From Antedon mediterranea (taxonomy: Eukaryota; Animalia; Echinodermata), in the NCBI RefSeq assembly GCF_964355755.1, contig NC_092678.1, positions 17,749,365-17,813,364 on the forward strand: a DNA stretch of 64,000 bases, written 5' to 3'. Shown piece by piece: positions 1 through 64,000 of the stretch; position 1 is the first letter of the stretch, and every line of letters begins with the position of its first letter. The position numbers and the translations under genes are program-made. The notes beneath the pieces were generated by a model. The model was not told the DNA's origin. It searched no databases and was given only the letters and a program-made list of their open reading frames with translations.

Positions 1-3000
1 AAATTCTGATTTGTCCAAATTTCTTTTTAAAAAATCTGACAAATATAAACATGAAGAAATAAAAAGCATGCAATGTCATTAATATACATCAGACTTATTA
101 TAATGACATCAATTTTCGATAATCATAAGGACGAGTTCTCGAATGATTCTCTCATTTGTGCCGATGGAATTGATATTTCCTAAGTTCACCTAACTACGGA
201 GGAATAACGCTGTTCATGTACGTACCACACTACATTATATAACAGATGCCTCACATAATGACGTTTTCATGAGAGGAAGATATATTACATTTGTTCCGTG
301 TGAACAATAAGCTTATTACAACACTATTGCAAATCATATATGAAATGAAACAATATGTCATAGTTCACTACTGTAGTAATGGATGGATAACGCAAACGTA
401 TACGTACCACCACACTATATAGATAACAAATGGCTCTTATAATGACGTTTTCTTAGAGGAAGATATAATAAATATTTGTTCCGCGTGCAAAATAAGCTTA
501 TAACACTATTGTAGATTATACGTGAATCGAAACAATTATGTCGAGTGTGCCTATTCCTTCTTGTTTTATTGTGGACAACCGCATAGAGAAACTTTAACAT
601 TTAACGCCATACGTCTGGATTGTCTGTGATTTTAAACGATTGTCAATGCTATCTCGATATATGACAATTATTTCAATTTGGTAATACAGAATCTCAAATG
701 TATCACATGTGGTTCTTGTATCATTAGGTTAAGAATAAACATTTAAAATAATTATATAATTTCTCATTTAATAAAACATACCAGTTATACAACAAACTAC
801 GTACAGGAGCTCGAGCTTATGTTAAAGTAGTACATATTTTTTATCATTTATATTAAGAATACATTAATCATAATGTTTAATGATGCTGTATTATCGAATT
901 TTAATGTTACTGGAGAAATCGAGATACAATACCGATAATCAGGTGTGTTAGACCAGAATACGTTACTCTGGCTTAAAATGGAGGTCTTTGCTTTAACCAC
1001 GTTCTGAAATGTGTCTGTAAGATTATGTTAGGCAAAAACAACACCTTGTATACCATAGCAGCCTGGTGTAGAGACCTATATATTGCCTACGCTAAATTCT
1101 TTCTTAAACTTGTTCCCACTTATACCTTCTAGAGGAATGTTATCCATAGATATAACCCTAATATACTGCTGATTGGATTCGTCATTTTATAATTGTAACA
1201 CAATGTGTCATAAGAACTGTTCGTTATACCATGGTAGTATTTGCTACAGCATGTATAAGCTCTGAAAACTCCAAAATGACCAATCCTGAGTTACAGCTAC
1301 GACGGTGCTACAGTAACTGAATTAAATAGTCTTGTTCGCAAACAATGCCAAAAACTTAAAACGAGCAAAAAGAAGATATTACATTTGAACGTATTAGGCC
1401 TATACATGAAACAGACATATTCCGTAGAAGTATTAATTAATAATTAATTCCTAAAATAAAATAATTGTTTTTTTGAGGCATTGAGTTAAAATTACGTTTT
1501 CATGAGAGGAAGAAAATATAATATTTGTTCCTCGTGCAAAATAAGCTTATTACAACACTGTTGCAGATTATACGTGAATCGGCGACGATTGTACGGAGGC
1601 CTGTCTATTTTTGTTTTCGTATCTAATTTTGGCTTTCAAAAATGGCAGCGCAAAGCAATCGCTATCCCTGGATCCGACCCGTCGTATTATTTTGATATAC
1701 AATGATAGAGGTTCAGACGTTCTGTAGTATATTTAAATTGTATTATTTGTATGTTCCCTTTAAACTTCATCTTAATTTCAAATAGAAAACTATCAATAAA
1801 GTAATATTGTTTACTTAGAAGTGTGCCAATTATCCAGCATAGAAGAAAACAAAATCGGACAAAATTTAAACACATGTTACCAGGTTTTTTTAAACATTAT
1901 TAAAGCAAAGTGTGTTAATTATTGAGATGTAAAGCACATAGGCTGATTTTAGCATGATGAAGTGCAAATATGGAGGGAGGGGAAATATAAAATGTAGACA
2001 CATATCACCTCACACGCAAGCTATTACTGACACAGTGTGAAGGCCGAAATCAAGAGACTAGTTGTTTGACGGGATGTTCCTGGTCCCCAATTATTGTGAT
2101 CCCTTATTTTAGAACTTGAAAAGCAGAAAAAAGAGGAGAATGTGTAGGCCTATGTTTGTTTGTTGCCAGATGCCTATAACGCTGGTTCAGATTTTAAGTT
2201 AAGTTTATCTTACTGACGGATAACGCTAATAATGTACCTACCACCACATTAGGTAACCGATGCGCCCCCATTATGACACGTGCGAATAAAGAAAAATAAT
2301 TGCTATTCAACCGGACGGAGGGATAGGTAACCGATGCCTCTCTTAATAACATTATTTTTTATTTAATAACATTTACTAATAATGATAATAATAATTTGCT
2401 AAAACAAACGAATACAAGTAGGTCTATCATTACACACAATACAACTACATACAGGAGCTTGTGTTAAAATAAAGGTTTAGTGATCAATAAAAATCAAACA
2501 AAAACAGGCATATTATATTATTTTAGTTTTGGATGAATATTCTGTCTTTGCAAAAAGTAAAAATGAAATGATGTGACAAAAAGTGTAGTTACATTACAAA
2601 GAAAATATACTATTTTCAAAAGTATGATAAACAACAGAAAGCACTCACAGTTCTGTCAATGATGTCAAACCATCAAACACGTTTTCTGATATTGTAGTTA
2701 TTTTGTTACTGCCCAACCCTCTGGAAATCGTGAAAAAATGCATTAAATAAGTATATAAATACAGTACCAAAGGATAGTACGGTAAAAAAAAATTATTTTT
2801 TAAATTTGTAAATACAAAAAAATATAACAACAAATATCTTATTGTGCAAACAGAGGCCAAAAAAAGCTTATGTCTATTAGGCGTGTCACTCCAGCAGTGA
2901 AAACATTACAGGGTAGGCCTATATACAAGGACATAAAAATGTTTGTTTAATGTTACTTTAGCTCGTATTATCATTAGTTGCATGTTTTAGCTGTTTTTCT

Positions 3001-4235
3001 TTAACTGCTTTTACATGATATAACTATGTTTTATCTAGATTTACTGTAAATATGTTGTAATTTCTTTAATATCTACGATACAATACAACCGTTAAATGAC
3101 GATGATCCATGTATTCTGCTATGTTTTTATTTTTCATTATGGCCGCCGATATTGCTACAGTAACTGAATTAAATAGTCTTGAGTTCGCATAAACAATGTC
3201 AAAATAGAAAAAATCAAAAAGAGCAAAACGAAAGATATTACATTTGATCGTATTACACATGAAACAGACATATTCCGTAGAAGTATTAATTCCTACAATA
3301 AAATAATTGTTTTTATGAGGCATAGCGTTAAACTGACGTTTTCATGAGAGGAAGATATAAAATATTTGTTCCTCGTGCACAATAAGCTTATTACAACACT
3401 ATTACACTAAAGCATAAAGTTACACTTAACTGTGCCTTAACACCGTTTAATAGTTCAACCGATACAACATTCTGATTTGTCCAAATTTCTTTTTAAAAAA
3501 ATCTGACAAATATAAACATGAAGAAATAAAAAGCAATGTCATTAATATACATCAGACTTAAGAATAATGACATCAATTTTCGATAATCATAAGGACGAGT
3601 TCTCGAATGATTCTCTCATTTGTGCCGATGGAATTGATATTTCCTAAGTTTACCTAACTACGAAGGAATAGATGCCTCAAATAATAACGTTTTCATGAGA
3701 GGAAGATATATAACATTTGTTCCCCGTCAACACTATTTCAAATCCCATGAATCGAAACAATATGTCGAGTGTGTCTATTCCTTCTTGTTCTTATTCCTCT
3801 TGAGAGGAAGATATATAACATTTGTTCCGCGTGCAAAATAAGCTTATAACACTATTGTAGATTATACGTGAATCGAAACAATTATGTTGAGTGTGCCTAT
3901 TCCTTCTTGTTTTACTGTGGACAACCGCATAGAGAAACTTTAACATTAACGCCATGCGTCTGGATTGTCTGTGATTTTAAACGATTGTCAATGCTATCTC
4001 GACATATGACAATTATTTCTATTTAGTAATACAGAATCTCAAATGTATCACATGTGGTTCTTGTATCATTAGGTTAAGAATAAACATTTATAATAATTAT
4101 ATAATTTCTCATTTAATAAAACATACCAGTTATACAACAAACTACGTACAGGAGCTCGAGCTTGTGTTAAATTAGTACATATTTTTTATCATTTATATTA
4201 TGAATACATTAATCATAATGTTTAATGATGCTGTA
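1..4235. repeat. Near-identical direct duplicate of 15522-19756 (offset 15521)
   Basis: ORFs at 415, 1502, 1687, 2645 and 3066 recur unchanged at +15521. One SNP seen near 602. Identity drops after ~4235. Confidence 0.92.
2649..2720 (-). CDS. 72-nt LRR exon (family A): (L)GLGSNKITTISENVFDGLTSLTE(L)
   Basis: Minus strand reads gatttccag|A GGG TTG GGC AGT AAC...ACA GAA CT|gtgagt. Exactly 72 nt, phase 2 at both ends, typical LRR consensus. Confidence 0.88.
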
Positions 4236-5027
4236 ATATCGAATGTTAATGTTACTGGAGAAATCGAGATAGAATACCGATAATCAGGTGTGTTAGACCA
4301 GAATACGTTACTCCTGCTTAAAATGGAGGTCTTTGCTTTCACCACGTTCTGAAATGTGCCTGTAAGATTATGTTAGGCAAAAACAATACCGTGTATACCT
4401 AATAGCGGCCTGGTGAGACCTATGTATTGCCTTCGCTAAATCCTTTCTTAAACTTGTTCCCACTTATACCTTTTAGAGGAATGTTATCCATAGATATAAC
4501 CCTAATATACTGCTGATTGGATTCCTCATTTCATAATTGTAACACAGTGTGTCATAAGAACTGTTCGTTATACCATGGTAGTATGTGGTGCAATTAATTA
4601 AAGAATTATATGATTTGTAAATAGTTTACACAAAGTGCAACACAGTGTGACGTATTATCTGCTACAATATCTAATGATTACACATTTTTAATAATTATGT
4701 AATTTCTCATTTAATAAAACACTTTTAATAAAAAATTACCGTATTAAACGTAGAAATCAACGTATAAAAACAATAAGTATATACAGTACCAACGGAAATT
4801 ACGATAATAAAGTATCTATTTTATTAATTTCGGAATACAAAAAAAAAATAACAAAAAAATATCTATATTGTGCCAACAGAGGCCAAAAAGACTTATGTCC
4901 AATTAGGCGTGTCACTCTGACAGTGAAACAATTACAAGGTATAATTGATATAATACTAATGTAATGTTACTTTATCTCGTATTATCATTATTTGCATGTT
5001 TTAGCTGTTTTTCATTAACTGTCTTTG

Positions 5028-5286
5028 CAACCATCCTCTTCATAAGGATATTATCGGCTCCGTTATCGTTAGAAGTGGTAGGATGAGGACGGTGAATGCG
5101 CAGACGGACCGTTACAAGTACTCGTTCTACCCAGCTGGGATAAGGCATTATAACAAAACATTTGTTAGATAGTCCTCGTTATATTTATATTTATTTTAGG
5201 CAAGCCAATGTTTATGAGCACTGTAATTTCCATTATTATTTTGGACAATAAATGAATCTGTATCTGTATCTGTATCTGTATCTGTA
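5028..5286 (+). mobile_element. 5'-truncated LINE 3' end (Rex1/Babar-like) with (TCTGTA)n tail
   Basis: Translates NHPLHKDIIGSVIVRSGRMRTVNAQTDRYKYSFYPAGIRHYN, then AATAAA and a tandem tail. Absent at paralogous sites (~30830, ~36470). Confidence 0.75.
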
Positions 5287-6663
5287 TAATTACAATGTTT
5301 TATCTAGATTAACTGTAATCATGTTGTACTTTCCATATCATATGATTTCTCGTATTATCATTATTTGCATGTTTTAGCTGTTTTTCATATGATTTCTAGA
5401 TGTATTTCAATATCTACTATACAATACAACCGTTAAATGACGATGATCCATGTATTCTGCTATATTTTTATTTTTCATTATGGCCGCCGATGGTGCTACA
5501 GTAACTGAATTAAAGAGACAAAACAATGCCAAAATAGAAAAACTCAAAAAGAGCAAAAAGAAAGATATTACATTTGAACGTATTAAGCATGAAACAGACA
5601 TATTTCATAGAAGTATTAATTCCTAAAACAAAATAATTGTTTTTATGTTTAACTCTATGCCTAATAGAGTTAAACTGACGTTTTTATGAGATGAAGATAT
5701 ATACTATTTGTTCCACGTGTACAATAAGCTTATAAAACTATTGCAGATTATACGTGAATCGGACCGGTGACGAGTCGGTGACAAACCGAACGGATCATCC
5801 AGGAGTTCTGAAACGTCTGGCCAAGTGCGCTCTCTTTGCGCAGTATTATACGGAGGCGTGTCTATTTTTGTTTTCGTATCTAATTTTGGCTTTAAAAACA
5901 TGTCAGCCCAAAATAATCGCTACCCCTGGATCCGCCCCGTCGGAATATTGTCGATATAAAATGATGGAGGTTCAGACGTTCTGTGGTAGGCCTACATTTA
6001 AATTGTATTATTTGTATTCCCTCTTTAAACTTCATCTTAATTTCAATAAAATAATATCAATTAAGTAATATTGTTTACTTAGAAGTGTGCCAGTTATTCA
6101 GCACTGAAGAAAACAAAATCAGAAAAATGTAAACACATGTTACCAGGTTTTTTTAAAACATTAATAAAGCTAAGTGTGTTAATTAATGACATGTAAAGAA
6201 CATTTTAGCATGAGGAAGTGAAAATATGGAGGGAAAGAAAACATAAAGTGTAGACACATATATCACCTCACAAGCAATCTATTGCTGACCCAGTGTGAAG
6301 CCAGAAATCAAGAGTTGTTCCTGCTCCCCAATTATTGTGGTCTCTTTATTTATAAAACTTGAAAAGCAGAAAAAAGAGGAGGAGGTGTATGTTTGTTTGT
6401 TGGCAGTCTATAACGCTGGTTCAGATTTTAAGTTAAGTTTATCTTACGGACGGATAACGCTAATAATGTACGTACCACCACATTAGGTAACCGATGCGCC
6501 CTCATTATGACGTTTTTTATAAGAGAAATTTACAAACCATGTGTTGCGCGTGCGAATAAAGAACAAGTGCAGCTATTCCACCTTACGGAGGGAAAGATAA
6601 CCAATGCCTCTCATAATAACATTATTTTTCATTTTAATAATATTTACTAATAATGTTAATAAC

Positions 6664-7728
6664 AACTAGATTTGAACTCGTAACTATGGACGAGTTTGGT
6701 TATCCGCAGCGAAAATGCCACGTGTACGTCATACTTTAGAATATTGCGCACAGAAAAACGATTATGCCATTGAAAAAATGTTAGTGTGCTCTCTATTATA
6801 TGTCACGTCTAAGTATATAGAGTATACACTATATATCTGTATACGTACTACATACAGTGCAGAATAGGTGAAAATACCGGGACCCGCATTTTCATCCAAT
6901 TTTTACCATGATGATGTCTTCAAAATGAAACACGTAGATAGCAATTTTGGAAGGAAATTATCCGAGCAACAACATATCAACGTGTTGAATAAATTTGGAT
7001 ACGTAGAATACGGAAGCGCGCTCTTTTAAATGTCATGAACTATGACGCCAAATATGAAATGACTACTGTTATAATTGAACTGGCCATATGATGACGTCAC
7101 AACATTCGATTCGCATAATTTGTACATGAATTCATATTGTACAATTCAACAGCTTCCAGAAAACGTTTTAATCATGAGTATCACTTTTTATTCTGAGGAG
7201 CTATAATAAATTTAAATTTATTGGAATGATGAAAAAAAGTAACCAAAGTTATTCACGCTTTTGAACATGATGAAGTCATAACAATTTTAAAAATGGTAAA
7301 TCATGCGAAAGATAATTGATTGACTTAGACAATATAAACATATGGGGGAAAATGGAATATGGATAAGTGGAGATGCGCTCTATTAAATGTGATGAGCTAT
7401 GACAAAAGAGACAAAAATCCTATATTTTATATTCGAGTGGCCATACGATGACGTCACAATGTCTAGTTAGCCATATTGATACATGATCCGATATCAACAA
7501 CTCATCTACTTCCAGAATATGTAAAAAAAAAACTTCACCATGTAGTTTAGAAACTATGACTGTTTAAAAAAAGTCATCATTTTGACGATTTTTTTTACTT
7601 TTTCATAAAAAACGGGCGCAAATTGTCCAATTCGACGTGCTCGTATGACGTGATTTTAATTCGAAATTATTTGAAAGCTGGGAAAATTACTAGAAAAGGC
7701 TGGAAAAACATAAATCACGCGAAAAAAA
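6664..7728 (-). mobile_element. Helentron-associated/DINE-1-like non-autonomous element (HINE family 1), truncated
   Basis: Begins with the reverse complement of the family 3' end (aactagatttgaactcg..cgagtt..ggttatccgc). Homologous to the elements at 23641-28032. Confidence 0.65.
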
Positions 7729-7867
7729 TAACATTTACTAATAATGATAATAATAATTATAGGAATAGGGCAAAGGGTAAAACATAAAATGATGTGACAA
7801 TAAGTGTGGTTATATTACAACGAAAATATACTATTTTCAAAAGTATGATAAACAAGAGCAAACACTC

Positions 7868-7939
7868 AGTTCTGTCAATGATGTCAAAACATCAAACACA
7901 TTTGCTGTTAATGTAGTTATTTGGTTATTGTACAAGTAC
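7868..7939 (-). pseudogene. LRR exon (family A) with lost splice donor: YLYNNQITTLTANVFDVLTSLTE(L)
   Basis: Acceptor ttttcag intact and 72 nt open, but followed by gagtgt instead of gtgagt (GT dinucleotide deleted). Confidence 0.8.
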
Positions 7940-8954
7940 CTGAAAACCGTGAAAAAATTCAATAAAGAAGTACAGTATATATACAGTACCAAAGAATAGT
8001 ACGATAAAAATTATCTATTTATTAATTTAGAAATACTTTCCATATCATATGATTTCTGGATGTAGATGTGTTCTGCTATATTTTTACGTTTGATATAACA
8101 TGATAGAGGTTCAGACGTTCTGTGGTATATTTATTATTGTTTTATTTGTATGTTCCCGGTAAACTTCATCTTAATTTCAAATATAATATTATCAATAAAG
8201 TAATATTGTTTACTTAAGCGTGGTTCCCACTAGAACGCAACGCAACGTATCGACGCAAACTGCTGTATTGCGTAATCACAAGTGGGAACCGACGACGCTA
8301 CAATAGACAGGTTCCATTTCTCAAAAAACGGCCTAGAAAACGGATCAAGAAGCATTTTTGGGTAGAAGCTGGGATCCACTTGATTTAGGATATTTCGACC
8401 TCGCTGATTACGAATATGGCGGATCCCAAGCGAAATTCGGCCATCTAAGCCCTTAATTTGCATAATTAAAAATGGCGGCCATTTTTTATAATTACCCTAT
8501 ATCTCGAGAACCACTAGTCACAGGTAATTAATTTTGGTCTCAAAATGTTTTAAATATATGTTTTTATATTCACTTTAATGACACATTTTCTCAAAAAATG
8601 GATGCAAGTCTTATTTATGCCATTTTGACCTTTGACCTTGATATATATTTATTATAATGAAATGTTTTTACAAAAAATGGCCGATTCTACAACTATTGAC
8701 CTTTGAACTATTAGTCAAATATAATAATATAATAATAATAAAACTTTGAAAATTGTGGTCTTATGAATTTTGTTTTCTTTTTAAATTGTTTAAAACATGT
8801 GTGTTTCTATCTAATGGCATATTTTGTACAAGAATGGCCGATAGTATGGTTATTGACCTTTAAACTACAGCATAGGCCTACTGTATACTAAATATAATAT
8901 AATTGCATAACTATGAAATTATTTATACACAATAATAATTAGTAAAATTATAAA

Positions 8955-9470
8955 ATTCACTGCCATCAAATATGATGTGTTATGATTTATATAGATTAAA
9001 AAAAAATTGAACACGCAAGTTACATTTGTTGAAATTTGAAATTACCTGCCATCAATATGATGGAGTATGATTATAGATTTTTTTAAATGTGAACATGTCA
9101 GCTACATTTGGAAATTACCTGCCATCAATATGATGGATTATGATTATAGATTTAAAAAAGAATTTGAACACGTAAGCTACATTTGAAAATTACCTGCCAT
9201 CAATATGATGGATTATGATTATAGATTTAAAAAAGAATTTGAACACGTCAGCTACATTTGGAAATTTGGAAATTTGGAAATTACCTGCCATCAATATGAT
9301 GGATTATGATTGTATAGTACCTGCCATCAATATGATGGATTATGATTATAGATTTAAAAAAGAATTTGAACACGTAAGCTACATTTGAAAATTACCTGCC
9401 ATCAATATTATGGATTATGATTGTATAGATTTAAAAGAAAATGTGAACACGTAAGCTACATTTGGAATGA
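8955..9470. repeat. ~65-70-bp minisatellite in the Academ left arm (mirror copy ~10980-11480)
   Basis: Repeated attacctgccatcaatatgatggattatgattatagattt...gctacatttg. Confidence 0.85.
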
Positions 9471-9484
9471 ACATGTTAAGGGCA

Positions 9485-10560
9485 TCAGTTAAGATCATTC
9501 ATGCAAAGGTTTCCGTCATCTTTAGCGTTTTTACAGCGGCATAAAGCTGTACATGGTAGTTTTGACTTCTTGCACCTACATCTATTGGTTATGCATCGTG
9601 TCTTGTATCCACAATAAATCATCTCTAACAAAGCAGTAGGAATAGCTTCATTTTTCAGAAGCACTGGTTGAAGTTTACCATTAGATAGCTCCCAACCAAA
9701 ATCTGTTGGTGATGGCAAATGCTGGATTGGCGATACAGCTTTTTTCCATACGAGTGCTTGGAAGTGTGCTCTTTTTATATGTTGGTGCACTGCATCGCTT
9801 GTTGGAGGTAATGCGTCTGGTTTTGTCTGTTTTTTTTAAAGCCCGGACTTCATTGGTACTTTTAACTTGACCAACACCGTAAACGTAGCAAATGAATCTT
9901 TCCGATTTCATAATAACTTGGTCACTGATAGGTTTTCTCCCAGGTCTTTAATTAGTTCATAATGTTTTTTTAATACTTCCCATGCCGATGCCTTTGAGTG
10001 ACCACTTAGATATGAGCAGGGAAGAGTTAAATTACTGTATGTATGTATTAATGTAATTGAACTCTTCCCTGGATATGAGGTAGTATCGCATCCACTAATG
10101 GTGTGGAATGGAATCAGTGCTTTTGCATAACACTCGGGCAAGGCTTGAAAAATGTTTTTTATAGATACTTTCTTTTTTGGATGTCCCTGTCATCATCCAT
10201 TTGGATACCATGCTTTGGTAGTGAGACACTAGAATCACTATTACGTCTGTATCATCCCTAGAAGCAACTACAACTGTGTCGTATCGGACATTGGCAGCAT
10301 GACAAGTCTCGTGTCCGATTCTTCATGATCTGCGACCAGAGACAACGTATTATTCGTGTAGACTTTTGATGATTTAACAACTGATTCTTTCATAAATCCA
10401 CCAGCTGTGACAATTTCTTTGTCTATAGGAGCTTGACGAATCAACTCCTCTGATAGAAATCGTGCCAGATCTGCTTTATTATCTTGTAATGCCAAAAAGT
10501 TTGGCAGCGGTATTTCACCACTTTCTATAATTCGACGAATTGGTCTCTGTGTTTTGGTTC
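9485..10560 (-). pseudogene. Frameshifted C-terminal part of the Academ protein (XPG domain + Cys8 finger)
   Basis: Consecutive minus-strand ORF pieces 10268-10495, 9908-10141, 9681-9911 and 9485-9790 in different frames. Confidence 0.78.
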
Positions 10561-10639
10561 ATCTTTGTCTGGTGGTGTCCTTTATCGACAGTTTTAAGTT
10601 AGGCATGCCATGTTAAAAAAAACCAAAACCGGGCATTAC

Positions 10640-10963
10640 CTCCAACAAGCGATGCAGTGCACCAGCATATTAAAAGAGCACACTTCCAAGCACTCGTACT
10701 GAAAACAGCTGTATCGCCAATCCAGCATTTGCCATCACCAACAGATTTTGGTTGGGAGCTATCTAATGGTAAACTTCAACCAGTGCTTCTGAAAAATGAA
10801 GCTATTCCTACTGCTTCGTTAGAGATGATTTATTGTGAATGCAAGACACGATGCATAACCATATAGATGTAGGTGCAAGAAGTCAAAACTACCATGTACA
10901 GCTTTATGCTGCTGTAACCACGCTAAAGATGACGGAAACCTTTGCATGAATGATCAAAACTGA
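10640..10963 (+). pseudogene. Inverted duplicate of the Academ protein C-terminus
   Basis: ORF 10657..10866 nearly identical to 9485..9790 but on the opposite strand. Confidence 0.78.
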
Positions 10964-12394
10964 TGCCCTTAACATGTTCATTCCAAATGTAGCTTACGTG
11001 TTCACATTTTCTTTCAAACCTATACAATCATAATCCATCATATTGATGGCAGGTAATTTCCAAATTTCCAAATGTAACTGACGTGTTCAAATTCTTTTTT
11101 AAATCTATAATCATAATCCATCATATTGATGGCAGGTACTATACAATCATAATCCATCATATTGATGGCAGGTAATTTCCAAATTCCTGAATGTAGCTGA
11201 CGTGTTCAAATTCTTTTTTAAATCTACAATCATAATCCATCATATAGATGGCAGGTAATTTTCAAATGAAGCTTACGTGTTCAAATTCTTTTTTAAATCT
11301 ATAATCATAATCCATCATATTGATGGCAGGTAATTTCCAAATGTAGCTGACATGTTCACATTTTTAAAAATCTATAATCATACTCCATCTTATTGATGGC
11401 AGGTAATTTCAAATTTCAAATTTCAACAAATGTAACTTGCGTGTTCAATTTTTTTTTTAAATCTATATAAATCATAACACATCATAATAATTTTACTAAT
11501 TATTATTGTGTATAAAATTTTCATAGTTATGCAATTATATTATATTCAGTATACAGTAGGCCTATGCTGTAGTTTAAAGGTCAATAACCATACTATCGGC
11601 CATTCTTGTACAAAATGTGCCATTAGACTGGATAGAAACACACATGTTTTAAACAATTTAAAAAGAAAAAAAAATTCATAAGACCACAATTTTCAAAGTT
11701 ATATTATTATTATATTATTATATTTGAATAATAGTTCAAAGGTCAATAGTTGTAGAATCGGCCATTTTTTGTAAAAACATTTCATTATAATAAATATGAA
11801 TGTATAGTTTCTGAACAATTTGAGCCCTATTTCGTGTCTCTCCGATTATTGGTTACTGAGATACGATAAATCAAGGTCAAAGGTCAAAATGTCAGAAATA
11901 AGACTTGCATTCATTTTTTGAGAAAATGTGTCATTAAAGTGAATATAAACACATATATTTAAAACATTTTGAGACCAAAATTAATTATCTGTGACTAGTG
12001 GTTCTCGAGATATAGGGTAATTATAAAAAATGGCCGCCATTTTTAATTATGCAAATTAAGGGCTTAGATGGCCGAATTTCGCTTGGGATCCGCCATATTC
12101 GTAATCAGTGAGGTCGAAATATCCTAAATCAAGTGGATCCCAGCTTCTACCCAAAAATGCTTCTTACACCATATTTCAGAGGAAATAGAACTTGTCTACA
12201 ATGCTGCAAAGCCGCAGGTTTGATTTCACGCAGGTTAGGGAAAACACAATTATCGGAAGGGCATTTTCTTACGCTGCGTAGGTTGCGTTACGTTGCGTCG
12301 CTAGAAGTTAGAAGAGTGCCAGTCATTCAGCACTGAAGAAAACAAAATAAGAAAAAATGTAAACACATGTTACCAGGTTTTTTTAAAACATTAA

Positions 12395-13973
12395 AGGGGG
12401 ATTCTGGGTTTAAAATTGCTTTTAAATATCGTTTATTTATTAAATAAAAAATATTATAACAATATAGACATTTCAGAATGAAGAAGTAATAACGAGAAAT
12501 TAAAAAAATAAAATTTCATATACATTTTAGGGTAAATTCATGAAAAGTCTGTTTTTTAGCAGCTTAGGGAAGCTCATTAATATTCATGAGATATTCACAA
12601 AATCACGTCACCAGTGGATTCCAAACTCGCGACGTCATGTACGTTGTGTTTGTCAACTAATTTACATCTCTCTCCCCTGTCAAACGACGACCACCATTGT
12701 GATCATTGTGAAATACATTTTTTGTAGATTTTCTAAGCTAGGCCTAAAGTGTAATAATAACAGTAGTAGCATTTATTTATTTGACATTTAATGAAATACA
12801 AAATTTAGTACAGATACGGAGTCATAAATTATACTATTTTTATACCTCTATAGTACAGATCGTATTATCGGCTTCACGTACAATACTACTCTAGGCCTAG
12901 CCTAATAATAATATGGGCGAGAGCCATTCTGACTAGGGATTCCATGCCACGATGGCTACGTTAAAACAATGGGGCCCATGGGCCTAGCTAGCCTACTAGG
13001 CCTACTAGACGATTGGCCCATAAATAAAAAAACCCATCCTATCAACCAAACTCCTAAACAATCTAAACCTAAAACATTCTACAAAATCGGCTGTAAATAT
13101 TGAAGCAAAACAAGGTCCGATCGCCGTCCACACGTATGGTGTCCCGATCGTCTAAGTAGGCCTAAAATAAATAGGTTTAGTTTACTCTCCAAAAAAGCGG
13201 ATACTCATGCATCAAGCAAGTAGACCAGGTAGTAGGAAGGAGACCTAGCCGATCCGGCCCAGTTAAAATTGAGCTAGCTAGTGTAGTAGACCCTATGCGA
13301 ATTGATACTACCAGGCCTTTTACTATAGGCTGCACTACACAAATATTCCAACTCTCTCATTCGAGCTATATTATCTATACCATTCCGGTAGGTCGAGTCG
13401 ACCTTCAATCAAATACTGTACATCGTTCATGTTGTGATTATAGACGGGGTATACTCGACCCGACCAGTTTGGTATTGTTGTATCTGCTTATCACGTGACG
13501 ATGCCAGGCATGGGCAGCGGAGAGCACGTGTATCGTCGTCTCGCTCGATCCTCAGCAGGAATGTACAGTATACGTTACGCTTCATTGATTTTGATTTTTC
13601 CCTAAGTCGGTGCGAAAATCGGCAAACGTAAAGTGCAAACATATCTAATTTTTCACTGTTTTGATGAATTTTCATAAAAAATTGACTTTATAAATGGGAA
13701 GACCGACTAAAATTACATCAGATAAGTATAATTTTACAAAAGTAATTGATATGGTTTATGATAACGAGTCGTCGGAAGATGGACCATTTCACGAATTTCC
13801 TATTTTGTAACCACAGTGTGATTTTGCCGTAGCTGCACTTGTAATCTGGCCTGATTTCACAGCCTTCGTTCTGCTTCACTGGGCGCTTATATAAATTGAA
13901 ACTTTTACCGTTCAAGAGACAAACAAATATATTTTACATTTTTTACTATTCATTTTAAACCCGGAACCCCCCT
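12395..13973. mobile_element. Kolobok-type non-autonomous DNA transposon
   Basis: TIR AGGGGGATTCTGGGTTTAAAA / TTTTAAACCCGGAACCCCCCT with TTAA TSD and purine-purine termini. Empty site aaaacattaataaagc at ~6155 and ~31566. Confidence 0.8.
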
Positions 13974-14681
13974 TTAATAAAGCAAAGAGTGTTAATTAAT
14001 GAGATGTAAAGCACATTTTAGCATGAGGAAGTGAAAATATGGAGGGAGAGAAAACATAAAGTGTAGACACAGATATCACCTCACAAGCAATCTATTGCTG
14101 ACCCAGTGTGAAGGCCGAAATCAAGAGTTGTTCCTGCTCCCCAATTTATTTATAAAACTTGAAAAGCAGAAAAAAGATGAGGAGGTGTATGTTTGTTTGT
14201 TGCCAGATGCCTATAACGCTGTTTCAGATTTTAAGTTAAGTTTATCTTACGGACGGATAACGCTAATAATGTACGTACCACAACATTAGGTAACCGATAC
14301 GCCCCCATTATGATAAGTGCGAATAAAGAAAAAGTGCTATTCCACTGTACGGAGGGATAGCTACCCGATGCCTCTCATAATAATATTATTTTTCATTCAA
14401 TAACATTTACTAATAATGATAATAATAATTTACTTTAAAACAAACGAATACAAGTAGGTCTATCACTACACACAATACAACTACATACAGAAGCTTGTGT
14501 TAAAATAAAGGTTTATGGATCAATCATAATCAAACAAAAACGGTCATATTATATTATTTTAGTTTTGGATGAATATTCTGTCTTTGCAAAGAGTAATGAA
14601 ATGATGTGACAAAAAGTGTGGTTATCTTACAACGAAAATATATTATTTTCAAAAGTATGATAAACAATAGAAAGCACTCAA

Positions 14682-14753
14682 AGTACTGTCAATGATGTCA
14701 AACCATCAAACACGTTTTCTGATATTGTAGTTATTTGGTTATCATACAACCAC
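14682..14753 (-). pseudogene. LRR exon (family A) with GT>TT donor mutation: WLYDNQITTISENVFDGLTSLTV(L)
   Basis: ttttcag acceptor, 72 nt open, donor reads ttgagt rather than gtgagt. Confidence 0.8.
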
Positions 14754-15521
14754 CTGAAAATCGTGAAAAAATGCATTAAATAAGTATATATACAGTACAA
14801 AAGGATAGTACGATAAAAAAAATGATTTTTTAAATTTCGAAATACAAACAAAATATAACAACACATATCTATATTGTGCCAACAGAGGCCATAGACGGCT
14901 TATATCTAATTAGGCGTGTCACTCCAGCAGTGAAACCATTAGGCCTACAAGGTATATACAAGGACATAATAATATTTGTCTAATGTTACTTTAGCTCGTA
15001 TTATCATTATTTGCATGTTTTAGCTGTTTTTCTTTAACAGCTTTTACATGATATAACTATGTTTTATCTGGATTTACTGTAATCATGTTGTAATTTCCAT
15101 ATCATATGATTTCTGGATGTAGATTAATATCTACGATACAATACAACCGTTAAATGACGATGATCCATGTATTCTGCTATATTTTTATTTTTCATTATGG
15201 CCGCCGATGTTGCTACAGTAACTGAATTAAATACCGTAATCGCATAAACAATGTCAAAATAGAAAAACTCAAAAAGAGCAAAAAGAAAGATATTACATTT
15301 GATCGTATTACGCATGAAACAGACATATTTCATTGAAGTATTAATTCCTAAAATAAAATAATTGTTTTTATAAGGCATAGAGTTAAACTGACGTTTTCAT
15401 GAGAGGAAGATATACAATATTTGTTTCTGGTGCACAATAAGCTTATTACAACACTATTACACTGAAGCATAAAGTTACACTTAACTGTGCCTTAACACCG
15501 TTTAACAGTTCACCTGATACA

Positions 15522-18500
15522 AAATTCTGATTTGTCCAAATTTCTTTTTAAAAAATCTGACAAATATAAACATGAAGAAATAAAAAGCATGCAATGTCAT
15601 TAATATACATCAGACTTATTATAATGACATCAATTTTCGATAATCATAAGGACGAGTTCTCGAATGATTCTCTCATTTGTGCCGATGGAATTGATATTTC
15701 CTAAGTTCACCTAACTACGGAGGAATAACGCTGTTCATGTACGTACCACACTACATTATATAACAGATGCCTCACATAATGACGTTTTCATGAGAGGAAG
15801 ATATATTACATTTGTTCCGTGTGAACAATAAGCTTATTACAACACTATTGCAAATCATATATGAAATGAAACAATATGTCATAGTTCACTACTGTAGTAA
15901 TGGATGGATAACGCAAACGTATACGTACCACCACACTATATAGATAACAAATGGCTCTTATAATGACGTTTTCTTAGAGGAAGATATAATAAATATTTGT
16001 TCCGCGTGCAAAATAAGCTTATAACACTATTGTAGATTATACGTGAATCGAAACAATTATGTCGAGTGTGCCTATTCCTTCTTGTTTTATTGTGGACAAC
16101 CGCATAGAGAAACTTTAACATTGAACGCCATACGTCTGGATTGTCTGTGATTTTAAACGATTGTCAATGCTATCTCGATATATGACAATTATTTCAATTT
16201 GGTAATACAGAATCTCAAATGTATCACATGTGGTTCTTGTATCATTAGGTTAAGAATAAACATTTAAAATAATTATATAATTTCTCATTTAATAAAACAT
16301 ACCAGTTATACAACAAACTACGTACAGGAGCTCGAGCTTATGTTAAAGTAGTACATATTTTTTATCATTTATATTAAGAATACATTAATCATAATGTTTA
16401 ATGATGCTGTATTATCGAATTTTAATGTTACTGGAGAAATCGAGATACAATACCGATAATCAGGTGTGTTAGACCAGAATACGTTACTCTGGCTTAAAAT
16501 GGAGGTCTTTGCTTTAACCACGTTCTGAAATGTGTCTGTAAGATTATGTTAGGCAAAAACAACACCTTGTATACCATAGCAGCCTGGTGTAGAGACCTAT
16601 ATATTGCCTACGCTAAATTCTTTCTTAAACTTGTTCCCACTTATACCTTCTAGAGGAATGTTATCCATAGATATAACCCTAATATACTGCTGATTGGATT
16701 CGTCATTTTATAATTGTAACACAATGTGTCATAAGAACTGTTCGTTATACCATGGTAGTATTTGCTACAGCATGTATAAGCTCTGAAAACTCCAAAATGA
16801 CCAATCCTGAGTTACAGCTACGACGGTGCTACAGTAACTGAATTAAATAGTCTTGTTCGCAAACAATGCCAAAAACTTAAAACGAGCAAAAAGAAGATAT
16901 TACATTTGAACGTATTAGGCCTATACATGAAACAGACATATTCCGTAGAAGTATTAATTAATAATTAATTCCTAAAATAAAATAATTGTTTTTTTGAGGC
17001 ATTGAGTTAAAATTACGTTTTCATGAGAGGAAGAAAATATAATATTTGTTCCTCGTGCAAAATAAGCTTATTACAACACTGTTGCAGATTATACGTGAAT
17101 CGGCGACGATTGTACGGAGGCCTGTCTATTTTTGTTTTCGTATCTAATTTTGGCTTTCAAAAATGGCAGCGCAAAGCAATCGCTATCCCTGGATCCGACC
17201 CGTCGTATTATTTTGATATACAATGATAGAGGTTCAGACGTTCTGTAGTATATTTAAATTGTATTATTTGTATGTTCCCTTTAAACTTCATCTTAATTTC
17301 AAATAGAAAACTATCAATAAAGTAATATTGTTTACTTAGAAGTGTGCCAATTATCCAGCATAGAAGAAAACAAAATCGGACAAAATTTAAACACATGTTA
17401 CCAGGTTTTTTTAAACATTATTAAAGCAAAGTGTGTTAATTATTGAGATGTAAAGCACATAGGCTGATTTTAGCATGATGAAGTGCAAATATGGAGGGAG
17501 GGGAAATATAAAATGTAGACACATATCACCTCACACGCAAGCTATTACTGACACAGTGTGAAGGCCGAAATCAAGAGACTAGTTGTTTGACGGGATGTTC
17601 CTGGTCCCCAATTATTGTGATCCCTTATTTTAGAACTTGAAAAGCAGAAAAAAGAGGAGAATGTGTAGGCCTATGTTTGTTTGTTGCCAGATGCCTATAA
17701 CGCTGGTTCAGATTTTAAGTTAAGTTTATCTTACTGACGGATAACGCTAATAATGTACCTACCACCACATTAGGTAACCGATGCGCCCCCATTATGACAC
17801 GTGCGAATAAAGAAAAATAATTGCTATTCAACCGGACGGAGGGATAGGTAACCGATGCCTCTCTTAATAACATTATTTTTTATTTAATAACATTTACTAA
17901 TAATGATAATAATAATTTGCTAAAACAAACGAATACAAGTAGGTCTATCATTACACACAATACAACTACATACAGGAGCTTGTGTTAAAATAAAGGTTTA
18001 GTGATCAATAAAAATCAAACAAAAACAGGCATATTATATTATTTTAGTTTTGGATGAATATTCTGTCTTTGCAAAAAGTAAAAATGAAATGATGTGACAA
18101 AAAGTGTAGTTACATTACAAAGAAAATATACTATTTTCAAAAGTATGATAAACAACAGAAAGCACTCACAGTTCTGTCAATGATGTCAAACCATCAAACA
18201 CGTTTTCTGATATTGTAGTTATTTTGTTACTGCCCAACCCTCTGGAAATCGTGAAAAAATGCATTAAATAAGTATATAAATACAGTACCAAAGGATAGTA
18301 CGGTAAAAAAAAATTATTTTTTAAATTTGTAAATACAAAAAAATATAACAACAAATATCTTATTGTGCAAACAGAGGCCAAAAAAAGCTTATGTCTATTA
18401 GGCGTGTCACTCCAGCAGTGAAAACATTACAGGGTAGGCCTATATACAAGGACATAAAAATGTTTGTTTAATGTTACTTTAGCTCGTATTATCATTAGTT

Positions 18501-19756
18501 GCATGTTTTAGCTGTTTTTCTTTAACTGCTTTTACATGATATAACTATGTTTTATCTAGATTTACTGTAAATATGTTGTAATTTCTTTAATATCTACGAT
18601 ACAATACAACCGTTAAATGACGATGATCCATGTATTCTGCTATGTTTTTATTTTTCATTATGGCCGCCGATATTGCTACAGTAACTGAATTAAATAGTCT
18701 TGAGTTCGCATAAACAATGTCAAAATAGAAAAAATCAAAAAGAGCAAAACGAAAGATATTACATTTGATCGTATTACACATGAAACAGACATATTCCGTA
18801 GAAGTATTAATTCCTACAATAAAATAATTGTTTTTATGAGGCATAGCGTTAAACTGACGTTTTCATGAGAGGAAGATATAAAATATTTGTTCCTCGTGCA
18901 CAATAAGCTTATTACAACACTATTACACTAAAGCATAAAGTTACACTTAACTGTGCCTTAACACCGTTTAATAGTTCAACCGATACAACATTCTGATTTG
19001 TCCAAATTTCTTTTTAAAAAAATCTGACAAATATAAACATGAAGAAATAAAAAGCAATGTCATTAATATACATCAGACTTAAGAATAATGACATCAATTT
19101 TCGATAATCATAAGGACGAGTTCTCGAATGATTCTCTCATTTGTGCCGATGGAATTGATATTTCCTAAGTTTACCTAACTACGAAGGAATAGATGCCTCA
19201 AATAATAACGTTTTCATGAGAGGAAGATATATAACATTTGTTCCCCGTCAACACTATTTCAAATCCCATGAATCGAAACAATATGTCGAGTGTGTCTATT
19301 CCTTCTTGTTCTTATTCCTCTTGAGAGGAAGATATATAACATTTGTTCCGCGTGCAAAATAAGCTTATAACACTATTGTAGATTATACGTGAATCGAAAC
19401 AATTATGTTGAGTGTGCCTATTCCTTCTTGTTTTACTGTGGACAACCGCATAGAGAAACTTTAACATTAACGCCATGCGTCTGGATTGTCTGTGATTTTA
19501 AACGATTGTCAATGCTATCTCGACATATGACAATTATTTCTATTTAGTAATACAGAATCTCAAATGTATCACATGTGGTTCTTGTATCATTAGGTTAAGA
19601 ATAAACATTTATAATAATTATATAATTTCTCATTTAATAAAACATACCAGTTATACAACAAACTACGTACAGGAGCTCGAGCTTGTGTTAAATTAGTACA
19701 TATTTTTTATCATTTATATTATGAATACATTAATCATAATGTTTAATGATGCTGTA
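15522..19756. repeat. Second copy of the 15521-offset duplication
   Basis: Matches 1-4235. Confidence 0.92.
18170..18241 (-). CDS. 72-nt LRR exon (family A), identical copy of 2649-2720
   Basis: Same sequence and splice sites at offset +15521. Confidence 0.86.
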
Positions 19757-20459
19757 TTATCGAATTTTAATGTTACTGGAAAAATCGAGATAGAATACCG
19801 ATAATCAGGTGTGTTAGACCAGAATACGTTACTCTGGCTAAAAATGGAGGTCTTTGCTTTAACCACGTTCTGAAATGTGTCTGTAAGATTATGTTAGGCA
19901 AAAACGATACCTTGTATGCCTTAGCAGCCTGGTCTAGAGACCTATGTATTGCCTTCGCTAAATCCTTTCTTAAACTTGTTCCCACTTATACCTTTTAGAG
20001 GAATGTTATCCATAGACATAACCCTAATATAGGCCTACTGCTGATTGGATTCGTCAATTTATAATTGTAACACAATGTGTCATAAGAACTGTTCGTTATA
20101 CCATGGTAGTATGTGGTGCAATTAATTAAAGAATTACATGATTTGTAAATATTTTACACAAAGTGCAACACAGTGTGACGTATTGTCTGCTACAATATCT
20201 AATGATTACACATTTTTAATAATTATGTAATTTCTCATTTAATAAACCACTTATAATAACAAATTACCGTATTAAACGTACAAATTAAAGTATAAAAACA
20301 ATAAGTATATACAGTACCAACGGAAATTACGATAAAAACGTATCTATTTTATTAATTTCAAAATACAAAGAAAAAGTAACAACAAAATATCTATATTGTG
20401 CCAACAGAGGCCAAAAAGGCTTATGTCCAATTAGGCGTGTTACTCTGACAGTGAAACAA

Positions 20460-20642
20460 TTAGTCACGTGGACGCGACTCTATCGTTCACTATGTCGGTC
20501 GGTCGGTCTGTCGGTCTGTCTGTCGGTCCGGTATCACAATGCGTTTTATCGCTTTTCTGTACTTTTTGAACTGTTTTGATGTACAGAAAAGTTTTAAAGT
20601 ACAATACTTTTTTGAAAGCGACTTATGGCTGTTGGCCTTGTT
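20460..20642 (+). mobile_element. Short HINE-like element family 2 with (GTCG/GTCT)n core
   Basis: 5' hairpin agtcacgtggacgcgact and 3' end gcgacttatggctgttggccttgtt. Same family at 60336 and 61967. Confidence 0.65.
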
Positions 20643-21937
20643 AATTAACTGTCTTTGCATGATTATAACAATGTTTTATCTAGATTGACTGTAATCATGT
20701 TGTACTTTCCATATCATATGATTTCTAGATGTAGATCAATATCTACGATACAATCTACGCCGATGGTGTTACAGTCTCTGAATTAAAGAGACAAAACAAT
20801 GCCAAAATAGAAAAACTCAAAAAGAGCAAAAAGAAAGATATTGAATTTGAACGTATTACACATGAAACAGACATATTTCATAGAAGTATTAATTCCTAAA
20901 ACAAAATAATTTTATGAGGCATAGAGTTAAACTGACATTTTCATGAGAGGAAGATATAGGCCTATACTATTTGTTCCACGTGCACAATAAGCTTATTACA
21001 AAACTATTTCAGATTATACGTGAATCGGTGAAGAGTCGGTGACAAACCGAACGGATCATCCAAGATTTCTGAAAAGTCTGGACAAGAGTGTTCTCTTTGC
21101 GCAGTATTATACGGAGGCGTGTCTATTTTTGTTTTCGTATCTAATTTTGGCTTTAAAAACATGTCAGCCCTAAGCAATCGCTACCCCTGGATCCGCCCCG
21201 TCAGAATATTTTTGATATACAATGATAGAGGTTCAGACGTTCTGTGGTACATTTAAATTGTATTATTTTTATGTTCCCTTTAAATTTCATCTTAATTTTA
21301 AATATAACAATATCAATTAAGTAATATTGTTTACTTATAAGTTTGCCAGTTATTCAGCACTGAAGAAAACAAAATCGGAAAAAATGTAAACACATGTGAC
21401 CACGTTTTTTTAACATTATTAAAGCTAAATGTGTTAATTAATGAGATGTAAAGCACATAGGCTGATTTTAGCACGAGGAAGTGAAAATATGGAAGGAGAG
21501 GAAAATATAAAATGTAGAGACACAGATATCACATAACAAGCAAGCTATTACTGACCCAATGTGAAGGCAGAAATCAAGACTTGTTTGATGTTCCTGCTCC
21601 CAAATTATTGTGGCAAAAATAGAAAAACTAATAGAAGAGCAAAAAGGAAGATATTACGCCTGAACGTAATATACATGGAACAGACAGATACCATACAAGT
21701 GTTCATTTATAAAGGGTCAAACTGTGCCTTGAAATAAACATAATTACTGAACCATGGCCGGTTGAATGACAACATTATTTCCATCATGTACAATTTTATA
21801 CGGAACAAACGAATTTGACAAAAACAAATATGACGAATATAAACACGAACAAAGGAAAACAATATACATCAGATTTATGAATAACGACGTTAATTTCCGA
21901 TAATTATAATTAATTAAATCTCAGTTTTATAGAAAGC

Positions 21938-22566
21938 AAACAAGGCCATATAGATGGCTGCAGTCGCGTGCTCAAGTTAGTGTTTACCAACCGACCGCCC
22001 AACCGACCGACCAACCGACCAACCGACCAACCGACCGAAATTGCTTAACACAATACAATACAATAAGAGTGTATATTAACATTTAACGCGCAATGTGTGT
22101 GCAAAAATCTGCGCACTCATGGCAATTTTTTTAACGATTAAAATTGCCTGAACGTACTCTTATATAATCGAAAATCAATTTTGACAATTTTGAAAATGTT
22201 AAGCGCGCGTACGCATGCGTTACATGCGCTACGCACGTAATTGTTTTGCCATGATGATTTATGCCCTGAAATTTATGAGTACCAACTTTTATTTAATTGT
22301 GATTCATGCTTGTAAAGGTATGATGACAAACGTGATTTCGTTAATTCGTGCGTAGACCGCGTAATTTTTGATTACGCACCGTGAAAACATAAAAACAAAG
22401 ATTCCTGGCCATAAGGAATATACTATGAAAACTTGACTTAGCTAGATGAAACTGATATCAAGACAAGGCCATATACAAGTTAGTGTTTACCGACCGACCG
22501 ACCGACCAACCAACCGACCAACCGACCAAGATAGGGAATTGTAGAGTCGCGTTGCACGCGACTAAA
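21938..22566 (-). mobile_element. HINE-like element(s) related to family 2, with (CCGA/CCAA)n tracts
   Basis: aacaaggcc...agtcgcgtgc at one end, agtcgcgttgcacgcgactaaaa hairpin at the other. Confidence 0.55.
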
Positions 22567-23640
22567 AACTTGAAAATAAAATAAAGTGTATACAATATGA
22601 TATAAACGTAGATCTCGAGTAAACATAGTAAAGTGCCGATGAAAATAAGATAAGTCCTAAGTTCACCTTACTACGGAGGGATAACAATATGCGTGTACGT
22701 ACCACCATACTAAATTAGATAACAGGTGCCTCTCATATTAAGGTTTTCATAGGAGGAAGATGTAATATTGTTTCGCGTGCGTACAATAAGCTTTTTACAA
22801 CACTATTGCACAGATTATACGTGAGTTTAATGTCGAGAATTCGTTCACGTGTAGAGAAACTGAAACATTCTTGAACAATCTTAAAAACTGTTGCGGCATC
22901 AAAACTTGACATAAAATTTGATAATTGTAAGGATGATTACCCAGAATGTGGTTAAAATCGTATTTTACAAAAATGTAACGTTAAGCAAAAGTTTAGACCT
23001 TCGGATTGAGGATAGAAAGCGAAATCAGTGTCTACAAAACAATATCGACACGGAAGCGACTGCAGTATTCATCGTATTCAAGCTAAGTACAGTACAACAA
23101 ATAATCACTACAGGTCAGCAGTTACATTTTACAATTGCGAAAAAAACTGATAACAAACAACAATGCAGAACAATATATTTTATTCCATAGCCTATGTAAA
23201 TACGTGGACGTGATTGGTTGAAACTGCATCACACTACCGCTGCGAGGATCGTACATCGTATATATCCTCGAGTACGATGATATTGACTGAGTAATTTTCG
23301 CATCCCTTTCATATGAAAATAATTTTTGTGTGGCAACACTCGCGTTTGGCGATAAATAAACAAACACTGAGATGACTTTTTATCACGAGACAACGGTTAA
23401 CCCGCTGCGCCACGCAACTTGCTTAAAGAAATTAATCAACTACACTATTTAAACTATGCATACATAACGCCCTAATTTATTATTAGCCCTCTCTAGACGC
23501 GATGAAAGACTGACCGTTTGTGATTGGTCAATACTCACGGTAGTAACCTGGTGGTACGCGCGGCGCGCTGAACATCTGGTGATTCGGCTCGAAGAAGACG
23601 AATTATTATTTATTCGGCCTAACTGATAATAATAATATTA

Positions 23641-26600
23641 TTATTGGTTATCCGCACTTGGCGGATAACCCCTTGTTATTGTCAGGATCTTTTTTTTTTT
23701 TTTTTCTTTTTTTTTTTTTTTCTATATTCTTCTTTCTTTCCACGAATTTTGTTGCAAGCATATCTCTAATTCTGGCTAACAAATGATTGTATAACTTTGT
23801 CATAAGATTTACCTATATCTGTAGATGTGCAAGAAACTTTGTTTTTTAGTTATCCGCATTTAGCGGATAACTCCTTGGAACTGTCCTGTGTCTTTTTTTT
23901 TTTTTTCATTATTGGTTATCCGCAACTTAGTTGCAGGATAACCCATGTGATTGTAAATATCTTTTTTTTTCATCATCTTTGTTCTTCTTTCTTTCCCTGA
24001 TTTTTGTGAGCAGCATATCCCCTATTGCTTGTGAATATATCTTTTGTATAACTTTGTCATTATATGGACATTTACCTGAAGTTGTGCACCTCCATATTTT
24101 GAATGACGTCAGAGTTGCGCAACGTGACTTACGCGCGATTTTATGAATTTCAATGATTGATCATAGGATAAAAAATAAAAGTCATTTTGTATTGACATTT
24201 GGTGAATATTTAAGTCATATCAAAGGCAAACTTTCTATGGATTAAAAATGGCATGTTTTACAAGAAGTTACGCGCGCACGCGCATTTGAAGTTTCAAAAT
24301 GCGCAAAATTAATTTCTAATCAACTTTCTACGCTGATCATGACATTTTAAGCATGTCAAAAATTCCCGCGCGCGCGGAAAAATTGACGCGTATGGTGCGC
24401 ACGGAGTACGAAAATCATGTTTTTTTCTCTTGAATTGTCATTTTCTAGCCTTTGCTAGTCATTTTAAAAAAGATTTACATCATTTCAAATTAAAATGACG
24501 TCATACGAACACGTTGATTTAGACAATTTGCGTGCGTTTTAGTTGCAAAAGTGACAAAATATTGTCAAAATTATGCCTACTTTGAATCTATTATAGCTCC
24601 TCAGGATCAACCGTTACCCCCAATTTTTTTAATTTAATATGTAAGCAGATATGTTGTAGATATGAATTCATGCAGAATCTTTACCCCTCGGATGTTATGA
24701 CGTCATCGTATGGCCACACGAATGTAAAATATTGGATTTTTGACTGTTTCGCTATTGCTCATTACATTAAATAGAGCGCATATTGCTTATACGTATTCCA
24801 TTTCCTCATATATTTTAATACTGTCTAGGTCCATCAACTATCTTTCGCATGAGTTAAAAATATTTTAATTTTTATGACGTCATCATGTCTAAAAATGTAA
24901 ATAACGTCGTTCACCTATTTTCATCTTTACAGTAAGTTTCAATCTGTTATAGCTCGTCAGAATAAAAAGTGATAATCATGATTAAAACGTTTTCTGGAAG
25001 CTATTGGATTGTAGATACAAATTCATGTGAATATTTTGCCAATCAGATGTTGTGACGTCATTATATGGGCAGTTGAATTCAAAAGGTCATATTTTCATCT
25101 CTTGCGTAAAAGTTCATTGCGTTTAAACGAGAGCGCATCTCTCTTTTACGTGCCCAGAATTCCTCAAATTTGTATTAATGTAATTATTTAGATAATTATC
25201 TTCTAAAATTGTTATCTTTATATGTCAATTTGATGACATCATCGTGTTAATAATTGGATTTAAAAGATGGTCTCGTAATTTCGTCTATACTACACTGTAT
25301 ATAACATATAACAGTGTATTCTATAATATGCTGTATGCTACATGGTACAATTCAGCACTGAAAACATGTTTAATTCATGTCATAGGATGGCATAATATTT
25401 GTCGAAGTTCATATAGTTTAAAGTATGTGCATGTTGCCTTTGCGCGGATAACCCGAACTCGTCAAAGTGACGAGTTCAAATCTAGTTCTTCAGTCTTTCT
25501 CCCTCACTTTTTGTGCAGAGCGTATCTCTAAAATGGGTAAACATAACATTTCATAACTTTGTCAACATATGGGCATTTACGTGAAGTTGTGCACCTCCTA
25601 TTTTTGAATGACGTCATAGTTACGCAACGTGACTTACGCGTGATTTTATGATTTTTTTAAATTGATCATAGATTTAAAACCAAGCGTAATTTTGTTTTTA
25701 CATTTTGTGAAAATTTTAGTCATATCAAGGGCAAACTGTTTGTGCACAAAAAATGGCATGTTTTACAAGAAGTTACGCGCGCACGCGCGTTTGAAATTTT
25801 AAAATGCGAAAAATTAATTTCTAATCAACTTTCTACGCGTTTCATGTCATTTTAAGCATGTAAAAAATTCCCACGCATGCGCAAATTTTTACGTGTGCGG
25901 TGCGCACGTAGCATTAAAAACATATATTTTTCGCGTAATTTATGTTTTTCCAGCCTTTTCTAGTAATTTTACCAACTTTTAAACAATTTCGACTTAAAGT
26001 TACGTCATACGAGCACGTCGAATTGGACAATTTGCGCACGTTTTTGATGAAAAAGTACAACAATTTGTCAAAATTATGCCTTTTTTTAAACAATCGTAAT
26101 TTCTAAACTACACGGTCAACTTTTTGTGGATAACATATTCTGGAAGTTGATGAGTTGTAGATATCGGATCATGTATTAATATGGCTAACCGGACATTTTA
26201 ACGTCATCGTATGGCCACACGAATATAAAATTGAGGATTTTTGTATCTTTCGTCATAGCTCATTACATTTAATAGAGCGCATCTCCACTTATACATTTTC
26301 CATTTTCACCCCGATTTTGATATTGTCTAGGTCAATCAACTATCTTTCGCATGAGTTAAAAATATTTTAATTGTTATGACGTCATCGTGCCTAAAAATTT
26401 AAATTACATGTGGCATTAATTTCATCTTTACAGTAAATTTTAATCTGTTATAGCTCGTAAGAATAAAATGTGATAATCACGATTAAACGTTTTCTGGAAG
26501 CGATTGGATTGTAGATACGAAATCATGTAAAAAAATTTCCAATCGGATGTTGTGACGTCATCATATGGCCAGTTAAATAAAAAAAGTCGTATTTTAATAT

Positions 26601-28032
26601 TTTGCGTCATAGTTCATCACATTTAAAAGGGTGCGCATCTATATTTTACGTATTCAAATTTCTTCTACACGTTAATATGTTGTTCCTAAGATAATTTCCT
26701 TCTGAAATTGCTATCGAAGTGTTTCATTTTGATACCGTCGCCATGTTAAAAATTTGAATAAATGGCGGGTCCCGTAATTTCACCTATTCTACACTGTATG
26801 TAATATGTATACAGATTATACTGTTTGCATGTATACTATATGACACAAAATTGACAGAATTCAGCACTAACAGCATATCATATTCTTCAGTTCTTGTCAT
26901 AATGCCATAATCTTTATCTGTGTGTGAAATATTCCAACGTATGACGTGCACGTGGCGTTTGTCGTTGTGCGGATAACTAACTCGTCAAAGTGACGAGTTT
27001 CATGTCTAGTTTATTTTCGAGTTGCGCAGCGTAAGTTACGCGCAATTTTATGAATTTCAATGATTGATCATAGATTAAAAACAAAAAGTCATTTTCTATT
27101 GAAACTTGGTGAAAATTTAAGTTATATCATGCGCAAACTTTCTATGGATTAAAAATGGCATGTTTTACATAAAGTTACGAGCGCACGCGCGTTCAAAATT
27201 TCAAAATGCGCAAAATTCATTTCTAATCAACTTTCTACGCGTTTCATGTCATTTTGAACATTTCAAGAATTCCCACGCGTGCGCAATTTTTTTTACGCGC
27301 GCGTGCGCACGTAAGGCAAAAACATGTTTTTTTTGGCTTGATTTTTGTTTTTTCAGCCTTCTCTAGTAATTTTACCAACTTTCAAACAATTTCGACTTAA
27401 AATCACGTCATACGAGCACGTAGAATTGAACAATTTGCGCGCGTTTTTGATGAAAAAGTTCAAAAATTCGTGAAAATTATGCCTTTTTTTAAAAAGTCAT
27501 AGATTCTAAACTCCGAGGTGACAATTTTTAAAATTTCAGATTCTGGAAGTAGATGAGTTGTAAATATCAAATCATGCATCAATATGGCTAACCGGACATT
27601 GTGACGTCATCGTATGACCACTCGAATATAAAATAAATGATTTTTGTCTCTTTCCTCGTAGCTCGTCACATTTAATATAGCGCATCTCCACTTATTTGTT
27701 TTCCATTTTCCCCCATTTTTTTATGTTGTCTAGCTCTATCAATTATCTTTCGGACGATTCACCATTTTCAAAATTGTGATGACGTCATCATGTTCAAAAG
27801 CGTCAATAACTTTGGTCACTTAATTTCACCTATTCTGCACTGTATGTAGTACGTGTACAGTATATAGTGTATACCGTATATACTCAGACGTGACGAAAAA
27901 TAGAGAGCACACTGAAATTGTTTCAATGACTTTATCGTTTTTCTGCGCGCAATATTTTAACGTATGACGTGCGCGTGGCCTTTGCGCTGCGGATAACCTA
28001 ACTCGTCCGTAGTGACGAGTTCAAATCTAGTT
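23641..28032 (+). mobile_element. Three nested HINE family-1 elements (23641-28032 > 23846-27011 > 23909-25487)
   Basis: Three 5' hairpins (gttatccgc..ggataac) and three 3' ends (gcggataac..aactcgtc..gacgagtt..tctagtt) in matched nested order. Confidence 0.75.
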
Positions 28033-28225
28033 ATTAATGTAGATTTATTGTTGGAAATTCTTCAGTTAATTTAAATGACCTAGGCCTAAGTGAATATTTT
28101 ATTGCCAAGGAATCATTAATTAGTAATTATCTGTATATTGCTCTTCGCAAGGTAACTAGGCAGGCTTATTACATACAGGTGGTCTAGCTATTCCCGACCC
28201 AGTAGATATTTTACTTGTTGTTGGC

Positions 28226-28397
28226 TATATAATATAACAGATATCGCCTTTTATATCGGCAAAATATAAGATTTGACATTCCCTCGGGAATGATATTTTG
28301 TTCGAGGGAATATATTCCCGAGGGGATGTCATTCCCGAGGGGATGTTAAATCTTATATTTAACCTCTAACCAGGCGAATATCTGTATTATATATTAT
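28226..28397. mobile_element. Palindromic MITE-like element
   Basis: Imperfect inverted arms aaatataagatttgacattccctcgggaat / attcccgaggggatgttaaatcttatattt. Confidence 0.55.
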
Positions 28398-28479
28398 GTC
28401 GTTAGACACGTGTGGCCAAGGATTACCAATAGTAAAATGAATCACTGTCCTATCAGATAGGTGGTGATTCCACTAATAC

Positions 28480-28720
28480 AGGGGCTATTTTGTGAACCAG
28501 TTCACCGGGGTAACTCCCTACTCGTCTTGAATGGTGAACTGGATTCTTTAAAGTACACACGGGTTATAACTATGTACACTGGACCTACGGTTTATAGTCC
28601 TTATCCGAGAAGACTTGTTCAACCACCAGACCTAGGAGCGAGTCGGCCTCGAACCATTGTTGATATTGTTGGCTCTTTCGCCATGGTAAACAGCTCCTCT
28701 GCATTAACCGCTCAGTTGAA
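28480..28720 (-). mobile_element. Probable tRNA-derived SINE remnant
   Basis: On the minus strand, A-box-like ctgagcggttaa (~28717) and B-box-like ggttcgaggcc (~28655). Confidence 0.4.
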
Positions 28721-29007
28721 TATGGAATATGGGCCAATAGGTCCAACACAATTTTATTTAACTACAACATCCTTGCTACAAACAATCTCGTTGTACATGT
28801 TAATCATAGAATAATGGTTTAAACTTTTATTCGTGGTTCTTCTTCTGTTCTTCGCAATCAAGAACATGTGACGTATTTCAATTAAAACATAATGGTGACG
28901 ACTTACGATCGACATTTTTCCGACGAACTGTCACACTTCGTAGTCTTGAATAGTTAAACGTCATAATGTGTGAAAACACATCGGTACCGGCTTTGACAAA
29001 ATCTTCA

Positions 29008-29135
29008 AGCTATGTCTACACTTTCAAACTTTGTATGAAGAAAATGTGATGTGCCCATATTGATGTCATATCAGTAGCATAATTGGACACATCACATTTT
29101 GGTTGTCAAACTAGTTTGATAGTGTAGACAGAGCT
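29008..29135. mobile_element. Small MITE
   Basis: TIR agctatgtctacact / agtgtagacagagct, with internal inverted aaaatgtgatgtg / cacatcacatttt. Confidence 0.65.
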
Positions 29136-32100
29136 ATATAAATAGATAATAACAAGTGACGGTGTATCAAGAAAATAAACGTATACAAGGAGAAAAAAAA
29201 ATCCAAAAATGTTAGTAACCTTAAGCATACTATTCTCTCTCCTCCGAAGAAATGTATACTCAATAGTTATTTTGAATATTCTACATGTTACCTTACATAA
29301 TAAACTGTACGCTCTTTCTCCTGAACTGATATCTACCAAATACATCTAAACATTTTACTGTGAACTTTCACAAATTTGTGCTTATAACCATCTGGTTCTG
29401 TTTTATCAAAGATATGCTGCGAACATTCTAACAAATCTCGCCCTTTCTCCAAGTATTATTCAATGTTAATTTTACTTTTACACAAAATCGATTATACGAT
29501 TGTTTATTATTTAAAAAGGCAACCAGTGAACGTTACTGGTGAGAGAACCACTAACACCGTGGCGTGTCTCGACATCCAGTCCATGGTGTTTAAAGTTAGA
29601 ATACACTGCTCCAGGAAGACGCTACCTTAATCCACGTTTTCTGACGTTTTCATGAGATGAAGATATATAATATTTGTTCCTCGTGCAAAATAACCTTATT
29701 ACAACACTATAACACTAAAGCATAAAGTTACACTTAACTGTGCTTTAAAATAAACATAATTAAAAGCATTACACAGTATAGGCCTAATAGTTTTTTTTTT
29801 AAATCTGACAAATATAAACATGAAGAAATAAAAAACAATGTCGTTAATATACATCAGACTTAAGAATAATGACATCAATTTTCGATAATCATAAGGACGA
29901 GTTCTCGAATAATTCTCTCATTTGTGCCCATGGAATTGATATTTCCTAAGTTCACCTAACTACGGAGGAATAACGCATTTATATTATGACTACGTTAATC
30001 ATAATGTTTAATGATGCTGTGTTATCGAATTTTCTATGTTACTGGAGAAATCGGGATACAGTACCGATAATCAGGTGTGTTAGACCAGAATACGTTACTC
30101 CGGCTTAAAATGGAGGCCTTTCCTTTAACCACGTTCTGAAATGTGTCTGTAAGATTATGTTAGGCAAAAACAACACCTTGTATACCATAGCAGCCTGGTG
30201 TAGAGACCTATGTATTGCCTTCGCTAAATCCTTTCTTAAACTTGTTCCCACTTATACCTTCTAGAGGAATGTTATCCATAGATATAACCCTAATATACTG
30301 CTGATTGGATTCGTCATTTTATAATTGTAACACAATGTGTCATAAGAACTGTTTGTTATACCATGGTAGTATGTGGTGCCATTAATTAAAGAATTATATG
30401 ATTTGTAAATATTTTACACAAAGTGCAACACAGTGTGACGTGACGTATTGTCTGCTACAATATCTAATGATTACACATTTTTAATGATTATGTAGTTTCT
30501 CATTTAATAAAACATACCACTTATAATAACAAATTACCGTATTAAACGTACAAATCAAAGTATAAAAACAATAAGTATATACATTACCAACGGAAATTAC
30601 GATAAAAAAGTATCTATTTTATTAATTTCGAAATACAAAGAAAAAATAACAACAAATAACAACAAAATATCTATATTGTGCCAACAGAGGCCAAAAAGGC
30701 TTATGTCCAATTAGGCGTGTCACTCTGACAGTGAAACAATTACAAGGTATAATTGATATAATACTAATTTAATGTTGCTTTATCTCGTATTATCATTTCA
30801 TGTTTTAGCTGTTTTTCATAAACTGTCTTTGCATGATTATAACAATGTTTTATCTAGATTGACTGTAATCATGTTGTACTTTCCATATCATATGATTTCT
30901 AGATGTAGATCAATATCTACGATACAATCTACGCCGATGGTGTTACAGTAACTGAATTAAAGAGACAAAACAATGCCAAAATAGAAAAACTCAAAAAGAG
31001 CAAAAAGAAAGATATTACATTTGAACGTATTACACATGAAACAAAATTCCTAAAACAAAATAATTGTTTTTATGAGGCATAGAGTTAAACTGACGTTTTC
31101 ATGAGAGAAAGATATATACTATTTGTTCCACGTGCACAATAAGCTTATAAAACTATTGCAGATTATACGTGAATCGGACCGGTGACGAGTCGGTGACAAA
31201 CCGAACGGATCATCCAGGAGTTCTGAAACGTCTGGCCAAGTGCGCTCTCTTTGCGCTGTATTATACGGAGGCGTGTCTATTTTTGTTTTCGTATCTAATT
31301 TTGGCTTTAAAAACATGTCAGCCCAAAGCAATCGCTACCCCTGGATCCGACCCGTCGGAATATTGTTGATATCAAATGATGGAGGTTCAGACGTTCTGTG
31401 GTACATTTAAATTGTATTATTTGTATGTTCCCTCTTTAAACTTCATCTTAATTTCAATATAATAATATCAATAAAGTAATATTGTTTACTTAGAAGTGTG
31501 CCAGTTATTCAGCACTGAAGAAAACAAAATCAGAAAAATGTAAACACATGTTACCAGGTTTTTTTAAAACATTAATAAAGCTAAGTGTGTTAATTAATGA
31601 GATGTAAAGCACATTTTAGCATGAGGAAGTGAAAATATGGAGGGAAAGAAAACATAAAGTGTAGAAACAGATATCACCTCACAAGCAATCTATTGCTGAC
31701 CCAGTGTGAAGCCAGAAATCAAGAGTTGTTCCTGCTCCCCAATTATTGTGGTCCCTTTATTTATAAAACTTGAAAAGCAGAAAAAAGAGGAGGAGGTGTA
31801 TGTTTGTTTGTTGGCAGACTATAACGCTTGTTCAGATTTTAAGTTAAGTTTATCTTACGGACAGATAACGCTAATAATGTACGTACCACAACATTAGGTA
31901 ACCGATGCGCCCCCATTATGACACGTGTGAATAAAGAACAAGTGCTATTCCACTGTACGGAAAGATAGCTACCCGATGCCTCTCATAATAATATTATTTT
32001 TCATTCAATAACATATACTAATAATGATAATAATAATTTACTTTAAAACAAACGAAAGGTTGTAGTCAAGAGGCAGAAAACTGCAGGTGTTGTTTATTGC

Positions 32101-32910
32101 CTTTAGACATAAACAGGTACCACCGTACGAGAATCGGGTGTCCAACGGACGAGTACCATGTGTGTATATCGGGAACAAAGCTATTATAAAGTTTACAGAT
32201 TTTACAGACTATGTCTACGACACATAATCTGTTGTATGACAAGAATTAATGAATATGAGTCCGATAATTGTACAGAGCATCAAACAACTACATGTGGATT
32301 ATTAAACATTTTGACAAACATGGCGTTTCATACGTATGGTACGTGTACACACTGTATAGTAAACATCGAAAGGCGACAACAGAAAAAAGACAATAACAGA
32401 GACTTGGGACAAGTCTATACAGTATTAACTTACAGTTTTGAAAGTGATGAAGCAAAAGCAGAAAATGCACCTTGATCTATGGTAGTTATAGCGTTATCAT
32501 ATAAATACCTGCAAAAATTGAAAAAAAAAGACACACATGATTTAAAACAATATTAATAATAATACTGTACAACAATACAATAAATAGATAACCACTACAT
32601 TTGTCTGCTATATTTTACAGTACAGTTATTTGCATTCAGCATTTCAGTGGGCATTTTAGACTTCGTTTGGCACTCGAAACAATGTCAAATGAAAGGCAAG
32701 CTAATTTTTGCCACGAGGAGGTGCAAATCTGAGGGAGCGGAAATATAAAGTGTACAATTCCAAACAGATATCACCTCAACTTTATTTTTAAAACTTGAAA
32801 ATCAGAAAAAAAGGGGAGAAGGTAGGGTATTATTTGTGGTTGTTGCCAGATGCCTAAACTCTAGAAAATGATAAATTAAGTTTATCTTACGGACGGATAA
32901 CGCTAATAAT

Positions 32911-33126
32911 AACAATTATTAATTCATAGTTATGCTTTATAGCTTTTTGATGTTTTTTTTCGTGCACTTAGAAGAACTTATTTAAAGTGCATTTTAAGTA
33001 TTGTTTTTCTTCTAGATTATTTCAGTCATCATAGTTAATGTTTGTTTTATTTGGAGGTTCAGACTTAAACACAAAGTACAAGTGTATATAGTGCACTATG
33101 CTGTGTGAAATAAAACTGAAACTGAA
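32911..33126 (+). mobile_element. Retroelement 3'-tail remnant
   Basis: Interrupts host cgctaataat|gtacgtacc and ends aataaaactgaaactgaa. Confidence 0.45.
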
Positions 33127-33324
33127 TGTACGTACCACCACATTAGGTAACCGATGCGCCCTCATTATGACGTTTTTTATAAAAGAAAGATACAAACCAT
33201 GTGTTGCGCGTGCGCGCGAATAAAGAACAAGTGCAGCTATTCCACCGTACGGAGGGAAAGATAACCAATGCCTCTCATAATAACATTATTTTTCATTTAA
33301 TAATATTTACTAATAATGATAATA

Positions 33325-34123
33325 ACAACTCGATTTTAACTCGTCACTATGAACGAGTTAGGTTATCCGCAGCGCAAACGCCACGTGCACGTCATACTTT
33401 AGAATATTGCGCACAGAAAAACGATTATGGCATTGAAAAAATGTTGTGTGCTCTCTATTTTGTATCACGTCTAAGTATATAGAGTATACACTATATCTGT
33501 ATACGTACTACAGTGCAGAATAGGTGAAAATACCGGCACCCGCTTTGTCATCCAATTTTTACCATGATGATGTCATCAAAATGAAACACGTAGATAGCAA
33601 TTTTGGAAGGTAATTATCTGAGCAACAACATATCAACGTGTTGAATAAATTTGGATACGTAGAGTACGGAAGCGCGCTCTTTTAAATGTCATGAACTATG
33701 ACGCAAAATATGAAATTACAACTGTTATAATTGAACCGGCCATATGATGACGTCACAACATCCGATTCACATAATTTGTACATAAATTCCTTATTCTGAG
33801 GAGCTATAATAAATTTAAATTTATTGGAATGATGAAAAAAGGTGACCAAAGTTATTCACGCTTTTGAACATGATGCATTCATCACAATTTTACAAATGGT
33901 AAATCATGCGAAAGATAATTGATTGACCTAGACAATATAAAAATATAGGAGAAAATGGAATATGGATAAGTGGAGATGCGCTCTATTAAATGTGATGAGC
34001 TATGACAAAAGAGACAAAAATCCTATACTCTAGTTAGCCATATTGATACATGATCCGATATCAACAACTTATCTACTTCCAGAATATGTAAAAAAAAACT
34101 TCACCATGTAGTTTAGAAACTAT
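33325..34123 (-). mobile_element. HINE family-1 copy, paralog of the 6664 insertion
   Basis: Same insertion point in the host unit and same sequence as 6664-7557. Confidence 0.65.
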
Positions 34124-34690
34124 TAGTCCGGTGGCAGGAGGTGGGAATCACCGCCCGAAAGGGGACAAACTTTTATAGACCAGAATTTTCCGTAGATTAC
34201 GAATATGGTAATCCATCAGGATAGGAAGCGTTTTCGAAATATAAGGGGTCAAAGTTCAAAATTGACCAATTACAACAATATATTATGTATATGTATTACA
34301 ACAAATTTATTGAAGCACAATTTTGTCTTTTATTACATGTTTATGATTATAAGTCTCTATTCAATCACCTTATGAAAAACAAAATCCCTTTGTGATTAAG
34401 GGTCAAATGTCAATATTGACCAATCATACGTACGTACCTATAAAACCCAAATAAAAACTAATATTTAATAAAAATTGGATGTTTTCTCATCCTGTTAATC
34501 ATACGCAATGTAAAAGAGTGAATACATCATTTCATCAGTTGACATAAGGTCAATTTCATCAGTTGACATAAGGTCAAAGGTCAACATTTTAATACGCGTA
34601 TTAGTTAACAAATAAATGCAAAGTTGTCCAAACTATGATATTGATGGTTTTACAAGTATCCTAATCAAATTATTTGATCAGTAAAGATAT
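34124..34690. mobile_element. Single terminus of an Academ-like transposon
   Basis: Starts TAGTCCGG and shares gattacgaatatgg and aaggtcaaaggtcaa motifs with the 8304 element. No second end visible. Confidence 0.45.
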
Positions 34691-34692
34691 GT

Positions 34693-34736
34693 TATTCCCT
34701 CCGCCAAGGAGGTTATGTTTTCACCCCTGTATGTTT

Positions 34737-34768
<32 letters not shown>
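34693..34768 (+). repeat. HINE-type 5' end with (TG)n microsatellite, truncated by a rearrangement junction
   Basis: ttattccctccgccaaggaggttatg hairpin followed by a TG run that joins directly to LINE sequence. Confidence 0.55.
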
Positions 34769-35429
34769 GCTCATGTACGTAAGTTACAAGGTTGACCTAG
34801 TGTTAAGCTAAACCACACTGACCTTGAATTTGTTGACTCTATAACATACTTGGGTCATGTGATTTGTAACTCTCTGAATGATGATAATGATAATATTAAG
34901 AAACAGTATCGAGCTCTGTGTATCAAAGCTAATGCATTATTCAGGACATTCTACAAATGTTCCGTTGAAGTTAAATGTCAGTTATTTAAAATGTTTTGCG
35001 TTAATGTAGGCCAATACTGTATGACTCTATGGAGTAAATTCCGTGAAGGTACTGTAAACTAATTTAGAGTTTTCTTTAATAACGGGTTGCGTAAGCTACT
35101 GAAAATTCTTAGTTATATCATGATGTTTTTTAACGAATAACGTTCCCTCATTCTATAATTTGATGGAACGCTATACATTATAGTTTTAAGAGCATAATTC
35201 ATGACAGTTGCAATAGCCTGATTCAAACCATAGTTAACGTCCTAGCACAATCCAACCTACTGTACAGTACATCAGCGTTGGTACAAATTGGTATTTTTTA
35301 GGATATTGTAAGTTGATTTGTGGAAGTTGCTTATTTAATTTCCTGGTTAAATTGTTTCTATTTTTGTTTTTTGTATGAATTGTAATGGATGTACTATCCG
35401 AAATAAAGAAAATGAATGAATGAATGAAT
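34769..35429 (+). mobile_element. 3' fragment of a degenerate RTEX-like LINE with (TGAA)n tail
   Basis: YLGHVI...FYKCSVEVKCQLF C-terminal RT-associated motif and aataaagaaaatgaatgaatgaat tail. Confidence 0.7.
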
Positions 35430-35594
35430 AGTGTACCGTCATTTTAAAAGTGATATTATTGGCTTAATACAACGTCATGGTATTTAGAAACAGTTAAACC
35501 AACCCTTAAATGCATAATTTCACAATTAACCAGATTTACTTACAATTGTAAAGCTTGTTGTTACAAGTAAGGAAAAATGAGAATAAACACTTAC

Positions 35595-35666
35595 AGTGTA
35601 ACCAATGACGTCAAACCAACAAATTCATTTCCAGATAATGTAGTAATGTCGTTATAGCTTAAATCC
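35595..35666 (-). CDS. 72-nt LRR exon (family B): DLSYNDITTLSGNEFVGLTSLVT(L)
   Basis: ttttattttgaag|G GAT TTA AGC TAT AAC...GTT ACA CT|gtaagt. Not in the ORF track. Confidence 0.86.
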
Positions 35667-35879
35667 CTTCAAAATAAAAACATGAATACTTGGTAAAATA
35701 ACAGTTCACGAGTTGAGGTTTCCTTCTTCGGGGAAAAATTGTTACAGTTTGGTGTGTATTTCAGCGGACAAAATTGTGACCGTAAAATAATTTATCTGCA
35801 TTGTACTGTTAGTGTGTATTACGTGTCAGTGAAAATTAAAGATGGTCGACAATGGTGCAAACATTAAAATATTAAAATT

Positions 35880-36212
35880 AAAATACAAAGTTTATCAATT
35901 GAGTACGTAGAACTAAAGATCCGAAGCCTAGTTGGTTGGAACTTGTTCCGCCAGAGATGGTTCCTGATCAAGTTAAAACTATCAAACACGTCACAGGAAG
36001 CGTGGACAAATGTGGAAAACGCGTCAAACGTCGAAGGAAAAAATTCAAACCTCCATCCATCTGTTATTTTTGGTAATGCGCACTCACTCAAAACAAGTGA
36101 AATGGCTGCAAATGTATTCGAATACAGGGACAGTTGCCTTATGGCGATCACTGAAACTTGGCTAATTTAATCTTTTCGGATCATGGATCAAAAACTTGTT
36201 CTTGTTATCTGG
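35880..36212 (+). mobile_element. Truncated Rex1/Babar-like endonuclease fragment (copy at 47711-48043)
   Basis: PSVIFGNAHSLK...RDSCLMAITETWL, homologous to the units at 59-63 kb. Confidence 0.65.
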
Positions 36213-37326
36213 AAATATTAACATTAAACAGTACCAACGGAAATTACGATAATAAAGTATCTATTTTATTAATTTCGAAATACAAAGAAAAAATAACAAC
36301 AAAATATCTATATTGTGCCAACAGAGGCCAAAAAGACTTATGTCCAATTAGGCGTGTCACTCTGACAGTGAAACAATTACAAGGTATAATTGATATAATA
36401 CTAATTTAATGTTACTTTATCTCGTATTATCATTATTTGCATGTTTTAGCTGTTTTTCATTAACTGTATTTGCATCATTATAACAATGTTTTATCTAGAT
36501 TGACTGTAATCATGTTGTACTTTCCATATCATATGATTTCTAGATGTAGATCAATATCTACGATACAATACAACCGTTAAATGACGATGATCCATGTATT
36601 CTGCTATATTTTTATTTTTCATTATGGCCGCCGATGGTGCTACAGTAACTGAATTAAAGAGTCTTGTTCGCAAACAATACCAAAATAGAAAAACTCAAAA
36701 AGAGTATAAGAAAGATTACGTTTGGACGTATCACACATGAAACAGACAAGTATTCCGTAGAAGTATTAATTCCTAAAATAAAATAATTGTTTTTATGAGG
36801 CATAGAGTTAAACTGACGTTTTCATGAGAAGAAAATATATAATATTTGTTCTACGTGCACAATAAGCTTATTACAACACTATTGCAGATTATACGTACGG
36901 TGAATCGATGACGAGTCGGAGACGAACCGAACGGATCATCCAGGATTTCTGAAAAATCTGGCCAAGTGCGCCCACTTTGCGCAGCATTGTACGAAGGCGT
37001 GTGTATATTTGTTTTCGTATCTAATTTTGGCTTTCAAAAATTGTAGCGCAAAGCAATCGCTACTCCTGGATCCGCCCGCCGGAATATTTTGACATAAAAT
37101 GATAGAGGTTCAGACGTTCTGTGGTACATTTAAATTGTATTATTTGTATGTTCCCTTTAAACTTCATCTTAATTTCAAATATAATAATATCAATAAAGTA
37201 ATACTGTTTACTTAGAAGTGTGTCAGTTATCCAGCACTGAAGAAAACAAACTCAGAAAAAATTTAAACACATGTGACCACGTTATTTGAACATTTTAAAG
37301 CTAAGTGAGTTAATTAATGAGATGTA

Positions 37327-40300
37327 AATAATAATAATAATAAATGAAAACTTAAAAAGCGCCGGTATCCTCCACCCATGTGGCGCTCATGGCACTTTGT
37401 GCATTAACAACGTGCGAGAACATCAGCGAATAGCGACGTCTTTAGGTTGGTCTTGAAACTGTTTAGACTAGTTGAGCATTTAACTGTTGCTGGTAAGCTG
37501 TTCCATACACTTGCGGCCGCAACGTAAAAAGATCTCTGACCCCACTGAATTTTCGCTCTACGCTCTTGAAGAAGGTTTTGTGACAATGATCGTAGGCATC
37601 TGCGGGATGATTCGTAACGATCCACAAGGTCAGATAAATAAGCAGGAGCACTGTCATTTAGGATCTTGAATACAAACAACGCAAGTTTGTACTTAATACG
37701 TTGTTGAACAGGCAACCAATGCAAATCCATCAGGACAGGAGTTATGTGAGCGTTTGATTTTGTATAAGTTACAATTCTAGCTGCCATATTTTGCAAGCGC
37801 TGCAAACGTTGTATTTGAGATTTTGGTATGCCAAACAACAAGGCATTACCAATGTCAATTTTAGAAGTGACAAATGAGTGTACAATCAATTCAGCTGTTT
37901 TCTTGTTAAGATTACCGCGAATACGACCAAGGTTCCTAATCGATATGCATGCTGCTTTGGATACAGTTGTTATTTGTGCTTCCATAGTGAGATTACTATC
38001 CAGCATGATTCCCAGATTCCAGACCACCGATGAGGGAGCGATGTTAGAGTGTCCGATTCTGATATGTGTGATGTTGATTTTGGAGATGTTACATTTAGAC
38101 CCGACGATAATAAACTCTGTCTTTCCATCATTCAACTTTAGGTAATTTGATGTCATCCAATTGCGAACATCTTCTATAAACAGGCTTCCATCTTACTGAT
38201 TGCTGCAGCAACATCCCTTTGCACTGGATTTACTGACACATAAATCTGTGTATCATCTGCATAGAAATGGAAATGTAGACTGTGTTTGCGAATAATGTCA
38301 CCAAGGGGAAGCGTATAAATGGAAAACTGGCCAGGCCCAATTACTGACCCCTGTGGTACACCATATTCCAGGCAAGCTTCATCTGAGAATGCATCATTGA
38401 TACAGACTAGCTGACGTCTTCCTGTAAGATATGACTGGAACCAGTTAAGAGCAACACCATTTATGCCAATGCGATTTCTCAGACGGGTTATCAGTCTTTG
38501 GTGATCAACTGTATCAAACGCTGCTGACAAATCCAACAACACCAATAGCGTTATTTTCCCATCATTCATTCCTTGTAACAAATCATTCTGTACCTTTAAA
38601 AGGGAACTCTCCGTGCTATGACATGCACGGTATGCCGACTGGTAATTCTCATTTAAATTATGCTTTTGAAGATATGGAGTAATGCGTGATGTCACTACAC
38701 GCTCCAGAGTCTTTCCAAGAAAAGAAAGATTCGACACCGGGCGGTAATTTCTCAGCGTGTTATGATCCAAGTTTTGCTTTTTTATTAAAGGACGAACGTG
38801 AGCAATTTTCAGTTCATCTGGCACTATGCCGGTATTAAGAGAATGGTTAATGATTTCCGTTATTATTGGAACGACTGCGTCTATACACTTCTTCAGTATA
38901 GAAGTAGGAACTGGATCTAACCTGCATGATTTTGTTGGTGATTTCATCAGAATGTTGCGGATCTCATCTTGAGATGCTGGTGTAAATGTTGTGAGATGCT
39001 GATGAACAGCTGTCACAGGCTCATTAAATGACATGTCATCAATCTTGAAGTCGTCTCTGATGATCTTGATCTTGTCTGTGAAAAACTGACAGAACCTGTT
39101 CGCAAGATCTAAGTCAGAAAGACTATCTGAGAGAGGTGATACCTGGCGATGATGAAGGAGTTGGTTAACAATTTTAAAAAGTCCTTTCTGATCTGCTGCA
39201 TGTTCTTCACACAAGCCAATGTAGTAGTTGGCCTTTGCCTTTCTTACCATGGAATTTACATTCCTCTTCTGTGCAATGTAAGCTTGACGATCTATTTCCA
39301 GATGAGAGATTCTCCATTTCTTTTCAAGCTTACGCTTTGTTCTTTTCTCAGCATAGATGTTACTGTTATACCAACTAGTGTTTGGTCGGATCTTTACTGT
39401 TCTCTTTTTCGGTGGTGCGTGTTTGTCAAGAAGTTCACTCAAAGTGGTGACATATAGTCGTACTTTACTTGATAAATCAAGATTTGAGAGCGAAGTTCCG
39501 AGATCAGACTGTGTGATATCTTTACATAATGTCTCAAAATTTATAGCATTCCAATGACGAGTTTCGATGGATTTAGTGATTACGGGTGGCTTCTTGATAA
39601 GGAGATTACATGTGATTGCATAGTGATCTGATATACCATCAATGACATTAAGGTTTGAGAAAACAGGAGGATCAGATGAACGAGTGATCAGCAAGTCTAA
39701 TGTATGACCATGTCGGTGTGTAGGTGTAGACACATGCTGTTGAAGACTGCTTGCTACAAGTAGATTCCGAAAATGAATTGCATCTGCATCATTTGGCATA
39801 TCCACATGGATGTTAAAGTCTCCAACGAATAGTATGGGAGCCGGCTTCAATACATAGTGATCGACCAAAGTTGAGAATTCTTCAGTGAAAACATTTAGAC
39901 TGCAACCCGTTGATTTGCTTTGAGAACGATATACTGCTACGAGGAAAACTGAGGATGCATTGCTGACTATTTCCACATTTAGCAGTTCAAATGATTTTGG
40001 TAATAATCCCGTGTCATAACATTTAACCGCTATGCTTTCCTTGTAAAGAAGTGCAACTCCACCACCTCTTTTAGTACCAGCACGGGGAGCATGTTTGAGA
40101 GAGTATCCGTTGGGTGTAATATTTCCTATAACTGATGTGTCTTCTGGTTTAAGCCACGTTTCCGAAAGGGCAACAACATCCAGATTATGTTCGATAACGA
40201 AATCCACAAATTCTGTTGTTTTGTTCCGAACGGATCTTCTATTAATACTGCAAAATTTAATATTGTTTTTAGATAAGAGAGAGTTTGATGATAAGTCCGG

Positions 40301-41140
40301 AAATGATAGATTGTTTTTAGTGTGTTTGTCACGCCCAGCTCTTGTACCACGCCTGGTTTTTCTTTTTGGCCTCCTTGGTAATAGGTGACTACTACAGCTA
40401 CTGGAGTTCAACTTAAAAGATTGTATAATTAAGCAAGATTCTTCAGGAAGTTCACAACTGTTATTGTTGTTGGTTACACAGCCCTGTAAACCATGAAGAA
40501 ACTCAGAGCTATAGCTAATTAGCATGACAACAGCAGATCTTCAAGCATGAGGTGTACAAGGTCATTTACATAACAATATGCACAGTCAGATTGAAAGTAC
40601 AGGGCTAGCTTCCCACTGATGCTAGTAGACCATTGTTCTTGAGCAGTGATGAGTTTGAATTAAAACAATAAAGGCACAAGCAGGGCCTAGCTGAACTTCA
40701 GGAAACAACAAGAAAAACAACTGCGATTTACTCCAAGATACGATTATTTCCACATAAGAAATTTGTGAATATATGGTGCTCAATTTGCTATTCCAGCATC
40801 CAGTAAAACTTATTTGATGAAAAAAACCATCTGCAAACAGATACGAAGTTGTTATGCACAGAGCAATATAGAGCCGCCACATGGGCGCTGCAACCTCCTC
40901 TAGTAAAGCACATTGAAGGCCAGTAACGTCGCTAATAGTTCCACTGGAAATACGCCTTTTCACGATATGGAAGACATCTTCTTCGATGGATGACAAAATA
41001 ATAATATGAGCAAAGCGTAGCCAATGGTTCTGTCCACAACAGATTGTGGACAAGCCCATAATAACGACCATATTAATGTCAAAGGCAAAGTTACTAAAAC
41101 ATTCATAACTGATTAACGGCGGACAGTCAAAATGAAATTC
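37327..41140 (-). mobile_element. L2-clade LINE, near full ORF2, (TTA)n tail
   Basis: APE motifs (LSETW, GDFN, SDH), RT motifs (LDLSAAFDTVDH, GVPQGS, YADD) and the L2-typical C-terminus (HITPVLMDLHWLPV). Confidence 0.92.
37404..40525 (-). pseudogene. L2 endonuclease-reverse transcriptase ORF with one frameshift at ~38175
   Basis: 783-aa and 250-aa ORFs. Removing a 2-nt TA restores CLEDVRNWMTSNYLKLN. Confidence 0.88.
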
Positions 41141-42440
41141 CAAAAATGTTAGTCACCTTAAGCATACTATTTTGTCCCCTCCGAAGAAATGTATATTCAG
41201 TGGTTAGTTTGATTATTCTACATGTTGACTTACATAATAAAACCATCGAAACATGTTAATCTAAACTTTCACAAATGTGTGCTTATAATCATCTCGTTCG
41301 GTTTTATCAAAGAAATACTGTCAACATTCTAACAAATCTCGCCCTTTCTCCAAGTATTATTCAATGTTAATTTAATTTAACAAAAAAAATTGATTAAACA
41401 TGTAGATTATTTATTATTTAAAAAGGCAACCAGTGAACGTTACTGGTGAGAGAACCACTAAAACCGTGGCGTGTCTCGACATCCAGTCCATGGTGTTTAA
41501 AGTTAGAATACACTGCTCCAGGAAGACGCTACCTTAATCCACGTTAGGGCAAATGAGCACTGTCTGTAAGACTCTGTTATGCAGAAATGTATATCAAATG
41601 AAAACGAAAAGGAAAGTCTGGAGTTGTGACTAACCATCTATTTCAGCCAAACAAAAAATGGAACATACTCTATCGACAAAATAGGGACCAAATCAGAACC
41701 CATCAAGATCATATGTATAACTCGACTGCTGATAAATGACGAACGTAAGCTATTTACACGCTACCACTGTAAGGAGCTCGAAAGCAGAGATGAATAGATG
41801 AATGGATGATAAAATTAATAACTTGCACTACTATATCCTAATTGATAATGAAATAAACATGAACTATATTAATGACATTACAATTGTTAACTGAACTGAA
41901 GTACATGATGAACAACCACTATTTAGTTTTATAATGAACTTCTGTAATATGAACAAATTGAAACTACTTAATTTGTATTTTTACATTACTTTATTGTCAA
42001 AAACCAACGTAATAAAATATTAGAATATAGGCCTACAGCACCGGATATTTATGATAACGTGATCTAATGATTATTTGAATAGACACCACACCTAGGAAAT
42101 TGAATACAACAATTCTGTAGTCAAAATTAAACTGGTTTCTTGTGATAGCGTCAACAAGCATTATTGACATGAGTAGTGTACTCCATATTATTGGTATGAT
42201 GTACTGTAAGTCCCTCCGGATATATTTAAAGTTACTGGACTTATTATTAATAGTTTTTCGTTAGTAAATTGACACTTTATACTGCCTTAGTAGGTTCCGA
42301 TGAACCTTAGAATCAGGAAAAACTTCAAATATCATATCTTATATTATGTCTAATTTCATAATTAACATGATTGCCTTGCAATGTAAATCAGCATTCTTTA
42401 CATTTTTTGGATGCATACAATTATAAGAAGAAATACTTAC

Positions 42441-42512
42441 AGTATTTGCAAAGATGTTAAACCACCAAATACATTTGCAGGCAATGATTGTAAGTGGTTT
42501 TCGTTTAAATAT
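42441..42512 (-). CDS. 72-nt LRR exon (family C): YLNENHLQSLPANVFGGLTSLQI(L)
   Basis: gttgttgaag|A TAT TTA AAC GAA AAC CAC TTA CAA TCA TTG CCT...CAA ATA CT|gtaagt. Different frame from the listed ORF 42339..42596. Confidence 0.88.
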
Positions 42513-43378
42513 CTTCAACAACAAAAAGAAACAAAAGTTAGTAATTAAACATTCACGAGCTGTTTTGAAGGATGTCGTCTTTGTTTTTGGACACAAAAGT
42601 AAATTAAAATATGTTGGCCGTATAGAATAGGTGTCTGTGGAAATTACTATATGGCCGATAACGTTACGAACGTTTGGTTATTACACAAATGAAAATGTAA
42701 ATAAAGTGCATGATCGAATAGTTTTAGGGTTCTAAGATGGAGAAATAGACATCAAACTCGTCTGCTGTCATTCGTCTGAAAGTCAATATAAACGGTCAGG
42801 CCGTTATTATAAATGAGAAAAAACGTAGTAAAAGTGTAGTATTATACTTAAACTTAATTTAAACTTTTCATAAAATGTCGATTGATGTTACGTATGAAGT
42901 GATATCCGGGAACATTGCGTCAAGTTTATCGAACAATTTGGGTACGAACTTTCAAAAACCGCTTTATCATGCCATTAAGTAATTGTTCATATAAAGAATC
43001 GATTTTCCTATATCAATGTAAACGATTCCATGTGGTTCATGTTCTAAAAAAACTGCTATTGTTAGCCCTGAAAAAAAAGAACCTATTATACTTTTACGGA
43101 CCATTTTCGCTGAACACGTCGAAGATGTTGGTACTTAGCATTAGTTAGTTTTAAGTTGGACAAAAGCAGTTTATTAACTTTAAAAGGAGCATCCCAACCA
43201 TTGCCTGGTCGGCGATCTTTTGACTAAACGTCCTAAATATATTTTTGAACAAACAAAGTTAAATCAAATCATCTGAACTCATATTATTAGTTAGTAAATT
43301 GAATTTTAGAAACATCTACACATATCATATATCTGTAAATCTGCAGCATATTTGAAGTATAAAATTATAAGAAAACAC

Positions 43379-43436
43379 AGTATTTGCAAAGATTTTTAAC
43401 CACATTTGCAGGCAATGATTTTCGTCGTATAAATAC
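43379..43436 (-). pseudogene. Internally deleted LRR pseudo-exon (family C paralog)
   Basis: Shares TAT TTA, tcattgcctgcaaatg and tctttgcaaatact, plus flanking intron, with 42441-42512. Only ~58 nt, with degraded donor. Confidence 0.7.
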
Positions 43437-44639
43437 CTTGTAAATGTTGTAAATAAACACAGGAGCTGTTTTGAAGGATGTCTTTGTTTTGGAAAAAATA
43501 GTTTCACTTGCGTATATGTCAATGATTAACATAGAGTGGTTGTAAAATAATAAGTGTCAGTGGAAAATAATAGATGCTGATGTTAACATGCTAATAAAAA
43601 AAAGAAGAGTAACATTACAAATGTAAGAGTTTAGCTTTATAATGTATTTGTAATAGGTAGTCTCTGTAGCAAGGGCAAATTCTCACCCGACTAAACATAG
43701 CTGAAATAATAGTTGATGTAGACCTAATCTGACCTACATGAATTTTAGAATTGAGAATAACCAAACGAATTAAGAACAATTTTTACAGAAAATTGATGGT
43801 ATAATGATGATTTATTTGCAGTTTAAGAAGTGACAGTATTTTCCCTTCTCTTATCTTATCTTATCTAGGTCTACTGCAGAATGTGAACGGAAACATCCGT
43901 ATACGTTTGACAAAAAGTATAAAAAATTACCTATAAAAAGATTGACCAGTTTATAATAATCTCATAGCGCCGTTACACACTCACATAATTATTATTTGTT
44001 TGTACAATAATGTAAGCAAATAGACTGGAAGATACTAAAGCATTTTTTAAAAACTATAACACAATACTACTGTTGTAAGGTCTATAACCCACAAGGGCTT
44101 TGATGTTACTGTAATGATCAATAACTGTACCATTAACATTGGTCAAATCAAGTAAACATGTTCCTACCAAGAATAACCTGTAATACAAAAATGTAAACAT
44201 AATAATACAATTTTAATATAAATTTTATTGACAAAAAGAGAGATAGACGTTTCATTACTATCATAGAAACATTTTCAAGATCAAGTGAATCCAAATCAAT
44301 AATAATTATTTGCACTAAGCACCAAAGTTGGTGACATGAAATGCTACTGAGGGATTGAAATTAAATATTAAACGTCTTTTAATTCATAATAATACAACTT
44401 AAAACTATCATTTTAATTATTTTGCAAAAAAACAAAAAAACACACATATTTTATGTTTTATCCGCTTTGATTAAGAATAAATTGAATAATGTGTTATTGT
44501 TCAGAGTCATACCACAAGGCTTCAATTAAAAAAATATACTTTAACGTACTAATGTTATAGGATCTAGTATGTCAACAAATTACACCAGGTATGTATGCAA
44601 TATTTTACTCCAGAAGATGTTAAAATACTCAAGAATAAA

Positions 44640-47260
44640 CTAGCTAAGTAACTGATGGGGGTGACAGTGTCGTATTAAAACGTCGTCAAAAAGTCGAGAA
44701 TAATATGACCGGTATCTTATCATTTCTTATTAACAATAATGTTGAATTAAAGAATTCTGACATTTCCTGCTGTGAACTTATCTAAAATTGCAACTGTTGA
44801 TATTGGGGCTGTAGATACTGCCTCGTTATATCGTGAGATAAACAAGATACCATTTGATTTGCAGCTTGTAAAAGGAGATGTTGAGCATGGTTTTACTGAA
44901 AGACAACACATCAAGATTAAGCTGAATGAGTGTTATTGAACAGTCAAAACTTCATTGAACTGCAATAATGCTAGCAACGCCAAGTATTTTCCTAATGCTG
45001 TTTAAGTGATGCTTCTCGTCAAGGTACGTATAAGCAAAAGCCACAAAAAAGCAGACACATGCCTTCCTTGGAATTATGTCCGTTGATACCACCGTGGATG
45101 GAAATCAATGCAAAAGTGAGTGCTTTGACTGTTAAAAGTGATGAATATGCTCCTTTATTGTTGAGCTGTGATGCTAAATATAAAGAGAATATATACTTGG
45201 TCCGTCACTCTGGCCTGCTAATGCCATCATTCGTAAATATTATGAGCCTAGAATTGGTTTGAAAGATAATCAATATGACTCCAGCTTTAACCATACTGGT
45301 TAGTCATGGCTGTTCATCAAACTTGTGATGTCCGAGTAGTTTCATATAACTGTAAGAAATTAAAGTCTAAACAGAAGAAGATTATTGACTTATGCGAGAC
45401 GTATGATGTTATTTGTTTGCAAGAAACATGGCTATGTTATGATGAGCTTCACCTCTTGGAAACGCTGTATATTGATTTTGACTGTTATGGCACGTCGTCT
45501 ATTGATACCTCCGCATCTCTGGAAGTGTAGCTACATTGTTTAGAAAGAGTTTATATAGTTCTGGTAGGCTGTGAGAATCGGGGTTCACGTCTGACACGTT
45601 TACCTTCTATAGCACATAACACAACCAGTCGGTTGGACCATTTAGTTTCCACTCAGAGTTCTCATTCTAGTTTAAGTAATTGTAATTGTAGTTTTGCGTC
45701 AGGTAGTTGAGTGATTAGATGTTTTGCCCTACTAAGTAAAATTGAGAATATTTGCGAAAACATTCGCAAGTAGTTCTCGGGTGAGACTCGAACCCACGAC
45801 CTCCAGATCACTAGCCTGGCGTTCATACCTCTAGACCACCGAGCTTGCGCTGATGGCCAGTGGTTAGATTCGAGCTCAAGTAAGCAGCGGGTACTGCACC
45901 AACAGGATTGTAATTGTAGTTTTAGCTATTGTAATTTTAGCTATATGATTTCATAGGGTCTGATCATTTCTCTATTGCATTTTGTATTAATGATGTTTTA
46001 TGGGATAAGCCTATAACCCATGATTCAAGATAACGACAGACATAACATTGCAACTATTGTTAACTGCAAGTCCGTTAGTAAACAGGATATTGATAAGTAC
46101 ACTTATACCACATGTATTACTTAATAGTCTTTTAATTAAGTCCTAAGCTTTCAATTGCCATAGTTTCTTTCTGGACGCACCAAAAGCGTTCGATCGAGTC
46201 AAATCTTATTTAAAGTTTTAGTTGAAAGAGGTGTGCCTATCTTTGTAGTTAGGAGCTTACGACACTGGTTTGATAATCAAGAATTTGTTGTTAAATGGGG
46301 ACATTGTGTCCCTTCACTTTTTTTCTGTTATTAACGGTGTGCGCCAAGGGGGTGTAATGTCTCCACTGCTTTACAATGTAGCCTATTATATTGACGATCT
46401 TTATGTACAACTTAGAGAGTCCAATCATGGGTGTACTATTGGTGATAACAAAGTTAATTGTCTCAGTTACGCTGATGACATGCTTCTCATGGCTTCTTTT
46501 TCTATTGGAGTACTGAATCTCATTAATGTTTTTGAACTTTATGCTACGAATCGAGATATTGTGTACGGTACTATACAATCCAAGTGTATGTTTTTATGTG
46601 CTCGTGTACGTAAGTTACAAGGTTGACCTAGTGTTAAGCTAAAACACACTGACCTTGAATTTGTTGACTGTATAACATACTTGGGTCATGTGATTTGTAA
46701 CTCTCTGAATGATGATAATGATAATATTAAGAAACAGTATCGAGCTCTGTGTATCAAAGCTAATGCATTATTCAGGACATTCTACAAATGTTCCGTTGAA
46801 GTTAAATGTCAGTTATTTAAAATGTTTTGCGTTAATGTAGGCCAATACTGTATGACTCTATGGAGTAAATTCCGTGAAGGTACTGTAAACTAATTTAGAG
46901 TTTTCTTTAATAACGGGTTGCGTAAGCTACTGAAAATTCTTAGTTATATCATGATGTTTTTTAACGAATAACGTTCCCTCATTCTATAATTTGATGGAAC
47001 GCTATACATTATAGTTTTAAGAGCATAATTCATGACAGTTGCAATAGCCTGATTCAAACCATAGTTAACGTCCTAGCACAATCCAACCTACTGTACAGTA
47101 CATCAGCGTTGGTACAAATTGGTATTTTTTAGGATATTGTAAGTTGATTTGTGGAAGTTGCTTATTTAATTTCCTGGTTAAATTGTTTCTATTTTTGTTT
47201 TTTGTATGAATTGTAATGGATGTACTATCCGAAATAAAGAAAATGAATGAATGAATGAAT
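44640..47260 (+). mobile_element. Degenerate, internally deleted LINE (RTEX-like; clade uncertain)
   Basis: APE start (VSYNC..ICLQETWL), RT (GVRQGGVMSPLL, YADD), C-terminus and (TGAA)n tail. 5' limit approximate. Confidence 0.75.
45773..45846 (-). mobile_element. tRNA-like Pol III head (SINE-like; copy at 57604-57677)
   Basis: gctcggTGGTCTAGAGGtatg...GGTTCGAGTCtcacccgag: A and B boxes at tRNA spacing. Confidence 0.6.
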
Positions 47261-47425
47261 AGTGTACCGTCATTTTAAAAGTGATATTATTGGCTTAATA
47301 CAACGTCATGGTATTTAGAAACAGTTAAACCAACCCTTAAATGCATAATTTCACAATTAACCAGATTTACTTACAATTGTAAAGCTTGTTGTTACAAGTA
47401 AGGAAAAATGAGAATAAACACTTAC

Positions 47426-47497
47426 AGTGTAACCAATGACGTCAAACCAACAAATTCATTTCCAGATAATGTAGTAATGTCGTTATAGCTTAAATCC
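47426..47497 (-). CDS. 72-nt LRR exon (family B), copy of 35595-35666
   Basis: Identical at offset +11831, with AG and GTAAGT sites. Confidence 0.85.
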
Positions 47498-49157
47498 CTT
47501 CAAAATAAAAACATGAATACTTGGTAAAATAACAGTTCACGAGTTGAGGTTTCCTTCTTCGGGGAAAAATTGTTACAGTTTGGTGTGTATTTCAGCGGAC
47601 AAAATTGTGACCGTAAAATAATTTATCTGCATTGTACTGTTAGTGTGTATTACGTGTCAGTGAAAATTAAAGATGGTCGACAATGGTGCAAACATTAAAA
47701 TATTAAAATTAAAATACAAAGTTTATCAATTGAGTACGTAGAACTAAAGATCCGAAGCCTAGTTGGTTGGAACTTGTTCCGCCAGAGATGGTTCCTGATC
47801 AAGTTAAAACTATCAAACACGTCACAGGAAGCGTGGACAAATGTGGAAAACGCGTCAAACGTCGAAGGAAAAAATTCAAACCTCCATCCATCTGTTATTT
47901 TTGGTAATGCGCACTCACTCAAAACAAGTGAAATGGCTGCAAATGTATTCGAATACAGGGACAGTTGCCTTATGGCGATCACTGAAACTTGGCTAATTTA
48001 ATCTTTTCGGATCATGGATCAAAAACTTGTTCTTGTTATCTGGAAATATTAACATTAAACAGTACCAACGGAAATTACGATAATAAAGTATCTATTTTAT
48101 TAATTTCGAAATACAAAGAAAAAATAACAACAAAATATCTATATTGTGCCAACAGAGGCCAAAAAGACTTATGTCCAATTAGGCGTGTCACTCTGACAGT
48201 GAAACAATTACAAGGTATAATTGATATAATACTAATTTAATGTTACTTTATCTCGTATTATCATTATTTGCATGTTTTAGCTGTTTTTCATTAACTGTAT
48301 TTGCATCATTATAACAATGTTTTATCTAGATTGACTGTAATCATGTTGTACTTTCCATATCATATGATTTCTAGATGTAGATCAATATCTACGATACAAT
48401 ACAACCGTTAAATGACGATGATCCATGTATTCTGCTATATTTTTATTTTTCATTATGGCCGCCGATGGTGCTACAGTAACTGAATTAAAGAGTCTTGTTC
48501 GCAAACAATACCAAAATAGAAAAACTCAAAAAGAGTATAAGAAAGATTACGTTTGGACGTATCACACATGAAACAGACAAGTATTCCGTAGAAGTATTAA
48601 TTCCTAAAATAAAATAATTGTTTTTATGAGGCATAGAGTTAAACTGACGTTTTCATGAGAAGAAAATATATAATATTTGTTCTACGTGCACAATAAGCTT
48701 ATTACAACACTATTGCAGATTATACGTACGGTGAATCGATGACGAGTCGGAGACGAACCGAACGGATCATCCAGGATTTCTGAAAAATCTGGCCAAGTGC
48801 GCCCACTTTGCGCAGCATTGTACGAAGGCGTGTGTATATTTGTTTTCGTATCTAATTTTGGCTTTCAAAAATTGTAGCGCAAAGCAATCGCTACTCCTGG
48901 ATCCGCCCGCCGGAATATTTTGACATAAAATGATAGAGGTTCAGACGTTCTGTGGTACATTTAAATTGTATTATTTGTATGTTCCCTTTAAACTTCATCT
49001 TAATTTCAAATATAATAATATCAATAAAGTAATACTGTTTACTTAGAAGTGTGTCAGTTATCCAGCACTGAAGAAAACAAACTCAGAAAAAATTTAAACA
49101 CATGTGACCACGTTATTTGAACATTTTAAAGCTAAGTGAGTTAATTAATGAGATGTA

Positions 49158-52100
49158 AATAATAATAATAATAAATGAAAACTTAAAAAGCGCCGGTATC
49201 CTCCACCCATGTGGCGCTCATGGCACTTTGTGCATTAACAACGTGCGAGAACATCAGCGAATAGCGACGTCTTTAGGTTGGTCTTGAAACTGTTTAGACT
49301 AGTTGAGCATTTAACTGTTGCTGGTAAGCTGTTCCATACACTTGCGGCCGCAACGTAAAAAGATCTCTGACCCCACTGAATTTTCGCTCTACGCTCTTGA
49401 AGAAGGTTTTGTGACAATGATCGTAGGCATCTGCGGGATGATTCGTAACGATCCACAAGGTCAGATAAATAAGCAGGAGCACTGTCATTTAGGATCTTGA
49501 ATACAAACAACGCAAGTTTGTACTTAATACGTTGTTGAACAGGCAACCAATGCAAATCCATCAGGACAGGAGTTATGTGAGCGTTTGATTTTGTATAAGT
49601 TACAATTCTAGCTGCCATATTTTGCAAGCGCTGCAAACGTTGTATTTGAGATTTTGGTATGCCAAACAACAAGGCATTACCAATGTCAATTTTAGAAGTG
49701 ACAAATGAGTGTACAATCAATTCAGCTGTTTTCTTGTTAAGATTACCGCGAATACGACCAAGGTTCCTAATCGATATGCATGCTGCTTTGGATACAGTTG
49801 TTATTTGTGCTTCCATAGTGAGATTACTATCCAGCATGATTCCCAGATTCCAGACCACCGATGAGGGAGCGATGTTAGAGTGTCCGATTCTGATATGTGT
49901 GATGTTGATTTTGGAGATGTTACATTTAGACCCGACGATAATAAACTCTGTCTTTCCATCATTCAACTTTAGGTAATTTGATGTCATCCAATTGCGAACA
50001 TCTTCTATAAACAGGCTTCCATCTTACTGATTGCTGCAGCAACATCCCTTTGCACTGGATTTACTGACACATAAATCTGTGTATCATCTGCATAGAAATG
50101 GAAATGTAGACTGTGTTTGCGAATAATGTCACCAAGGGGAAGCGTATAAATGGAAAACTGGCCAGGCCCAATTACTGACCCCTGTGGTACACCATATTCC
50201 AGGCAAGCTTCATCTGAGAATGCATCATTGATACAGACTAGCTGACGTCTTCCTGTAAGATATGACTGGAACCAGTTAAGAGCAACACCATTTATGCCAA
50301 TGCGATTTCTCAGACGGGTTATCAGTCTTTGGTGATCAACTGTATCAAACGCTGCTGACAAATCCAACAACACCAATAGCGTTATTTTCCCATCATTCAT
50401 TCCTTGTAACAAATCATTCTGTACCTTTAAAAGGGAACTCTCCGTGCTATGACATGCACGGTATGCCGACTGGTAATTCTCATTTAAATTATGCTTTTGA
50501 AGATATGGAGTAATGCGTGATGTCACTACACGCTCCAGAGTCTTTCCAAGAAAAGAAAGATTCGACACCGGGCGGTAATTTCTCAGCGTGTTATGATCCA
50601 AGTTTTGCTTTTTTATTAAAGGACGAACGTGAGCAATTTTCAGTTCATCTGGCACTATGCCGGTATTAAGAGAATGGTTAATGATTTCCGTTATTATTGG
50701 AACGACTGCGTCTATACACTTCTTCAGTATAGAAGTAGGAACTGGATCTAACCTGCATGATTTTGTTGGTGATTTCATCAGAATGTTGCGGATCTCATCT
50801 TGAGATGCTGGTGTAAATGTTGTGAGATGCTGATGAACAGCTGTCACAGGCTCATTAAATGACATGTCATCAATCTTGAAGTCGTCTCTGATGATCTTGA
50901 TCTTGTCTGTGAAAAACTGACAGAACCTGTTCGCAAGATCTAAGTCAGAAAGACTATCTGAGAGAGGTGATACCTGGCGATGATGAAGGAGTTGGTTAAC
51001 AATTTTAAAAAGTCCTTTCTGATCTGCTGCATGTTCTTCACACAAGCCAATGTAGTAGTTGGCCTTTGCCTTTCTTACCATGGAATTTACATTCCTCTTC
51101 TGTGCAATGTAAGCTTGACGATCTATTTCCAGATGAGAGATTCTCCATTTCTTTTCAAGCTTACGCTTTGTTCTTTTCTCAGCATAGATGTTACTGTTAT
51201 ACCAACTAGTGTTTGGTCGGATCTTTACTGTTCTCTTTTTCGGTGGTGCGTGTTTGTCAAGAAGTTCACTCAAAGTGGTGACATATAGTCGTACTTTACT
51301 TGATAAATCAAGATTTGAGAGCGAAGTTCCGAGATCAGACTGTGTGATATCTTTACATAATGTCTCAAAATTTATAGCATTCCAATGACGAGTTTCGATG
51401 GATTTAGTGATTACGGGTGGCTTCTTGATAAGGAGATTACATGTGATTGCATAGTGATCTGATATACCATCAATGACATTAAGGTTTGAGAAAACAGGAG
51501 GATCAGATGAACGAGTGATCAGCAAGTCTAATGTATGACCATGTCGGTGTGTAGGTGTAGACACATGCTGTTGAAGACTGCTTGCTACAAGTAGATTCCG
51601 AAAATGAATTGCATCTGCATCATTTGGCATATCCACATGGATGTTAAAGTCTCCAACGAATAGTATGGGAGCCGGCTTCAATACATAGTGATCGACCAAA
51701 GTTGAGAATTCTTCAGTGAAAACATTTAGACTGCAACCCGTTGATTTGCTTTGAGAACGATATACTGCTACGAGGAAAACTGAGGATGCATTGCTGACTA
51801 TTTCCACATTTAGCAGTTCAAATGATTTTGGTAATAATCCCGTGTCATAACATTTAACCGCTATGCTTTCCTTGTAAAGAAGTGCAACTCCACCACCTCT
51901 TTTAGTACCAGCACGGGGAGCATGTTTGAGAGAGTATCCGTTGGGTGTAATATTTCCTATAACTGATGTGTCTTCTGGTTTAAGCCACGTTTCCGAAAGG
52001 GCAACAACATCCAGATTATGTTCGATAACGAAATCCACAAATTCTGTTGTTTTGTTCCGAACGGATCTTCTATTAATACTGCAAAATTTAATATTGTTTT

Positions 52101-52971
52101 TAGATAAGAGAGAGTTTGATGATAAGTCCGGAAATGATAGATTGTTTTTAGTGTGTTTGTCACGCCCAGCTCTTGTACCACGCCTGGTTTTTCTTTTTGG
52201 CCTCCTTGGTAATAGGTGACTACTACAGCTACTGGAGTTCAACTTAAAAGATTGTATAATTAAGCAAGATTCTTCAGGAAGTTCACAACTGTTATTGTTG
52301 TTGGTTACACAGCCCTGTAAACCATGAAGAAACTCAGAGCTATAGCTAATTAGCATGACAACAGCAGATCTTCAAGCATGAGGTGTACAAGGTCATTTAC
52401 ATAACAATATGCACAGTCAGATTGAAAGTACAGGGCTAGCTTCCCACTGATGCTAGTAGACCATTGTTCTTGAGCAGTGATGAGTTTGAATTAAAACAAT
52501 AAAGGCACAAGCAGGGCCTAGCTGAACTTCAGGAAACAACAAGAAAAACAACTGCGATTTACTCCAAGATACGATTATTTCCACATAAGAAATTTGTGAA
52601 TATATGGTGCTCAATTTGCTATTCCAGCATCCAGTAAAACTTATTTGATGAAAAAAACCATCTGCAAACAGATACGAAGTTGTTATGCACAGAGCAATAT
52701 AGAGCCGCCACATGGGCGCTGCAACCTCCTCTAGTAAAGCACATTGAAGGCCAGTAACGTCGCTAATAGTTCCACTGGAAATACGCCTTTTCACGATATG
52801 GAAGACATCTTCTTCGATGGATGACAAAATAATAATATGAGCAAAGCGTAGCCAATGGTTCTGTCCACAACAGATTGTGGACAAGCCCATAATAACGACC
52901 ATATTAATGTCAAAGGCAAAGTTACTAAAACATTCATAACTGATTAACGGCGGACAGTCAAAATGAAATTC
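49158..52971 (-). mobile_element. L2 LINE, second copy produced by the tandem duplication
   Basis: Identical ORFs 50005..52356 and 49235..49987, with the same frameshift and flanks. Confidence 0.92.
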
Positions 52972-54271
52972 CAAAAATGTTAGTCACCTTAAGCATACTA
53001 TTTTGTCCCCTCCGAAGAAATGTATATTCAGTGGTTAGTTTGATTATTCTACATGTTGACTTACATAATAAAACCATCGAAACATGTTAATCTAAACTTT
53101 CACAAATGTGTGCTTATAATCATCTCGTTCGGTTTTATCAAAGAAATACTGTCAACATTCTAACAAATCTCGCCCTTTCTCCAAGTATTATTCAATGTTA
53201 ATTTAATTTAACAAAAAAAATTGATTAAACATGTAGATTATTTATTATTTAAAAAGGCAACCAGTGAACGTTACTGGTGAGAGAACCACTAAAACCGTGG
53301 CGTGTCTCGACATCCAGTCCATGGTGTTTAAAGTTAGAATACACTGCTCCAGGAAGACGCTACCTTAATCCACGTTAGGGCAAATGAGCACTGTCTGTAA
53401 GACTCTGTTATGCAGAAATGTATATCAAATGAAAACGAAAAGGAAAGTCTGGAGTTGTGACTAACCATCTATTTCAGCCAAACAAAAAATGGAACATACT
53501 CTATCGACAAAATAGGGACCAAATCAGAACCCATCAAGATCATATGTATAACTCGACTGCTGATAAATGACGAACGTAAGCTATTTACACGCTACCACTG
53601 TAAGGAGCTCGAAAGCAGAGATGAATAGATGAATGGATGATAAAATTAATAACTTGCACTACTATATCCTAATTGATAATGAAATAAACATGAACTATAT
53701 TAATGACATTACAATTGTTAACTGAACTGAAGTACATGATGAACAACCACTATTTAGTTTTATAATGAACTTCTGTAATATGAACAAATTGAAACTACTT
53801 AATTTGTATTTTTACATTACTTTATTGTCAAAAACCAACGTAATAAAATATTAGAATATAGGCCTACAGCACCGGATATTTATGATAACGTGATCTAATG
53901 ATTATTTGAATAGACACCACACCTAGGAAATTGAATACAACAATTCTGTAGTCAAAATTAAACTGGTTTCTTGTGATAGCGTCAACAAGCATTATTGACA
54001 TGAGTAGTGTACTCCATATTATTGGTATGATGTACTGTAAGTCCCTCCGGATATATTTAAAGTTACTGGACTTATTATTAATAGTTTTTCGTTAGTAAAT
54101 TGACACTTTATACTGCCTTAGTAGGTTCCGATGAACCTTAGAATCAGGAAAAACTTCAAATATCATATCTTATATTATGTCTAATTTCATAATTAACATG
54201 ATTGCCTTGCAATGTAAATCAGCATTCTTTACATTTTTTGGATGCATACAATTATAAGAAGAAATACTTAC

Positions 54272-54343
54272 AGTATTTGCAAAGATGTTAAACCACCAAA
54301 TACATTTGCAGGCAATGATTGTAAGTGGTTTTCGTTTAAATAT
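54272..54343 (-). CDS. 72-nt LRR exon (family C), copy of 42441-42512
   Basis: Identical at offset +11831, with AG and GTAAGT sites. Confidence 0.86.
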
Positions 54344-55209
54344 CTTCAACAACAAAAAGAAACAAAAGTTAGTAATTAAACATTCACGAGCTGTTTTGAA
54401 GGATGTCGTCTTTGTTTTTGGACACAAAAGTAAATTAAAATATGTTGGCCGTATAGAATAGGTGTCTGTGGAAATTACTATATGGCCGATAACGTTACGA
54501 ACGTTTGGTTATTACACAAATGAAAATGTAAATAAAGTGCATGATCGAATAGTTTTAGGGTTCTAAGATGGAGAAATAGACATCAAACTCGTCTGCTGTC
54601 ATTCGTCTGAAAGTCAATATAAACGGTCAGGCCGTTATTATAAATGAGAAAAAACGTAGTAAAAGTGTAGTATTATACTTAAACTTAATTTAAACTTTTC
54701 ATAAAATGTCGATTGATGTTACGTATGAAGTGATATCCGGGAACATTGCGTCAAGTTTATCGAACAATTTGGGTACGAACTTTCAAAAACCGCTTTATCA
54801 TGCCATTAAGTAATTGTTCATATAAAGAATCGATTTTCCTATATCAATGTAAACGATTCCATGTGGTTCATGTTCTAAAAAAACTGCTATTGTTAGCCCT
54901 GAAAAAAAAGAACCTATTATACTTTTACGGACCATTTTCGCTGAACACGTCGAAGATGTTGGTACTTAGCATTAGTTAGTTTTAAGTTGGACAAAAGCAG
55001 TTTATTAACTTTAAAAGGAGCATCCCAACCATTGCCTGGTCGGCGATCTTTTGACTAAACGTCCTAAATATATTTTTGAACAAACAAAGTTAAATCAAAT
55101 CATCTGAACTCATATTATTAGTTAGTAAATTGAATTTTAGAAACATCTACACATATCATATATCTGTAAATCTGCAGCATATTTGAAGTATAAAATTATA
55201 AGAAAACAC

Positions 55210-55267
55210 AGTATTTGCAAAGATTTTTAACCACATTTGCAGGCAATGATTTTCGTCGTATAAATAC
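55210..55267 (-). pseudogene. Internally deleted LRR pseudo-exon, copy of 43379-43436
   Basis: Identical at offset +11831. Confidence 0.68.
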
Positions 55268-56470
55268 CTTGTAAATGTTGTAAATAAACACAGGAGCTGT
55301 TTTGAAGGATGTCTTTGTTTTGGAAAAAATAGTTTCACTTGCGTATATGTCAATGATTAACATAGAGTGGTTGTAAAATAATAAGTGTCAGTGGAAAATA
55401 ATAGATGCTGATGTTAACATGCTAATAAAAAAAAGAAGAGTAACATTACAAATGTAAGAGTTTAGCTTTATAATGTATTTGTAATAGGTAGTCTCTGTAG
55501 CAAGGGCAAATTCTCACCCGACTAAACATAGCTGAAATAATAGTTGATGTAGACCTAATCTGACCTACATGAATTTTAGAATTGAGAATAACCAAACGAA
55601 TTAAGAACAATTTTTACAGAAAATTGATGGTATAATGATGATTTATTTGCAGTTTAAGAAGTGACAGTATTTTCCCTTCTCTTATCTTATCTTATCTAGG
55701 TCTACTGCAGAATGTGAACGGAAACATCCGTATACGTTTGACAAAAAGTATAAAAAATTACCTATAAAAAGATTGACCAGTTTATAATAATCTCATAGCG
55801 CCGTTACACACTCACATAATTATTATTTGTTTGTACAATAATGTAAGCAAATAGACTGGAAGATACTAAAGCATTTTTTAAAAACTATAACACAATACTA
55901 CTGTTGTAAGGTCTATAACCCACAAGGGCTTTGATGTTACTGTAATGATCAATAACTGTACCATTAACATTGGTCAAATCAAGTAAACATGTTCCTACCA
56001 AGAATAACCTGTAATACAAAAATGTAAACATAATAATACAATTTTAATATAAATTTTATTGACAAAAAGAGAGATAGACGTTTCATTACTATCATAGAAA
56101 CATTTTCAAGATCAAGTGAATCCAAATCAATAATAATTATTTGCACTAAGCACCAAAGTTGGTGACATGAAATGCTACTGAGGGATTGAAATTAAATATT
56201 AAACGTCTTTTAATTCATAATAATACAACTTAAAACTATCATTTTAATTATTTTGCAAAAAAACAAAAAAACACACATATTTTATGTTTTATCCGCTTTG
56301 ATTAAGAATAAATTGAATAATGTGTTATTGTTCAGAGTCATACCACAAGGCTTCAATTAAAAAAATATACTTTAACGTACTAATGTTATAGGATCTAGTA
56401 TGTCAACAAATTACACCAGGTATGTATGCAATATTTTACTCCAGAAGATGTTAAAATACTCAAGAATAAA

Positions 56471-59085
56471 CTAGCTAAGTAACTGATGGGGGTGACAGTG
56501 TCGTATTAAAACGTCGTCAAAAAGTCGAGAATAATATGACCGGTATCTTATCATTTCTTATTAACAATAATGTTGAATTAAAGAATTCTGACATTTCCTG
56601 CTGTGAACTTATCTAAAATTGCAACTGTTGATATTGGGGCTGTAGATACTGCCTCGTTATATCGTGAGATAAACAAGATACCATTTGATTTGCAGCTTGT
56701 AAAAGGAGATGTTGAGCATGGTTTTACTGAAAGACAACACATCAAGATTAAGCTGAATGAGTGTTATTGAACAGTCAAAACTTCATTGAACTGCAATAAT
56801 GCTAGCAACGCCAAGTATTTTCCTAATGCTGTTTAAGTGATGCTTCTCGTCAAGGTACGTATAAGCAAAAGCCACAAAAAAGCAGACACATGCCTTCCTT
56901 GGAATTATGTCCGTTGATACCACCGTGGATGGAAATCAATGCAAAAGTGAGTGCTTTGACTGTTAAAAGTGATGAATATGCTCCTTTATTGTTGAGCTGT
57001 GATGCTAAATATAAAGAGAATATATACTTGGTCCGTCACTCTGGCCTGCTAATGCCATCATTCGTAAATATTATGAGCCTAGAATTGGTTTGAAAGATAA
57101 TCAATATGACTCCAGCTTTAACCATACTGGTTAGTCATGGCTGTTCATCAAACTTGTGATGTCCGAGTAGTTTCATATAACTGTAAGAAATTAAAGTCTA
57201 AACAGAAGAAGATTATTGACTTATGCGAGACGTATGATGTTATTTGTTTGCAAGAAACATGGCTATGTTATGATGAGCTTCACCTCTTGGAAACGCTGTA
57301 TATTGATTTTGACTGTTATGGCACGTCGTCTATTGATACCTCCGCATCTCTGGAAGTGTAGCTACATTGTTTAGAAAGAGTTTATATAGTTCTGGTAGGC
57401 TGTGAGAATCGGGGTTCACGTCTGACACGTTTACCTTCTATAGCACATAACACAACCAGTCGGTTGGACCATTTAGTTTCCACTCAGAGTTCTCATTCTA
57501 GTTTAAGTAATTGTAATTGTAGTTTTGCGTCAGGTAGTTGAGTGATTAGATGTTTTGCCCTACTAAGTAAAATTGAGAATATTTGCGAAAACATTCGCAA
57601 GTAGTTCTCGGGTGAGACTCGAACCCACGACCTCCAGATCACTAGCCTGGCGTTCATACCTCTAGACCACCGAGCTTGCGCTGATGGCCAGTGGTTAGAT
57701 TCGAGCTCAAGTAAGCAGCGGGTACTGCACCAACAGGATTGTAATTGTAGTTTTAGCTATTGTAATTTTAGCTATATGATTTCATAGGGTCTGATCATTT
57801 CTCTATTGCATTTTGTATTAATGATGTTTTATGGGATAAGCCTATAACCCATGATTCAAGATAACGACAGACATAACATTGCAACTATTGTTAACTGCAA
57901 GTCCGTTAGTAAACAGGATATTGATAAGTACACTTATACCACATGTATTACTTAATAGTCTTTTAATTAAGTCCTAAGCTTTCAATTGCCATAGTTTCTT
58001 TCTGGACGCACCAAAAGCGTTCGATCGAGTCAAATCTTATTTAAAGTTTTAGTTGAAAGAGGTGTGCCTATCTTTGTAGTTAGGAGCTTACGACACTGGT
58101 TTGATAATCAAGAATTTGTTGTTAAATGGGGACATTGTGTCCCTTCACTTTTTTTCTGTTATTAACGGTGTGCGCCAAGGGGGTGTAATGTCTCCACTGC
58201 TTTACAATGTAGCCTATTATATTGACGATCTTTATGTACAACTTAGAGAGTCCAATCATGGGTGTACTATTGGTGATAACAAAGTTAATTGTCTCAGTTA
58301 CGCTGATGACATGCTTCTCATGGCTTCTTTTTCTATTGGAGTACTGAATCTCATTAATGTTTTTGAACTTTATGCTACGAATCGAGATATTGTGTACGGT
58401 ACTATACAATCCAAGTGTATGTTTTTATGTGCTCGTGTACGTAAGTTACAAGGTTGACCTAGTGTTAAGCTAAACCACAATGACCTTGAATTTGTTGACT
58501 GTATAACATACTTGGGTCATGTGATTTTTAACTCTCTGAATTATGATAATGATATTAAGAAACAGTATCGAGCTCTGTATATCAAAGCTAATGCATTATA
58601 CAGGACATTCTACAAATGTTCCGTTGAAGTTAAATGTCAGTTATTTAAAATGTTTTGCGTTAATGTAGGTCAATACTGTATGACTCTATGGAGTAAATTC
58701 CGTGAAGGTACTGTAAACTAATTTAAAGTTTTCTTTAATAACGGGTTGCGTAAGCTACTGAAAATTCTTAGTTATAGCATGATGTTTTTTAACGAATAAC
58801 GTTCCCTCATTCTATAATTAGATGGAACGCTATACATTATAGTTTTAAGAACATAATTAATGACAGTTGCAATAGCCTGATTCAAACCATAGTCTGTTAA
58901 CGTCCTTACACAATCCAACCTACATCAGCGTTGGTACAAATTGGTATTTAGGATATTGTAGGTTGGTTTTGTGGAAGTGGCTTATATTGTTAATTTCCTG
59001 GTGAAATTGTTTCTATTTTTGTTTTTTGTATGATTTGTATATGGATGTACTATCCGAAATAAAGAAAATGAATGAATGGGTGAAT
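56471..59085 (+). mobile_element. Degenerate RTEX-like LINE, paralog of 44640-47260
   Basis: Essentially identical until ~58470, then diverged (ORF 58512 differs from ORF 46681). Confidence 0.75.
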
Positions 59086-59256
59086 AGTGTACCGTCATTT
59101 TAAAAGTGATATTATTGGCCTAATACAACGTACTGATATTTAGAAACAGTTAAACCTACCCTTAAATGCATAATTTTACAATTAACATGATTTACTTACA
59201 ATTGTAAAGCTTTTAAATGTTTACCAGTAAGGAAAAACATGAGAATAAACACTTAC

Positions 59257-59328
59257 AGTGTAACCAATGATGTCAAACCACCAAATGCATTTTCATGCAA
59301 TATAGTAATGTCATTACTTCCTAAATTC
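59257..59328 (-). CDS. 72-nt LRR exon (family B): NLGSNDITILHENAFGGLTSLVT(L)
   Basis: tttttaag|G AAT TTA GGA AGT AAT...ACA CT|gtaagt. Corresponds to the end of ORF 59253..59447. Confidence 0.88.
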
Positions 59329-59507
59329 CTTAAAAATAAAAACATAAATACATGGTAAAATAACAGTTCACGAGTTGATGTTTTCTTCTTTGGGAAAAAT
59401 AGGTACAGTTTGGTGTGTATGTCAGTGGACAAAATAGTGACCGTCAAATAATTTATCTGTATTGTACTGTTAGTATGTCAAATCAAAAGTTAAAATATTA
59501 TTAAAAT

Positions 59508-60224
59508 TAAAATACAAAGTTTATCAATCAAGTACGTAGAACAAAAAGATCGGAAGCCTAACTGGTCGGAACCTGTTCGCCAGAGATGGATCCTGATCAA
59601 GTTCAAACTGTCAAACACGTCACAGGAAGCGTGGACAAATGTGGAAGACGCGTCAAACTTCGAAGGAAAAAATTCAACCCTCCAATGCCAGCTGTTATTT
59701 TTGGTAATGCTCACTCACTCAAAAACAATTGAATTGGCTGCAAATGCCAGTATACAGGGACAGTTGCCAGTTGCGCTCACTGAAACTTGGCTAAATGAAT
59801 CTTTATCGGATCATGGATCAAAAAATTTTTCTTGTAACCTGCAATTATTAAAAGTTGCCCATCGTCCCTTTTACTTGTAAAGGGAATTCTCGCAAGTTCT
59901 AGTCATCATTATCTATAGGCCTATACACCAGAAAGCAGACTACAAAGTAGCTTGCACTAAAGTCGCTGAGGTAGATAGACACCTAATATAAGCTGCAAAT
60001 CTCCAGATTAAAAAAAGCTCTTACTAGGTGATTTCAACAAAGGATCCCATAAAGAGCTTTCAAAGGTAATTCCACACCTTCATCAATATGTAAACGTTGC
60101 TACGAGAAAAGGCACTATACTTGATATGTGCTATGGATATAGTTAAAATGCTTATACAGCAAAGAGATATCCAGGCATTGGGCGGTCAGATCACGAAATG
60201 ATACAGCATGATCCAAAGCTATAA
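59508..60224 (+). mobile_element. Rex1/Babar-like APE endonuclease fossil
   Basis: LTETWL, RPFYL, GDFN and GRSDH motifs interrupted by stops and frameshifts. Confidence 0.72.
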
Positions 60225-60335
60225 TTCACGAACTTAGGAAGCCTCAAAATGAATATGATACACGCACATATCTTTAATTATGATATTCATTAGGCCTACA
60301 TTTGGCCTGGGTTAACCCATTGTGGTGCTGTTTTT

Positions 60336-60543
60336 TTAGTCGCGTGGACGCGACTCAATAGTTCACTATGTCGGTCGGTCGGTCGGTCTGTCGGTCTGTC
60401 TGTCGGTCTGGTATCACTATGCGTTTTATCGCTTTTCTGTACTTTTTGAACTGTTTTGATGTACAGAAAAGTTTTAAAGTACATTACTTTTTGAAAGTTC
60501 ATTTTTTTCTGAGAGCACGCGACTTATGGCTGTTGGCCTTGTT
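60336..60543 (+). mobile_element. HINE-like family 2 element
   Basis: Inserted in a T tract without TSD. Empty site visible at ~63550. Confidence 0.7.
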
Positions 60544-60858
60544 TATTTTTCAGTTCGATTCTTCCAGGATAGTATTGTTTTATTTATTTAATCTATAGAA
60601 GGTTTAAAATGTTGTTTAATAATTAATGTTAGATGGTATGAGATAAAACAAGAGACAAACTGTACATAGTAACAGGAATGAAATTGAAGATGATTACCAC
60701 TTTCTGTTAAAGTGTTAATACAACTTATTTTTATCGTTTGATTTATTTTGCAAAATACACTAAATTAGGAAAAACATATTTTATGTTGTATCCGCTTTAA
60801 TAATAAAGAAAAAGTCAAAGAATTTGTTATTTGTTAAAAAATGAGAATAAACACTTAC

Positions 60859-60930
60859 AGTGTAACCAATGATGTCAAGCCACCAAATGCATTTTCATGC
60901 AATGTAGTAATGTCGTTACCTCTTAAATCC
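60859..60930 (-). CDS. 72-nt LRR exon (family B): DLRGNDITTLHENAFGGLTSLVT(L)
   Basis: ttttgaag|G GAT TTA AGA GGT AAC...ACA CT|gtaagt. Confidence 0.88.
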
Positions 60931-61134
60931 CTTCAAAATAAAAACATGAATACTTGGTAAAATAACAGTTCACGAGTTGGGAAAAATAGGTACAGTTTGG
61001 TTTGTAAGTCAGCGGACAAAATAGTGACCGTAAAATAATGTATCTGTATTGTACTGTTAGTGTGTATTACGTGACGTGTCAGTGAACATTGAAGAGGATT
61101 GATAATGGTACAAAAGTTAACATATTATTAAAAT

Positions 61135-61859
61135 TAAAATTCAACATTTATCAATCAAGTACGTAGAACAAAAAGATCGGAAGCCTAACTGGTCGGAACC
61201 TGTTCCGCCAGAGATGGATCCTGATCAAGTTCAAACTATCAAACACGTCACAGGAAGCGTGGAAAATGTGGAAGACGCGTCAAACTTCGAAGGAAAAAAT
61301 TAAAACCTCCAATGCCATCTGTTATATTTGGTAATGCTCACTCACTCAAAAACAAGTGAATTGGCTGCAAATGCCAGTATACCTGTTCGAATGCAGGGAT
61401 AGTTGCCTTGTGGCGCTCACTGAAACTTGGCTGAATGAATCTTTATCGGATCATGGATCAAAAAATTGGACTTGTGACCTGCAATTATTAAAAGTTTCCC
61501 ATCGTCCCTTTTACTTGCAAAGGGAATTCTCGCAAGTTCTAGTCATCATTATCTATAGGCCTATACACCCGAAAGCAGACTTCAAAGTAGCTTGCACTAA
61601 ACTCGCTGAGGTAGATAGACACCTAAGCTGCAAATTTCCAGATTCAATAAAGCTCTTACTAGGTGATTTCAACAAAGGATCCCATAAAGAGCTTTCAAAG
61701 GTAATTCCACACCTTCATCAATATGTAAACATTGCTACGAGAGAAGGCACTATACTTGATATTTGCTATGGATATATTTAAAATGCTTATACGGCAAAGA
61801 GATATCCAGGCATTGGGCGGTCAGATCACGAAATGATACAGCATGATCCAAAGCTATAA
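61135..61859 (+). mobile_element. Rex1/Babar-like APE endonuclease fossil
   Basis: ORF 61356..61781: LTETWL...RPFYLQREF...LLGDFN...TREGTILDICY. Confidence 0.78.
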
Positions 61860-61966
61860 TTCACGAACTTAGGAAGCCTAAAAATGAATATGATACACGC
61901 ACATATCTTTATGATATCCATTAGGCCTACATTAGGCCTGGGTTAACCCATTGTGGTGCTGTTTTT

Positions 61967-62169
61967 TTAGTCGCGTGGACTCAATAGTTCACTATGTCGG
62001 TCGGTCTGTCGATCTGTCGGTCTGTCTGTCGGTCCGGTATCACTATGCGTTTTATCGCTTTTCTGTACTTTTTGAACTGTTTTGATGTACAGAAAAGTTT
62101 TAAAGTACATTACTTTTTGAAAGTTCATTTTTTTCTGAGAGCACGCGACTTATGGCTGTTGGCCTTGTT
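61967..62169 (+). mobile_element. HINE-like family 2 element
   Basis: Paralog of 60336-60543. Confidence 0.7.
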
Positions 62170-62484
62170 TATTTTTCAGTTCGATTCTTCCAGGATAGTA
62201 TTGTTTTATTTATTTAATCTATAGAAGGTTTAAAATGTTGTTTAATAATTAATGTTAGATGGTATGAGATAAAACAAGAGACAAACTGTACATAGTAACA
62301 GGAATGAAATTGAAAATGATTACCACTTTCTGTTAATGTGTTAATACAACTTAAATTTATCGTTTGATTTATTTTGCAAAATACACTAAATTAGGAAAAA
62401 CAGATTTTATGTTGTATCCGCTTTAATAATAAAGAAAAAGTCAAAGAATTTGTTATTTGTTAAAAAATGAGAATAAACACTTAC

Positions 62485-62556
62485 AGTGTAACCAATGATG
62501 TCAAACCATCAAATGCATTTTCATGCAATGTAGTAATGTTGTTACTACTTAAATCC
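62485..62556 (-). CDS. 72-nt LRR exon (family B): DLSSNNITTLHENAFDGLTSLVT(L)
   Basis: ttttgaag|G GAT TTA AGT AGT AAC AAC...ACA CT|gtaagt. Confidence 0.88.
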
Positions 62557-62756
62557 CTTCAAAATAAAAACATGAATACTTGGTAAAATTAACAGTTCAC
62601 GAGTTGGGAAAAATAGTTGCATGTGTGTATGTCAGTGGATGAAATAGTGACTGTAAAATAATGTATCTGTATTGTACTGTTAGTGTGTACAGTATTACCT
62701 GTCAGTGAAAATTAAAGAGGGTCGATAATGGTATAAACGTTAACATATTATTAAAT

Positions 62757-63432
62757 TAAAATACAAAGTTTATCGATTGAGTACGTAGAACTAAAGATCC
62801 GAAGCCTAGTTGGTCGGAACCTGTTCCGCCAGAGATGGATCCTGATCAAGTTCAAACTATCAAACACGTCACAGGAAGCGTGGACAAAATGTGGAAGACG
62901 CGTCAAACTTCGAAGGAAAAAATTCAAACCTCCAATGCCAGCTGTTATTTTTGGTAATGCTCACTCACTCAAAAAAAAGTTTAGTGAATGGGCTGCAAAT
63001 GCCAGTATACCTATTCGAATACAGGGACAGTACTGAAACTTGGCTTAATAAATCTGTTTCGGATTATGGATCATATAATTGTTCTTGGAAGTTGCCCATC
63101 TTCCATTTTACTTGCAAAGGGAATTCTCGCATGTTCTAGTCACCATTATCTGTATACACAAGAAAGCAGACTTCAAAGTAGCTTGTGCTAAAGTCGCTGA
63201 GATAGATAGACACCTAAGCTGCAAATCTACAGATTCAATAAAGTTGTTACTAGGTGATTTCCACAAAGGATCCCATAAAGAGCTTTCAAACGTAATTCCA
63301 CACCTTCATCAACATGTAAACGTTGCTACGAGAAGGCAATATGGAAATGTTAAAAATGCTTATACAGCAAAGAGATGTCCAAGCATTGGGCGGTCAGATC
63401 ACAAAATGATACAACATGATCCCAAGCTATAG
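62757..63432 (+). mobile_element. Rex1/Babar-like APE endonuclease fossil
   Basis: ORF 63079..63432: PFYLQREF...LLGDFH...NAYTAK..IGRSDH. Confidence 0.75.
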
Positions 63433-64000
63433 TTTACGAACGAAGGAAGCCTCAAAATGAATTATGATACGCACATATCTTAGTGCCTTTAATTATGATA
63501 TTCATTAGGCCTACATTGGCCTGGGTTTACTCACTTTGAACTGTAGTGCTGTTTTTTTTTTATTCTTCAGTTCGATTCTTCCTGTATAGTATTGTTTTAT
63601 TTATTTAATCTATAGAAGGTTTAACCATACGAACGTTAGACTATTGTAAAAAAAAAATGTTCGATAAACTAAATCATTGGATTTTTGTCTAGATTTGGTG
63701 GTTTTTCTTAGGTTTACGAATTAATTTTTTCTTTGGTTAAGGGGGATTGATCGGCTGAATGGGTAATACTTTGTATGATTTAGCTTTGTAATTTATTTGT
63801 TATAGGTATAGTCTCTGGTCTATGTAGCAAGGGCAAATATTCCACCAAATTCAGACTCAACTCAACTGAAATTAAGCAAATATTTTTTAGGAATCAATGT
63901 TAGATGGCGTGAGATATAAAACGAGAAAATAAACTATGTAAAATTTGTAACAGGAATGAAATTGAAGATGATTACCACTTTCTGTTAATGTGTTAATACA

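Follow-up and report, generated by a model that had tools for sequence, protein, structure and literature searches.

Brown-algal genes of the ROCO type I class encode one LRR per 72-nt phase-2 exon, keep inactivated copies in their introns, and recombine their units; the residues that vary lie on the concave face (Zambounis et al., PMC3341825; Teng et al., PMC11378527; both according to the portions accessible to us), and these genes have EST or splice-variant support. Tetrahymena utilizes 90-nt phase-2 one-repeat LRR exons, spread over thousands of genes, with unequal crossing-over and with LINE-like elements adjoining the units (Xiong et al., PMC6564038). In the case of lamprey and hagfish VLRs, 24-residue repeats are supplied by unspliced donor cassettes lying in either orientation, which are assembled somatically into an incomplete gene; in lamprey, the cassettes number hundreds and the only intron of the gene is situated in the 5' UTR (PMC3308329, in the part accessible to us). 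The variation falls on the concave face (PMC3900441). Among invertebrate recognition proteins, crab VLR2 (PMC10045472, in the accessible part) and arthropod Dscam are diversified at the splice level.

The window analysed here, the whole 64-kb stretch of DNA from the feather star Antedon mediterranea, contains an array of 14 one-LRR exons over 60 kb, all on the minus strand, ten of them intact and four dead. By analogy with brown algae and ciliates, the array follows the known one-LRR-per-exon design. One LRR per 72-nt phase-2 exon, with inactivated copies, is shared with ROCO type I, and phase-2 one-repeat exons beside LINE-like elements are shared with Tetrahymena, but there are differences. 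The ROCO repeat is of the GxxPxxL... type, whereas the repeat here is of the putatively extracellular xLxxNxIxxL...FxGLTSL type in a different exon register; the window is devoid of a ROC-COR GTPase domain, and none of the 14 exons lies on the opposite strand. Compared with Tetrahymena, the exons measure 72 or 75 nt instead of 90, a single locus is seen, and the organism is an animal, not a ciliate. Splice-level diversity of the kind shown by the isoforms of crab VLR2 and Dscam would be possible in the feather star array, which has been read as DNA only; unlike Dscam, its exons encode LRRs, without Ig-domain exon clusters. The ten intact and four dead exons probably represent the middle of one large extracellular LRR gene, in which the repeat number would change in the germline by unequal crossing-over.

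Composition and splice sites of the exon array

The members of the array are as follows, with intact exons in phase 2-2.

62485..62556, minus: intact 72-nt LRR exon, class A; AG/GT splice sites, splice scan; Pfam LRR_8 E 5e-6
60859..60930, minus: intact 72-nt LRR exon, class A; splice sites, splice scan
59257..59328, minus: intact 72-nt LRR exon, class A; splice sites, splice scan
55210..55267, minus: decayed class-C-like LRR exon, 58 nt, with deletions; sequence comparison
54272..54343, minus: intact 72-nt LRR exon, class C; splice sites, splice scan, Pfam search
47426..47497, minus: intact 72-nt LRR exon, class A; splice sites, splice scan
43379..43436, minus: decayed LRR exon, 58 nt, with deletions; identical to 55210-55267
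42441..42512, minus: intact 72-nt LRR exon, class C; identical to 54272
35595..35666, minus: intact 72-nt LRR exon, class A; identical to 47426
32434..32508, minus: intact 75-nt LRR exon, class D; profile, splice scan, weak Pfam LRR_8 match (E 0.077)
18170..18241, minus: intact 72-nt LRR exon, class B; splice sites, splice scan, Pfam search
14682..14753, minus: dead class B exon, frame open, donor GT changed to TT
7868..7939, minus: dead class B exon, frame open, donor GT lost
2649..2720, minus: intact 72-nt LRR exon, class B; identical to 18170

The ten intact exons reduce to only seven distinct sequences because three pairs (54272 and 42441, 47426 and 35595, 18170 and 2649) lie in near-perfect segmental duplicates, and none of the seven branches of the exon tree is strongly supported. 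Exons 60859 and 62485 form a tandem unit of about 1.6 kb. Each of the nine 72-nt exons is flanked by AG and GT, begins with G or A, ends in CT and translates as xLxxNxIxxLxxNxFxGLTSLxx. Nine intact minus-strand exons of 72 nt and phase 2-2 had been listed in the initial annotation, and all their coordinates were confirmed, as were four decayed copies (14682, 7868, 43379 and 55210) and the proposal that any subset joins in frame through Leu, which holds for every one of the 45 ordered pairs that the intact exons form (CTG or CTA). Its total of 13 copies, nine intact, stands insofar as every copy was found again, but a 14th, intact exon (32434-32508) had been missed and the nine amount to six distinct sequences. 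This 75-nt phase 2-2 exon contradicts the statement that there were no other recognisable exons and, as a fourth class, the division into three sequence families.

The array is real and beyond chance. With a local profile trained on seven of the copies, the 12 open-frame copies scored 32.8–51.1 bits, against a best score of 3.5 on the reversed window; copies held out of training reached 43.4 bits (14682) and 32.8 bits (7868). The score of exon 62485 against Pfam LRR_8 was 26.6 bits, slightly below the 27-bit cut-off. Simultaneously, a minus-strand splice-site scan that is blind to protein content placed all ten intact exons within the top 14 of 25 passing rows, exon 32434-32508 having the highest splice score on the strand. 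An 85-nt splice candidate (55924-56008 and 44093-44177) is not LRR-like, has a length that is not a multiple of three and is probably due to chance, and a weak profile match at 26471-26512 (5.4 bits) contains stops and is close to the control level.

Moderate acceptors and long introns are conditions that permit exon skipping. Here the acceptors of classes A and C score a moderate 3.6–4.2, compared with 9.3 for the 75-nt exon, and the introns between exons span 1.5–15 kb. It is conceivable, though on balance unlikely, that the cassettes are skipped or included in many combinations, yielding a repertoire of LRR proteins from one gene atop germline copy-number change, in a ROCO-like or crab VLR2-like manner. 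Every exon subset would stay in frame, and the accessible parts of the reports describe LRR-exon splice variants in Ectocarpus ROCO genes (PMC11378527) and ten isoforms for crab VLR2 (PMC10045472). However, any one-repeat exon that is duplicated will be symmetric in frame whether or not it is skipped, and the donors of all ten intact exons are near consensus (GTAAGT or GTGAGT). Furthermore, the flanks of the four classes have no motif of at least 6 nt in common, and nowhere in the window does a 9–12 nt stretch pair with the upstream flanks of at least three classes; the window thus shows nothing resembling Dscam-type docking. In Dscam, the Ig exons are chosen mutually exclusively; no selector or docking stretch of that type was found in the window, a search that a site outside it or imperfect pairing would escape. 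Seven nucleotides of the class A/C upstream flanks are complementary to the class B upstream flanks, which is attributed to chance; the formal docking test at 9–12 nt was empty.

Duplication and possible exchange between units

Four further features are situated around and between the exons.

34840..58474, no strand: tandem duplication, period 11,831 nt (34840-46643 equals 46671-58474, 0 mismatches)
1..19756, no strand: second duplication, offset 15,521 nt (1-4235 equals 15522-19756, 1 mismatch)
37404..40540, minus: intronic LINE, endonuclease and reverse transcriptase in two frames; second copy at 49235-52371
46249..46626, plus: decayed reverse-transcriptase fragment adjoining the boundary of the 11.8 kb duplication; copy at 58080-58457

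Each copy of the 11.8 kb duplication carries two intact exons, one dead exon and one LINE, the LINE of the locus being 93% identical to an Antedon mediterranea protein, in keeping with a crinoid origin of the window. The second duplication is near-perfect over at least 4.2 kb and extends past the left window edge. Both terminate within repeated sequence that is 88–95% alike, one end adjoining the reverse-transcriptase remnant. In the introns, six consecutive informative sites group exon 62485 with 47426 and later sites group it with 60859, a mosaic that suggests exchange between units. An 11.8 kb duplicate with no mismatch is also the expected look of an assembly error.

Among public DNA runs, two that derive from a single sample each include one contig in which 47191 is joined to 59023, omitting 11,831 nt. 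The short side of this joint measures 46 letters, and a paralogous unit elsewhere could be its source. In runs X1 and X2 (organism A), the contig depth on the 11.8 kb unit is 2.1 times that of three zero-mismatch pieces outside the duplications, a ratio that is not a copy number and whose reference pieces might stem from a single haplotype; the 15.5 kb duplicate reaches only 1.2–1.8. Sequence related to the exons and introns also occurs in a second organism. A pair of changes at 62539-62540 that would jointly turn codon 6 into Gly (in no window copy) is found in three contigs each of X1, X2 and X5 (organism B), and the organism B contigs match the introns in eight listed pieces of 191–426 nt with 2–12 differences each. 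The word shares of runs X5–X8 were small (0.04–0.10), and of these runs X5, X6 and X8 entered the analysis. Run X8 had been guessed to be RNA, but one of its contigs continues from exon 47426 into the intron on either side, differing at 21 of 490 nt, and its depth tracks repeats, so that it behaves as thin DNA; no joint linking two exons is among the 15 joints listed of its 159.

Recent change in repeat number, a tested trait of one-LRR-per-exon arrays, is found here in the duplications, the joint skipping 11,831 nt and the mosaic introns, with some chance of assembly error. The view of the locus as an expanding and contracting cassette array is upheld by the two very young duplications, the dead copies and that same joint. 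Such a locus could also be a decaying remnant or an orphan exon field outside any working gene, its size partly due to assembly duplication: four of the 14 copies are dead, 88% of the window is self-matching, three intact exons exist only as exact duplicates, and the databases searched contain no annotated protein that matches. We regard this as quite improbable, since length, frame and the flanking AG and GT are conserved in the seven distinct exons, the close pairs are free of framework changes, the second organism has related exon and intron sequence, and the depth on the larger duplicate is about double.

Under germline change of one large gene, look-alike exon–intron units would mispair, and unequal crossing-over would change the repeat number, the decayed LINE pieces inside the units possibly supplying homology for the mispairing. 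Units could be gained or lost without disturbing the frame, all exons being of phase 2-2 and divisible by three in length, and copies losing the donor site would fall out silently.

Repeat type and predicted binding face

The repeat consensus is, by its sequence, of the extracellular 'typical' LRR type. Its best PDB matches are an LRRTM design, VLRs, repebodies, LRRC15 and LGR4/5, and VLRs together with VLR-derived repebodies dominate the best 60 of 78 matches, in agreement with the resemblance to VLR LRRV modules noted in the initial annotation; the 24-residue length is also that of lamprey and hagfish VLRs, whose consensus is very similar (PMC3308329, accessible part). The further suggestion of a VLR-like locus is not supported, because each intact module is bounded by its own pair of splice sites and the 14 copies share a single strand, in contrast to the lone 5' UTR intron and either-orientation cassettes of the lamprey layout as given in the accessible part of PMC3308329. 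The fit to the LRRV consensus, and two dead exons with open frames that could serve as templates, would accord with a somatic process, in immune cells and by way of a cytidine deaminase as in VLR assembly, in which the exons are donors whose sequence is copied into an incomplete gene. This explanation is very improbable: splice sites are needless for a conversion donor, the co-orientation and the splice-site layout differ from the lamprey gene as above, and many unrelated proteins match the same consensus.

The same repeat type occurs in the Ptychodera flava 'slit-like' P0094 (LRR-Ig-membrane), in LGR/GRL101 receptors (PMC8286064) and in LRR-bearing adhesion GPCRs (PMC6408891). P0094 is one of two named matches, and the sole named animal one, among the best 120 of 463; similarity to ambulacrarian LRR proteins is generic, about 60% over one repeat, and gives no indication of orthology. 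One copy per species is reported for the GRL101, dilp7 and gonadulin receptors, and the six LRRs of GRL101 are fewer than the ten of the feather star array (PMC8286064).

Across three independent close exon pairs, none of the 51 nonsynonymous sites in framework codons has changed, whereas the 47 synonymous sites counted over all codons have 5.5 changes (Fisher p = 0.02), which indicates constraint on the protein. Simultaneously, the concave-face codons have a pN of 0.34, compared with an overall pS of 0.12 and an intron mismatch of 0.07. The predicted binding (concave) face, defined by six positions chosen from the LRR consensus after the alignments had been viewed, holds 11 of the 17 residue changes in the three pairs (exact p = 0.023), a result that leans on a pair with a dead exon, intact-exon pairs giving 6 of 12 changes (p = 0.25). 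A fast-changing predicted binding face is thus a candidate feature. If the array is the middle of one gene, its intact exons may mostly be spliced in order, building a solenoid of ten or more repeats, and its concave face may diversify as expected for the binder of a changing partner, such as a microbe, a gamete or a self marker.

Parent gene and biological meaning

Membership of one gene and extracellular location are likely, judged from strand, phase and consensus only. The array reaches both window edges, and ORF, splice and Pfam scans of the 64-kb window found no start, signal peptide, cap, membrane or signalling exon; LRRNT, LRRCT and a stalk were likewise not seen within the window, from which the parent class (LRR-Ig membrane protein, LRR-GPCR or secreted LRR protein) is not readable. 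An LGR or adhesion GPCR would have a seven-transmembrane domain, along with a hinge or a GAIN/GPS region, downstream of its LRRs. Three protein searches of a database that includes A. mediterranea proteins found no protein holding the exons, the closest of 372 proteins compared being identical at 17 of 23 residues. Two were word-index searches with exon profiles (spanning 71–2000 and 77–2000 aa; 463 matches, best 120 inspected, and 16 matches) and one a full HMMER search (4051 matches at E<=0.001, best 150 inspected), with match lists ranked by summed repeats. Proteins sharing the consensus are many and unrelated, mostly metagenome records. No crinoid orthologue is among the matches listed by either method, which are generic LRR proteins; this is weak evidence of absence.

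One-LRR-per-exon architecture arose many times in eukaryotes, and the surprise is accordingly moderate. In the literature searched, judged by titles and the beginnings of abstracts, no report of LRR gene expansion in crinoids was found, nor, in echinoderms, any of single-exon LRR encoding with exon skipping. A crinoid gene diversifying twice, with LRR cassettes that vary between haplotypes in number and kind and that every animal splices in many combinations, is an improbable, speculative reading; if true, this two-level diversification would constitute a VLR-shaped variable receptor made from exons in feather stars, a system undescribed in the echinoderm literature searched. Crinoids are the earliest-branching echinoderm class, their immune and recognition genes are little described, and in this young, probably copy-number-variable LRR exon array they have a concrete candidate for a variable recognition protein.

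The exon array and its splice signals

Nine intact LRR exons (lower coordinates 62485, 60859, 59257, 54272, 47426, 42441, 35595, 18170, and 2649) lie on the minus strand as initially annotated, each arranged as AG / 72 nt / GT, with G or A as the first base and CT as the final bases. The four dead copies claimed alongside them were recovered through self-comparison and translation. The tally of 13 modules, however, was one short, as a scan of all AG..GT intervals revealed an overlooked 14th module, itself intact. The modules beyond the nine are as follows:

32434–32508, minus strand: intact LRR exon of 75 nt, phase 2-2, from the scan of AG..GT intervals
14682–14753, minus strand: dead LRR exon, frame open, donor GT changed to TT
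7868–7939, minus strand: dead LRR exon, frame open, donor GT lost
43379 and 55210, minus strand: dead LRR remnants of 58 nt, mutually identical

The LRR array is far above chance: a profile trained on seven exons scored the 12 open-frame modules at 32.8–51.1 bits, versus 3.5 bits for the reversed window, and the two held-out copies reached 43.4 and 32.8 bits. Pfam LRR_8 was matched by all four exons tested (E 5e-6 to 0.08), none of which reached the curated cut-off. In a minus-strand splice-site scan that was blind to protein content and based on generic site frequencies, 25 candidates passed; all ten intact exons ranked 14th or better, and the 75-nt exon ranked first. An 85-nt interval (55924–56008 and 44093–44177) also has exon-grade splice scores; it is non-LRR, breaks the frame, and is probably a chance occurrence.

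In-frame joining via a Leu codon, as proposed in the initial annotation, holds for 45 of 45 ordered pairs among the ten intact exons. Such frames permit combinatorial exon skipping, but a search of the window for selector or docking-like elements gave none, and this explanation is doubtful. Signal peptide, cap, membrane, and signalling exons were likewise not recognised within the 64-kb window, the array ending less than 3 kb from both edges.

Constraint and variation in the exons

Three close pairs, each independent of the others (62485/60859, 59257/47426, and 18170/14682), served to assess selection. The seven framework codons carry 0 nonsynonymous changes at 51 sites, against 5.5 synonymous changes at 47 sites when all codons are counted (p = 0.02); therefore, the exons are constrained as protein. 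The conserved splice sites and framework speak against a dead remnant enlarged by assembly, an origin that is improbable.

Codons 1, 3, 4, 6, 22, and 23 are taken to lie on or beside the beta-strand face, according to the LRR consensus. At these six codons, assigned from general LRR structure after the alignments had been seen, pN is 0.34, versus a pS of 0.12 and an intron mismatch of 0.07 (Fisher p 0.01–0.04 against synonymous sites). They hold 11 of the 17 residue changes in the three pairs (p = 0.023), and 6 of 12 when only intact exons are counted (p = 0.25). Diversifying selection on the face codons is thereby suggested. At 62539–62540, two changes occur at equal depth and contig counts in contigs of three public DNA runs (X1 and X2 from the organism A sample, X5 from organism B); combined, they would turn codon 6 into Gly, a residue that no window copy has there.

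Duplications, depth, and mobile surroundings

Positions 34840–46643 equal 46671–58474 with zero mismatches, and 1–4235 equal 15522–19756 with one mismatch. Because of these two duplications, the ten intact exons comprise seven distinct sequences, the other three being copies. The ends of both fall within repeats 88–95% alike; the larger (11.8 kb) begins next to the decayed remains of a reverse transcriptase, and its junction combines patches from both flanking units with one private base. Older exon–intron units of 1.6–1.8 kb are 80–88% alike, and the class A units (those of exons 62485, 60859, 59257, 47426, and 35595) may have exchanged sequence, judging by their intron sites. Judged from the sequence, the duplication ends, junction patchwork, older units, and intron exchange would together form the pattern of unequal crossing-over. 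The one-LRR-per-exon array is real, young, and unstable.

Words of 54001–64000 are present at 0.66–0.69 in four runs (one sample, organism A) and at about 0.1 in three runs of organism B, whose contigs closely match intron stretches in at least eight pieces. One contig in each of two organism A runs joins 47191 to 59023, bypassing 11,831 nt; this joint could represent a haplotype without the 11.8 kb unit, or a paralogous unit. Relative to three zero-mismatch pieces that lie outside both duplications, contig depth is 2.1x on that unit in X1 and X2 alike, and only 1.2–1.8x on the 15.5 kb duplicate. Around the 75-nt exon (32199–33161), it is 1.9–3.9x relative to unique pieces across three runs, suggesting further copies of its class, D, outside the window; some contigs there carry 11–13 differences or gaps. 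Contig depth does not measure copy number, and the reference pieces could derive from a single haplotype; depth therefore favours real duplication with further copies beyond the window, but is also compatible with assembly error.

The window has a GC content of 34%, and self-match covers 88% of it. Its long reading frames are mobile elements, namely a LINE, reverse-transcriptase and endonuclease remnants, and transposase-like pieces:

37404–40540 and 49235–52371: LINE, reverse transcriptase divided between two frames

The LINE protein shows 93% identity to an Antedon mediterranea protein across 68% of the query, the next match being 59%; the window therefore probably belongs to a feather star, either Antedon or a near relative. 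This LINE, called young, is matched at ~99% by contigs of both organisms; its family is thus either recent or shared. At 59484–63558, a decayed LINE endonuclease fragment (plus strand) lies in a 1.6 kb exon–intron unit and was copied together with the exon. A large inverted duplication at 8347–12165 is probably a decayed DNA transposon. Its arms of ~1.5 kb (93–98% identity) flank a spacer of 0.8 kb, and each contains 75-nt tandem repeats; its transposase-like frames are broken and end in a CXC cysteine cluster, which matches Pfam TCR weakly (E 0.15). Very high-copy interspersed repeats occupy 23672–29674, where contigs add up to a depth hundreds of times greater than over the exons; they include three tandem copies of ~1.4–1.5 kb at 24048–28036, with inverted copies at 6465–7730 and 33125–34032.

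Comparison with other LRR systems

The LRRV modules of agnathan VLRs are similar in sequence to the window repeat. Lamprey VLR genes have their sole intron in the 5' UTR and cassettes by the hundreds in either orientation (PMC3308329), with variable residues on the concave face (PMC3900441). Somatic assembly of the VLR type is, despite the similar modules, at odds with the locus layout and highly improbable. The closest layout to the window array is that of brown-algal ROCO genes, which have 72-nt exons, inactivated copies in introns, and recombination (PMC3341825), as well as phase 2 exons, selection on the concave face, and splice variants (PMC11378527). In Tetrahymena, arrays of 90-nt phase-2 exons lie next to a LINE-like element and have spread through unequal crossing-over (PMC6564038), and crab VLR2 has ten splice isoforms (PMC10045472).

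The parent gene could be an LGR, an LRR-bearing adhesion GPCR, or an LRR-Ig membrane protein like the 'slit-like' protein of Ptychodera flava (P0094). Ambulacrarian GRL101-branch LGRs are reported as single-copy (PMC8286064), and 5 of 22 octopus group-3 adhesion GPCRs contain LRRs (PMC6408891). Protein searches gave no crinoid orthologue of the array exons among the matches listed, and no crinoid description of such an array was found in the literature searched. On balance, the window is fairly likely to hold the central part of a single large extracellular LRR gene, whose symmetric one-repeat exons would be added to and dropped from the germline locus, and the predicted binding face of the protein would diversify.
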